The notes below the pieces were generated by a model. That model had not been told where the DNA came from and ran no database searches. It was given only the letters and a program-made list of their open reading frames with translations. The position numbers were made by a program, and so were the translations under genes. Of a stretch of 64,000 nt of DNA, positions 1-64,000 are shown piece after piece. Location of the stretch: NCBI RefSeq assembly GCF_000143415.4, contig NW_003314345.1:142574-206573 (forward strand), in the 5' to 3' direction. This DNA is from Selaginella moellendorffii. Taxonomy: Eukaryota > Plantae > Lycopodiophyta. Numbering within the stretch: the stretch's first letter is position 1; each line of letters begins with the position of its first letter.

Positions 1-119
1 CGACAAGGGGCAATGCTCGTGCCAGGATTATTGGTGACAAGAACCCTCCCGAGGAACCTTAAAAGCAAGCGAGAGGCTAGTCGGTCGATCGATCGATTCG
101 GTTCTTGGCGCAGATTGGA

Positions 120-222
120 TCAATTCACTCGGCGTCAGTTCTTGCGGATCTGGCCGCTGGTACCCGTGCATCTTCACCATGCTTTGGACGAAATCCGCGT
201 CTTGATCGTCGCGGTAGCTGTC
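120..222 (-). pseudogene. Relic 3' end of a class III peroxidase
   Basis: Minus strand reads YRDDQDADFVQSMVKM..SGQIRKN*RRVN*. It matches the C-terminus of the peroxidase at 2982-3110, with deletions. Confidence 0.7.
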
Positions 223-239
223 TTGTCGCACAGTTTCAC

Positions 240-570
240 GATCCACAACAGAGCCACTAGACTTTGAGTACAATAGTATCCAGATAATGGATCTCGAAAG
301 AGCGATGCGCGCAGCCTCTTAGACACAAGCCCCACCTCGAAGTAGATGTAGTCGCGATTGGATTCAGCCACCCGTCACTCCCAGCCGCTCCTTGGCTTGG
401 ATCCCCGATAGATTCTAGATCTTGCCATAGCCCAGCTTCTCAGAGATGGGCCACACCAGATTCCGAAGCTGTGGTAGCATTTATGCTGGAGATGGACGAT
501 TGTTGTCGACCAGATTGGAGAAGACTGCCGGGGAGGCCATGATCTTCCGCTCTGGCAGAATCGCGTCAGC
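240..570 (-). pseudogene. Relic DUF538 gene
   Basis: ESNRDYIYFEVGLVSKRLRASLFRDP is nearly identical to the gene at 9137-9610. Many small deletions and frameshifts. Confidence 0.75.
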
Positions 571-1079
571 GACGAGTCAGCGAAGAGCGCAACATCTCTC
601 AGCTGGGCGCGATTCGGTTAAGGGGGGAGGAAGAGCTCCAGGAGCGATGCTCTCGCACAACAAGACTTTGGTAGCAGGGTTGGTAGAGGCGGACTTTCGT
701 CAGTAGCAATGTTCTAGATTTACATCTCAATCAAATGTATTTTTATTAAACATAAATAGTATGACGTGGCACGACCTATAACCGTTATATGGATTAGGGT
801 TTAGAAAGCTGAAAATGGCTGCCCAAGCTGCCAATGTTTTGTCTCCCAAGGAAATCCATTTGATCAGGGAGCATCTGTCCTCATCAAAAGTGGTTGAAGA
901 GGACATAGTCTACATGGAAGTGACAAACAAGTTGGAGGCACTGTTGGCAATTAAAAGTGGAGTTTCAAGCTAGTTTTTACTTGTTTCCATGTAACTATAC
1001 ACTTTTGATTGATAAACATGTATGTGCATTCCCATGTCCTAATGGACTAATACAAAAATTAGGCATGCCACCTCTTAAC

Positions 1080-2545
1080 AAGCTACTTTATGTGATTCTT
1101 TTATGTCTCAACTAGACTTAGTCTTGAAGTAAAAGTGATCATGGTCATCTATTGCAGATCAAGTTGATATCCAAATCTCCCCCTTGAGCTAAACATAGAA
1201 TAGAGTTGGGGAGGCACCACTGCTAATGGATCCCATTGTCAACCACCTTGTTGAAACACATGAGCCATTTATTCCTCCACTCATCTAGTTGACTGGGTTT
1301 TACTTGCTCTTTCACAATGGTGTAGTGGAGGCGCACAGTTGCAACACCATGAGGCCACAATGGCAAATAAATGTCCATTGAAGTGATAATAGTTATATAC
1401 TTCCTAGAGTGCTTATATTTATGTTGCTTTCCATATTGCCCAATGCCTCCCAAACTGACATGCCAACTTTAGTTTTTGTCACATCCCACCAAATTTGCAT
1501 TCCCCAACCATGTCATCCTCAACATTAAATGCATCTCCAAAGTGGACTTGTAGCCAGACCTCTTGTTCTTTCAAACCAATGAAGAATATCCTCACTCTTA
1601 GCTTCAAACTCTAGAATATCCTTGCCATTTTGAGAATTTGTCTCTATACCTCTTTTGCCATATCAGAATCCCAAAGTATGTATCACAATATTTTTATCTT
1701 TCTACATTTTTGCACTATCAATATATTTCATCATGAAAATGTTGTCCCATTAGTTACCCATTATTCACCACTAACTTGTAAACAACCAAAAAGAATAATT
1801 TGAAAAACAGTTTATAAAAGTTTGAATATAAAAAGAAATAATTTATTTGAAAAGGTTTATAATTAAAAGTGCATTTTTTTTTCCAATCAATTAAAGGTTT
1901 TAGAATTTTTATGGTTAAGCTATTGGGAAAAAAAAATCTAAATTTAGGAGTTATAAATTCAAGAGCTTACATAACCAATAGTTTCCAAAAGGCAAATATG
2001 TTAATCCACACTTGCTTAAACTCTTTGCTTAATCCACATCTCCCCACAAACCTCCTCTCGCACTTCTTTAACCTCAAACAAGACAAAGCTCCTTGCTCAC
2101 ACTTTGTTTACCTCAAACAAAAAGCTCCTCACTCACACTTCCTTTACCTCCAACAAGAAGAAGTTCCTTACTCATGGTTTCTATATTGTAGGATCCCAGT
2201 CTAAGTCCTCGATCAAATGCTATCACCACCATCTAAGTATTCCTTCCCCCTCGAGCATGGTCGTTGATTGAGCTACTGTCAACTGTTTCAGGGCCTGCCA
2301 TACCACTCAAATCCTCCCCTACCTTGTCGTCCATTGCCATCAGTATGTCTTGCTCATCACCCACCAGCAGCAACATATCATGCAGCCTACATTCCTCTCC
2401 AGGAACACTACAAACCACACCTCTATGTTGCCATCCTCCCAAGCTGGTGATGGAGCCGTGAACTCTGGTGTCCAAACCCTCAATCTAACTTGCTCTTTAT
2501 CTAGTTCCACTTTTCATTGCACCGCCACAAAGTCCCTAGGTTTAA
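1080..2545. mobile_element. Degenerate retroelement-like repeat
   Basis: Colinear, diverged similarity to 52270-53530 (e.g. gttgatatccaaat.tcccc, caaagtccc.aggttt.agaca). No intact ORF. Confidence 0.45.
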
Positions 2546-2602
2546 GACACCTCTTGCACCTTCAATTGAGATTGAGGGGTGGCTGGGGAGTTGGTAATTG
2601 CA

Positions 2603-2892
2603 TTTGAGATCGAGGCCAAATTGGAGCGGCTGGAGAGATCTATCCAGGAGGCTGGATACAAGCCCGATGATTTGCAGCTGGGTGAAGAAGAGGGCATCAC
2701 ATCTTCACAAGGCTCGCGATAGCGGGGGATGATTGCGATGGCCAATGCCACGACGTTGTGGAATGTGCGAGTCTGCTCTGATTGCCACGCCACCACGAAG
2801 ATCATCGCTAGGATCTCTAGCAGAAAGATCGTGGTGAGGGGTTCTAGCCGATTCCACTACTTCGACAAGGATTGCTTGTGCAAGGGTTATTG
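2603..2892 (+). pseudogene. Relic PPR DYW deaminase domain
   Basis: EAGYKPD...LAIAGMI...NVRVCSDCHATTKIIARISSRKIVVRGSSRFHYFDKDCLCKGYW. The HxE region is frameshifted and no PPR array lies upstream. Confidence 0.75.
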
Positions 2893-2981
2893 GAGAGGAC
2901 AAAAAACGAAGAACCCTAAAAACAGAGCACTGCGCGAGAACGAAGAGGCTATTCGATCGATCGATTCTAAGATGAGATGGA

Positions 2982-4177
<1,196 letters not shown>

Positions 4178-4231
4178 TTATAGCGAGACCCGGTCTGATC
4201 TCCGGTCCCATCCACTCGACCAAACCCATAG

Positions 4232-4233
<2 letters not shown>

Positions 4234-4262
<29 letters not shown>
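4234..4262. repeat. (GA)n microsatellite
   Basis: About 14 GA units read directly. Confidence 0.9.
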
Positions 4263-4265
<3 letters not shown>

Positions 4266-4663
4266 AGCACCGCAAGCTTGAGACGTCGCCGCGAGCGATC
4301 AGCCGCGTCAAAATCCATCCAAAACGAAGCGCGCCAACCGCGATCTCGATTGACGACGCTTGCGACCAATCCATTCTCTCCAGCTTGTGAGAAACTTCTT
4401 CTTTCTGTTCGATCTGCTCCACTGTGACGAAAGGTGAGTCGTAGCGAGCGAGCGATCGCGCGGCCCCGTACTGCACGAAACGATGCCCCACGAACAGACA
4501 AGGATCCCCAGACACAAACTTTTTTAAATGGAGAAGCCGCGCGCGAACTCCCATACAAACCTAAGGAGTTTATTGTCTGGAATGGATGGTTTGCTCGAAG
4601 GTCACCATAGAATTTGGTCGTAAGACTCGACGTAGGCTTTTCCAAGTTATACGTCTTTGTTCT

Positions 4664-6658
4664 TTAGGTGGTGTACGACCACATGTTGGCTATCAGTGAG
4701 TAGAAAGCACTGCTAGGCACTGACGGATAGCTTGAGTTCTTCTTGCCATCGTCATGGTCGAAAACTTTGCCATTGTCTCGCGAGAGATTGCTTCTCGCGT
4801 AGCCTCCCAGCAAGCACGTCCACTCTAGGTCGCTGGGCACAAACGGCATGTTTTGCATGGCATCCTGGGCATCTCGCGAGTGCGCAGATCGGGCAAGCAG
4901 ATCCACCACGCCAGTGTAGTGATCTTTAGAAGGCTCCAGCCCAAAGTCCACCACCATCGACATCAGAAACTTGCGAGCACTCGAAACCTTTCCGGCATGG
5001 CTGCAAGCGATGAGCAGCGATGTGAAGCACGAATCACTTGCGCGGCCTATCTTCACGTCGCCACCATTCGTGATCATCGTGTGAAATGTGAGCATCGTCG
5101 CTGATTCCAGTTTGTTGTAGGCATAGCCCGCGATCATGACGCTCCACGCAAGTCCATCTCTCTCCGGCATGGCATCAAACACCGCCTTGGCCTGATCGAT
5201 GTGCCCGTTCCATGCATACGCTGTCAGCATTGCCGTCCACAGCGCTGGGTTCCTCTCGGGCATTCCTTCCAGGGAATGTCTTGCCTCGTCAAGATGCCCA
5301 TCAAGCCCATACAGTGGTAGCATCACTGCCCAGCTCACAGCGTTTTGCTCGGGCATCTCTGCTAGCAGCTTCTTGGCCTCCTCCACACACCCGTTTCTAG
5401 CGTAAGTCTGGAGCATCGACGTCCAGGAGATCAAGTCCCGGAGAGGCATTGCCTCAAACAACCTCTTGGCTTCGCTCAAGCACCCACACTTTCCATACAC
5501 GAAAAGCATTGAGTTGAAGGACGGAAGGTCCAGCTGAGGCATCGAATCCAGCACACGCCTCGCCTGCTCCAAATCTCCAGCTTGAGCATATGCAGCGAGC
5601 AACGAGCTCCATGAGAGCACATTCACTTGCGGCATTCGATCAAAAGTGGCTTTGGTCTCGGCGACGTGATGCCGGCTGTAGGCGGCGAGCATGGCGTTCC
5701 ACGCGATTAGATCTCTCTCAGGCAAGCGATCGAAGAGGAGCTTGGCGTCCTCCAAGCGATCGCTCTGAGCATACGCATGCAAGAGTGTAGTCCACGAGAC
5801 TAGATCTAGTTGCGGCATGGAGTGTAGAATGATCCTAGCTTCGTCAACCCTCTCACACTGTACGTAGGCCATTAGGAGCGCATTCCAAGCAACTAGATTT
5901 GTTTGAGGCATTGTGTCGAACAAGGCTTTAGCGCTTTCCAAATGCCCGTGCTGGGCATAAGCGGCAAGCATTGCAGTGCAGGATATGAGGTCGTGCTCTG
6001 GCATTTCTTCGCTAAAGACTGCCCATGCATGCACGAGACCTTTGCTCTCAATAATGGTTCCCAGCATTGTCGTCCATGACACGATGTTCCACATCGGCAT
6101 TGCCTCAAACAAGTCCTTGGCTCTTACAACATGCCCTTCACGGGCATATGCAGACAAGAGCACGGACCAGGAAACAAGATCCTTTTGTGGGAGCAAGTCG
6201 AAAGCCCTCTTTGCTTCGTCTCGAGATCCATTCTGTGTGTAAGCAGCCAAGATTGTGTTCCATGAAACAAGACTATGCTGGGGCATAGAATCAAACACTT
6301 CTTCAGCCTCCACAAGATGGCCTGCTTCGGCAACTGCACGAAGAAGAATGTTCCATGAAACGACGCTGGGCTGTGGCATCGCGCGGAAGAATTCTCGGGC
6401 CTGGTCGAGCTGCCGGTTGCTGGTGTAGGCTAAGAGCATCATGTCCCAGGAGAAGGAATCATTTTTTACTTGGTTCTTGTCGAAGATCTGGCGTGCCAGG
6501 GCGGGGCTTCCACACCTGGCGTACATTTCAATCAGCTTGTTTGCGAGGAAGGAGTCGGAGCTTGCGGAGAGAAAGGAATGGGCTGCCAAGTGAATCTCTT
6601 TTGCATCATTGAGCGTTCTGCAAGATTGAATGGCTTCCACAAGCTGCCTCCTCTCCAT
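4664..6658 (-). CDS. PLS-class pentatricopeptide repeat protein ending in an E-type motif, no DYW domain
   Basis: Single-exon 664-aa ORF with many 31-aa repeats (DLVSWNAMLAAYAQ.G..EA..LFD.MP), ending EPSKDHYTGVVDLLARS...MPFVPSDLEWTCLLG. Confidence 0.92.
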   Translation of the reverse strand: MERRQLVEAIQSCRTLNDAKEIHLAAHSFLSASSDSFLANKLIEMYARCGSPALARQIFDKNQVKNDSFSWDMMLLAYTSNRQLDQAREFFRAMPQPSVVSWNILLRAVAEAGHLVEAEEVFDSMPQHSLVSWNTILAAYTQNGSRDEAKRAFDLLPQKDLVSWSVLLSAYAREGHVVRAKDLFEAMPMWNIVSWTTMLGTIIESKGLVHAWAVFSEEMPEHDLISCTAMLAAYAQHGHLESAKALFDTMPQTNLVAWNALLMAYVQCERVDEARIILHSMPQLDLVSWTTLLHAYAQSDRLEDAKLLFDRLPERDLIAWNAMLAAYSRHHVAETKATFDRMPQVNVLSWSSLLAAYAQAGDLEQARRVLDSMPQLDLPSFNSMLFVYGKCGCLSEAKRLFEAMPLRDLISWTSMLQTYARNGCVEEAKKLLAEMPEQNAVSWAVMLPLYGLDGHLDEARHSLEGMPERNPALWTAMLTAYAWNGHIDQAKAVFDAMPERDGLAWSVMIAGYAYNKLESATMLTFHTMITNGGDVKIGRASDSCFTSLLIACSHAGKVSSARKFLMSMVVDFGLEPSKDHYTGVVDLLARSAHSRDAQDAMQNMPFVPSDLEWTCLLGGYARSNLSRDNGKVFDHDDGKKNSSYPSVPSSAFYSLIANMWSYTT

Positions 6659-7131
6659 TCATCATTAAAAATTTCTCTCGAGTTTGAGACGTTGGAGCAA
6701 TAAAGTAAATCGACCCTATAGGGTTTTCCTGTTCAGATTTTCACTTGTAGCATCTCTTCTTATTTGTCTCTCTCCCCGGGACGTGATGGAGAACTTCCAG
6801 AGCTCCAAATGATCTATTGAAGATCATGAAAGCATTAGAGAGCCTTTGAAAGTTCTCCATTGCCTCTTGGGAGGGGAGACATGGACATGGACATGGCGGG
6901 TCTTCTTTGCATGCTTCATGAAATCCTTTCTCTCTCTGTTTGTTCACCCGTGTTCTTGCTCACAATAAATTCGGACAGCCCCTCTAGTTTTCTATCTGAG
7001 AATCAAAGAAAATGCATTCTACTTTTTTTCTTCTTTTAATCTAAAAGGATTCACTTCACAAAATCTTAGTACTTACTTGGAAGAATGAATGAATCAAAGG
7101 CTAAAAACGCTACAGCAACTAAGACCCTGCT

Positions 7132-8983
7132 TCAGTACTTGTGATTGACGAACCGGCACTCCTTCCTGATCTGGCCCTCCGATCCCAGCAGCGGCTTGAT
7201 GGCAGCCATCCTCACCATGGACGCTACAAACTCCTGGAAGAACTTTGCCTGGTCGTAGGCAAATGCCGTAACCAGTGCGCTGGTGGGAGCATACGGCGCA
7301 AACAGCACCTGGTCCGACGTAAGAACACCCTTGTGAAGCTCCAGATCGACGAAGAAGTGATTGTCAAACTTGGTGGGAGTGACGATGTCCAGAGGCGTCG
7401 TCTCCTGCGCGTTGCCTTTGGGAGGACAAATGTGCTCGAGGCTGCGGAGGAGCGCCGGGTCGATGCTCGGATCTGGCCGACGAGTTCCCGCAAAGTTGTA
7501 GAGGCGCTGCCGGAAGCTGGCGCAGCGTGACACGCCAATGGTGTGAGAGCCCGTCAGTGCCACCAAGTCCACGATGGACAGGCCCTTCTTGGCAAATGCG
7601 GCGATGAGCTGCGGAAGCGTCGAGTTGGGAGGCGGGATGTCTCTGTTGGCCAGGCTGCGGCTCGCAGTCAGGCTGTCTCGACGACCAAGATGAACTTCCC
7701 ACGACGGGCCTCCAGTCTGATTCATGCCACACAGAAAAGAAGTGAGATCAAAGATTAGTATCGAAGTACGTACCAGGACGACCGAGTCCCGTGCAGCAAT
7801 GGCGAGAACGTCGGCACAAGAAACAACACCCTCGCATTCCTTCTCCAGAGCTGCCTTGATCTCGTCAATGACTTCGAAGCCACGAGCCGAGTTCCTGTTG
7901 GGATTGGCGGTCTTTTCTCCTTTGAAAGTATGCGTATCGTCCAGAAGTATGGAAGCATCACATCCCTGCAAGAAATTCACATCTTATTCTCATAAAAAAC
8001 AAAGAAAAACAAAGAAAAAAGAATGCAACAACTTACCAGAACGAAACAATCGTGAAACTGAAGCCTGAGAATGTTTGCAGCAGTTCTGGAATCCTTTTCC
8101 ACGGCCTGCTGCAAGACTTCCTTCACGATAGACTCGGCAGCGGGGCACTTCTCCTTGTAGAAGCCAGGCCGCAACACAGCAATTCCCATCTCCGCAGAAG
8201 TAGCACCACCGGGAAATGGAAATGGTCGTCCTCCTGGGAATGGAAAACCCCGTCCTGCTGGGAATGGAAAGCCTCCCACGCCAGGCCTCGGTATCATGCC
8301 ACCGGGAAGTAAACCCGGGATGGCTGGAAACTTTGGAACTTGCTCCTTCGGAACTACTGGATACTCCGGAACCTTTGGCACTTCGGGGACCGGCTGCTTG
8401 GGAAGAATCTCGGGAACTACTGGATACTCCGGAACCTTTGGAACTTCGGGGACCGGCTGCTTGGGAGGAATCTCGGGAACTACTGGATATTCCGGAACCT
8501 TTGGAACTTCCGGGACCGGCTGCTTGGAAGGAATCTCCGGAACTACTGGATACTCCGGAACCTTTGGAACGGGAACTTCTGGAACTTTGGGACCTTCTGG
8601 CACTTTGGGTGGAATTTCTGGAACTGTGGGTATTTCTGGAGGAACCTCCGGTACCTTGGGAATGATTGGAACTGCTGGAACTTTGGGAACCTCCGGAACC
8701 TTTGGAACTTCTGGAATGACTGGAACCTCTGGAACCTTTGGAACTTCTGGAACGACTGGAACTTCCTTCGGCGGGACCTTTGGAACGATCGGGATCTCTG
8801 GAATCCTGGGGATCTCCGGATCTTAGGAATCGGAATGGTGATCTCTCGTATCTCTTGCGCGCCACTAGCTCCTGGAAAGAATCCATCACCAAGCTGTGGC
8901 GGGATAAATCCTTGGAACCCGCAAATCCCCCTCATCCACTGCCCAAGGAAAAGAACGCGTAGCGGGACGAGAAGAGGATCCAT
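7132..8983 (-). CDS. Class III peroxidase with a long N-terminal proline-rich (PEVPK/PEYP) repeat domain; one apparent 1-nt frameshift near 8820 (exons about 8983-8037, 7965-7774, 7716-7132)
   Basis: Complete peroxidase motifs ([40 protein letters not shown]) are in frame with the repeat ORF. A hydrophobic N-terminus starts at ATG 8983 with a TATA box about 40 bp upstream. Confidence 0.85.
8345..8570 (-). repeat. 63-bp coding tandem repeat (PEVPKVPEYPVVPEIPPKQPV, about 3.5 copies)
   Basis: ggaactactggata recurs near 8351, 8413, 8476 and 8539. Confidence 0.9.
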
Positions 8984-9019
8984 GGCTGGAGAAGAAATCT
9001 CGCAGCAATCCTCTGGCGC

Positions 9020-9027
9020 TTATATAG
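9020..9027 (-). promoter_or_regulatory. TATA box of the Pro-rich peroxidase
   Basis: ctatataa on the minus strand, about 40 bp upstream of ATG 8983. Confidence 0.6.
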
Positions 9028-9136
9028 CAGCTCCATTCTACCATCGTAGAAATGCGAGAAGAAATCACCGCGGGAGATTCCTTCTCCCCTACTAGCGAAT
9101 AGCTAACCCTAACCTAATCGCGCCCAGAGGTGAGAG

Positions 9137-9610
9137 ATGATGTTCGTGGTTGCGCCATTGCTCTTCTTCCTGGCATCGCTGCCTCGATTGTCCGCCGCTG
9201 ACGCCATTCTCCCCAGCGCCGAGGTGTCGCGATTCTTGGAAGAGCATGGCCTTCCCGGCGGTCTTCTCCCCAATCTGGTCACCAGCTACTCGCTGCGCGA
9301 CAACAATTCCACATTCGTCGTCCATCTCCAGCACGAATGCTACCACCGCTTCGAGAATCTGGTGTGGTATGGCACTACCATCTCTGGGAAGCTGGGCTAT
9401 GGCAAGATCGAGAATCTATCGGGAATCCAGGCCAAGGAGCTCTTCCTGTGGCTGGGAGTGACGGGAATTCGCGTGGATGAATCCAACCGAGACTACATCT
9501 ACTTTGAGGTGGGGATTGTGTCCAAGAGGCTGCGCGCATCGCTCTTTCGAGATCCACCATCGTGCTCAAAGTCTAGTGGCTCTCTTGTGGATCTACACGA
9601 GGCAATCTAG
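9137..9610 (+). CDS. DUF538 family secreted protein
   Basis: Signal peptide, LEEHGLPGGLLP, and ISGKLGYGKIENLSGIQAKELFLW...IYFEVG. Confidence 0.92.
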   Translation: MMFVVAPLLFFLASLPRLSAADAILPSAEVSRFLEEHGLPGGLLPNLVTSYSLRDNNSTFVVHLQHECYHRFENLVWYGTTISGKLGYGKIENLSGIQAKELFLWLGVTGIRVDESNRDYIYFEVGIVSKRLRASLFRDPPSCSKSSGSLVDLHEAI

Positions 9611-9742
9611 AGTTTTAGTTCCTCGTCTTCTTCCTGGTGTACGTATAAGTGCTCTTTCAAGAGCCTCCATCGTGCTCAAAGTCTAGTGGTTCTCTTGTGG
9701 ATCTAGATAAGTTTAATCTAGAGTTTTGGTTCCTCGTGTTCT
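9556..9742 (+). repeat. Local duplication of the DUF538 3' end
   Basis: ccatcgtgctcaaagtctagtgg.tctcttgtggatcta...aatctagagtttt occurs twice (about 9557 and 9668). Confidence 0.75.
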
Positions 9743-9836
9743 TCGTGTTCTATGTATCTTTTTGTTATTAAGATAATTCGAAGTGTCACACTCTTGGTGT
9801 TCTTGGTGTCACTTTGATCCATCGAGAAGAAACGAA

Positions 9837-12800
9837 CTAGAAGATCGAGGATTGCTCCAGCCTCCGTCTCTCCTTTTGCCTCGCGCGTCGAGCTTTTCTC
9901 CTGAGCGTTGCCACCGACGGCGGCCTCACCTCCTCGTCCAGTTCCACGTAGTGTTTCTCTGGCATAAGACTACCATCCCACTCTATCACCGCTTGAGCTC
10001 CTCCATTTCTATCCCAGTGTTCTTGCTCACTGAAAGTAGGCTTCTTCTTCTTCCGCTCCATTCTCTCCTCTTGCTTTTCCTTCTCCAGTCCTTGCTTCTC
10101 GTGATATGGCCGCTCCTCCTCATGAACTTGCTGCTGCCCATCCTGGATCTGTTCTAGTGCTTGACGCTTCTTCTTCTTCTTCTTCTTCGGGTTCTCGGAG
10201 AGCTCAGAATTTTTGTCCTCCGCAAAAACCAGCTGGTTCTTCTCTTTCCTCTCGGCCACCAAAGTTTCCTTTTCCACTCCATCCGGTTCAAGCCCCTTCC
10301 GTTTCTTCTTCCGTTTCTTAACGTGCTCTACATTCTCTTCTTCTGCTTGAGGCTGCTCTTGCCCCTGCTCCACCTGAGCTTCTCCATCTTGTTCTAGCTC
10401 CTTACGCTTCTTCTTCCGTTTCTTAACGTGCTCTACATTCTCTTCTTCTGCTTGAGGCTGCTCTTGCCCCTGCTCCACCTGAGCTTCTCCATCTTGTTCT
10501 AGCTCCTTACGCTTCTTCTTCCGTTTCTTGACGGGCTCAGCTTGAAGCTGGTTTTCCCTTTCGTCCTCAATATGCTGCTGCTCTTCCTGTTCGACTTCCT
10601 TCCGCGTCTCCTTCCGGTTCTTGACGACCTCGAGACTCGGTTGAAACGGATTTATCTCTTTTTCCGACAAAGTTCCCTTCTCCGAGCACTGTTCTTGCTG
10701 CTGCTGGTCCGTCTGAGTTCGTCCATCGTACTCCAAACTCTTTTGCTCTGCTTGAAGCTGGTTCGTTTCCTTTTCCCCCTGGATTTGTTTCTTCTTGCCT
10801 GCAAGCTTTACTTTCACTGGCCACTCCCGCTCTTCTTGCTGCTCGTGCTGCGCCTGAGCCCCTCCATCCTGGACTAGCTCTTGTTCTGTCTCCTGGCTTT
10901 CGGACTTCTTGCGTAAATAGTTCTCGGCCTGAAGCTTCTCAGCCGCGAGAGTTTGGTTATCTTGGGCCTGCTCCTGTTTTAGCTCGACGAGATTGAGGGG
11001 TGCTTTCTCGTTGTTTGTCCCGCAGACAGCTCCGGTAGATCCTGCCTCCAATTGCTGCTGTTCATCTGACACTTTCTGGATATGTGCTTGCTCGCAGTGC
11101 TCTCTACTTCTCTGCTGCTTATCGCCCATGGATTCATTGTTTGCCTGGTTATCGCCCGCCACCTTTTCTTTCTTTATCTGGCAGACAGCCTCCATAGGTG
11201 CCTTCTCGCATAGCTCGTTTTGTCTCTGCGGCACCGCCGTGGACTCCTTGTTTGTCTGACACGAAGCCCCAGTGAGTACTTTCTCGCAGTTCTCGTTTCC
11301 TCGCTGCTGGTTCATTTCTGTGGCTTCGAGCTCGCCTCTTCTCTTCTGCAGCTTATTCTCCGCCACCTTTCCTGTGGACTCCTTACACGGAGCTTCTGAG
11401 GCTGTTCTCCCGCAGTGCTCTCTTTTAGGCTGCCGCATCACCGTCGACTCATTGTTTGTCTCGCAGCGCTGGCTACCCATTTCTCTTAATTCCTTGTCCT
11501 TCTGACAAGCAGCACTGGCTGCCGGAAAAGATGGACCATTTTCGAGCCCTTCACCACTACCATCCGGCTCCATCTTCACGCGAGTTGCAGCAGCTTGAGT
11601 AGCAACCCGTTTCTCGCTGGCTGCGTTTGCAGCATTCTCAATCTTCACTTCGGCTCGACTAACTTTCGCTCGATTTTCTTGCTTTTGGAGCTCCTTCACG
11701 CCATCCACCGAACGGACACCCGGTTGTCGATCGCCATGGTGACGCTCTTTCTCCGCGTCATGTCCGTCTCTCCGATCACCACCACGGTGACATTCTTTCT
11801 CCCCGTCATGTCGACTCCTCCTCGCTTCTTGATCATATATCTGGCTTGGACGAGCCTCCTCATGTCGGTGCTTCTCGTAGTTCCTGTTGTACTTAGAATC
11901 CTCCTGTCGGTGCCTCGCTACTTCGCTACTAGGACCTGCGAGCAAGTTTTACACATTTACATCAGGATACTATTTACACTTCGCTTACCCTCAGAGGTCA
12001 CGTTTGATGGCCTTTCCAGCAAGTAAGGAAACAGGCCAGCTTGCTCTAAGCGATGGAACAGACTTCTTCTATATGCACTACCTGGATATGAATCAGCATG
12101 AAGAGACAATTTGTGCCAAGAAACGATAGCTTCTACGTACATTTTCGGATTGAATCAGACAACAAAATGCAGCGGTCCCGAGCTTTTGCCAACGCGATCA
12201 GTATCTCCGCCTCTGCAATCTACAAGTACCAGGCATTATTTAGAAAACATGCTGTGAAGCATCCTACCCCGGCTGCATCATCTGCAAACATAAAAGTTGG
12301 GTTACATCGAAAACAAAAACCAAAGGACGAAAGCATGAGAGCAAAGCATACCGATGAGCACCAGATCGAATTTGCAGTTCCATTTCTCCAGATGGAAACT
12401 ATCACTGCAGGAGAGGGTGGTGCAAACAACGGATGCGTTGCTCAGCACGTTTTCCTCGGCAATATAATACGAACTGTAGGCCCGCTGTTCACTGATAATG
12501 ATGCCCTCGAGGGTCAAGCCATGGCAATGCCTGTCGATCTTTTCCATCGGACCAACACGAACGATTGTTCCCCGGCGAGGAACGTAGGCCTGGCCATCAC
12601 TGTCCAAGAGTCTGCTTGAGAGACTCAACGCTATCTGGTCCACAGCATTGTTGTATGGTGCGCACACAAGTATCTTCGCACTAGAAACACAGAGAGACCC
12701 TTGCATATAAGATCACACAAAAGAAAAACTTACTATCGGGTCGCACACAATGCCGCAGACACAATTCCTGGAAAAACGTAAGTAAGCAACAGATCAATGC

Positions 12801-13734
12801 AAACGTAGTCGACTTACCAACAATTGTCTCTCTCTGTACAAGGCAGAACGAAGAAGAGTCAAGTGTTACTCCAGCGCAAAAACAAAAAGAGAAGAAACGA
12901 GCCCCTTACCCGTAAGTTCAGCCGTCCTTTGGAAAGCACAAAGATTAATAGTCTGGACTTCTCTAGCTGTAAAACAAACCTTGAGCAAGAAGAAATCCTT
13001 CCCGGAGATGCACCGAGGCCGCCACAACGCGGCCTTGTTCGTGGTTCAACCTTAAACCAGCGAGCCAAGCACCTAAGTGTACCGCTTCCGGCCTGATGGT
13101 ATTCAGAGGGCGCACAAGTTGATCTCTTAGTCGTGGCGAGATATTCTCCGCTTTAGACACCGAGAGGAAGCACCGACGGAGTGTGGCCGTGGTATCCAAA
13201 AGGAAGACATCATACTGGAAATGTAGAAAAAGATGTTGTAGTTCCAAAGAACCGAAAGTTACCTTTCCTTTGACGGGTTTTGTGCCATGGTGTGCTCTCA
13301 AGATGGTCCGATCGTTGATGACCCCAGTGACAATGCCGATCGCCTTGAGCACACCAGCGCGATCTTGCACAGCAACGATTTGCGAGGGCTCAAACCGCGA
13401 CTGGGAACCCAGCACCTCGATGTGGCAAAAGAGGCCGCGAGTTGGATGCACGGTCACCTCACAGTCGAGAGCATTCACTTGTTTCTCACACCCTGTAAAT
13501 CGCGCATGAGAAAACCACGTTTCGTTTCTCTTCCCTGAAAGCCCCAGTACCTTTTTTGAGCAGGAGATCCGATACCCGTGAGTTGCATTCTCCGAAGATC
13601 CATTTCTTGTGCTGGTGCTTGTAATCTTCAATCCCCACAAATGAAACGCGGTCGAGATCGGAGCTTGAGGAGATTGGCACCTTCCCTCCCAGAAATGCGA
13701 GAACCACGGCATCAAACTCGTCATCGGGATTCAT
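9837..13734 (-). CDS. Multi-exon Sen1/UPF1-like (SF1, AAA_11-type) helicase derivative with a ~700-aa charged low-complexity tail
   Basis: LNHEQ (Q motif), KILVCAPYNNAVDQI (motif Ia), IVRVG, ASVVCTTLS and FDLVLI-DDAA. Walker A is degenerate. Large terminal exon 9837-11940. The exon structure is approximate. Confidence 0.65.
10303..10529 (-). repeat. 105-bp coding tandem duplication (35 aa, KKRKKKRK NLS-like)
   Basis: ccgtttctt recurs at 10311, 10416 and 10521. Confidence 0.9.
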
Positions 13735-13838
13735 AAATCCCACCGCTGGAACCCTAAAAGCTTGCAGAAACAGGGATTTTGCAAAACATCTTTATTCCCT
13801 TAAACATTCTGTTTAGCACTAAAATAAAAAAGGAAAAT

Positions 13839-13892
13839 GGTTCTATAGTTTAATGGTTAGCTGAACTTTGAATCCAAAAGCTCTAACTCAAT
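13839..13892 (+). pseudogene. Very degenerate tRNA-Gln(UUG)-like relic
   Basis: ggttctatagtttaatggttag...ctgaactttgaatcca resembles a tRNA-Gln 5' half and anticodon arm. There is no valid T or acceptor arm. Confidence 0.3.
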
Positions 13893-14469
13893 TGCTTTAT
13901 CCCCAAAATATCCCTTTCAACTATAAATTATATATTAAGGTTTAAGTTAATAGAAGTTAACTTTAACCTTTTTACTAGTTTTTATTAGTTTATAAAAACG
14001 AAAATGGTTTTCGAGCAAAATGATTAACAAATTAGTCATTGAAATTTTTTTAAAATATTTGTGGAAAAATTTTTTATCCTAAAGAAAAAATGACTCTCAG
14101 TCTAGGAATACAAATTCTCAAGACTCAACTAACTTCCTCTTACCAACAACTTTACATAAGTTCACTTTAACAAATTCTTATGACTCAACAATATGTTTAA
14201 GCATCAAATATTTTACCTATATTTTCATTGACATCCGTAAAATGCAAATAAATACCCAAGACTCAATCACAAAAATCATATCATTGGATATCCATATTGC
14301 ATTAATACCTTTAAGATCCAACATAAAACCAAAACATTAATAAAAAAAATGACATGAAAAATCAAGGTCTAAGGAAAATTCCTCATCACTCGAAACAATT
14401 ATATTACTTCCATTAACACAATTATTAACGATGTCAATGCCTCAACTACACACCCTCTCTAGCCAAAGA

Positions 14470-14950
14470 ATGACAGCATTGGAGCACAAAACGACTCCCA
14501 AACATATAGCTCAAGGAGCGAAGGGACAAAAGCACATAGCAACTTGGAATAGTCCAAGAACATTTAGCATCCCAATGCTAAGATTAGCATGCAAAATAGA
14601 GTTAAACAAAGTTTAACACTATTTTAGCATATTAGTGGTTTAATACGAATATATGGGTATTCCATCACTAATTAGCATGGTGTGGAACTTGGGATTAAAC
14701 CTAAGCTAGATGCAAAATAAGAATAAGTATACAAGCAAGAGTTAGATTATGTTGTAAATTGGTTAGCTATATTCAACCTACCCATTATCCCTATTATACA
14801 TTTGGAACCTTTATAGCCCTTTACCTTGAGAAATACACACTTTCAGCTTTCACCTTTAGCCACTTTAGAGTTAGTCTTTGGGATATGAAACTTATTAAAT
14901 ATGAAATGGTGCTAAATTACGAATTTGGATACGGGACCAACACCATCATA
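14470..14950 (+). mobile_element. LTR-like dispersed repeat fragment
   Basis: Similar to 54700-55285 (direct) and 50590-50870 (inverted). Confidence 0.5.
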
Positions 14951-15254
14951 TTCAGGACAATCTCTACATTTCGTAGATATACCAAATTAGCAAATTTAGA
15001 CATTTTACATAAATAATAATTAGAATAAAATTAGGACTAACACAAAATACATAATAGCAAGAGTGTTTGGTAGACACAATAAACTATTATTTGACGAATA
15101 TTGAGAGATCAAGCTCAATATCACAGGGGTTCCCAACACTAATAAGTGCAAGTCAACATATAAATTTCTCCTACCATGCAAAGTATGCTCATCAAGAAAC
15201 ACATAAGAGTTTCCATCTTATATTTATTCAGCATAAGTACATATGTGATAACCA

Positions 15255-18200
15255 ATTGCTCAATTAACTTGGGTGGAGACTAAAAAAAGATCCAGCAATA
15301 CTAACTTTCTGCTATTGTGGCAATAAAAAAAAATATCTGAAAGGATTAACCAATTTATAACTTTTGATACCTCATTTGCGACAAGCATGGATAGGAACTT
15401 TGAAGTACAATACAACAATTTGTGTGTTTTACAAAAAAGCCAAGCTTCAAACATACAATTGTCCAAGTATATCAAGAAGTTCAGGGATATGTAGGTGCAT
15501 ATAGTTTTCACCATTTATCCTTTGGCACTTTACCACTTTATCCCTTGGACACATGGGCCAAAGCAAAATTGGTCTTATTGAACAAAGGGATGGAATCAAA
15601 CTCCCAGCTAAGGAATGAAGGAATTAAAGCACATAATGTCTGCTGAACATACAACCCAAAAAGTAGAGGAACAAACATATGAAGCAACATTAAATTAATC
15701 CTAAAGCATCCATCAACACTAGAACCAACTCTCAAAATGGAGCCAAATGCTATTTCAGCATACTGATGGAGTCAACCTTTACATCCCATGCCACCATGCA
15801 AACTACATTGCTTCCATCTCCAACAAGCTCAATCTCTTGAGAAAAGAGCAGTTGGAGCAACAATACCCCCACCAAACCAGCATCCTTTCTGCCTTATTCC
15901 TTCACCAAAGTCCAACAAGCTTCCCATCTAGTGGCCCCATATGTGGAGGAGCAACGTAAACCACACCCAGCTAGCCAAAGTGAAAGGTGGCCAGAACTGG
16001 GTCCACGTTAAAGGCTCCATATGGTTTCCGGGAGGAGGGACACACTTCAAGCATGGAGCTCCCGAGTACATCCAGAGGTAACACTTTTCTTCTCTCTTTT
16101 GATCCATTGATCCATCAACTGTAGACAGGCTAGGAAACATGACCACGGATTGGAAGGGAGATTTACAGACTGCTGGAGTGGCTCGAGGTTTGGACATTGG
16201 CTGCAGAGTTGCAGCTTATCTCTTCAACCTCGACATCCAAACCATGTCGTTTGTGCCGCTTGACTCTCACGAGAATCAGATCCAGTTCGCTCTGGAACGA
16301 GGAGTACTGGCTCTTGTTGCAGCGCTTGGAACCAAGTGCTTGCCGTATCCTTCCAGATCCTTCGATGCTGTTCACTGTTCCCACTGTCGCGTCGATTGGC
16401 ACGAAGATGGTAAGCATTAGGTGGAATCTCGTACATGATATAAAAATTTCCTTTCTCGTGAATCTGCAGGGGGTATTTTGCTCAGGGAAATGGACCGGAT
16501 TTTAAGACCTCATCTATTCTGCACCTCCAGCTTATCGCAAAGACAAGGATTTCCCCGAAGTTTGGAACATCCTGACCAACATTACAGAATCTCTTTGCTG
16601 GAAGGTGATCGCACGGCACGTCCAGACTGCGGTTTGGAGAAAGACCGCCAGGTCCTGTCAGCTCGCCAAGTCCAAGCTGTGCGCTAACCAAAGCAAGGAG
16701 TTTCTAGACAACTCGTGGAACAAGCCACTACGACTGCATTGCCTTGTCTGAGGACAATGATTGCCAATTTCGTCGATCTTCCTTCATGGCCGGAGCGGCT
16801 TACAACTTACTTAACTAACTTTGCTATGTACTCCAGTATGTAGTAACGGGATTTCTTATGCATAGGTATCAGCTCATCTTCTTTCAAAGAAGACACATCT
16901 CTCTGGAAGGCAAAGTTGGAGACTATTGGAAGCTGCTTAATGTATCCGAAAGTTCCATTCGGAACGTTATGGATATGAATGCTGGCTACGGAGGCTTTGC
17001 TGCTGCCTTGTTACTACAAAACAAGCCCGTGTGGATCATGAACGTGGTTCCATCGGAATCTAGCAACACTCTCAACGTTGTGTACGGTCGAGGCCTCGTA
17101 GGCACCTTGCATAGCTGGTACATAGGCTTGCTCTTATTCACTTGGCTTCCTTCTCATTTTTTGCATCCACAGGTGTGAAAGCTTTTCGAGCTACCTGAGG
17201 AGCTACGACTTGTTGCACGCATATCGCATGATGTCCCTCTATCCAGGGAGAAAAGGGTGCCAGATCGAAGATATAATGCTGGAATGGATCGGCTGCTGAG
17301 ACCAAATGTAAATTTTCTCATTTGACTTCTGAGAGTTGATTCTAGCTACTACGACACAGGCTCTTGCAATCTTTCAAGATTCCTCACGTGCGGTGCAGCG
17401 CGTTGGCCCGAGTCCATCACATTCTTGAAAATGATGAGCAGCTTCTTATATGCTCTAAGAAGTTCTGGATCGTCGACATGTAAGGTAGAGTATGGTGATG
17501 ATTAGTCTTCGAAGTTTTCCAGAGAAAGCACTGTGGTGACAGTATCAACAGGGTTGTCAGTATTCTCAGGCAGACACAACGATTTCGTTTAGGAGCTATT
17601 ATAGTCCAGCAAAGGTCGTAAGGGAGAGGCATGGCTTTCATATCTTGGTTAGTTTGTGCCAACATGAATCTCCAGGTGTGGTCATAGCTCCTACACCGAT
17701 CAAAGCCAGTTTGCGCGAGGTAAAAGTTCGTTTTCGTTATTTCTTTTTACTCTGCTTTGTGCTACTTATGGTCCACGGGAAGATCATGTCAAGAGCCTAT
17801 AGATATAGTTCAGTCTTCTTAAGACTATACTTCCAAGCCTCAAGTCAAACTCTACATTCCACTGCCATCTTTTATATCTTCCATGAGGTATCCACTCCAA
17901 GATGCAAAGGCATCATAATTTTCAAAGCCCAGCTTTGCTTATCATGTGTTCTTAGTGTGAGAAGATTAATATAGTCTCCCTAAACCTAATGCTTGCAATG
18001 AGATTACCAACATTTTGAGGCTGACAAACCTGAATTTTACAGCTTTCTTCACTACCTTCAAGGAACCCCATGGAAATATCATATGTTATTCAGAGTTTAT
18101 GGGCTTTGAAACCCAGCACCTTATCCCAGTGCTCAACTGTCATGAATTCCATAGTGTACCTGCAAAAGAAGGTACCATTCAAGAATATTATGTACTTACT

Positions 18201-21200
18201 AATGCAAGTAATAAGTTGTGGGTGTTATGAGGGAATATAGAGAGTTGGGAGTTTGAGTGGGTTTGAGGTGGATGATAACCCAAAGTTGCTGTAAGTGACA
18301 CTTGTGCATGTTCTTCCACATGACTGCAAGCCCATGATAAATTCCAAACACCTATATATGTGAGTCCACCTGAACAAAGAAAAACCAAGCAAGTATTTCA
18401 GAGCTCTAAAAGTATTACTTCATTTGTGATCTTATGGGGAAGCTTCCATTGCATGGATAACCACAGTTATCTAGCCTTCATACTCGCTCTATTCATTCCT
18501 AAAGCATCCAAGTTGCAAAGAAGTCTGTGCTTTTTGGCTTTATAGTAACAATTTCCCAAGTCTGACAATAAGAAAGTATAGAGAACTTAGCCCTAGATCA
18601 AAGAGCATAGGGAACAGAGAATAGAACTATTATCTCCCATGTCCAAAGTTCCATTAGAGGCGAGCTCAAGGATCTCAGTTGACCATTGCCTGAGCAAAAG
18701 AACACTCAGCCACCAGGGGAAAGAGGACATAGATCATCAAACAAAGAAAAAATAAACTTAGCTTTTGTTCTTGAAAACATAGTCGTTACTTCCAAGTTAA
18801 AATTTTGCAGCTTGCATCTAACAAAAACTAAAAAACTTTCTCAGATGCTTGAAAATTAAAATGGAACCTTGATAGGATGCTATCTTGTTTGTCTTTGCCA
18901 AAGGATAACTGTTCTGATGCAACTTGGCCAGCATTCTCATGGGTTTTCTGGACATTTGACCTAGAAAAATTCATCTTTGAAGTAGAGAGCTTATCCACAC
19001 AAAAACCCACAGTCAAGTTGGAAAGTATCAAAGCCACCTTACTAAGACAGTGCTAAAAATGTGGAACATAATCCCCAACATGTTTTGCAAGAATTAATGT
19101 AGATTCCTTAGCAAGAATAAAACTTCTGAGAGACCAGAAGTGTGTAAATAATAATCACCAATTTTCTTAAGAGAATGAAAAGACAAAATGAATATTATGG
19201 GATATTCTACTATTTAATATCTAAGTATATTCTAGGTATTGCTTATGCAAACCAAAAATACATTAAAAATAATTTGAAACCAACCACATATAAGGTATAG
19301 CAGATGCAATCTAGCATATGAGTAGCTATACTCTCTTTTTCATGTTGCCCTTCATACCTAACCACCTAGGACAACTCAACATCTGAGCACTATGCCATAG
19401 TAGACAGCGACAAGCCAGGGTTCATCTTAGGGTTTAGCTGCTCGCATTGCCACTTGCTCACTTCAGCACAAAATAATGCCATCCATGGCAGTGCCAACAG
19501 TGGGCGGTGGGACTTGGAGCAAATGGGGCAGCAGTCCTTATGGCTAGGCAGCATTGACATGCAGCTGTAGCAGTATTAAAAGATCAGTAGTAGCAGCAAT
19601 GGTGGTGGCAGAAGACCAATCTCCACTTGCTTCACTATCATCACTAGACTCATTGTCCCAAGTGGTAAGTGCTCTCTTCTCTTCCCAAAGAACCTAGATG
19701 TACTTTTACTGTTGTTCCTGTTGTCTGCTGCTATAGCAAAGATGTTCCTTTCTTTGCCATGAAAAATGGATTGATGATGGAAGAAGTTACTTTGGTTCGT
19801 GTGACAATCTGTACTTTGTGACCAGAGCATCAAACATATTGTTAGGGCATTAGGAACTTCACAATATTTTGAGGGGGGTTGGTTGGCTTGGGGTGTTTTT
19901 GATGAAGCAACCACTAGACATAACAGCAAAGTTGTGGGAGCTAATTGCCTTTGGAAGCTGCAAGAAGCAACTAGGGAATGATGAATGCATATGGCATTTT
20001 GAGGTGGGTTGGGATAAAGGTTTGGAATCATAATGTTTGTTTAGCATTACAAATCATTGATCTAGTGTGGCATGCCCAGTAGTTTTAACAAGTTATAGAT
20101 TATAATATACCATCATCCCATTATATTGTGGTTGTAGAGCTTTGTATGAACATATGAGGTGATACAGTCTATGACATTTACATTGGAGTTGTAAAACAGT
20201 TTAGTTAGCCTAGACTTATGCATGAAGATTTTGGACCGATTTTAATCTCATTGAAAAAGATATGAATGAGACTTTAGGTCTGGATGAGCATTCTTTCATA
20301 GAAGGGCCCTTTAAAATAAACACTAGAAGATAAAATCCATAAAACACATTAAAATGTGTTTATAAAAATTCAACATAAAAAACCAATTTACTATCACATG
20401 TTTTCAATATAGTTATTTAGGTTTTATAACTTAGTAGAAAGATCAAACAAACCATTCTAGCATTCTTACTAGCAATAAATTTTCCTTTTTTTCATTCTTA
20501 ACATAAATTTCCACAATCCTAAATAAAACTTTTTCCATTAATTTTTTTTTATTTTGAACTTGGTTGGCTTAGACTCCTTTGGCAGTGAATAAATAGTAGT
20601 CAATTTTGATTCTTATCAAGAGGGCCATCTCCCTTGAAAGCCCTTGAAAGTCGAATGTTCAAACTTTCTAGAGATGCTTGAATTTGGGGGCATTCCCTAA
20701 AAAATTCAATTGTTTAGCTTATGACATTCAATTATAAATTAATGCTTAAAATATTTATACCTTAGTAAATATAATTATAGAATCCCAAACTTGAATGTAG
20801 TCAATTTGCTAAAGAATTGCACATACAAACCATCTAACAGCTTTAATTCAACAAATATATTATAAAACAATTTTAAAATTTTATAAGGATATTTTATATG
20901 TTGCCCAAGAACTTTTTCTGGTACAAATAAAACAATTAAAACAAAACTTTATAGCAGTTTTTGAGTTAGTTATTTTAAAAAATATAATATTCAATTTTTT
21001 GATTCTCAAATCTTAGAATGTGTGAAATTGCACTATGACTTCATCAAGTGCTTAATGTACTTCTTACACCATTTGCTTCACTTTCTTTAAATGTTACTAA
21101 AGATTAATAAATTTGTTTATGATCTTTTACTTAACAATATGGTAGAAATGGTCACTCAATGTTTAACCATATATACATTCAATGAGCTGGGTTTATAGTT

Positions 21201-22625
21201 AGATGTGCTAAAATTTTGTTATATCTTTTTGCTTAGTTTTGTATGACACTCAAATGATGCTCGACTAGAAGTACCATGGTTAATGGCATTAATAAACAGC
21301 TACCTTTTATAAGAGAGAGACTTTTCAAGAGTCACTCTTTGTATTATTAATCCAGAAGTGAGTAAAATCTATATAGTTTTACCAAGTACAAAATTCTTCA
21401 CTACTCTACATATATTCATTGCATCTCTATCTTATGTATTGAGCTCTAAAACCTTCTTAAGCTCAAACTTAAACAAATCCTCACTATTATAACCTTGATT
21501 TACAATCTTCTCAAACAAACTTACCAAAACGCTAATGACACACAGCCCATAGATATAATCACTTAACTCTAACCTATATAGCTCCTTAAATCAAACATGA
21601 CTTAAAGCCATTCTTGTGAATGAAATAGTGTAAGAAACAATAAAAGTATTTTTTACCTTTTCTTATTAGCTGATCACTCTGCACTTCATGTATACATTGC
21701 TTGGTGTTTGATTGCTTCATCTAATTTACACTATGGGGAAAACATAATTGAATTCAAAACCTTAATAAACCATAGAGCAAAACCTTTGCATGAACTTTGT
21801 ATATTAAAAGTAACAGAAAAAAATGCATAATATTTAGTATTTATTTTGAAACTTTTTGCCTTAATATTCATTAGAGCTTTTTAACAACAAATATTTCATA
21901 ATCATTTAAAAGTGGTTGAACTTCTCTAATTTCATCCATTTCTATGCTTGATTTGTTAAATCCTTCTTGCTCACTCGGTGGTGTGGTTGTGCATGAAATT
22001 TCTCAAATATGTTCAACCATTAAATTTCATCTTTAAACTAAGATTATTAAAAGCTAAATCAAAAACTATACAGCATGAATAGGATAGAAGCACCAAGTTA
22101 TTATACATAATTAATTGATAAATTTTTCATTTATCTAATCCTCAACCAATCTCCAATACCCAAAGATCTTTAAATTATTATTCAATCTGAAAGATAACCA
22201 ACTTTGATGCAGAATATGCAAGTCAAACTTGATAATCCACATGTTTTCATGAATTTAACATATGTTCTAGTGGAAATTCAAGAGCAAAAATCAATCTAAA
22301 AATTAAAAAGGGGGAAGAGAAAAATTAAATTTATAAGCCTATAAAATCTACTCACTTTTTGGATCTTGAGTGCAATTTTCTTTATCTTCATAGTGAGAAC
22401 CATAGATAATACAAATGGATGTTGATTCTTTCAAAGATAGGAAAGCTCAATGAGATCTATGGAAAACGATCGTTAAAAGATTTATCAATTAAATAAAACT
22501 TATATAGAGCAATGAGATTTCTATATTCTACAGTCTCTATTTTTTGTATAAGAGTTCAATATAATAATGTTTATTGAATATAAGAATCTATGCTTAATCA
22601 CCTTACTCTACCTATATTGAAGTAT
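15255..22625 (+). repeat. Copy A of a long AT-rich direct duplication (partner 55330-60737)
   Basis: 15255-15720 matches 55330-55815 and 17718-22625 matches 55824-60737, colinear with scattered substitutions and indels. Confidence 0.85.
15765..17483 (+). pseudogene. 5'-truncated, intron-retaining pseudogene copy of the PMT methyltransferase
   Basis: Nearly identical to 41049-42875 including introns, with frameshifts and deletions (e.g. GCRVAAY instead of [10 protein letters not shown]; loss of PGGFF). Confidence 0.92.
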
Positions 22626-22662
22626 AGAAGAGCCTAAAGTTACAAGCAATACAACCCCAACG

Positions 22663-22790
22663 TTGGGAGGTCACCCAACCCAGTATTATTCAACACTAAG
22701 GACATTTAACCTCAAATCTCCTAATACCTGTAACTGATTGAAAAAAGGGTGCATTTTGTTTATAAACTTTTTCTCGACCATATATTTAAT
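22663..22790 (-). mobile_element. Solo or partial 5S-containing LTR relic
   Basis: The reverse complement gttaaatgtccttagtgttgaataatactgggttgggtgacctccc matches the LTR at 23389-23582. Confidence 0.6.
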
Positions 22791-23388
22791 ATGTGTAGGA
22801 AATCCTCTTTAATCAACTAAAAGCCATGTTTTCTATATGAAATACCACATTATAAACCCTTTTAAATGAACCCTAAAACTTATATATATTTTATAAGACC
22901 ACCTAGCTACATATCATGTATGTTTAAAGCTTGGCTTTTTGAGTCATAAAGCACACAAACTGGCATGTTGTGCTTGAAAGTCCCTATCCATGATATGCTC
23001 AAATGGGACTAGGGTGATAAATACCCATACCACTAGAGCAATAGCCTAGCATATAGATTTTTGTCTTGGTTAAGAGAGTTCTAGAAAACCATATTAGAGC
23101 TTGGAAATAAACATTCTCTCCCATGCCATAACCACACTCTATAAAAGCTTTCATAATAAAGTGGTGTGCAAAATTAACAAGTAAGAGATTATTGAAGTTT
23201 CAAATGGGGTAACCATAGGTTAGTTGAGGTTCAAATCTAGATAGAGATATAGGGACTTGATTGGAAATTTCATGCACAAAGATTTCTCTATTTATGAGCT
23301 TTGTGAGCTTGAGTAGAATAACAACACTTATTCATCAAGTTTTTTTTTGGCTCCAATCTCATTGCTATTGGCTTGATATATACCAACT

Positions 23389-24120
23389 TGTAAATAACCA
23401 AAGAGAACGATTCAAGAGACGATCTATGGGGTTCAAATATAAAAGGAAAGGGCTCATGAACAAGAGTGCATCCCCTTTTCCAATCGGTTAAGGGTTTTGG
23501 GATATTTGGGGTTAAGTGTCCTTGGGTTTGAATAGTATTGGGCTGGGTGACCTCCCGGGAAGTCCAAATTTAGGAGCTTATATTTGGTATCGGAGCGGTC
23601 TCAGGTCCGACTTAAGGGAATCACACCACATATTGATTGACATCTGGCTGGTTCAATTTACTCTTGCTGGGCTCGACCCGAGGGGTAAGGAGCGGGGCTC
23701 TCAAGAGAGCTGCGGCTCTCAACTTCCGTTCACGAAGGCATGAACTTGCAGGGAAGCGTGGTAGATTGTAAGCAACTAGAGAAAATGACTCAAGAGACAG
23801 TCCATGGGGTTCAAATATAAAGGGAAAATGCCCATGAATAAGAGTGCACCCCTTTTTCCAATCAGTTAAAGGTCTTGGGATACTTGGGGTTCACAAGGGC
23901 ATGAACTTGCAGGGAAGTGTGAAAGCGTGGTAGATTGTAAGTAACCAAAGAGAACGACTCGAGACACGGTCCATAAGGTTCAAATATAAAGGGAAAGGGC
24001 CCATGAATAAGCCTTTTCCAATCGGTTAAAGGTCTTGGGATACTTAAGGTTAAGTGTCCTTAGGTTTAAATAGTACTGGGTTGAATGACCTCTCGAGAAG
24101 TCCAAACTCAGAAGATTACA
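23389..24120 (+). mobile_element. Cassandra-like TRIM (non-autonomous LTR retrotransposon with a 5S rRNA-derived segment)
   Basis: LTR1 23389-23582, PBS tggtatcggagc 23585-23596, short internal region, partial LTR 23767-23890, and full LTR 23936-24120 (TG...CA). 5S-like gttaagtgtccttggg...ggctgggtgacctcccgggaagtcc at 23511-23565. Flanks are caact and taatt. Confidence 0.8.
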
Positions 24121-25199
24121 TAATTGTGACAACACTACATTGGGATGGAGTTAAAATCTTATTTAAATCCAACTCCAAAAAAAACTAACAGGCATCTACT
24201 ATTACTTTCTTGTCCTTATTGCACCTCCCTCACTCTTATCAATGTTTTTACTCTCTTTGTCTTTGAGAAGACTATTAGCTAGCAATATTTCATTTTAAGT
24301 ACAGTTCAAAAATTGTATAGCTGCACAATTGGTTTGAAGCTAAAAACTCCTTTAAAAAGCTCTAAAAGATTATATAAAGAGTTATTACTTATTATTACTC
24401 TAGCCTCTTTAACCTTATAGCATACATCTAAGGCCTCTAGAGGATGATATTTTTTATGCCTCCCCATTCTAATACACTACATAACAACTCTTGAGTCATA
24501 TCTTTAGAATTTGTGTAATATGGGCCCAAATGTTTAGTTGTTCTAGGGGCACTAAGTATTTAGCAGTCCCCTAGGTGACAATTTAAATTCTTGTAGGATA
24601 ATTTGCTATGCTATGTAGCAATAATTATTTTTAGAAAATAATGCTTTTTTTTTTTAAAAAAAGTATTCAAATTTTTTAATAAAATAAAAAATTTTAAGAG
24701 AAAGATTTTAATAATTATATAAATTATAATTAAATTAAATTATAATTTTCATTTTAAATAAATAATAAATAATAATTTTTAATATAAAGGAGTGTGCTAT
24801 ATTATCCTGTGAAATGTAATGATGAAGTTTAATATAACCATGTCCAATATATAACAAGAAGTGCCTTTATGGTTGAAGCTTTAGACTAAGCTCTAGTGGT
24901 CAGAAATATTATATAGTTCTTTACTCTTCATGTGAGCAAGATACTGAAAAGTCGAGGCAAAAGTTAAATTATAATTAGGAAAGCTAGAACCCTAAGAATA
25001 ACATGATTTTTATTAGTGATAATTAAGAATAATGATATTAAACTTTAATTAGCAACGGATTAGAGAAATTTTTAAAAGGAGAAAATCACAACAGTTAGTG
25101 GGTCATGAATTTGTGAGACAATCCATTTGTCATGAATGCCTGTAAAACAAAAAACTGACTGGTGAAACATATGGGTTTGAGATAATAGATTCAAACACA

Positions 25200-25365
25200 G
25201 AGAAAGAAAAAGCTTGGCAATTGTTTTGCTTGGGGATTGGCTCCAGAGACCCAATGGTGGTGATCCCATTGGAAAAGCCCTTATCTGCCATTCAACATTT
25301 GAGATGCAAGGAAAAATTGCACAGTAGCCAGGGTGACAGGTGGAAATACTCACCAGATACTACAA
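25200..25365. pseudogene. Old eroded MpaB 3' relic (+) with tRNA-Asp relic (-)
   Basis: cattggaaaagccc and gtgacaggtggaaatactcaccagatactacaa, the reverse complement of a tRNA-Asp 5' half. Confidence 0.6.
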
Positions 25366-25736
25366 GATTGCACCCCATTGGGCACAAATGGACTGTAAAC
25401 AAACCACCAGGTAGATAAGCATGCTAAGGGTTAGGCAATGTTATTCTTTTCGGGTGGTCTTAGGCTTGCAAGTGATTTGTCGTTGACTTGCGCATTGTAA
25501 ACAAGGATGTGTAAACGTTTTGGTAGGCCTAGCATGGACCAGCTAATGGAAAACGTGCAACTTATGGGACATACTGGTTACGTGCACGGAATAACATACA
25601 GTGAACCATGGAATTAAAAATGTGAGATGTGATCTCTGTAGGATACCTCTTCTCCTGCCCCTGTTTCATAACCCACAGAGGAGTGTAGAAAACAAAAGCT
25701 GTTTTCAGGACCAATCAAACAGTTTTCATTTCCAAA

Positions 25737-25905
25737 TGGCTGCAATCTTGTTGATGACTGTGTTGCTCATGATGGCTGGAAGATGGTGTGCATTGATAGA
25801 GCAAGATTTCTAGCGTCACTCCACCCCGTGAGAGATGCCCACAAGATCTTGTGGTATATGTACTGGGTGGAATTCCCCTTCCTCTCACAAAAGACGCTCG
25901 AGTTT
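25737..25905 (+). pseudogene. 5' fragment of the MpaB-like gene joined to PMT 3'-flank sequence
   Basis: MAAILLMTVLLMMAG...HPVRDAHKILWYMYWVEFPFLSQK, followed by tatcttggttcgtttgtgccaac. Confidence 0.8.
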
Positions 25906-26175
25906 GATTCATATCTTGGTTCGTTTGTGCCAACTTGAGCTACTGCTGCAGGATATCTATGCGAAGGTCATGTAAGAGGCCAAGATTTTGGACTCACTCG
26001 GAGGTGGAGTTTTTGTCATCCTCAAGAGCTGTGCAGACGTTTCCTGAGCCGACAGTCCATAAAATTCACTTTAGGAGGACATAGAAATCATTTAAACATA
26101 TATTCAGCTGACGAAATCTCTATCAAGTATTAAAATGTCAGCAATTAAGCAATTCCTTTCTATTAGTTGTCTGAT

Positions 26176-26238
26176 GTCGTTGTAGTATACCGGTGAGTAT
26201 TTCCGTCTGTCACGTGGACAACCCGGGTTCGATCCCCG
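26176..26238 (+). pseudogene. 3'-truncated tRNA-Asp(GUC)
   Basis: gtcgttgtagtataccggtgagtatttccgtctgtcacgtggacaacccgggttcgatccccg. The 3' strand of the acceptor stem is missing. Confidence 0.85.
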
Positions 26239-27195
26239 CTAGCTTGTATCCCTTCTCAAATGCTGGTGGCCGATACACATTCACGTTGAGCTGCCGGTAC
26301 TCTTCCGGATTGGCAGCGGGATTGGGACACCAGTCCACCTCAATGCTGCCCTTCGCATCCTCACACGTCTGGGAGGCATAAATGTGGACACGCAGCTCCC
26401 GGCCAGCAGCTTGAACGCACCCAAGATGATCCACTCCACGATCACGGGGGGCTTTTCCAATCCAACAGCGCTCCTGATTGTGGGATCGATGAGCGCGCAG
26501 ATCCCAGTCTCTACCAGCGGCTGCACGGGCTGAGGAAACGCGTCCAGCACCAGATGCTTGAGATCCTGGACGATGCTCTTGTTCTTGTCCGTGAAGATGG
26601 CGTTCTTGGCCTCGTACTCGCGAATGTACTCTCGCATCTCGGAAATGCTGTCTGGGATGCTTGTGATGCCCATCCTCATGCCCACGTCGTGCCACACAAC
26701 ATACGCGGCCTCCTTCTCGTTGTCGGTCCACTTGCGGAATCCAAACTTCTCGGAGAAATCAATGGGACTGATCACGTTGAGGCAGAGGACGTAGGCGAAT
26801 TGGTCGTTTGGGATCTTGAATTTGTTGTGGATTCCATTCAATCTCCTCACCGCGTACGAGCCGCGATCGCTGTCGACGTGGTGGTGGATCATCTCGCTCA
26901 CCAGAATGTTGGTCTCGGCGGCGCGCTTCTCAGGATCCTTGAGGCCGTACTTGGTCTTGAAGAGCAGATTTGTGATCCCGGGGATGCCCAGCGTGCGGAT
27001 GGTGCCAAACTCGAGCGCCTTTTGTGAGAGGAAGGGGAATTCCACCGAGTACATATACCACAAGATCTTTTGGGCATCTCTCACGGGGTGGAGTGATGCT
27101 AGAAATCTCGCTCTCTCTTTTCTCTTGCCAATGCACACCATCTTCCATGCTGCAGCCATCATGAGCAACGCAATCATCAACAAGATTGCAGCCAT
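26239..27195 (-). pseudogene. MpaB/DUF2236-like oxygenase, frameshifted (about 26362) and 3'-deleted
   Basis: Nearly identical to 43587-44624. There is a 1-nt loss in catcctc(c)acac and the last ~28 codons are removed. Confidence 0.88.
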
Positions 27196-27407
27196 TCTGA
27201 AATGGTTGCGTTGTGAAAACTGTTTAATCTACAATCTGTGCGTGCAAAAGAAAGAACGAGGTTGGTGAAACAAAGGGGTATTTATACCAATGATCCAACA
27301 AAGATCACATTTCACGTTTTCTATTCATGAGATTGGAAAGCTCACATTTGAGTATGGAAAATTCCCCATTTCCTGTAACACATTCCCCTTATGACTGAAC
27401 AAACAAC

Positions 27408-30400
27408 CATACTTACTGGAAAACGTGTTTGATTTGTAAAAATGACATTTGCAGACAAGCGTTTGCATACAGGTTTGCATTTCATTTGTAGAGGGTTGCC
27501 AAGTTAAATGAATATTCAAAGTTAAACCAGAATCTTTTACAGTCTTTTATGTTTCTTTCTGTAGGTGGGAAGCAATTGTTGGTGCAATGGCTTGCCAAGC
27601 CACCTCTTTTGATCATCCAGGGAAAAGACGAAACTCCTTGTGAGATTGATTCACTATTTGCAGTGTAGCTTATGAACAAGGCCACGAGCAAAGCCTCTGG
27701 ACTTGCAAGTTCTACAATGAGTTGAAATTTGATTTATTGAAGAGATTGATTGTGCATGTAGGGAGGGTCCCAAAGGAAGAGATTGAGGTTTGCTACAGTT
27801 AGGTGTTTTTGAATGTCTTCAATGAGATGCAAATGAAGTTCTTTAGTGATTATCACCATTGTGAACCACCACAAAAAGATGGTCCTACTGTCTACATTGC
27901 AAATGCTCAGTATGTGAATATCAATAGGGAAATTTTTAAGACTCCTTTCTGGAGATTAGCTTCTGCTACCTGCCCACCAATTGTGAGTCATGGAACATCA
28001 TCATTTCCACTAGGTAGTAATGCTCCAAATCAACAATCCTTGGTTGTGACAATGGATTTTGCTGCTTCGAATGATAATAATGCAGTAGATGCCCAGATAG
28101 GGCAAGCACTCTCTAGAGGACTTTCTAGCGAGCAACAACAGAGCAACATATCAGGTCCTATGAATTCTAGTGGGGGGACACAATTAGGCTTGGGCATAGC
28201 TATTGGTAGACAACAAAGCCTACATACAACATAGAAAAACTAGAGCTATATTGATGCATATGTTGCTGTTCATAGGTTCATCTATGAAATTGCATAAGCC
28301 TTCAATGTTGTGAACAGCTTGTACTAGAAAGAGATGCTCAGTGCTGTGGGGAAAGCTAATCCAGACTATTCTCAGTGTTTCTAAAGTATGAAGCGATCCG
28401 GGTGAAACATTTGAATGAGGAGTATGAAAGCTTGAATTCGAGACTAGATGTTGTGTGTGAAGGCTGGAAGGAATTTGGCTGCACGATCGTCATTGATAGC
28501 TAGCAATGCTCAAGGAAATGAAGCATTATGAACATGATGGCGGTGAGCATTCATGGATTAGGTGTTTCTGAAATTGTTTGATGCATTGGAGGAGAATAAA
28601 ATTGGTCTTTAGTTGTGGTCAAAGTTGAGGCTTATTCTCATAGAGGTTGGAGTTGAGAATGTGGTTCAAATGATCATTGATAATGGCTCCAACTTTGTTC
28701 GTATGGGGGATTTTATGGAGGAGTTTCCAAAGATTGTTCACAGCAAATGTGTTTGCCACTACTTGAGCCTCCTTTTGAAGGATATTACTAACCTTGATTG
28801 GGTTCAACCTTGTGTGAGCGGCTGTGAGAAGATTGTCAATTTCATGTTGAAGAAGCCAAGCTTGGTTATAGCATTCTGGAAAATCACTCCTCGAGACTTC
28901 ATTAAACCATCATCAATTAGATTTACATACAACTTCATGGTGATGAGCTCCTTGATTGAATCAATTGAATAGTTTTGCAGCAATTTGTGGTATTTCAAAT
29001 TACAACAAATGTGTTTGCCACTACTTGAGCCTCCTCTTGAAGGATATCACTAACCTTGATTGGGTTCAACCTTGTGTGAGCGGCTGTGAGAAGATTGGCA
29101 GTTTCATGTTGAAGAGGCCAAGCCTAATTATAGCATTCTAGAAAATCACCTCTTAAGACTTTATCAAACTAGTATTAATTAAACTTGCATACAACTTTAT
29201 GGTGATGAGCTCCTTGACTGAATCAGTTGAATAGTTTTGCAGCAGTTTGTGGTGTATTGTCAAAGAGCTCATCACCATGAAGTTGTATGCAAGTCTAATT
29301 GATACTAGTTTAATGAAGTCTCGAGGGGTGATTTTCCAGAATGTTGTAACCAGGCTTAGCCTCTTCAATATGAAATTGATAATCTTCTCACATCCACTCA
29401 CACAAGGTTGAACCCAATCAAAGTTAGTGATATCCTTCAAAAGGAGGCTCAAGCAGTGGTAAACACATTTGCTATGAACAATCTTTGGAAACTCCTCCTT
29501 CATGAAATCCCCTATGCGAACAAAGTTGGAGCCATTATCAATGATCATTTGAACTATATTCTCAACTCCAACCTTTATGAGAACAAGCCTCAACTTCAAC
29601 CACAACTAGAGACCGGCTTTCTTCTCCTCTAATGCTTCAAATGATTTCAGAAACACCTGATCCATGAATGCTCACCGCCATCAGGTTCACAATGCTTCAT
29701 TTCCTTGAGCATTGCCAACTATCAATGACAATCGTGCAGCCAAATTCCTTCCAGCCTTCACACACAATATCTAGCCTAGAGTTCAAGCTTTCATACTCCT
29801 CATTCAAATGTTTCACCCGGATTGCTTCATATTTTAAAGACATCGAGAAGTAGTTTGGACCAGCTTTCCTCACAGCATTGAGCATCTCTTCCCAATATAA
29901 ATTATTCACAACATTGAAGGCTTGTGCAGTTTTATAGATGAATTTGCAAACAATAATATCTACATCAATGTAACTTTGGTTTTGCCATGTTGTATGCAAG
30001 CTTTGTTGTCTACCAGCAGCCATGCCTAGGCCCAATTGCATCCCCCCAATAGGACTTGACATGTTGCTCTATTGTTGCCCGCTAGAAAGTCCTCTAGAGA
30101 GTGCTTGCCCTGTTTGGGCATCTGTTGCATTATTATCATTTGAAGTAGCAAAATCTATTGATGCAGCCAAGGATTGTTGACTTGGAGCATTACTACCTGG
30201 TGGAATGAAAATGTTTCATGACTCACAATTAGTGGGTAGGTAGCAGAAGCCAATCTTTGGAAAGGAGTCTTGAAAATTTTTCTGTTGATATTCACATATT
30301 ACACATTTGCAGTGTAGACAACAAGACCATCTTTTTGTGGTGGTTCACAGTGATGATAATCATTGAAGAACTTCATTCACATCTCATTGGGCACATTCAA

Positions 30401-30802
30401 GGGCACCTGACCCTAGCAAACCTCAATCTCTTCCCCTGGAACCCTCCTTACATGCGTAATCAATCTCTTTAGTGAACAAAATTTTAACTCATTGCAAAAC
30501 TTGTAGGTCCAAGGGCCTTGCCCGTGGCCTTGTTCATAAACTGCATTGTAGATAGTGAATTGATCTCATAGGGAGTTTTGTCTTTTCCCTAGATGATCAG
30601 AAGAGGTGGCTCAACGAGCCATTGCACCAACAATTGCCTCCTACCAGCAGAAAGGAATGTAAAAGATTGTAAAAGATTCTAGTTTTACTTGGAATATTTG
30701 TTTAATTTGGCAACCATTTGCAAATGGAACGCAAATGCAGACGCAAATGCCAGTTTGCAAACGAGGTTTTTACAAATCAAACGTGTTTTCCAGTAAGTAT
30801 GG
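27408..30802. mobile_element. Degenerate hAT (DUF659-type) transposase present as two inverted arms
   Basis: YEAIRVKHLNEEY...WKEFGCTIVIDSW, VGVENVVQMIIDNGSNFV and CVCHYLSLLLKDI occur on + (27.4-29.25 kb) and on - (29.26-30.8 kb). Many stop codons. Confidence 0.85.
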
Positions 30803-30879
30803 TAGATACTTCTTGTTCATTGATGGAACCAGACTTGTGGCCTGAAGCATTGTTGGAAGCATGCTTTTCTTGTTCGGTC

Positions 30880-31048
30880 GAAGTGTTCATGCCATGTGGA
30901 GGATTCAAAGGGCAGCATTGACGTGGACTGGTGTCCCAATCCCGCTGCGAATCCAGAAGAGTACCGGGTGTATCGGCATTTGAGAAGGGAGATAAAGCTG
31001 GTGGAGCATGGAGCGACCGGGGGATTGCACTGCCCCTTCGCAGAATAG
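30880..31048 (+). pseudogene. 3' fragment of the MpaB-like gene
   Basis: VEDSKGSIDVDWCPNPAANPEEYR...GGLHCPF. Confidence 0.8.
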
Positions 31049-31608
31049 AAAAAGGAAGGAAGAATTTGCTGGGGGTCCAAACGGGTCATTCGGAGTGTAA
31101 GCTTCAGCATCATAGTTGTAAAACAATGTTAAAACTACACAAATTATAAGGTAATCGTTCAAAGTCTGAGCACCTGGAGTTCGAGTACTTAGCTATCACT
31201 AGCCAAGCATTGTCTTCTTAAATAGTTGTCAACCTGTGCAGGCTGCAAGAGAACACAGTTTGGATTTCCCTTCCATGCATCTAGAAATCCCTGTTGCCTG
31301 TGGAATCACTTTGCTGGTCGTAAGAAACATCCAAGTGATAGTCTTCCCAAGTTCCATGCCAGTTCACCCTTGAGTACGCAGATCACCAGCGGCTGCAATT
31401 AGCGAGGAGATGCCAAAAATCAGTGATCCAACAAAGATCTCATTCAACCACGCGTCATGAACAGCCTACGTGGTCCCAAAATACGTACACAATTTTTCGT
31501 TTTGCATGCAGTTAACTACTTGTCTCTTTATCAAGCTTCGTTTATTTACGAAAGTTATTATCAAGCTATTACCCTGTTGTTTGTGCATTCTATTTTGAAT
31601 TGAGATCG

Positions 31609-31667
31609 GCTTGAACTCTGGCCACTGGGTTTAGAGTCCAGTGTCCAGACCACTAGACCATAGGCCT
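31609..31667 (-). pseudogene. tRNA-Gln-derived pseudogene or SINE head (anticodon reads CTA)
   Basis: Minus strand ggcctatggtctagtggtctggacactggactctaaacccagtggccagagttcaag. It has A box- and B box-like motifs but lacks the 3' T-stem and acceptor strand. Confidence 0.6.
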
Positions 31668-31946
31668 TAAGTTTGTAAGGAAAACGTTGGACGGAATAAG
31701 AGATGTTATATAAGATTTTATGCTTAGACCACATATAAAAAACGTTAAAACATGTACTCTCACTGATTCAGCATTAGCTGCACCACCATTCAATCGATAA
31801 GATCGATCAGATCCAGCATTGGCCCAGTCACTGGATACCAGCTGTGCGAAGTATCTGTTGTAAGTTCTAAGAACAAGCAAATTGCGAGAGCTTACCCATT
31901 TTTATCTTTTGATTTTAGCTTCACTTGACCTTGGCTACGTGCGCGT

Positions 31947-33452
31947 TCACTGATCCGGGAAGAACACACTGGTGGAAAGATTAAAAAAACGTCTCGTAAG
32001 AGTATTTTGCAAAAAAATGCTTACCTGCATGTGTTCTTATACAATATCTCCGCGATGCCATTCGTGTCCTCGACTTTACGAAACCCAGCGATCACCTCAA
32101 AGACTTGCCTGCAAAGTTTTCAAAGAATTGAATCGAAGTAAAGTGGAGCCAAGTACCTAATGTGGCATGGCTCGTTCCTGGATTTCACAGTCAAATGTTC
32201 TTCGTGACGCTCTTTCTTCTTTGACACCCAGTGTGTGGTGACGTGCTCCACACCAGCGTGAGCTGCTTTGATCTCGCAGTATGGCGAATCCGTCTCCATC
32301 ATCATTCTCTCCACAGGAATCCCAGCCATTACCTCCAAATTTTCCTTTGTCTTTAGCGAGCATCCATTGATACCTGTGGTGAAGCAGTGAGAACACGAAG
32401 TAATAGTTTGCTAGTCCGTCACCTATATAGAGCTTTTCAAATCCCAAAAGCCTGTCTCTCTCGTCGGCAGTGCCAGTGAATGAATGCACTACTCCTGCCG
32501 GAAACCTGTTAAGAATCTTAAACTTGTTCTACCTATAGATGAAATCTAGAAAAAAAAAGAAACTTGGTCACATACCTTTGCTGATTCGCTTGTATTATTT
32601 CGCAGAAATCCGTGGCAGCAGCGCGCATGTGTAGAAACATTGGAAGCCCTGTTACTTCCGCCAAATAAAACTGCTTCTCAAAGTACCTGAAAACCATATG
32701 TGGCATTTCTGTTTTTCTAAAAAGGACGACAAACCTGCGTTGAACATCAGCTGGACAAAATTTCAAGCGATCGTAGTCGAGACCACACTCCCCAATCGCC
32801 ACCACCTGAAGACACAGCCGCTAACATAAATGTAATCGATATAAAAAAGCTAGCATACCTTTCCTAGGGAGCAGCCATGCCTTGCAAGTTCTAGTAGATC
32901 CTTTAAATGTTTGTCCGGTTCTCCCCGAGCCTCGAATTCCTAGGCACCGAAAGGAAATCGGTGAACCCAAAAAAGAAGTCCCATACCTTGCATCGCGTTG
33001 GATGAACTCCTACAGTGCAAAAGAGCCTGTCTGTAGAGAACAGCATCGAAGCTCGAGAATTCGAAAGAAGAAAAGAACAAAGTACCATCTGTCTGAGCAA
33101 TCTCCAAAGCTTGCTTCGATTCCTCAAGCGATCCTCCGGTCACCTAAAACATTTCTCGATTAGATAGACAAGAGAACTTCTCTCCGCCTACAATGATTCG
33201 ATCGACACCAGCGTTCCAAGCTCGCGACAAAACCATTGGCAAGTCAGCTGGGTGATATTGCTTCCCATTGTACATCCCTTTAAACATATCATCTACGAGA
33301 GAAAACGAGGTCACTCTTCTCTCGGATTTTCACTAGCAAGTACCTGAGAGATTGGCGCCAATGTCTGCATTGTAGCTAGATCCAAGGCTGAGATACTAGG
33401 ATTTCGACAGCAAATCCAATGTCTTACCGATGAATCGCAAGCGCTGCGCCAT
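31947..33452 (-). CDS. TatD-family DNase (TATDN1-like), about 11 exons
   Basis: [53 protein letters not shown] and RNEPC. GT-AG introns. Confidence 0.92.
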
Positions 33453-33532
33453 CGCCAGCCTCGCTGCGTCCCAACTAGTCTAGGGCTTTGAGCATAGAAA
33501 CTTCTTTAACGTTTAAAAATCTTTGCTCTTCG

Positions 33533-34689
<1,157 letters not shown>

Positions 34690-35075
34690 GATCTTGGCCT
34701 AGAAGTCTCGAACACAAATCGATCGCTTATAAAGCTTGCGCCGCTCAAACGTGTGGCATGGATTGGATCACGAAAAGCGAGAAAGAACATCGCGGAAGAC
34801 GGCTCGACAAGGAAAGACGATCGAAAGGAACGCGAGAGATGAAAAAAGAAGGCGAACTTTGACACGATCTATCGATTTATTACAAAGCTGGCGCCAGTAG
34901 CTAAGTCACGAGCAAGCCAAGAAGAAAAGAAGAAAAAAAAGAGGACGAGAGCTTTTGTCGGCACGATAGATCAAAGAGACGAATTCCTCAAGAGAAAGAA
35001 AAGAGAGAGAGCTCACAACTCACACGAATCAATCAATCCCATCCCACCTATTTGATTCGCTCTTTGCCGCTGCTT

Positions 35076-35399
35076 TTAGCATTTGAATCCCGGGGGAGCT
35101 TTCATCTTGCACGTCTTGACGTAGTTCTTCACCGTCTGCTCGCTGGAAGCCCCCGTCGCGGACACGATCAAGCGGCACAAGCACTCGAGCGCCATACCGC
35201 GCACGGCGACGCAGCATTGCGAGCTCGGCGTGCTCATCACCGTGCCGCCCTTGACACAGGGCAGTGACTTGTAGAGAAAATCGGACTCTTCGCAGGACGA
35301 GGCCAGAGCTCCCACATTATGGGACGCGATCGGCGGCGCCGCCGCGAGGAGCGCAAGGATCACTGCCACTGCCACTGCCACTCCAAGAGCGTTGCCCAT
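35076..35399 (-). CDS. Small secreted Cys-rich protein, nsLTP/prolamin 8CM-like
   Basis: Signal peptide and C-C-CC-CLC-C-C cysteine spacing. Confidence 0.8.
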   Translation of the reverse strand: MGNALGVAVAVAVILALLAAAPPIASHNVGALASSCEESDFLYKSLPCVKGGTVMSTPSSQCCVAVRGMALECLCRLIVSATGASSEQTVKNYVKTCKMKAPPGFKC

Positions 35400-35602
35400 C
35401 TTGCCCTAAAATAAATCCAACTGACACGTTTCTCACACGTGGCGCTCAAACGGGCGGCCCCGATCGAGCGTGGCGGATCCGGCGACTGGGACGACGAGAT
35501 GTACGAACGTACGGCAAGGGCAATTCGAGAAAGGAAAATTAAAAAGCCTTCTTCGTTCGTCGGGGTAGCGCCTTGTTCTTCGATCGATCGCGCGCTCCAT
35601 CC

Positions 35603-36664
35603 ATGGCGACGACGGGGATGAATCACATGCAGGCCAAGCTTGTAAGTAGGATTGCTGTCGCGAATTCGATCCCTCCCGCGGAGGCGCCCTGGATCCATCG
35701 CGCTCTAGATTAGGGTTTCCACTGTTGGTCGTGCGCTGAGATTTTTCCATGGCGCTTCCAGGTGCTGCTAGGGGACATGGGAGCTGGGAAATCCAGCCTC
35801 GTTCTCAGATTTGTCAAGGGCCAGTTCTTCGATTACCAGGTGTGGAAAAGTGGATGTGAAATGGGTGATTTTATCGTGGTTTTTACGGCAGGAGTCGACG
35901 ATTGGAGCGGCATTCTTGACACAGACGTTGGCCGTGAACGAGACGACTGTCAAGTTTGAGATTTGGGACACGGCGGGTCAAGAACGCTACCATAGCTTAG
36001 CTCCAATGTACTACCGCGGTGCTGCCGCGGCCATTATTGTTTATGACATCACAAACGCGGTAAGCTTGCGTTGTAGCTAACTTCCATTCTCTTCCTCGTT
36101 GCTGATGAAACTTTGCTTTCTTGCCACCAGGAGTCCTTTGCGAGGGCCAAAAAATGGGTCCAGGAACTTCAGAGGCAAGGTGAAAACGATCGACACGTAT
36201 CTCTTTCTTTCTCTCGTGCTTATCTCGTTGGTGGTTTTCAGGAAATGCCAACCTCGTCATGGCTCTTGCCGGAAACAAAGCCGATTTGGCAGCAAAGCGT
36301 AAGATCGAGACGCAGGTAACGCGGCGTTTACTTATAACCGCAATTGACAATCTCGGTCGTGTCGTACAGGAGGGACAATCCTACGCGGATGAAAACGGGC
36401 TCTTCTTCATGGAAACCTCTGCAAAGACTGCCGAGAACGTCAACGAGCTCTTCTACGAGATTGGTAAGTAAGCTGTTTGCTTTCAAAGCTTGCATCGATC
36501 GCTGTTTGCTTTCAAAGCTTCCGTCCCGCCTAACGCGTTGGTTCCTCTTCTCTCTCTCTTTTGCAGCCAGGAAATTGCCAAAAGCACAGCCGGCTCAACA
36601 AAACACTGGAATGGTTCTCACCGACAGACCGATAGAGACTAAAAAATCCGCTTGCTGCAACTAG
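35603..36664 (+). CDS. RABF2: Rab5-family small GTPase, conventional RABF2 type (7 exons)
   Basis: [46 protein letters not shown] and a C-terminal CC prenylation motif. There is no ARA6-type N-terminal acylation motif. Confidence 0.93.
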
Positions 36665-36822
36665 AAATCATCGGAAATCTTATATATTTGTGTCCATTTG
36701 GTGGTCTCTGTATTGCACTCCCTGCACTGTAAATAAAAGGAAGACAGGAGGAAACAATGGTGAAGTGCTTCATCCCAGTGATCCTTCCCTCTGGCCTATA
36801 AAATGGAAGCGTGCGTACCTTT

Positions 36823-39800
36823 CTACCTGGTTCTAGTGTCCGAAATAATGGCCGACCCAAAACCATTTGCTGTCGACTTGAAGCCGTTCACCCAGTTCGT
36901 GTTGTCCGAGTGGGTGCCGTCGGCCTGGTCGTCTCTAAGCCTAACGAGCGATGGTACAATTCCCTGACAATACCTTTGCCACAAGGTACGGTAGGCCGCT
37001 TCCAAGCCTTGGACGAAGCTCGGGCCATTGCAAAGTTGGGACTTGAGCATCCTGTCTCGGAGTCCAGTCCTCAATGCCGAGAGCTTTGAAACGTCCGAAG
37101 CTAAGTCCACAGCTTTCTTCACGTACTCGTCTTCCGTCCGGGCGATTAGATTACACAAGCCTGCAGCAAGACAAGACCAGCCAGAGTCAAGAGTGAAGAG
37201 AATGGCAGCTTTGTTATGCACTTACCGACTTGGCTCAGTAACGTAACACCCACATTGTTTGCATGGACCTTGCCTGCCATTGTAACGCACGGTATCCCCA
37301 TGTAGAGCGATTCGCAGGTGGTCGTGGTACCCGCGTATGGAAATGTATCGAGGCTGTAGATAGAACAGTGAGTTCGAGTGATGCAAGGGATATGAACTTG
37401 GATACCTGATATCCATGAACGAATACGCCTGCATGTGGTCGTGGTTTAACAGAATGAGAGGCAATAGATCAAGCCGCATCGGCTGCACGCCCAGCTCCTC
37501 GAATTTGGCAAGAAACTTGTCCCTTATTCCGTCACAACAGAATGGCTTGCACTTGACAACTAGTCTGGCTGTCGGAACGGCACAGAGTATCCTGGCCCAA
37601 ACACGAACAACCCGGGGAGTTATCTGCTTAGACGAGGACAGTTTAGCACGGAATGACGAGGAGTCCGAAGCTCAGTTACCTTCGCTAGATTATTAAAGCT
37701 TCCGAAAGTCACAAAGCCGTTTGTCAAAGCCGGGGCTTGAACGATTGGGCCTGCTTCGGCAGAAGGTGTGTAGCATAAAAAGCATCCCGGCAGCCTAACA
37801 AGTTCCTCTACGTGCCTGCGAATCTCTCACGGTTTAGCGCATTTGAGATTTGCGAAGGAACTTACCTTTGTCTGGTATCTGGCGGATCAGCCAATGAATC
37901 TGTAAATCTGTAATCAATTGTGGCGAGCCCAGTTGTGTTTGGATATCCTATCCAGGTGGCCTGTGCACAGGAGTTAGCAGTTTTCTTGTCTACGAAGCGA
38001 CACGCTTACCTGAAGAGGAGCCGGACGACACGCCATAACCCCGAGCTTATTATTTGCTGTATGCCCAGTAAGTTCTACCAAGATATCCACGTTATCTTCT
38101 CTGACAAGAGCTGCTACTTTCTTCTCGTCGATTCCATAAACTTCCTTCCACATACCACCGTTTTTCAACACTGCGTCCTTAAAGCGTTGTGTTTTAGCGT
38201 CTGCCTGGGAACATTGCGAATGTTAGCACTGGAGTATCAAATGATGCTTCAAAATTACCTTGACGACTGCAGAATAGACGACAACCCGGTAGTTACTATA
38301 GTCATGGTGCATAAGCGGGGCTTCTATAAAATAGGAGACAGAATGAGTGAAGTAATCGGGTGAGATGTATCCTATGGTTAGTGGTCTGTCAGGTTCCTTG
38401 GAATTGCTCCAAGTTGTATATGGAGAATATAGACGCACAAACCGCTTGCCCCAGTCCCTGGAAAACATCAAAACGTGAAGGGACAAAATGTTCACGAAAG
38501 AACCTCAAGCAATCACCTTACTCTACCTGTGAGCATGGTATAATTTATCTTCATCCTCATATATGTAATTCATTGCCAATAAGCGGTTCTAAACGGACAT
38601 AGCAATTCCGTGTTAGTTGCAGCTTGTATAAAAAGTGATTGTGCAGACCTGCCCGGCGTTCCGAGAGTCCGAGTCTATACGCAAGCAACGTTCGTAAGCC
38701 TCAATTGCAAGATAAATATTTCCGGCATCTCGATGCAACACACCTGCACGAACACTTATTCTAGAAAAAAATTGTAAGCATTTAAATCAGCGCACCGAGA
38801 TTGTTATAAGCCTCTGCATAAGAAGGGTTTGCGAGGATCGCCTTTTCGATCATTGCCGACGCAGAGTCCATCTTTCCCTGAAACAGAGCACGTGAAACGA
38901 CCTCCGGCGTCTGAAAGCCAAAATCAAGTACCTGGACGGTATACACGACGCCAAGGTTGTTGAGAGACTGGGAAAAGTCGGGTTTTATTGTAAGAGCCAT
39001 CTGCATGCACACGATTGTTTCAGCAGTTGCTTGTACAGAAAAAACACGAAGAACCTGATAACATTCGACGGCTCTGTCCAAATTGTCCCTGTCCTTGTAA
39101 ATGACTCCTAAGTTATTACATGCTTCCGCACACTGAGGGTTGAAATGCAATGCCAGTTCGTACATCACGACTGCCTACACGCGCCATACGTTAGCGTGAT
39201 TGAAACAGAAACTACGCACGCTGGATTACCATGTCGAATTTCAGCATTTCCCCGTACGCAACACCGAGGTTGTACATCGCGTCGGCATAGTGCCAGTTAT
39301 AGAGCAAGGCCTTTTTGTAATAAGCAACGCCTTGATGGATGTTTCCCTCAAGCTTCACCTGATGTGGTCACCACGTTTGACTTTCTGAAAACAACTGGAA
39401 GTTTACCTTAGTGCCAAGATCTGTCAGCGCGATCGCCATATTGTTCTTTGCGATTTCAAAATTTGGAGAGACAGCCAAGCACCTACACACAAACACGTGG
39501 AAAGCTATATCAGCGAACTGTAGAAGCTTTTCAAAAGCAACACCTCTCGTAGCAAGCGATTGCCGCATCTAAATCTCCCCGGTTCTTATAGATGACGCCC
39601 ATGTTGCAGTATGCTTCGGCATACATAGGCCTGTGCGCCGCGGCCTTCTCGTAACAGTTCAAAGCTGTGTCATACTGGAGCATCTCCGAGTAAACGACAC
39701 CCAGGTTGTAAAACGCCGGCTGCATGACACGAGAATCGTCGCTTGCTTAGTTCCACACGGAAAAGGATGGACGAGGATTTACCGCGTACGTAGCATCCGC

Positions 39801-40552
39801 TCGAAGCGCCTCAAAGTATTTTTGCATACCATCGTGGACGTTCCCAGACAACTTCAAGCTGGTGCCAATGTCAGTCAAGACAACCGCGAGGCTTTCCAAG
39901 GCTGGTTTGTACTTTGGGTCTGCCTGGAGCGCTTTTTGATAAGCCTGCGAAGATACAAGAGAGAAAATCCATCTAGTTTGCGAGCAAAACGAGCAAAGGA
40001 TACACTCACCTCGGATGCTTCGAGCAGATGGCCCTCTTCCTTGTAGAGAATGCCGCATTGCGTTAGGGCTCGAGCATTGGAAGGATCGAGCTTGAGCGCC
40101 GACGCGAAGCATTCCAAGGCCTGGCGCGCATTACCTTGCATCTGGAGGCAAACGCCCTTGCTGACCAGCGCCTGGACGCAGCTCGGCTCCGCCTCGAGCA
40201 CGCTCTTGTACAGCAGCTGGGCATCCGCGAACTTGCTCCTCGACAGCAATATTTCGGCATAGGCAAGGGAATCCTTAGCTGGAGCTGCCGCTGCCGCCGC
40301 CGCTGCTGCTGGAATCCTAGCACTTGGAGCGTCGTCCTCATCGATCGCGGGCGCTGGAGGCTGTCGTCGCTTACTCTGCTGATGATCCAAGGCGCTGGAC
40401 GAAGAATCCCTATCTCGAATGAGACCTATGACCGCGGCGCCCGAGGAGGAAGAGGAGGAGCACGAGGAAGAAGCGCTAGGGCTGGAAGAAGCTCCTGCTA
40501 GTGCGGAAGAATGAGAAGGCGGCATGGCCATAGCCTTGCCTTGCCCGCCCAT
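36823..40552 (-). CDS. SPY: SPINDLY protein O-fucosyltransferase (TPR repeats plus GT41 domain)
   Basis: TPR array, [57 protein letters not shown] and [18 protein letters not shown]. Confidence 0.96.
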
Positions 40553-40765
40553 TAGAGCAAAGTAGCCTATTCCATGTTACTATACACATAACACGCGGAA
40601 TCAAATAAACGATACTTATAGAAGATTCGCCCAAATGCCCAGCTCCGGCATTCTCCCAAGGGCTAGGGTTCTTGGATAGGATCGCTCTTGGAGCCGTGCA
40701 ATGGCGGCAAGGGCAAGAATCGCGGCCACCGCCTTCTTCCTCAGGTAGAATCAATCGCCAGGGCC

Positions 40766-42875
40766 ATGAAGAAGCTCGGATTCTTGGCGGAGACGCTCTG
40801 CTCGCAGCAATTCGTCAAGCTCGTCCTCGCCGCGGCTTTGCTCGCCTCCATCTTCCTCTACATCGGATCTCTCGTCGGCGATGACAGCAGCAGCAGCGGC
40901 GCCGTCCAGCTCAGGCGGCCGCATTCTGGTAAATTTCGCTCTTGCCCGCCATAACTTCTCACTGATTTGATCGATCGCGATGGCAGATGATTTGTCACCC
41001 AACACGGTTCGTCTGTCACTTCGATCCCAGCCACTCCAGATCCCTCCCGATGGAGTCAGCCTCTGCCCAAGCAACTTTACCGAGTACATCCCATGCCACG
41101 ATGCAAACTACATTGCTTCCATCTCCAGCAAGCTCAATTTCTCGAGAAGGGAGCACTTGGAGCGACAATGCCCCCCACCAAACCAGCGTCCTTTCTGCCT
41201 TGTTCCTCCACCAAAGTCCTACAAGCTTCCCATCCGGTGGCCCCAGAGCCGAGACTATGTGTGGAGGAGCAACGTAAACCATACCCGGCTAGCCGAAGTG
41301 AAAGGTGGCCAGAACTGGGTCCACGTTAAAGGCTCCACGATGTGGTTTCCGGGAGGAGGGACGCATTTCAAGCATGGAGCTCCCGAGTACATCCAGAGGT
41401 AACACTTCTTTCCTTCTCTCTTTTGATCCACTGATCCATCAACTTCGTGTAGACAGGCTAGGAAACATGACCACGGATTGGAAAGGAGATTTACAGACTG
41501 CTGGAGTGGCTCGAGTTTTGGACGTTGGCTGCGGAGTTGCAAGCTTTGCAGCTTATCTCTTCAACCTCGACATCCAGACCATGTCGTTTGCGCCGCTTGA
41601 CTCTCACGAGAATCAGATCCAGTTCGCTCTGGAACGAGGAATACCGGCTCTTGTTGCGGCGCTTGGAACCAAGCGCTTGCCGTATCCTTCCAGATCCTTC
41701 GATGCTGTTCACTGTTCCCGCTGTCGCGTCGATTGGCACGAAGATGGTAAGCATTAGTTGGAATCTCGTGCATGATATAAAAATGTTCTTTTCCGTGAAT
41801 CTGCAGGAGGTATTTTGCTCAGGGAAATGGACCGGATTTTAAGACCTGGTGGCTTCTTCATCTATTCTGCACCTCCAGCTTATCGCAAAGACAAGGATTT
41901 CCCTGAAGTTTGGAACATCCTGACCAACATTACAGAATCTCTTTGCTGGAAGCTGATCGCACGGCACGTCCAGACTGCGGTTTGGAGGAAGACCGCCGAC
42001 AGGTCCTGTCAGCTCGCCAAGTCCAAGCTGTGCGCTAACCAAAGCAAGGAGTCTCTAGACAACTCGTGGAACAAGCCACTGGACGACTGCATTGCCTTGT
42101 CTGAGGACAATGATGCCAATTTCGTCCAACTTCCTTCATGGCCGGAACGGCTTACAACTTACTCGAACCAGCTCGGTAACTTTGTTATATACTCCAGTAT
42201 GTGGTAACGGGATTTCTTTTGCACAGGGATCAGCTCATCTTCTTTCAAAGAAGACACATCTCTCTGGGAAGGCAAAGTTGGAGACTATTGGAAGCTGCTT
42301 AATGTATCCGAAAATTCCATTCGGAACGTTATGGATATGAATGCTGGATACGGAGGCTTTGCTGCTGCCTTGTTACTACAGAACAAGCCCGTGTGGATCA
42401 TGAACGTGGTTCCATCGGAATCTACCAACACTCTCAACGTTGTCTATGGTCGAGGCCTCGTAGGCACCTTGCATAGCTGGTACGTAGGCTTGCTCGTATT
42501 CACTTGGCTTTCTTCTCATTTCTTGCATCCACAGGTGCGAAAGCTTTTCGAGCTACCCGAGGAGCTACGACTTGTTGCACGCATATCGCGTGATGTCCCT
42601 CTATCCAGGGAGAAAAGGGTGCCAGATCGAAGATATAATGCTGGAAATGGATCGGCTGCTGAGACCGAATGTAAGTTTTCTCATTTGACTTCTAGGAGTT
42701 GATTCTAGCAACTACGACGCAGGCTCTTGCGATCTTTCAAGATTCCTCACGTGCGGTGCAGCGCATACTGGAGTTGGCACCAAGGTTCCTGTGGGTTGCC
42801 AGAGTCCATCGCATTCTTGAAAAAGACGAGCAGCTTCTTATATGCTCTAAGAAGTTCTGGATCGTCGACGTGTAA
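40766..42875 (+). CDS. Probable methyltransferase PMT (DUF248, type II membrane)
   Basis: N-terminal transmembrane segment, [52 protein letters not shown] and [10 protein letters not shown]. Confidence 0.93.
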
Positions 42876-43408
42876 GGTAGAGTATGGTGATGATTAGTCT
42901 TTAGTCTTCGAAGTTTTCCAGACAATGCACTGTGGCGACAGTAACAACAGGGTTGTCAGTATTCTCAGGCAGACACAACGATTTCGTTTAGGAGCTATTG
43001 TAGTCCAGCAAAGGTCCTAAGCGAGAGGCATGTGGTTAGTTTGTGCCAACATGATTCTCCAGGTATCCTACACCGACCAAAGCCAGCTTGCGCGAGGTAA
43101 AAGTTCGTTTTCGTTATTTCTTTTTACTCTGCTTTGTGCTACTTATGAGCTACTGCTGCAGGATATCCACGCGAAGATCATGTCAAGAGGCTGAGACTTT
43201 GGAACTCACTCGGAGTTGGAGTTTTTTGTCATCTCCAAGAGCTGTGCAGACATTTCCGGAGCCGGATTGGTGAAATTTCACTAGGAGGACATAGAAAATC
43301 ATTTAAACATATATTAAGTTGACGAAATCTCTATCAAGTATTAAAATGCCTATTCAGCAATTAAACAATGGCTTGATACAAATTCTTCCTTTGTATTCGT
43401 TGTCTGAT

Positions 43409-43480
43409 GTCGATGTAGTATAGTGGTGAGTATTTCCGCCTGTCACGCGGACGACCCGGGTTCGATCCCCGGCAACGGCG
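43409..43480 (+). tRNA. tRNA-Asp(GUC)
   Basis: Full 72-nt cloverleaf with anticodon arm tccgc-ctgtcac-gcgga. One A:A mismatch in the acceptor stem. Confidence 0.88.
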
Positions 43481-43586
43481 AGATTGCTTATAATTATAAA
43501 CTTTATTTGATCAATTGATCAATTGAATTAATAAATAATAACAAAACTACTATTAAGCAAACTAAACATATTTATTTAAGGTATTC

Positions 43587-44624
43587 CTATGCATGCATTT
43601 GCTGAAAGGGACAACGCAATCCTCCATCGTAGTATGGTCCAATCTTGCCGGATTTCAGCACTCCCAGCTCCGCCAGCTTGTATCCCTTCTCAAATGCTGG
43701 TGGCCGATACACATTCACGTTGAGCTGCCGGTACTCTTCCGGATTGGCAGCGGGATTGGGACACCAGTCCACCTCAATGCTGCCCTTCGCATCCTCCACA
43801 CGTCTGGGAGGCATAAATGCGGACACGCAGCTCCCGGCCAGCAGCTTGAACGCACCCAAGATGATCCACTCCACGATCACGGGGGGCTTTTCCAATCCAA
43901 CAGCGCTCCTGATTGTGGGATCGATGAGCGCGCAGATCCCAGTCTCTACCAGCGGCTGCACGGGCTGAGGAAACGCGTCCAGCACCAGATGCTTGAGATC
44001 CTGGACGATGCTCTTGTTCTTGTCCGTGAAGATGGCGTTCTTGGCCTCGTACTCGCAAATGTAGTCTCGCATCTCGGAAATGCTGTCTGGGATGTTTGTG
44101 ATGCCCATCCTCACGCCCACGTCGTGCCACACAACATACGCGGCCTCCTTCTCGTTGTCGGTCCACTTGCGGAATCCAAACTTCTCGGAGAAATCAATGG
44201 GACTGATCACGTTGAGGCAGAGGACGTAGGCGAATTGGTCGTTTGGGATCTTGAATTTGTTGTGGATTCCATTCAATCTCCTCACCGCGTACGAGCCGCG
44301 ATCGCTGTCGACGTGGTGGTGGATCATCTCGCTCACCAGAATGTTGGTCTCGGCGGCGCGCTTCTGGGGATCCTTGAGGCCGTACTTGGTCTTGAAGAGC
44401 AGATTTGTGATCCCGGGGATGCCCAGCGTGCGGATGGTGCCAAACTCGAGCGCCTTTTGTGAGAGGAAGGGGAATTCCACCGAGTACATATACCACAAGA
44501 TCTTGTGGGCATCTCTCACGGGGTGGAGTGACGCTAGAAATCTCGCTCTCTCTTTTCTCTTGCCAATGCACACCATCTTCCATGCTGCAGCCATCAACAC
44601 GATCATCAACAAGATTGCAGCCAT
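43587..44624 (-). CDS. MpaB/DUF2236 (ER-bound oxygenase / rubber oxygenase-like) protein, intronless, 345 aa
   Basis: N-terminal hydrophobic anchor, EFPF..KALEFG..RT.GIP.I..LL..T, KRAAET, RLNGIH, NDQFAYVL, FGFRKWTDNEK and VG.RMGI..IP, ending RCPF. Confidence 0.85.
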   Translation of the reverse strand: MAAILLMIVLMAAAWKMVCIGKRKERARFLASLHPVRDAHKILWYMYSVEFPFLSQKALEFGTIRTLGIPGITNLLFKTKYGLKDPQKRAAETNILVSEMIHHHVDSDRGSYAVRRLNGIHNKFKIPNDQFAYVLCLNVISPIDFSEKFGFRKWTDNEKEAAYVVWHDVGVRMGITNIPDSISEMRDYICEYEAKNAIFTDKNKSIVQDLKHLVLDAFPQPVQPLVETGICALIDPTIRSAVGLEKPPVIVEWIILGAFKLLAGSCVSAFMPPRRVEDAKGSIEVDWCPNPAANPEEYRQLNVNVYRPPAFEKGYKLAELGVLKSGKIGPYYDGGLRCPFQQMHA

Positions 44625-44982
44625 TTGGAAAGGAAAACTGTTTGATCGGTCCTGAAAACAGCTACTCTTCTGTGGGTTATGAAACAGGGGCAGGAGAAGA
44701 GGTATTTATCCTACAGAGATCACATCTCACGTTTTTAATTCCATGGTTCACCGTATCTTATTCCGTGCACGTAACCAGTATGTCCCATAAGTTGCACGTT
44801 TTCCATTTGGTCCTACCAAAACGTCTACACATCCTTGTTTACAATGTGCAAGTTAACGACAGATCACTTGCAAGCCTAAGACCACCCGAAAAGAATAACA
44901 TTGCCTAACCCTTAGCATGCTTATCTACCTGGTTATCTACCTGGTTTGTTTACAGTCCATTTGTGCCCAATGGGGTGCAATC

Positions 44983-45200
44983 TTGTAGTATCTGGTGAGT
45001 ATTTCCACCTGTCACCTTGGCTACTGTGCAGTTTTTCCTTGCATCACAAATGTTGAGGCAGATACACATTAATGGGGCAGCGCGAGTGGGACTGCCCTTG
45101 GCATCCTCCACATTTCTACCATGAACTGATTCCACTCCACAATCACCCAGGGCTTTTCCAATGGGATCGCCACCATTGGGTCTCTGGAGCCAATCCCCGA
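44983..45200. pseudogene. Old tRNA-Asp relic (+) and MpaB 3' relic (-)
   Basis: ttgtagtatctggtgagtatttccacctgtcac. The minus strand carries ttggaaaagccc..gtgattgtggagtgg..tgtggaggatgccaagggcag. Confidence 0.65.
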
Positions 45201-45329
45201 GCAAAACAATTGCCAAACTTTTTCTTTCTCTGTGTTTGAATCTATTATCTGGAAGGTCTCCAGCCCATATGTTCGGCAGTCAGTTCTTTGTTTGATTGTC
45301 CACTAATAATGAATTATTATTTACTCTAC

Positions 45330-46200
45330 TGGTTTCATAACGGTCTAGAGAGAGAGTAGCCTCAGCCATGTGTAGCCTGGGCATCTTCCACGTCCACGTC
45401 CTTGACCTCCTGTTTGCGGACCGGGCATCGCCGGTCTGCCCAGGCCGTCACCACGCTCCGATTACGCTATGGAGATTGTGCATCTCCAGTCAGTATCTCG
45501 AAGCGTTTGCAGAGTTCGTTTCCCGAGTGGGTTGTAGACTGGAGGCCCGATTGTTCGAGTGATGTTTACATTGGCGAGATAGTATTGGAATTTTGTCTTG
45601 CGATCTGCGCCACGTAGCCAGCTTTTGAATGCCAGGCTGATCCAGCTATCGGGGACAGTGGTAACTGGTTGCTGGAGGAGAGTGTCCAGATCGACTTTAA
45701 GTTTCTTTGTCCGTCGCCTACAGTCATACCACCAGCCCGTGTTGTGACTGTCTGCGAGCAACTGGGAATCTTGAATTGCCACACACACACAGTGTCTCTG
45801 CGGGCGGTTAGGAGGAATTGGAGTGTGTCTCTCCACGCCAGGATTTCTGTTGGCATGGGAATTGGTTACAGCGCCCGAATTCCGGGCACCAATACAGGAG
45901 GATCAGGGGTGCTGTAATGTGTGCATCGCACATCTGTCGCATCCCATCGATATATGTTCGCGTTTCGCAGACTTGCCAAAAGTTGACGGTGTGCTCGTTG
46001 AGCAGCAGCAAGCTTGGTGTGCACTTCTACCTTCTAAGGACGTTGCTGATGCAGGGTGATGCTTGTACTGTGTTGCTCTTGTGGCATCATGGCCTGAATA
46101 TAACAGGGGGGGGTCCCTTCCCGAAAGCCAGCAGCTCTGTAGCTCTGTGTCTTACTGAGAGCTGTGTTCGTGCGCAGAATCTCGCGAGCGCATCACCCTG
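45330..46200 (-). mobile_element. Possible LINE ORF2 3' remnant in the spacer of the inverted repeat
   Basis: Broken Trp-rich reading frames (WWYDCRR..., WISLAFKSWLR). Unique in the window. The similarity is weak. Confidence 0.25.
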
Positions 46201-46392
46201 AACCACAATAAATAGAGTGTACTTGTGACCCACAAATTGCATAGACCACATGTTGTAAACGTACAATACAGGGACTATAGATTTTTTTATTGATGTTAAA
46301 TGAGTGGCTGAAAGAATGCACAGATCAAACAGCGTGCACGTTAGTGCTACATGAATAAAAAACGTGAAATGTGATCTCTATTGGATCACTGG

Positions 46393-46400
46393 TATAAATA
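46393..46400 (+). promoter_or_regulatory. TATA box of the MpaB-like gene
   Basis: tataaata about 95 bp upstream of ATG 46495, conserved upstream of the 27195 copy. Confidence 0.6.
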
Positions 46401-46494
46401 CCCCTTCTCTTGCCCATGTTTTCACCAACCTAGTTCTTTCTTTTGCACGCCCAGATTTTAGATCAAACAGTTTTCACAACGCAACCATTTCAGA

Positions 46495-47532
46495 ATGGCT
46501 GCAATCTTGTTGATGATCGTGTTGATGGCTGCAGCATGGAAGATGGTGTGCATTGGCAAGAGAAAAGAGAGAGCGAGATTTCTAGCGTCACTCCACCCCG
46601 TGAGAGATGCCCACAAGATCTTGTGGTATATGTACTCGGTGGAATTCCCCTTCCTCTCACAAAAGGCGCTCGAGTTTGGCACCATCCGCACGCTGGGCAT
46701 CCCCGGGATCACAAATCTGCTCTTCAAGACCAAGTACGGCCTCAAGGATCCCGAGAAGCGCGCCGCCGAGACCAACATTCTGGTGAGCGAGATGATCCAC
46801 CACCACGTCGACAGCGATCGCGGCTCGTACGCGGTGAGGAGATTGAATGGAATCCACAACAAATTCAAGATCCCAAACGACCAATTCGCCTACGTCCTCT
46901 GCCTCAACGTGATCAGTCCCATTGATTTCTCCGAGAAGTTTGGATTCCGCAAGTGGACCGACAACGAGAAGGAGGCCGCGTATGTTGTGTGGCACGACGT
47001 GGGCGTGAGGATGGGCATCACAAACATCCCAGACAGCATTTCCGAGATGCGAGACTACATTTGCGAGTACGAGGCCAAGAACGCCATCTTCACGGACAAG
47101 AACAAGAGCATCGTCCAGGATCTCAAGCATCTGGTGCTGGACGCGTTTCCTCAGCCCGTGCAGCCGCTGGTAGAGACTGGGATCTGCGCGCTCATCGATC
47201 CCACAATCAGGAGCGCTGTTGGATTGGAAAAGCCCCCCGTGATCGTGGAGTGGATCGTCTTGGGTGCGTTCAAGCTGCTGGCCGGGAGCTGCGTGTCCGC
47301 ATTTATGCCTCCCAGACGTGTGGAGGATGCGAAGGGCAGCATTGAGGTGGACTGGTGTCCTAATCCCGCTGCCAATCCGGAAGAGTACCGGCAGCTCAAC
47401 GTGAATGTGTATCGGCCACCAGCATTTGAGAAGGGATACAAGCTGGCGGAGCTGGGAGTGCTGAAATCCGGCAAGATTGGACCATACTACGATGGGGGAT
47501 TACGTTGTCCCTTTCAGCAAATGCATGCATAG
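46495..47532 (+). CDS. MpaB/DUF2236-like oxygenase, intronless, 345 aa
   Basis: Differs from the 43587-44624 protein by 2 residues (Q/E, I/V). Confidence 0.85.
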   Translation: MAAILLMIVLMAAAWKMVCIGKRKERARFLASLHPVRDAHKILWYMYSVEFPFLSQKALEFGTIRTLGIPGITNLLFKTKYGLKDPEKRAAETNILVSEMIHHHVDSDRGSYAVRRLNGIHNKFKIPNDQFAYVLCLNVISPIDFSEKFGFRKWTDNEKEAAYVVWHDVGVRMGITNIPDSISEMRDYICEYEAKNAIFTDKNKSIVQDLKHLVLDAFPQPVQPLVETGICALIDPTIRSAVGLEKPPVIVEWIVLGAFKLLAGSCVSAFMPPRRVEDAKGSIEVDWCPNPAANPEEYRQLNVNVYRPPAFEKGYKLAELGVLKSGKIGPYYDGGLRCPFQQMHA

Positions 47533-47592
47533 AAATACCTTTAATAAATTGTTATGGTTTTGTTATTACTTATTAATCCAATTGATTAATCT

Positions 47593-47664
47593 CGCCGTTG
47601 CCGGGGATCGAACCCAGGTCGTCCGCGTGACAGGCGGAAATACTCACCAGTATACTACAACGAC
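47593..47664 (-). tRNA. tRNA-Asp(GUC)
   Basis: Full cloverleaf, with D-loop variant ACTGG and one G-U pair in the T stem. Confidence 0.85.
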
Positions 47665-48279
47665 ATCAGACAACTAATAGAACTTAATTGCGCTCCTCGG
47701 ACCGTTGGTTCGCGGAAGGAACCCGGACGGCATGTCTGCGTTGAGCGGTTGCGATGGTCTCGGGGCCCTTTGGATCCAACGACCAGTACCTGCTCTCCAT
47801 CCGACGCACGAGTGTGTGCCACGCACGCGGGCCCCCTCTGGACGGCGTGGATTGCCGGACGCTTGACAAGCAGCTCAATGTGGTGCATGGTTTTTGGGAG
47901 AAACGGGACAGTGTGGTGAGGAGCCTCTTTCTCCTCTTTCTCCTCTCTCCTCTCCTCTCCTCCTCCATCGCATTAGGGATTGCGCTATCCCTTCCGCCGG
48001 GGCGCTGGCGCCATGAATCGCAGGCGCGTGGCTCCAGATTTTGGATACAATGCAGGGGTGCGCCGCGAATCCCATCCAGATTTGGGCAAGGCAATGCGGT
48101 GGATGATCTTCAAGGCGATCGATCTAGCTCCATTGGGAGCGGCGGCGAGGATTTGAAGCATCTGGATCGCGTATTATGCCAGCATCGAGCTCCGGCGCCG
48201 CGAAATATCACTGTGGATAGGCAGAGTAGCTCAGGATAGGGATTTCGGGCATCCGGCATCATGCCTCCCAGTAGAAGAA

Positions 48280-48496
48280 GCTCATCGGCGTCCCTCCTCC
48301 AGCAGCGCGGCAAGGGAGGCACAAAGCCTACCGCCATCACAAACTGGATTCCCTGCCAGGCTGCAGTAACATTCACCACAAATAAGATGAAAAACATGCT
48401 GGAACAGACGCTTACGAAAGAGTGAACACGCCACTCCCGGTGTTCAGGTTTGTGATCTTATTGTTATCCAGCTGGACATTAACAAGGGATGAAATC
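48280..48496 (-). pseudogene. Captured LRR receptor-like gene fragment with one intron
   Basis: Mirror copy of 61906-62120. Confidence 0.6.
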
Positions 48497-48834
48497 AATT
48501 GCTGAACAGACATTTTAATACTTGATAGAGATTTCGTCAGTTGAATATATGTTTAAATGATTTCTATGTCCTCCTAAAGTGAATTTCATGGACTGTCGGC
48601 TCAGGAAACGTCTGCACAGCTCTTGGGCATGACAAAAACTCCACCTCCGAGTGAGTTCCAAAGTCTTGGCCTCTTACATGACCTTCGCATAGATATCCTG
48701 CAGCAGTAGCTCAAGTAGCACAAAGCAGAGAAAACGAAAACGAACTTTTACCTCGTGCAAGCTGGCTTTGATCGGTGTAGGAGCTATGACCACACCTGGA
48801 GATTCATGTTGGCACAAACTAACCAAGATATGCA

Positions 48835-49023
48835 TGGTGCCAAACTCGAGCGTCTTTTGTGAGAGGAAGGGGAATTCCACCCAGTACATATACCACAAGA
48901 TCTTGTGGGCATCTCTCACGGGGTGGAGTGACGCTAGAAATCTCGCTCTATCTTTTCTCTTGCCAATGCACACCATCTTCCAGCCATCATGAGCAACACG
49001 GTCATCAACAAGATTGCAGCCAT
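48835..49023 (-). pseudogene. 5' fragment of the MpaB-like gene fused to PMT 3' flank
   Basis: MVCIGKRKDRARFLASLHPVRDAHKILWYMYWVEFPFLSQKTLEFGT, then unrelated flank sequence. Confidence 0.85.
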
Positions 49024-49381
49024 TTGGAAATGAAAACTGTTTGATCGGTCCTGAAAACAGCTTTTGTTTTCTACACTCCTCTGTGGGTTATGAAACAGGG
49101 GCAGGAGAAGAGGTAGTTATCCTACAGAGATCACATCTCACATTTTTAATTCCATGGTTCACCGTATCTTATTCCGTGCACGTAACCAGTATGTCCCATA
49201 AGTTGCACGTTTTCCATTTGGTCCTACCAAAACGTCTACACATCCTTGTTTACAATGTGCAAGTTAACGACAGATCACTTGCAAGCCTAAGACCACCCGA
49301 AAAGAATAACATTGCCTAACCCTTAGCATGCTTATCTACCTGGTTTGTTTACAGTCCATTTGTGCCCAATGGGGTGCAATC

Positions 49382-49590
49382 TTGTAGTATCTGGTGAGTA
49401 TTTCCACCTGTCACCCTGGCTGCTGTGCAGTTTTTCCTTGCATCACAAATGTTGAATGGCAGATACACATTAATGGGGCAGCGCGAGTGGGACTGCCCTT
49501 GGCATCCTCCACATTTCTACCATGAACTGATTCCACTCCACAATCACCCAGGGCTTTTCCAATGGGATCGCCACCATTGGGTCTCTGGAG
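49382..49590. pseudogene. Old tRNA-Asp relic and MpaB 3' relic
   Basis: Same sequence as 44983-45200. Confidence 0.65.
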
Positions 49591-50476
49591 CCAATCCCCG
49601 AGCAAAACAATTGCCAAACTTTTTCTTTCTCTGTGTTTGAATCTATTATCTGGAAGGTCTCCAGCCCATATGTTCGGCAGTCAGTTCTTTGTTTTACAGG
49701 CATTCATGACAAATGGATTGTCTCACAAATTCATGACTCACTAATAATGAACTGTTGTGATTTTCTCAGAAGTGCCAAATATCCCTGGCTTGCCCTCTGT
49801 GACGCCACACAGCTTGGACTAATCGACAACCATGGACGAGGAGGAGAAGCAATCCATGGAGCTCTTGTGAGAGGCATTTCCAAATGCTCCTGCCTGGGAT
49901 CTCGAGCAAGAACAGCAAGGACAGTGCCAGGTCAAAAAGGCCCTCCCCACTCAGACTTTCTTAGATAAAATGGTGATCATTCTGGCTCATGCCAGGGAGC
50001 AGCTGTGTCTTGTAGAGAAGTGCAAGGCTGTGAGCTGACTTGCAATTGCAAGCTGTGGAGATCATGCCTAAGAGCAAGGCCTAAGAACAGAAAAATTAGA
50101 GGATGGCCTTTTTAGTTTCATATATCAAGAAAGAAATGATAAAAGATTCTATTGTATCTTTTATCTGTTCTTTACTTTTTAAAAAACCTTGATCTAAAGT
50201 CATTCATTGACTTTACTTGATTTAAACCAAATGATTTTGGCTTTGGTTCTAAGTTATGTTTTACAAACTTTAGTTAAGGTGGTGGGAAGTTAGGATGTTC
50301 TAATCAAGACATCACTTTCTTCAAGTTCATTTCTCTTTTTTCTTCTCATTTTATTGTTTTTTCATATAGTCTTTTCCATTAGAATCAACCACTTAAGGAC
50401 TTCACATACACCTTAATTGTGAATCTCTCTAAAAATAAATATTGAAGCTAACATTCCTCTAAAGTAGGGAAAAGGG

Positions 50477-50537
50477 GTTCCTTGACTTGGTGGCCCATGT
50501 AGGTTTCGAACCTACATGGGCCACCAGGTCGAGGAAC
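50477..50537. repeat. 61-nt hairpin with a 29-bp stem
   Basis: gttccttgacttggtggcccatgtaggtt-tcg-aacctacatgggccaccaggtcgaggaac. Confidence 0.85.
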
Positions 50538-50589
50538 AAAGTCCTCCTTGCGCCTTTGGAAGGGTCGCACTGGGGTTTCAAATGTATAG

Positions 50590-53500
50590 TAGGGATAGTG
50601 GGTAGATTAGTTATAATTGACTAACTTGAAGCATAGTTTACCTCCCACTTGCATGTTTGTTTTTATTTTGCATTTGGTTTAGGTAATCTCTATACCATGT
50701 TAGTTAGTGGAATACGCATATCTTGGCATTAGGCCATCGATATATTGAAATAGGGTAAGACTCTATTTGGGTCTATTTTGCTTGCTGGTTATGGCATTAG
50801 GATGTTAAAAGTTCTAAGATTGTTCCCATGTCATTCCATACTTCTATCCTTTTGCTCTTTGAGTTGAATGCTCACAAGTCACTTTATGCTTTGGTTCCTT
50901 TGCTCTTTCGCTACAAGCTTGGGAGTTTAGCTCTGTTCTTTTAATCATTGGCCCAAGGCCTTGAAACTTGGGTTCTGCTCTACTGTCTTTAGACACGTGG
51001 CATGTGACACATGGCATATAGAATGTTTAAGTTCTACTTTATGGTTATGCTATGGTAGATCACCATAAAATAAAGGGTGAAAACCATATGCACTAGAGTG
51101 CATCACAACAAGTTGAAATCGCTTATTATAATATAGAACCATAATAGATAATCTACCAAGTGCCAACAAAATCTAATATAAGGTGTTTAGGGATGCTTTT
51201 GAACGGTAAATATTAAACTTTGATTTATGGTAATAAGTTTGCTTTTGTTCCAGCCCCATGAACAAAAGTAAGTAGGATTTTCGAGATGGTGTTGGTTGTA
51301 TTGCTGCAACACCAATGTCAACCATATAAAGTAGCTTAAAGACACTGTAGTGATTAAACCTGATGCAATACTTAAAGAATTATCAGTTGTTAATAGGGTT
51401 ATATTCACCTCAAATGAGATTGAAAACCTTGAGAAATTTGGTTTAAATCTTGAGAGGAGAGTTGGAGATATGAGTGACAAAATTGAGACTATTCCCATAG
51501 AGATGCGTAAGAGGTCAGTAAGAAAAGGTAAGGTAGTTAAATTTATTGGTATTGTCTCCAAGTAGAAGCAAGGTAAACCGTTGCTAATTAAAGTTTAATA
51601 TTATTATTCTTAATTATCACTAATAAAAATCATGTTTATTCTTTGCTCTAGATGTGTGAGTAGCTCAACTAATGGTCTAGGTGCGTAAATAGTTTTAGGG
51701 TTCTAGCTTTCCTGTACTCCTCTTTCTCAACAATTATACTTGAACTTTTGCCTCTACTTTTCAGTATCTTTGCAACTCTCAACACATGTAACTCCTATAT
51801 AAAGAATCAGAGTAAGGAACCATATAATATTTCTAGCCACTAGAGCTTAGTCTAGAGCTTCAACCATGGACATAGTTATATTAAACTCCATCATTACATT
51901 TCATTAAATAATAATATAAATACAGGATAATATAGCACATTCCTTTATATTAAAATTTTATTAATTATTTTTTATTTAAAATGAAAATTTAAACAAATTA
52001 TATTATCATTTTATAAAATTATTAAAATATTTGTAGTCAAAACTGTTATTTTATTAAAAATATTTTTAAATAAAATTAATTAAAAAAGTAATAAAGTATT
52101 ACTTTAAAAAAAATAGCATAGTAAATTATCCCATGAGAATCTAAATTATCATCTAAGGGAGGGCATATTGCATCTTAACCCATGCTATATAGACTCTAAT
52201 AATGATTCAAGATTAGGCACATAAGTATGTACATTCCCTATGTCCCAAAGGGACTAACATAAAAACTACATCTCTCAACTGGGTACTCTATGTGATAATC
52301 TTGCATCTCAACCAAATGTAATCTTGAAGTAAAAGAGGTTGTGGTTGTTTTTTTTAGATTATGTTGATATCCAAATGTCCCCCTCCCAAGCCAAATGTAA
52401 AACAAAGTTAGGGGGGCACCACTGCCAAGGGATCTTATTGTTGTCCACTCTCCCGAAACATGGGAGCTATTTGTTCCTCCACCCCTCTAGTCACCCATTC
52501 GTTTAGGATGGCATAGTGGAGGCATACCATAACAAGAGTAAGTCTCCACCACAAGGTCACCACTATAGAAATTTTCACTTGTTGTTTATCAAAATGGTGG
52601 TGATTATACACTTCCTAAAGTGCTTGCACTTCTATCACTATCCAGATAGCTTAGTGCTTGTGGCCTATTGCCTCCCACACCAACATAAAGACTTCAACTC
52701 CAATCTTATCCCACTGGACTTGCATACCCCATTTGTATTGTCCTTAATATTAAATATGCCTCTAAGCCAGACTAGTGGCCGAACCTCTTGCTCGTTTGAG
52801 CTAATGGAGAACATTCCCCTTTCTAGCTTCAAACTCCGGAACATCCTCTAGTTCATGCACTGTTTTGAGAATTTGTCACCATACTTCTTTTGTCACATTG
52901 CATTCCCATAAAACATGCTATAGTATCTTTAGTTCACCACACTCCTTGCACTGTTAGCATGTTTCTTCCTAGAATTGCTATTTAACTGGTAACCCATTGT
53001 TTGCCACTAACCAAAAGGTGGCCTTGACCTTCTCTTGCACCAATAGTTTTCAAAAGGTGAGTGTGTTGTCCACCATTTAGTTTGCCTTGACTCCTTGTTT
53101 GATCCCCTTCTTCTATAGCTCGGGGATCTCCTTAGAGACCTCCTCCTTGCTTGTCAAGAGACCATCTTATGCTTCCTTGACTTCAAACAAGAAAAAGTGA
53201 GAATGTTGTCCCCCTCAAGCATAGCCGTCACTACCAGTTGTTTCAAGGCTTGTCGCACTATTTGGATCCCCCCCTTAACTTCCTCATCTGTCACTAGTGG
53301 CATGACCTATTTATCACTTGTCGGTAGCAACATATTGCTTTGCACAACCTAGTAGGGACGATTAACATTTTGTTCTAGAGATACAACAAACCATACCTCC
53401 ATATTGCCATCCCCCCAGATTGGTGTTAGGGCCATAAATGCCCCTGTCCAGGCTCCAAATCTATTTTTTTTCCCTATCTAATTTTGCATCATATATTCAA

Positions 53501-55290
53501 CATCACAAAGTCCCCAGGTTTGAGACATCATCTTAGCCAAGGCTACCCCTTCTTTGCCTCGGATGCTACAAAGAAGATCCAAAGGAACCTTCCTCCACTA
53601 TTATAGGTTGAAAACTTGTATATTCCTTGTTTTTTTCACATCCCTCAACACCCCCATCAGTTGCTTGAGAGTTTGAAAGCCACTAACATGTAACTTTTTC
53701 CTAGGCTGAGGACTACCAGAATTAGCCTCTATTCTTTAACAATCTTTTCAAAGTGGATAGCAAGACATTCTGTAGGGAAGAGCACTACATGCTATATCTA
53801 GCATCTCTCAACTGATTGGAAACTTGCTTCACAGCTTAAAAATCCCTTGGACCAATGTGCCTCTCTTGACCACCTATTTTGGCTCTTCAGCAAAGAGCAA
53901 ATGCAAATCCTCCATCCACTATCTTATAGTGTTATATTTGAGCTAGATCACAAGTAGACTTTGCCTAAATATGAGCTTCCATGGTTGGTTACTTGGTTAG
54001 GAGAATTTTGTAACATAGCACCTTTGCCATGTCACATGGACCAATAATGCTGAGACCTCCCAAAACTTGTGGATTGCCAAATAATTTTTGCCATGATTCT
54101 CCCTATGACTAGTGTGCCCTACCATACATATTTACATACCATCATGCATACCTTTTTGGGAGTGTATTCAAGAATAGGCCAGATCTAAAGATGGTACCAA
54201 ATAGATCAAAGTTATTGGGATAGGGAGGCACAAAAAAATGTTATCCTCTAGAGGCTTTAGATTTGGGCTAATAAAGATGTTATATTAGAAGCTAAAAAAG
54301 TTAGAGTAATAACAAGCAATAGCCCTCATGCAATCTCTCAGAGCTTCTTAAAGAAGTTTCTAGCTTCAAAATGAGGTTTTGCTAAATAGTAATCTTCTCA
54401 AATACAAGGAGAGTGAAGACATTGACAAGAGTGAAAGAGGTGTAATGAGGACAAAAAGGTAATAATAGACATTGATTGATTTATTTGCAAAGTTGGCACG
54501 TGGTTTTCACCCTTTATCTTATAGTGATTTACCATAGGATAACCACGAAGCGGAGCCTAAACCCTCTATGTGCCACATGCCACATGTCCCCAAGGATAGT
54601 GGAGTGGAACCCGAGTTTCAGGGCCTTGGGCCACTGAATAAGGAATAGAGCCAAACTCCCAAGCATGCAGCCAAGGAACGAAAGAATTAAAGCATAGAGT
54701 GTTCAACCCAAGGAGTGAAGGGACATGAGCATGGAGTGACATTGGAACAGTCCTAGAGCATCTACATCTCAATGCCAGGACCAATACGCAAAATGGAGCT
54801 AAACGGAGTTTAGTGCTACTTTAGTATACTAGTGGCCTAATACGACGATATTGGTTCTCCATCAGCTAGCATAATGTGGAACTTGGGTTTAGACCCAAGT
54901 CGAATGCAAAACAAAGACAGGCACGCAAGCAAGAGTTAAACTATGCCTCAAATTGGTCAGCTATGCCTGACCTACCCACTATCCTTACTAACATAGTGTG
55001 GAATTTGGGTTTGGCCCCAATTGGAATCCAAAACAGGGATGGGCCCCCAAGTTAAATTATCCCCCAAATGGGTTAGTTAGGCTTGCCCTCCCTCCTATAA
55101 ATAGGAAACCTTAAAACCCCCCCCCCCCCCCCCCCCCCCCCCCCTCTTCTCAAGGAATACATGCTTTGGGCTTTCACCCTTAGCCATCCTTATTATATTA
55201 AGAGTTGGTCTCTAGTACTAACTTGAAACTTACTAAATATGAAATGGCACTAGATTGCGAATTTGGATATGAAATGAACACCATTGTGAT
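50590..55290. mobile_element. Nested degenerate LTR-retroelement and repeat debris
   Basis: LTR-like segments at 50590-51010 (-) and 54560-55290 (+). 52270-53530 is similar to 1080-2545. 51590-52150 and 54220-54480 are inverted matches to 24200-25060. Confidence 0.5.
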
Positions 55291-55329
55291 TGAATAGAAC
55301 TTACACAAGATGCATGGTAGTGACTAATT

Positions 55330-58300
55330 TCTCAACTAACTTAGGTGGAAACTGAAAAAGGATCTAGCAATACCAACTTCTTATCATCATGGTAGTAAGG
55401 AAAGAATATCTAAAGGACTAGCCAATAAATAACTTTTGATATCTGCAGTCACATTCACAACAATTATGGATGGGCACCTTAAAGTACAATACAACAATTT
55501 ATGTGTTTTATAACCCAAAAAGCCAAACTTCAAACATACAATTGTCCAAGTATATCAAGAAGCTTAAGGGATATGTAGGTGCATATAGTTTTCACCCTTT
55601 ATCCTTTGGTGCTTTACCACCTTATCCCTTGGACACATGGGCCAAAGCCAATGGAGCAAAAATTAGTCTTACTGAACAAAGGGATAGAATCAAACTCCTA
55701 GTTAAGGAATGAAGGAATTGAAGCACATAATGACTTCTTAACATACAACCCAAGAAGCAGAGGAACAAGAATATGGAGCAACATGAAATTAGTCCTAAAG
55801 CATTTATCATCCCAACACTCACAAGGTAAAAGTTTGTTTTCATTATTTCTTTTTACTCTGTTTTGTGCTACTTATGGTCCATGTGAAGATCATGTCAAGA
55901 GCCTATAGATATAGTTCAGTCTTCTTAAGACTATACTTCCAAGCCTCAAGTCAAACTCTATATTCCATTGCCATCTTTTATATCTTCCACGAGAGATATC
56001 CACTCCAAGATGCAAAGGCATCATAATTTTCAAAGCCCAGCCTATGTTCTTAGTGTGAGAAGATTTGAGAGTACCCTTTGACCACCACTTTGCGTTCTTT
56101 CCATATTAATATAGTCTCCCTAAACCTAATGCTTGCAATGAGATTACCAACATTTCGAGGTTGACAAACCTGAATTTTACACCTTCAAGGAACCCCATGG
56201 AAATATCATATGTTATTCAGAGTTTATGGGCTTTGAAACCCAGCACCTTATCCCAGTGGTCAACTGTCATGAATTCCATAGTTCACCTGCAAAAGAAGGT
56301 ACCATTCAAGAATATTATGTACTTACTAATGCAAGTCATAAGTTGTGGCTATAAATGACACTTGTGCATGTTCTTCCACATGACTGCAAGCCCGTGATAA
56401 ATTCCAAACACCTATATATGTGAGTCCATCTGAACAAAGAAAAACTAAGCAAGTAATTCAGAGCTCCAAAAGTATTACTTCATCTGTGATCTTATGGGGA
56501 AGCTTCCATTGCATGGATAACCATAGTTATCTAGCTTTCATACTCGCTCTATTCATGCCTAAAGCATCCAAGTTGCAAAAAAGTCTGTGCTTTTTGGCTC
56601 CATAGTAACAGTCTCCCAGATCTGACAATAAGAAAATATATAAAACTTAGCCCCAGATCAAAGAGCACACCAAAGTTCCATTGGAGGTGAGCTCAAAGAT
56701 CTCAATTGACCATTGCCTGAGCAAAAGAACACTTAGCCACCAGAGGAAAATGAGCCAAAAGGCCATTCAAACAAAGAAAAAAAACTTTGCTTTTGTTCTT
56801 GAAAACATAGTCCTTACTTCCAAGTTAAAATTTTGCAGCTTGCAGCTAACAAAAACTTAAAAACTTTCCCAGATGCTTGAAAATTAGAATGGAACCTTGA
56901 TAGGATGCTATTTTGTTTGTCTCTGCCAAAGGATAACTGTTCTGATGCAACTTGGCCAGCATTCTCATAGGTTTTCTGGACATTTGACCTAGAAAATCCA
57001 TCTTTGAAGTAGGGAGCTTATCTTGGAAAGTATCAAAGCCACCTTACCAAGACAGTGCTAAAAATGTGGTGGCAGCCAACACAATCCCCAACATGTTTTG
57101 CAAGAATTAATGTAGATTCCTTAGCATGGCTGTAGAATAAAACTTCTACGAGACCAGAAGTGTGTAAATAATAATCACCAATTTTCTTAAGAGAATTTAT
57201 AAACTAGAGTATTAACTGTTTAGGAAAAGACAAGATTATTCTAAATGAATATTATGGGATATTCTACTATTTAATATCTAAGTATATTCTAGGTATTGCT
57301 TATGCAAACCAAAAATACATTAAAAATATCACTACCAACCATGACAATATGATAACATATAAGGTATAGTAGATGCAATCTAGCATATGTAACTATACTC
57401 TCTTTTTCATGTTGCCCTTCATACCTAACCACCTAGGACAACTCAGAATCTAAGCACTATGCCATAGTAGATAGCGACAAGTGAGGGTTCATCTTAGGGT
57501 TTAGGTGCTCGCATTGCCACCTGCTCACTTCAGCACAAAACAATGCCATCCATGGCAGTGCCAACAGTGGGCAATGGGACATGGAGCAAATGGAGCAGGG
57601 GCAGCAGTCCTTATGGTTGGGCAGTAGCCTTATTGACATGCAGCTGCAGCAGTATTAAAAGATCAGCAGCAGCAGCAGTGGTGGTGGCAAAAGACCATAG
57701 CAGCAGACAACAGCAACAACAGTAAAAGTACATCTAGGATTAGTGTAGGTTCCTCAGGAAGAGAAGAGAGCACTTTCCACTTGGGACAATGAGTCTAGTG
57801 ATGATAGTGAAGCAAGTGGAGATAGCAAAGATGTTCATTTCTTTGCCATGAAAAATGGATTGACAATGGAAGAAGTTACTTTGGTTCATGTGACAATCTG
57901 TACTTTGTGACCAAAGCATCAAAACTTCACAATATTTTGACAGGGGTTGGTTGGCATGGGATGTTTTTGATGAAGCAAGCACTAGACATAACAACAAAGT
58001 TGTGGGAGCTAATTGACTTTGGAATATGTAGGAAGCAACTAGGGAATGATGGATGCCTATGGCATTTTGAGGTGGGTTGGGATAAAGCTTTGGAATCATA
58101 ATGTTTGTTTAGCATTGCAAATCATTGATCTAGTGTGGCATGCCTAGTGGTTTTAACAAGTTATTGATTATAATATACCATCATCCCATTACATTGTGGT
58201 TGTAGAGCTTTGTATGAACATATGAGGTGATACAGTCTATGACATTTACATTGGAGTTGTAAAGCAGTTTAGTCAGCCTAGACTCATGCATAAAGATTTT

Positions 58301-60737
58301 GGACCAATTTTAATCTCATTGAAAAAGATATGAATGAGACTTTAGGTGTGGATGAGCATTCTTTCATAGAAGGGCCCTTTAAAAGAAACACTAGAAGATA
58401 AAATCCATAAAACACATTAAAATGTGTTTATAAAAATTCAACATAAAAAACCAATTTACTATATAAAATCACATGTTTTCAATATAATATTTTAGGTTTT
58501 ATAACTTAGTAGAAAGATCAAACAAACCATTCTAGCATTCTTATTAGCAATAAATTTTCCTATTTTTTTCATTCTTAATATAAATATCCACAATCCTAAA
58601 TAAAAAATTTTCTATTAATTTGTTTTCATTTCCAAGTTGGTTGGCTTAGAATCCTTTGGCAATGAACAAATAGGAGTCAATTTTGATTCTTATCAAGAAG
58701 GCCATTTCCTTTGAAAATTGAAAGTTTAAACTTTTTAGAAATGCTTGAATTTAGGGGCATTCTTTAAAAAATTTGAGTTGGGAGAATTTTTGGCTTATGA
58801 CATTCAATTATAAGTTGGGGCATAAAATGTTTATGCCTTGGTTTTTAGTAATGAATAAAATTATAGAATCCCAAACTTGAACACAGTCACTTTGCTAAAA
58901 AAATTGCACATACAAACCGTCAAACAACTTTAATTCAACAAATATATTATAGAAAAGTTTTAAAATTTTATAAGGATATTCTATATGTTGCTTCTTGTTG
59001 CACAAGAATTTTTTCTAGTGTGAATGACACAATTAAAACAAAAATTTATAGCAGTTTTTGAGTTAATTATTTTAAAAATATAATATTTTATTTTTTGATT
59101 CTCAAATCCTAAAATGTATGAAATTGCACTATGACTTCATCAAATAAGTGTTCAATGTACTTCTTATACCATTTGCTTCACTTTCTTTAGATGTTACTAA
59201 AGACTAATGAGTTTGTCTAATGATCTTTTGCTTAACAATATAGTAGAAATAATTACTCAAAATTTAACTATATATACATTCAAGAAGCTGGGTTTATAGT
59301 TAGATGTGCTAAAATTTTGTTATACCTTTTTGCTTAGTTTTGTATGACACTCAAGTGATGTTTGACTAGGAGTATCATAATTAGTGGCACTAATTGACAA
59401 CTACCTTTTATAAGAGAGAGACTTTTTAAAAGTCACTCTTTGTACTATTAATCTAGAAGTGAGTAAGTACTAGTTTTTACTTACAAAATTCTTCAAAATT
59501 ACAAAATTCTTTACCACTCTACACATATTTATTGTGTCTTTATTCTATGTGTCGAGCTCTAAAACCTTCCCAAGCTCAAACTTAAACAAATCCTCACTAT
59601 TATAACCTTCACTTACAATCTTATCAAAAAAACTTACCGAAATGTTAATGGCACATAGCCCATATATATAATCACTTAACTTTAATGTATATAGCGCCTT
59701 AAATCAAATGTGACTTAAAGCGATTCTGGTGAATGAAATAGTAAAAGAAACAATAAAAGTAAAATAAAAAAGTATTTTATATCTTTTCTTATTAACCGAT
59801 CACTTTGCACCTCATGCATAAATTGTTTGGTGTCTAGATCACTTCATTTAATTTATACTATTGGGAAAAACATGGTTTAATTAAAAACCCAATAAACCCT
59901 AGAGCAAAACCTATGCATGAACTTTGTATATTAAAAGGAACAAAAAAAGAAAAAAAACACATATGTTTAGTATTTACTTTGAAACTTTTTGCCTTAATAT
60001 TAATTAAAGTTTTTTAACAAAAAATCTTTCATAATAATTCAAAAGTGGTTGAACTTCCCTAATTTCATCCATTTCTATGCTTAATTTGTTAAATATTTTT
60101 AGCTCACTAGGTGGTTGTGCATGAAATTTCTCAAATACGTTCAACCATTAAATTTCATCTTTAAACTAAGATTTTTAAAAGCTAAATCAAAAATTATACA
60201 GCATAATAATATAAAAGCACCAAGTTATTATACATAGTTAATTGATAAATTTTCCATTTATCTAATCCTCAACCAATCTCCAAAGACATTTAAATTATTA
60301 TCTAATATAAAGAATAACCAACTTTGATGTAAAATATCCAAGTCAAACTTGGTAATTCACATGTTGTTATGAATTTAACATATGTTCTAGGGGAAATTCA
60401 AGAGCAAAAATCAATCTAAAAATTAAAAAGGGGGAAGAGAAAAATTAGACTTATAAGCCTATAAACTCTATTTGCCCTTTGGATCTTGAGTGTAATTTTT
60501 TTTATTTTCTTAGTGAGAACCATAGATAATACAAATAGATGTTGATTTTTTCAAAGATAGAAAAGCTCAATGAGGTATATGGAAAAAGATTGTTAAAAGA
60601 TTTATCAATTAAATAAAACTTATAAAAAGAAATGAGATTTCTATATTCTACACTCTCTATTTTTTGTATAAGAGTTTAATATAATAATGTTTATTTAATA
60701 TATGCTTAATCACCTTACTCTACTTGTATTGAAGTAT
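55330..60737 (+). repeat. Copy B of the long direct duplication (lacks the PMT pseudogene)
   Basis: Colinear with 15255-22625 apart from a ~2-kb gap. Confidence 0.85.
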
Positions 60738-60819
60738 AACATATGGGCTGGAGACCTTCCAGATAATAGATTCAAACACAGAGAAAGAAAAAGTTTGGCA
60801 ATTGTTTTGCTCGGGGATT

Positions 60820-61030
60820 GGCTCCAGAGACCCAATGGTGGCGATCCCATTGGAAAAGCCCTGGGTGATTGTGGAGTGGAATCAGTTCATGGTAGAAATG
60901 TGGAGGATGCCAAGGGCAGTCCCACTCGCGCTGCCCCATTAATGTGTATCTGCCATTCAACATTTGTGATGCAAGGAAAAACTGCACAGCAGCCAGGGTG
61001 ACAGGTGGAAATACTCACCAGATACTACAA
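60820..61030. pseudogene. Old MpaB 3' relic (+) and tRNA-Asp relic (-)
   Basis: Mirror copy of 49382-49590. Confidence 0.65.
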
Positions 61031-61388
61031 GATTGCACCCCATTGGGCACAAATGGACTGTAAACAAACCAGGTAGATAAGCATGCTAAGGGTTAGGCAA
61101 TGTTATTCTTTTCGGGTGGTCTTAGGCTTGCAAGTGATCTGTCGTTAACTTGCACATTGTAAACAAGGATGTGTAGACGTTTTGGTAGGACCAAATGGAA
61201 AACGTGCAACTTATGGGACATACTGGTTACGTGCACGGAATAAGATACGGTGAACCATGGAATTAAAAATGTGAGATGTGATCTCTGTAGGATAACTACC
61301 TCTTCTCCTGCCCCTGTTTCATAACCCACAGAGGAGTGTAGAAAACAAAAGCTGTTTTCAGGACCGATCAAACAGTTTTCATTTCCAA

Positions 61389-61577
61389 ATGGCTGCAATC
61401 TTGTTGATGACCGTGTTGCTCATGATGGCTGGAAGATGGTGTGCATTGGCAAGAGAAAAGATAGAGCGAGATTTCTAGCGTCACTCCACCCCGTGAGAGA
61501 TGCCCACAAGATCTTGTGGTATATGTACTGGGTGGATTTCCCCTTCCCCTCACAAAAGACGCTCGAGTTTGGCACCA
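61389..61577 (+). pseudogene. 5' fragment of the MpaB-like gene fused to PMT 3' flank
   Basis: Mirror copy of 48835-49023. Confidence 0.85.
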
Positions 61578-61905
61578 TGCATATCTTGGTTAGTTTGTGC
61601 CAACATGAATCTCCAGGTGTGGTCATAGCTCCTACACCGATCAAAGCCAGCTTGCACGAGGTAAAAGTTCGTTTTCGTTTTCTCTGCTTTGTGCTACTTG
61701 AGCTACTGCTGCAGGATATCTATGCGAAGGTCATGTAAGAGGCCAAGACTTTGGAACTCACTCGGAGGTGGAGTTTTTGTCATGCCCAAGAGCTGTGCAG
61801 ACGTTTCCTGAGCCGACAGTCCATGAAATTCACTTTAGAAGGACATAGAAATCATTTAAACATATATTCAACTCTATCAAGTATTAAAATGTCTGTTCAG
61901 CAATT

Positions 61906-62120
61906 GATTTCATCCCTTGTTAATGTCCAGCTGGATAACAATAAGATGACAAACCTGAACACCGGGAGTGGCGTGCTCACTCTTTCGTAAGCGTCTGTTC
62001 CAGCATGTTTTTCATCTTATTTGTGGTGAATGTTACTGCAGCCTGGCAGGGAATCCAGTTTGTGATGGCAGTAGGCTTTGTGCCTCCCTTGCCGCGCTGC
62101 TGGAGGAGGGACGCCGATGA
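61906..62120 (+). pseudogene. Captured LRR receptor-like gene fragment with a ~55-nt intron
   Basis: ISSLVNVQLDNNKMTNLNTGSGVLTLS [gtaag...tgcag] LAGNPVCDGSRLC corresponds to a last LRR plus a C-terminal cap. Confidence 0.6.
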
Positions 62121-62737
62121 GCTTCTTCTACTGGGAGGCATGATGCCGGATGCCCGAAATCCCTATCCTGAGCTACTCTGCCTATCCACAGTGATATTTC
62201 GCGGCGCCGGAGCTCGATGCTGGCATAATACGCGATCCAGATGCTTCAAATCCTCGCCGCCGCTCCCAATGGAGCTAGATCGATCGCCTTGAAGATCATC
62301 CACCGCATTGCCTTGCCCAAATCTGGATGGGATTCGCGGCGCACCCCTGCATTGTATCCAAAATCTGGAGCCACGCGCCTGCGATTCATGGCGCCAGCGC
62401 CCCGGCGGAAGGGATAGCGCAATCCCTAATGCGATGGAGGAGGAGAGGAGAGGAGAGAGGAGAAAGAGGAGAAAGAGGCTCCTCACCACACTGTCCCGTT
62501 TCTCCCAAAAACCATGCACCACATTGAGCTGCTTGTCAAGCGTCCGGCAATCCACGCCGTCCAGAGGGGGCCCGCGTGCGTGGCACACACTCGTGCGTCG
62601 GATGGAGAGCAGGTACTGGTCGTTGGATCCAAAGGGCCCCGAGACCATCGCAACCGCTCAACGCAGACATGCCGTCCGGGTTCCTTCCGCGAACCAACGG
62701 TCCGAGGAGCGCAATTAAGTTCTATTAGTTGTCTGAT

Positions 62738-62809
62738 GTCGTTGTAGTATACTGGTGAGTATTTCCGCCTGTCACGCGGACGACCTGGGTTCGATCCCCG
62801 GCAACGGCG
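62738..62809 (+). tRNA. tRNA-Asp(GUC)
   Basis: Identical to 47593-47664. Confidence 0.85.
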
Positions 62810-62869
62810 AGATTAATCAATTGGATTAATAAGTAATAACAAAACCATAACAATTTATTAAAGGTATTT

Positions 62870-63905
62870 CTATGCATGCATTTGCTGAAAGGGACAACGT
62901 AATCCCCCATCGTAGTATGGTCCAATCTTGCCGGATTTCAGCACTCCCAGCTCCGCCAGCTTGTATCCCTTCTCAAATGCTGGTGGCCGATACATTCACG
63001 TTGAGCTGCCGGTACTCTTCCGGATTGGCAGCGGGATTAGGACACCAGTCCACCTCAATGCTGCCCTTCGCATCCTCCACACGTCTGGGAGGCATAAATG
63101 CGGACACGCAGCTCCCGGCCAGCAGCTTGAACGCACCCAAGACGATCCACTCCACGATCACGGGGGGCTTTTCCAATCCAACAGCACTCCTGATTGTGGG
63201 ATCGATGAGCGCGCAGATCCCAGTCTCTACCAGCGGCTGCACGGGCTGAGGAAACGCGTCCAGCACCAGATGCTTGAGATCCTGGACGATGCTCTTGTTC
63301 TTGTCCGTGAAGATGGCGTTCTTGGCCTCGTACTCGCAAATGTAGTCTCGCATCTCGGAAATGCTGTCTGGGATGTTTGTGATGCCCATCCTCACGCCCA
63401 CGTCGTGCCACACAACATACGCGGCCTCCTTCTCGTTGTCGGTCCACTTGCGGAATCCAAACTTCTCGGAGAAATCAATGGGACTGATCACGTTGAGGCA
63501 GAGGACGTAGGCGAATTGGTCGTTTGGGATCTTGAATTTGTTGTGGATTCCATTCAATCTCCTCACCGCGTACGAGCCGCGATCGCTGTCGACGTGGTGG
63601 TGGATCATCTCGCTCACCAGAATGTTGGTCTCGGCGGCGCGCTTCTCGGGATCCTTGAGGCCGTACTTGGTCTTGAAGAGCAGATTTGTGATCCCGGGGA
63701 TGCCCAGCGTGCGGATGGTGCCAAACTCGAGCGCCTTTTGTGAGAGGAAGGGGAATTCCACCGAGTACATATACCACAAGATCTTGTGGGCATCTCTCAC
63801 GGGGTGGAGTGATGCTAGAAATCTCGCTCTCTCTTTTCTCTTGCCAATGCACACCATCTTCCATGCTGCAGCCATCAACACGATCATCAACAAGATTGCA
63901 GCCAT
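62870..63905 (-). pseudogene. MpaB/DUF2236-like oxygenase with a 2-nt deletion near 62992 (310 aa, altered C-terminus)
   Basis: ccgatacattcacg here versus ccgatacacattcacg in the other copies. The span is 1036 nt versus 1038. It may be a sequencing error. Confidence 0.75.
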
Positions 63906-64000
63906 TCTGAAATGGTTGCGTTGTGAAAACTGTTTGATCTAAAATCTGTGCGTGCAAAAGAAAGAACTAGGTTGGTGAAAACATGGGCAAGAGAAGGGGT

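Follow-up and report, generated by a model that had tools for sequence, protein, structure and literature searches.

We report here that a 64,000-nucleotide stretch of Selaginella moellendorffii DNA (the window, to which positions refer unless stated otherwise) probably carries, on its minus strand, the gene of a class III (secretory, haem) peroxidase with a proline-rich extension N-terminal to the enzyme. The intact form of this gene appears to be a copy on the sister scaffold GL377928.1, named copy B, which encodes a signal peptide, a 262-aa extension and the peroxidase, 594 aa in all over three exons. The gene in the window itself reads as a hybrid between copy B and a neighbouring duplicate, copy A; it is frame-broken and 61 nt shorter than copy B at its 5' end. 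Little is understood of how single class III peroxidases are held at particular sites of the cell wall. An enzyme that naturally includes a proline-rich wall module would offer a direct handle on wall positioning, and truncated public annotations have kept this one hidden.

The window is an exact match to scaffold GL377649.1 (the sequence L003 was found whole at window position 137), and its peroxidase part is 100% identical to the JGI protein SELMODRAFT_235371 (P0001, 309 aa). The enzyme begins within exon 1 as LRPGFYKEKCP...FHDCFVL, its portion at 8037-8189 reading MGIAVLRPGFYKEKCP...RLQFHDCFVL and matching PF00141; the JGI model begins at 8189. Intron 1 (7966-8036, 71 nt, gtaagt...cag, GC 0.27) follows FHDCFV, a conserved intron site in class III, and is spliced as in P0001 and in the RefSeq model XP_002987834.2 (P0216). 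Exon 2 (7774-7965, 64 codons, GCDAS...DSVVL; PF00141, E 3e-22) is followed by intron 2 (7717-7773, 57 nt, gtacgt...cag, GC 0.39), and exon 3 (7132-7716; PF00141, E 9e-42) runs from TGGPSW to NHKY and a stop, with the proximal His in GSHTIG. All exon boundaries are those of the two public models. The peroxidase part is thus interrupted, by the introns at 8036-7966 and 7773-7717.

The prediction of a complete peroxidase was borne out. The Pfam matches are in register over the three exons (profile positions 1-29, 30-90 and 92-235), and the distal RLQFHDCF, the proximal GSHTIG and the eight Cys are all read in P0001. Comparison of exon 3 with class III peroxidases of the PDB gave E values down to 3e-57; the closest solved structures (4cuo, 1pa2 and 1atj, E 1e-50 to 3e-57) are all class III. 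The gene thus has the same catalytic domain as HRP C, ATP A2 and banyan peroxidase, with introns after FHDCFV and DSVVL as in these enzymes. It differs from ordinary class III peroxidases by the 262-aa extension, which brings copy B to 594 aa as against approximately 320-340, and by the absence of the third canonical intron. The window therefore shows the whole PF00141 domain, the catalytic residues and the eight Cys of class III, and the secretory peroxidase domain can be taken as intact at the sequence level; an in-frame signal peptide is lacking in the window copy and is present in copy B.

Upstream of the enzyme, a reading frame of 262 codons extends from 8822 to 8037 without a stop and leads from PE[VI]PK-type repeats through a GFPFP linker to the peroxidase start, so that the repeats do run into the catalytic domain with neither stop nor intron between them, as had been proposed, PF00141 being found in all three exons. 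The repeat domain (8325-8822) begins with x-V/I-P triplets and PEVPK-type units (PEVPK occurs six times) and continues with four PKVPEYPVVPE units, which place a Tyr every 21 residues. TRF detected a 63-nt tandem unit repeated 3.5 times with 95% identity at 8350-8570, and periods of 9, 18, 27 and 36 nt at 8571-8766. The PE[VI]PK and PEYPVVPEIP repeats had been estimated at 200 aa; they are real and span about 165 aa. They are followed by a G/F/P-rich linker at 8190-8324 (FPAIPGLLPGG...GGFPFPAGRGFPFPGGRPFPFPGG...), in which three GFPFP-like units were found and which contains the Met used as start by RefSeq, at 8297.

In copy B the extension comprises residues 24-285 and contains P (30.5%), V (15.6%), E (10.7%), G (8.4%), I (8.4%) and K (6.9%), with no Cys. 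Its Tyr residues, at 165, 186, 207 and 228, all lie in a PEYPVV context, and PEVPK, KVPE and PEIP occur 6, 9 and 6 times, respectively. Tandem PE[LIV]PK pentapeptides, a feature of the PELPK class, are present. Among the motifs of extensins and cross-linking proline-rich proteins (PRPs), a search of the extension yielded no SPPP, PPVYK or PVYK, and SP3-5, YXY and VYK were likewise absent, the Tyr cross-link motifs being defined as reviewed in PMC9842689. The extension is accordingly a PRP-type module of light charge rather than an extensin. A single-sequence AF2 model of copy B, of low confidence, has residues 4-22 as a helix, 23-295 devoid of secondary structure and the peroxidase helices thereafter, so the extension is predicted to be unstructured.

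All three frames are open across the repeats (with ORFs of 300 and 146 aa among them), and an open frame alone is therefore little evidence of coding. Comparison of the three complete 63-nt units in the peroxidase frame gave a pS of 0.167 and a pN of 0.028, whereas pN exceeded pS in the other two frames. Lag-9 identity between units, taken over all of the repeat region, was 0.58, 0.58 and 0.36 for codon positions 1, 2 and 3 (Fisher p 2e-6, the positions not being independent). These patterns suggest protein-level constraint, that is purifying selection, on the repeats in the peroxidase frame. The GC content of the repeats (0.52-0.60) is exon-like when set against the 0.27 and 0.39 of the introns, and the sole signal peptide available upstream and in frame is that of copy B. 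Given the codon-position patterns, the exon-like GC and this in-frame signal peptide, a translated extension would be the best reading of the repeats.

The public models would instead make the repeats a 5' UTR or non-coding sequence, the protein starting at MIPRPG (345 aa, RefSeq) or at MGIAV (309 aa, JGI). Both annotation efforts chose such a start, and the three open frames of the repeats are compatible with it. As the original prediction had noted for the Met at 8189 (MGIAV), no hydrophobic leader follows; neither start provides the signal peptide that a class III peroxidase needs for disulfides, loading of haem and Ca, and secretion. The repeat frame has the bias towards synonymous variation and the exon-like GC of coding sequence, and copy B supplies the missing leader in frame. 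We consider it highly unlikely that the public models are right; starting at internal Met residues without a leader, they are most likely truncations.

At the 5' end of the window gene, a TATATAA box (9020-9026) lies about 37 nt upstream of an ATG at 8981-8983 (MDPLLVPLRVLFLGQWMRG...), the start named in the original prediction. The box is common to copies A and B on the sister scaffold (772-834 and 5071-5133), and the ATG is of copy-A type. Its frame differs from that of the repeats: it remains open for 146 codons, passes into FQRFQ-type nonsense and stops at 8543. The leader encoded at this ATG is weak, with a maximal 12-residue hydropathy of 1.84 and an Arg in the core; the copy B leader reaches 2.81. 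The repeat frame is closed upstream by a TAA at 8823-8825, where copy B has CAA (Gln), and contains no ATG before that of MIPRPG at 8297. Moreover, the 1852 nt from start to stop, less the introns of 71 and 57 nt, leave 1724 nt, a length that three does not divide. For these reasons (ATG out of frame, TAA at 8825-8823 and indivisible length), the single protein of about 574 aa originally proposed to run uninterrupted from ATG 8983 cannot be read from the window DNA, and that literal reading is almost certainly wrong. It had in its favour the TATA box, the good context of the ATG and the single frame shared by repeats and peroxidase; against it stands also the 5' end, 61 nt shorter than in copy B.

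Splicing might in principle rescue the window copy. An enumeration that covered all possible GT-AG junctions between an upstream ATG and the repeat frame gave only weak sites. The only simple and least bad join of ATG 8983 to the repeats is a hypothetical intron of 68 nt at 8822-8889 (TTG/gtgatg...ttcctaag/ATC), which would give a product of 551 aa with the weak copy-A leader. This candidate has GT-AG ends, the right phase and a length in the range usual for the gene's introns (57-71 nt). Its donor (gtgatg) and acceptor (aag) are weak, however, the corresponding positions of copy B are coding, the leader is of low hydrophobicity with an Arg in its core, and the RefSeq model on GL377649.1 starts at MIPRPG instead. 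Such a rescue is accordingly judged very unlikely. By plain translation the window copy cannot yield a secreted fusion, and a secreted product is most likely absent.

The intact form came from the JGI protein SELMODRAFT_449384 (P0002, 214 aa), which begins with the same MDPLLVPL... leader and is encoded on GL377928.1 (L001, 8676 nt). This scaffold carries, in order, a DUF538 gene, copy A, a 3.4-kb insert, copy B and a PPR gene. Copy A (L001 831 to approximately 1609) is a duplicate of the promoter, exon 1 and the first 40 nt or so of intron 1. Compared with copy B it has 19 deletions, reads TAG instead of AAG immediately behind RPGFY and has TT in place of GT at its splice donor; it is thus a dead, decayed pseudogene duplicate of exon 1. 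The insert carries an ORF of 638 aa on the opposite strand, which has no match in Pfam, and neither inverted repeats nor transposable-element ends were found at the insert flanks.

Copy B extends from approximately 4900 of L001 onward into exons 2 and 3. It presents a single clean ORF from the ATG at L001 5130, with the leader MAMDRLLVPLHILFLVLAWA (hydropathy 2.81), followed by a G/F/P module, the repeats, the linker and the peroxidase, in frame through FHDCFVL. Joined to exons 2 and 3 (6209-6400 and 6458-7042), it gives 1785 nt and 594 aa with one terminal stop. The joined 594-aa model was checked for length and stops, the searches and the fold having used the exons rather than the joined 594-aa and 551-aa proteins. 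A 594-aa product recorded for L001 831-7042 was not usable, since three chance GT-AG pairs from the ATG of copy A also give 594 aa. We propose that copy B would be translated as one secreted protein, the extension being ordered as the G/F/P module, the PE[VI]PK-type repeats with their four regularly spaced Tyr, and the GFPFP linker. The fused architecture first predicted for the window is therefore real, in one frame, for copy B: signal peptide, proline-rich tandem repeats and non-repeat domain share one ORF there, whereas in the window copy the frame is broken. The start of the window gene is out of frame because its 5' end comes from the dead duplicate.

The evidence for this hybrid structure is as follows. 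Window positions 9813-8777 are 100% identical to L001 1-1037, on the copy A side, and positions 8792-5498 are 100% identical to L001 5382-8676, on the copy B side. By exact identity, the switch between the two falls within 16 nt (8777-8792), with copy A upstream and copy B downstream. The window thus lacks L001 1038-5381 (about 4.35 kb), including the gene of 638 aa. The 5' coding segment of copy-A type (8793-8983) differs from copy B by deletions of 6, 10, 13, 1, 12 and 19 nt (61 nt) and about 25 substitutions, and a T in the window for a C in copy B at 8825 creates the TAA. In copy A the frame is regained through another deletion, of 5 nt, shortly downstream, which brings the total to 66 nt. 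The hybrid is out of frame, and neither parent is so, because the switch lies after the 19-nt deletion and before the 5-nt one. The window copy would hence owe its promoter and first 190 or so coding nucleotides to copy A, and everything from 8792 downstream to copy B.

Such a hybrid could have arisen either as a recent recombinant deletion allele, null or crippled, or through assembly collapse. In the case of a collapse, the plant would have only the arrangement of GL377928.1, with copy A, insert and copy B, and the frame-broken gene would not exist in vivo. This has a real chance of being correct, although we would not favour it. No SNPs of haplotype type separate the flanks from L001, to which they are 100% identical over 1037 and 3295 nt, and copies A and B are nearly identical for about 100 nt around the junction, all of which is in line with a collapse. 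On the other hand, identical flanks in two separate scaffolds fit two sets of reads and hence a heterozygous indel of 4.35 kb, and the exact-identity switch interval measures merely 16 nt; neither point is decisive. Independent contigs were sought by exact look-up of P0001, the 355-aa unspliced ORF, the 146-aa hybrid ORF and the DUF538 and PPR proteins, and none was found beyond the two NCBI scaffolds. Were the heterozygous recombinant allele true, it would provide a ready-made loss-of-function contrast. In either case the window gene model should not be taken at face value, given its pseudogene-derived 5' end, its broken frame and the 4.35-kb difference from the sister scaffold. Anyone working from the main scaffold would get the protein annotation wrong, as happened at JGI and RefSeq, or would clone a dead allele.

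Relatives of the fusion were searched for in several ways. A HMMER search with exon 1 of copy B against 1.84 billion representative proteins returned no other PRP-peroxidase fusion, an absence of little weight, as clustering at 50% can hide members. Word searches with exon 1, taken from the window and as the 355-aa ORF of copy B (ranges 144-458 and 195-621 aa), and with the 146-aa hybrid ORF retrieved P0001 and P0002 as the only related proteins, the remainder being low-complexity matches. Four proteins in which the peroxidase starts late (P0061, P0085, P0067 and P0185) were rejected as fusions, being mis-models of tandem peroxidases. No PRP-peroxidase fusion was described in the literature searched. 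In the adjacent paralog of the window (2982-4090; exon 3 identity 52%), an ordinary signal peptide stands immediately before QLTPDFY, and for this reason we regard the extension as derived. As far as the searched libraries show, it appears to be lineage-specific and may be young, so that conservation lends its function no support. The segment between the signal peptide and the mature enzyme would have been expanded by tandem repetition into the 262-residue P/V/E/K-rich domain.

Insertions at this place are found in other class III peroxidases. P0134, P0102, P0177 and P0150 carry inserts of 30-75 aa, rich in P/S/A/Y or G/F, between the signal peptide and the xFY..CP start, none of them with PE[VI]PK repeats. 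These shorter low-complexity inserts, together with the retention of a mature-type N-terminus (LRPGFY), would suit an extension that is an N-terminal propeptide cleaved after secretion, leaving an ordinary working enzyme of about 300 aa with no anchoring. We regard this as a live but unlikely alternative: purifying selection on the repeat units suggests that the sequence itself matters, and no recognisable processing site was found in it.

If the extension is retained in the intact protein, it may act as an extended wall-binding tether or spacer through ionic interactions of its E and K residues, and Tyr or Lys might possibly be coupled by the enzyme's own activity, which would hold the peroxidase in one position within the wall. 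Either role, like the originally proposed fusion of the enzyme with its own cross-linking substrate, is a possible one, and self-coupling is unsupported, the known Tyr cross-link motifs being absent. The fullest version of this scheme holds that the intact allele is self-anchoring, its own H2O2-dependent activity after secretion coupling the four evenly spaced Tyr (or Lys) to wall polymers or neighbouring tails and so confining oxidation to set points of the wall, and moreover that the plant is heterozygous for a frame-broken recombinant allele without the gene of the 638-aa membrane protein. Taken as a whole, this combination is quite improbable.

The likeness to PELPK proteins noted in the original prediction holds as a description of motifs only. 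PELPK1 and PELPK2 (At5g09530/At5g09520 class) share the PE[LIV]PK repeats and differ in being stand-alone proteins. The match of the extension to a PELPK1-like protein of Prosopis (E 2.6e-4) is of low complexity, and bacterial surface repeat proteins match equally well or better. PELPKs are described from angiosperms, as a class in which the non-repeat N- and C-terminal regions are conserved (PMC3149072). We would not file the extension as a PELPK homologue.

A secreted proline-rich module joined to a globular domain, which it presumably positions in the wall, is also what the chimeric proline-rich or extensin-type wall proteins have in common with copy B. Chimeric wall proteins include HyPRPs, in which a PRP is joined to an 8CM domain, LRX proteins, PERKs and class I formins. 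Fusions of PRPs with Cys-rich domains are described in PMC3149072. Here, by comparison, the partner is a haem peroxidase and the proline-rich module is N-terminal to it, a combination for which the protein and literature searches made gave no other example. Animal peroxidasin, for its part, is a haem peroxidase with matrix-interaction modules (LRR, Ig and vWF-C) that acts on the surrounding extracellular matrix. It is not homologous, belonging to another peroxidase superfamily and having other modules, and offers an analogy only.

In a protein search with exon 1 of copy B, the intact fusion gene of the sister scaffold, as query, the matches P0134, P0102, P0177 and P0150 are first exons of class III peroxidases from other sources. 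They carry low-complexity inserts of 30-75 aa, either P/S/A/Y-rich or G/F-rich, which lie after the signal peptide and before the mature N-terminus. From these inserts, the signal peptide/mature N-terminus junction seems to be an expansion-prone position in this family.

On the sister scaffold L001 (GL377928.1), the decayed copy A (831-1609) duplicates the promoter and exon 1 together with the beginning of intron 1, and is annotated as a stand-alone protein (SELMODRAFT_449384). A TAG follows RPGFY and the splice donor is lost; a 214-aa ORF is still open, because the indels of copy A compensate each other. Between this pseudo-copy and the intact copy B lies a 638-aa ORF (2208-4124, minus strand; 618 aa in the recorded gene model). 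Its N-terminus is signal-like, its C-terminal part has hydrophobic segments, and no Pfam match was found in it. Since the window scaffold lacks this ORF, the difference is due either to presence/absence variation or to a gap in the assembly.

In the window, the DUF538 gene (9137-9610, plus strand) is transcribed divergently from the fusion gene. Only ~155 nt separate its ATG from the ATG at 8983, and the two genes therefore have a very short promoter region in common. The duplicated A/B block includes the first ~15 nt of the DUF538 coding sequence. At and just downstream of the end of this gene are two pairs of direct repeats (9541-9757, corresponding to L001 57-273), ~45-55 nt each, with a spacing of ~110 nt and 86-93% identity.

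An intronless PPR gene of 664 aa (4664-6658) lies between the fusion gene and a class III peroxidase paralog (2982-4090, minus strand) of the ordinary kind, which is 328 aa long and has a normal signal peptide. A Lys/Glu/Gln-rich ORF of 702 aa (9837-11945, minus strand), containing near-identical VKKRKKKRKELEQDGEAQVEQGQEQPQAEEENVEH repeats, is included in a recorded 1109-aa AAA_11 (helicase-type) gene.

Follow-up and report, generated by a model that had tools for sequence, protein, structure and literature searches.

Three relatives of the proteins described here have been characterized, namely the trans-anethole oxygenase (TAO) of Stenotrophomonas maltophilia, MpaB/MpaB' of Penicillium, and Lcp of Streptomyces sp. 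K30, and all three of them cleave C=C bonds. Lcp is a secreted enzyme with a secretion signal. MpaB/MpaB' is the ER-bound oxygenase of mycophenolic acid synthesis, where it cleaves a double bond of the farnesyl chain (10.1101/524025; PMC11934065). A near-invariant triad, consisting of an Arg, a Thr (+4), and a His (about +30), corresponds to R164/T168/H198 in LcpK30, and its role in Lcp has been documented (PMC6311187). Our literature search on plant members of the MpaB/Lcp/TAO family found no paper, and no plant member is known to have been studied. In our study, we analyzed a 64-kb stretch of Selaginella moellendorffii DNA, referred to below as the window, which in the best explanation we can offer, and a probable one, contains a young cluster of genes for membrane-anchored proteins of this family. 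The family itself would have been inherited vertically in land plants and would encode a heme enzyme that cleaves C=C bonds. The features of the window that bear on this probable reading are the following.

46495-47532, plus strand: copy C, an intact 345-aa ORF without intron, MpaB/Lcp-family oxygenase gene (ORF, PF09995, RNA-run contigs)
43587-44624, minus strand: copy B, an intact 345-aa ORF (ORF, PF09995), with 99.5% nucleotide identity to copy C
62873-63905, minus strand: copy D, the twin of copy C within the inverted duplication, 99.8% identical to the plus-strand copy
26237-27195, minus strand: copy A, a damaged near-full copy, truncated at codon 318
25736-25932, plus strand: 5' fragment, CDS nt 1-184, about 72% amino acid identity
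48824-49023, minus strand: 5' fragment, CDS nt 1-191, with upstream DNA
61389-61588, plus strand: 5' fragment that mirrors 48824-49023 in the inverted duplication
30895-31045, plus strand: old 3' relic, aa 276-342, 52% amino acid identity
45131-45162, 49532-49563, and 60849-60880: three 32-nt shreds
46394-46401, plus strand: TATAAATA box, about 95 nt upstream of the copy C ATG
47592-47665, minus strand: tRNA-Asp(GTC), convergent, 60 nt beyond the copy C stop and inside the duplicated unit
43408-43481, plus strand: tRNA-Asp(GTC), convergent, downstream of copy B
62737-62810, plus strand: tRNA-Asp(GTC), convergent, downstream of copy D
46400-49674: left arm of a 3.3-kb inverted duplication, 99.4% identical to the right arm (self-comparison)
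60738-64000: right arm of the inverted duplication, which may extend past the end of the window (self-comparison)

The intact coding sequence is 1038 nt long and copies B and C differ from each other at 5 nt. Copy D carries a 2-nt deletion near codon 305 that shifts the frame, and in copy A 6 nt are inserted in frame within the anchor and 1 nt is deleted near codon 276. The ORFs and the self-comparison of the window thus bear out a preliminary description of this DNA, made from the sequence alone, which had reported a 345-aa intronless gene in two intact and two damaged copies, and the direct and inverted units seen in the self-comparison confirm the repeated duplication that it had proposed. 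The fragments it had mentioned also exist, but instead of about eight we count four clear ones and three shreds. The lack of introns is supported by the uninterrupted ORF and by an 841-nt contig from an RNA run that is collinear with 46523-47361. A non-canonical 59-nt skip (44005>44065) in one run, with CG..AG ends and 6 other letters between, was considered as an intron and rejected; we read it as paralogue divergence.

The TATAAATA box is also found about 95 nt ahead of the copy A ATG, where the same 14-mer occupies 27275-27288 on the minus strand, and copy B carries GATAAATA. Each repeat unit consists of a short TATA-box promoter, the intronless 1038-nt coding sequence, and the convergent tRNA-Asp gene. 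Duplication probably placed such units in both direct and inverted orientation, with part of them decaying afterwards through small deletions or truncation, and the cluster is most likely a young, recombination-driven one of a nuclear Selaginella gene family. Its neighbors are split plant genes, including a Methyltransf_29 (PF03141) gene in at least three pieces, a TPR/GT41 SPINDLY-type gene, and a peroxidase, together with a transposon relic, and spliced joints of neighboring genes occur in RNA-run contigs at 43094>43160 and 48360>48416. No mpa-type cluster partners (mpaA/C/DE/G/H-type genes) were found among the neighbors in the window.

The same subfamily is present elsewhere in S. moellendorffii. 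The LOC112349549 cluster (GL377605.1) of the reference assembly, with 93% amino acid identity, holds three intronless genes within 9 kb and is a further, separate case of amplification, and a gene annotated as "mycophenolic acid synthesis protein B-like" on GL377594.1, with 69% amino acid identity, has one 98-nt intron with canonical GT..AG ends, which falls at window codon 148 (phase 2); both loci differ from the window in their flanks and lack the tRNA-Asp partner.

The genes are alive, being under purifying selection and transcribed. The dN/dS ratio is 0.19 between copies B and C and 0.12-0.14 in the comparison with the reference copies of S. moellendorffii, where dS is 0.23. In four runs, contigs extend over the ORFs but not over the 44656-46311 spacer; three of these four runs show introns of neighboring genes spliced, the run type "RNA" itself being a guess in the records. 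Because the contigs differ by about 1-4% from the window copies, and some of them have the 6-nt anchor variant (indel at 46522), they may stem from near-identical paralogues, and the activity proposed in the preliminary description is upheld with this qualification. It could be argued that the window copies are decaying duplicates and only paralogues elsewhere function, or that the protein is a heme-binding non-enzyme, since only two of the four long copies are unbroken, fragments are many, the RNA contigs do not point to any one copy, and the homologue of Physcomitrium is truncated. We find this very unlikely, as the two intact copies are so little diverged and selected at the above ratios, their catalytic triad is intact, and the 841-nt contig matches copy C at 99%.

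The assignment to the DUF2236/MpaB family, which the preliminary description had made from motifs, is confirmed by profile, fold, and triad. PF09995 (MPAB_Lcp_cat) matches the two intact ORFs at aa 84-248 with 40.3 and 39.3 bits, above its curated gathering threshold of 23 bits. The sole sequence match in the PDB is TAO (8s1j, E 4.5e-4), with the KRxxxT and NxIH motifs aligned, and Lcp gave no match to the plant profile at E<=10. The AlphaFold model (pLDDT 78, pTM 0.80, with low confidence in the last 60 C-terminal residues) shows the all-helical Lcp/TAO fold, and a Foldseek search against the PDB matched only 8s1j (TM 0.65/0.73) and the Lcp structures 5o1m/5o1l (TM about 0.5). The motifs noted earlier are in place (KRAAET at aa 88-93, RLNGIH at aa 116-121, CPF at aa 338-340), and the Arg/Thr/His triad falls on R89/T93/H121, which by motif and spacing would be equivalent to the Lcp residues. 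In the alignment of the plant clade, R89 and T93 are conserved in at least 90% of the sequences and H121 in 100%, and the triad is kept in all named eukaryotic and bacterial relatives. T93 is preceded by E92, a position held by D/E in the plant clade. An N-terminal membrane anchor is likewise predicted: the N-terminus is hydrophobic (predicted helix aa 2-32, hydropathy 2.41) and followed by a basic KRKERAR stretch, and the helix looks uncleaved.

As to the origin of the family, horizontal transfer from a microbe had been proposed. Full-length homologues occur in Sphagnum as well as in ferns and conifers, and Physcomitrium has a degenerate homologue, the contig showing a stop after 202 aa and missing a core segment; the named homologues belong to four Sphagnum species, Physcomitrium, Ceratopteris, Adiantum, Cryptomeria, and Taxus. 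No flowering-plant member occurs among the named matches of the word-based search, and the representative library is unfit to argue absence, because conifer and moss members were not within its best 150 matches. The earlier remark that this is not a familiar seed-plant family is therefore only half right: conifers carry it, and the flowering plants do not appear among the named matches. In our tree, the land plants form one clade (99/95) that is present in 100% of bootstrap trees, and the bacteria (95/87) and the Dikarya (98/94) are separate. Within land plants, from mosses and lycophytes to ferns and conifers, the descent of the family has been vertical.

A recent transfer, in which the Selaginella lineage would have acquired an MpaB/Lcp gene from a fungus or bacterium and amplified it afterwards, is suggested at first sight by an intronless gene amid split neighbors, by a family best known from fungi and bacteria, and by the Ascomycota and Basidiomycota clusters listed first in the feature search. 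We reject it on distribution and trees as scarcely credible: the moss, fern, and conifer genes share one clade with those of Selaginella, this clade is nested in neither fungi nor bacteria, and the architecture of the proteins is of the eukaryotic and not of the bacterial type. Intronlessness is no transfer signal here either, because the Sphagnum homologue is intronless too and the GL377594.1 paralogue has a canonical intron. For the Cryptomeria, Taxus, Adiantum, and Ceratopteris genes, gene-span arithmetic (+90 to +126 nt) hints at a single short intron each.

The deeper history leaves more room. The family is old in eukaryotes: an anchor and, between PPR and GYK, a 20-35-aa insertion are common to plants, prasinophytes, diatoms, a cryptophyte, a heterolobosean, and chytrids, and the bacterial relatives have neither. 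The GYK..LG motif was considered as a further eukaryote-only extension and rejected, since bacteria have it too, so that only the anchor and the insertion ahead of this motif are eukaryote-specific. It is also conceivable that a bacterial gene reached the land-plant ancestor, or that of the whole green lineage, with vertical descent since, given the patchy spread across eukaryotes, the few introns in the genes, and the best non-plant word matches, which are bacterial and include cyanobacteria. For the deep backbone of the tree, the AU tests reject neither a grouping of plants with bacteria (p 0.195) nor one of plants with prasinophytes (p 0.25). We nevertheless consider an ancient transfer unlikely in view of the shared anchor and insertion and because eukaryotes, minus one long-branch chytrid paralogue, group against the bacteria (86/88). 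The result removes a false horizontal-transfer candidate and carries the lesson that intronlessness and a "microbial" family name are not evidence of transfer.

As for function, the plant protein is likely an ER-anchored heme oxygenase that splits a C=C bond of a lipophilic substrate, heme binding and cleavage being inferred from analogy with relatives at 14-19% identity. The helix at aa 2-32, followed by KRKERAR, would anchor the all-helical domain to a membrane, presumably that of the ER; His121 would bind heme b, Arg89 and Thr93 would lie on its distal side, and O2 would be used to split the double bond into carbonyl products, as in the three characterized relatives. The substrate class may be an isoprenoid chain or an aryl-propene, and the isoprenoid-cleavage chemistry put forward in the preliminary description is a reasonable analogy. 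Because the clade is conserved, selected, expressed, and locally amplified, and its characterized relatives cleave C=C bonds, it is a tangible candidate for a new step of alkene cleavage in mosses, lycophytes, ferns, and conifers. A bolder and rather doubtful proposal is that non-flowering land plants and many other eukaryotes keep an ER-anchored heme-b dioxygenase for isoprenoid or phenylpropene double bonds, independent of the iron-dependent carotenoid cleavage dioxygenases; flowering plants would have lost this enzyme, whereas in Selaginella it would have expanded to serve a metabolism specific to the lineage. That the family seems to be missing from flowering plants would account for its having been overlooked.

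Among the known systems, TAO is the closest solved structure by both sequence and fold (about 295 columns), and it shares with the window protein the KRxD/E-T and NxIH motifs, including an acidic residue, not a lysine, ahead of the Thr. However, it is bacterial and soluble, has about 300 aa, lacks the N-terminal anchor as well as the insertion and tail that follow PPR, is only 19% identical, and its substrate is an aryl-propene. Fungal MpaB/MpaB' belongs to the same Pfam family and is a membrane-associated eukaryotic form, from which the NCBI names of the Selaginella and Physcomitrium proteins derive. The MpaB-family proteins of Dikarya have longer C-termini (400-440 aa) and a clade of their own, and the plant genes are not orthologues of mpaB. 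Lcp (5o1l/5o1m) shares DUF2236, the globin-like all-helical fold, and the R/T/H triad that holds heme b, but its distal axial lysine K167 has no counterpart in the window protein, which has E92 there, and whereas Lcp is bacterial and acts on polyisoprene, the gene of the window is a nuclear plant gene whose product begins with a predicted hydrophobic helix.

In agreement with the preliminary description, a mechanical listing of ORFs and a tblastn search with the 345-aa protein as query show that the window contains four long copies of the oxygenase gene, two intact and two damaged:

26237-27195, minus strand: copy A, damaged, with a 1-nt deletion near codon 276 and its end at codon 318
43587-44624, minus strand: copy B, intact 345-aa ORF (ORF list, tblastn)
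46495-47532, plus strand: copy C, intact 345-aa ORF (ORF list, tblastn)
62873-63905, minus strand: copy D, damaged, having lost 2 nt near codon 305

Copy D is 99.8% identical to copy C, and copy A has a 6-nt in-frame insertion within its N-terminal hydrophobic segment and ends at a duplication boundary. A sensitive search of the window added three 5' fragments spanning CDS nt 1-184/191, one old 3' relic (52% amino acid identity) and three shreds of 32 nt; fragmentary copies do exist, but they are slightly fewer than the "about 8" first counted. A TATAAATA box lies ~95 nt upstream of the ATG in copies C and A, copy B has GATAAATA, and the upstream region of copy D falls beyond the window end.

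Self-comparison of the window, used to map the repeats, revealed inverted, segmental and 5'-end duplicates, which bears out the repeated duplication suggested earlier:

46400-49674 against 64000-60738: 3.3-kb inverted duplication, 99.4% identical
25282-25938, 44434-45293, 48834-49694 and 60738-61578: duplicated 5' end and upstream DNA
15780-22626 against 41085-43192 plus 55824-60738: segmental duplicates with the PF03141 methyltransferase and flanking DNA, 84-89% identity
43408-43481, plus strand: tRNA-Asp(GTC) near copy B
47592-47665, minus strand: tRNA-Asp(GTC) near copy C
62737-62810, plus strand: tRNA-Asp(GTC) near copy D

The 3.3-kb duplication may extend past the window end, and copies B and C form an older inverted pair, with 91.5% identity across the unit and 99.5% nucleotide identity within the CDS. 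Since the segmental duplicates carry the methyltransferase gene and its flanks, the region as a whole is a patchwork of duplications. For copies B, C and D, three of the four long ones, the convergent tRNA lies 60-105 nt beyond the stop codon and moves together with the repeat, so that the repeat unit comprises promoter, CDS and tRNA. The reference assembly of S. moellendorffii carries another cluster, on GL377605.1, where three intronless copies lie in 9 kb at 92% nucleotide identity, with unrelated flanks and no tRNA in the cluster.

The neighbouring genes are ordinary split plant genes (a PF03141 methyltransferase, a TPR/GT41 SPINDLY-type gene and a class III peroxidase), in line with the intron-rich surroundings described before; the methyltransferase is in at least three pieces. 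Beside copy A, an inverted pair of 1.5-kb repeats (27406-28955 against 30803-29260, 85%) encloses a DUF659 (hAT-associated) ORF, and this neighbour is probably a transposon relic. Outside the oxygenase cluster, positions 10001-12000 show strong strand asymmetry in the composition profile (GC skew -0.25, AT skew -0.46).

With scores of 40 bits, where the cut-off is 23, both intact products fall in Pfam PF09995 (MPAB_Lcp_cat); this supports the proposed DUF2236/MpaB assignment, and the amplification is supported as well. The KRAAET (aa 88-93), RLNGIH (aa 116-121) and CPF (aa 338-340) motifs were recovered as described. The plant-protein profile matched one solved structure by sequence, the trans-anethole oxygenase (TAO) 8s1j, with the KRxxxT and NxIH motifs aligned. 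An AlphaFold model built from a 16-sequence alignment (pLDDT 78, pTM 0.80) is all-helical, and its only two real Foldseek matches in the PDB were 8s1j (TM 0.65/0.73) and, as the suggested comparison with latex clearing protein (Lcp) anticipated, Lcp 5o1m/5o1l (TM about 0.5). Its long N-terminal helix (aa 2-32), together with hydropathy, agrees with a predicted membrane anchor. Three residues are reported to be almost invariant in DUF2236 proteins; in LcpK30 they are R164 and T168, both at the distal site, and H198, the proximal ligand of the heme (PMC6311187). Judged by motif and spacing, R89, T93 and H121 of the window protein probably correspond to them; these residues are invariant or nearly so across the plant clade, and the R/T/H triad occurs in all named eukaryotic and bacterial relatives aligned. 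The distal lysine of Lcp, in contrast, is not conserved, being E92 in the window protein and D/E in the plant clade, a feature shared with TAO.

Near the C-terminus, the Cys-Pro motif LRCPF (aa 336-340; window 47500-47514) is conserved in the plant clade and also occurs in Pharyngomonas, Batrachochytrium, Chaetoceros, Sistotremastrum and one Streptomyces protein; its likeness to Cys-Pro heme-regulatory motifs is an idea only.

Special attention was given to the origin of these genes, for which horizontal transfer from a microbe into Selaginella had been proposed. Proteins of S. moellendorffii with 93% and 69% identity, both named "mycophenolic acid synthesis protein B-like" by NCBI, came up in a word search. 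A profile search identified named full-length homologues at 36-42% identity in Cryptomeria japonica (three), Taxus chinensis, two Adiantum species, Ceratopteris richardii and Physcomitrium patens, with no flowering-plant member among its named matches. Cluster look-ups added two more Ceratopteris genes, four Sphagnum species, prasinophytes (Pycnococcus, Pseudoscourfieldia), a cryptophyte (Hemiselmis), diatoms (Chaetoceros, Cyclotella), a chlorarachniophyte (Lotharella), a heterolobosean (Pharyngomonas), chytrids (Batrachochytrium, Polyrhizophydium) and Dikarya (Sistotremastrum, Dactylellina). At E<=1e-3, an exhaustive profile search counted 2440 cluster representatives; numerous proteins of 330-390 aa match the plant profile over its full length. 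In an RNA-run contig (190-1270), the Physcomitrium homologue stops after 202 aa and lacks a core segment of the old 356-aa model; this moss copy looks degenerate although transcribed.

Land plants formed one clade in all three trees, with conifer, fern, moss and Selaginella subclades, supported at 99/95 in the careful IQ-TREE analysis and present in 100% of bootstrap trees, apart from the named bacteria (95/87) and the Dikarya (98/94); all other eukaryotes fell on the plant side (86/88) with an unresolved backbone. Two features are common to plants and every named eukaryotic member: a hydrophobic anchor at the N-terminus, with a best 19-aa hydropathy of 1.3-3.0, and an insertion of 20-35 aa that separates the PPR motif from the GYK motif. 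The bacterial proteins (about 285 aa, hydropathy at most 0.25) have neither. The moss, fern and conifer homologues and the single land-plant clade speak against horizontal transfer into Selaginella, which is not supported. As to the deep origin, a green-lineage clade (p 0.25) and a grouping of plants with bacteria (p 0.195) both passed the AU test without rejection. The presence or absence of introns gives no sign of transfer. The Sphagnum gene lacks introns (1104 nt, 367 codons plus stop). A single 98-nt intron of the canonical GT..AG type interrupts the 69% Selaginella paralogue, in phase 2, at the equivalent of window codon 148 (GL377594.1 6456-6553), so that either the amplified subfamily lost an intron or the paralogue gained one. 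Gene spans 90-126 nt longer than the CDS suggest one short intron each in the Cryptomeria, Taxus and Adiantum genes.

Contigs from four public runs, placed on 43000-48500 (5,501 letters), cover the ORFs (one of them, 841 nt long, spans 46523-47361 and shows 8 differences), with ORF word depth of 300-1000 in one run, and leave the spacer at 44656-46311 entirely empty. Three runs skip short introns in neighbouring transcripts, namely 43094>43160 (GT..AG) and, seen in all three, a 55-nt intron at 48361-48415 (skip 48360>48416, CT..AC; GT..AG on the minus strand), and the fourth contains a loose end that we take to be a cDNA cloning adaptor; the runs, whose records do not state their nature, therefore appear to derive from RNA or cDNA. 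Because the contigs differ from the window copies by 1-4%, some with the 6-nt anchor variant, transcription is shown for the subfamily and not for a given copy. At that level the genes seem active as claimed, with dN/dS of 0.12-0.14 at dS 0.23 against the reference-assembly copies and 0.18 against the 69% paralogue. A further transcribed stretch, 47757-48500, lies inside the inverted duplication (mirror at about 62640-61900) and contains the 48361-48415 intron; its two long ORFs have no Pfam match.

All three characterised relatives are C=C-cleaving oxygenases: Lcp cleaves polyisoprene (PMC6311187), MpaB' acts at the ER on the farnesyl chain of FDHMP (10.1101/524025; PMC11934065), and TAO acts on trans-anethole (entry title of 8s1j). 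By analogy, the window protein is most likely a membrane-anchored heme-b oxygenase that would cut a C=C bond in a lipophilic substrate; the neighbouring genes give no hint of the substrate. We found no published work on plant members in the literature, and the proteins are already annotated in public databases. The window genes are new, locally amplified members of a known enzyme family, in a plant clade without a characterised member. Compared with its characterised relatives, the protein of the window retains both the fold and the heme triad, and it has a predicted ER-type signal anchor in addition.
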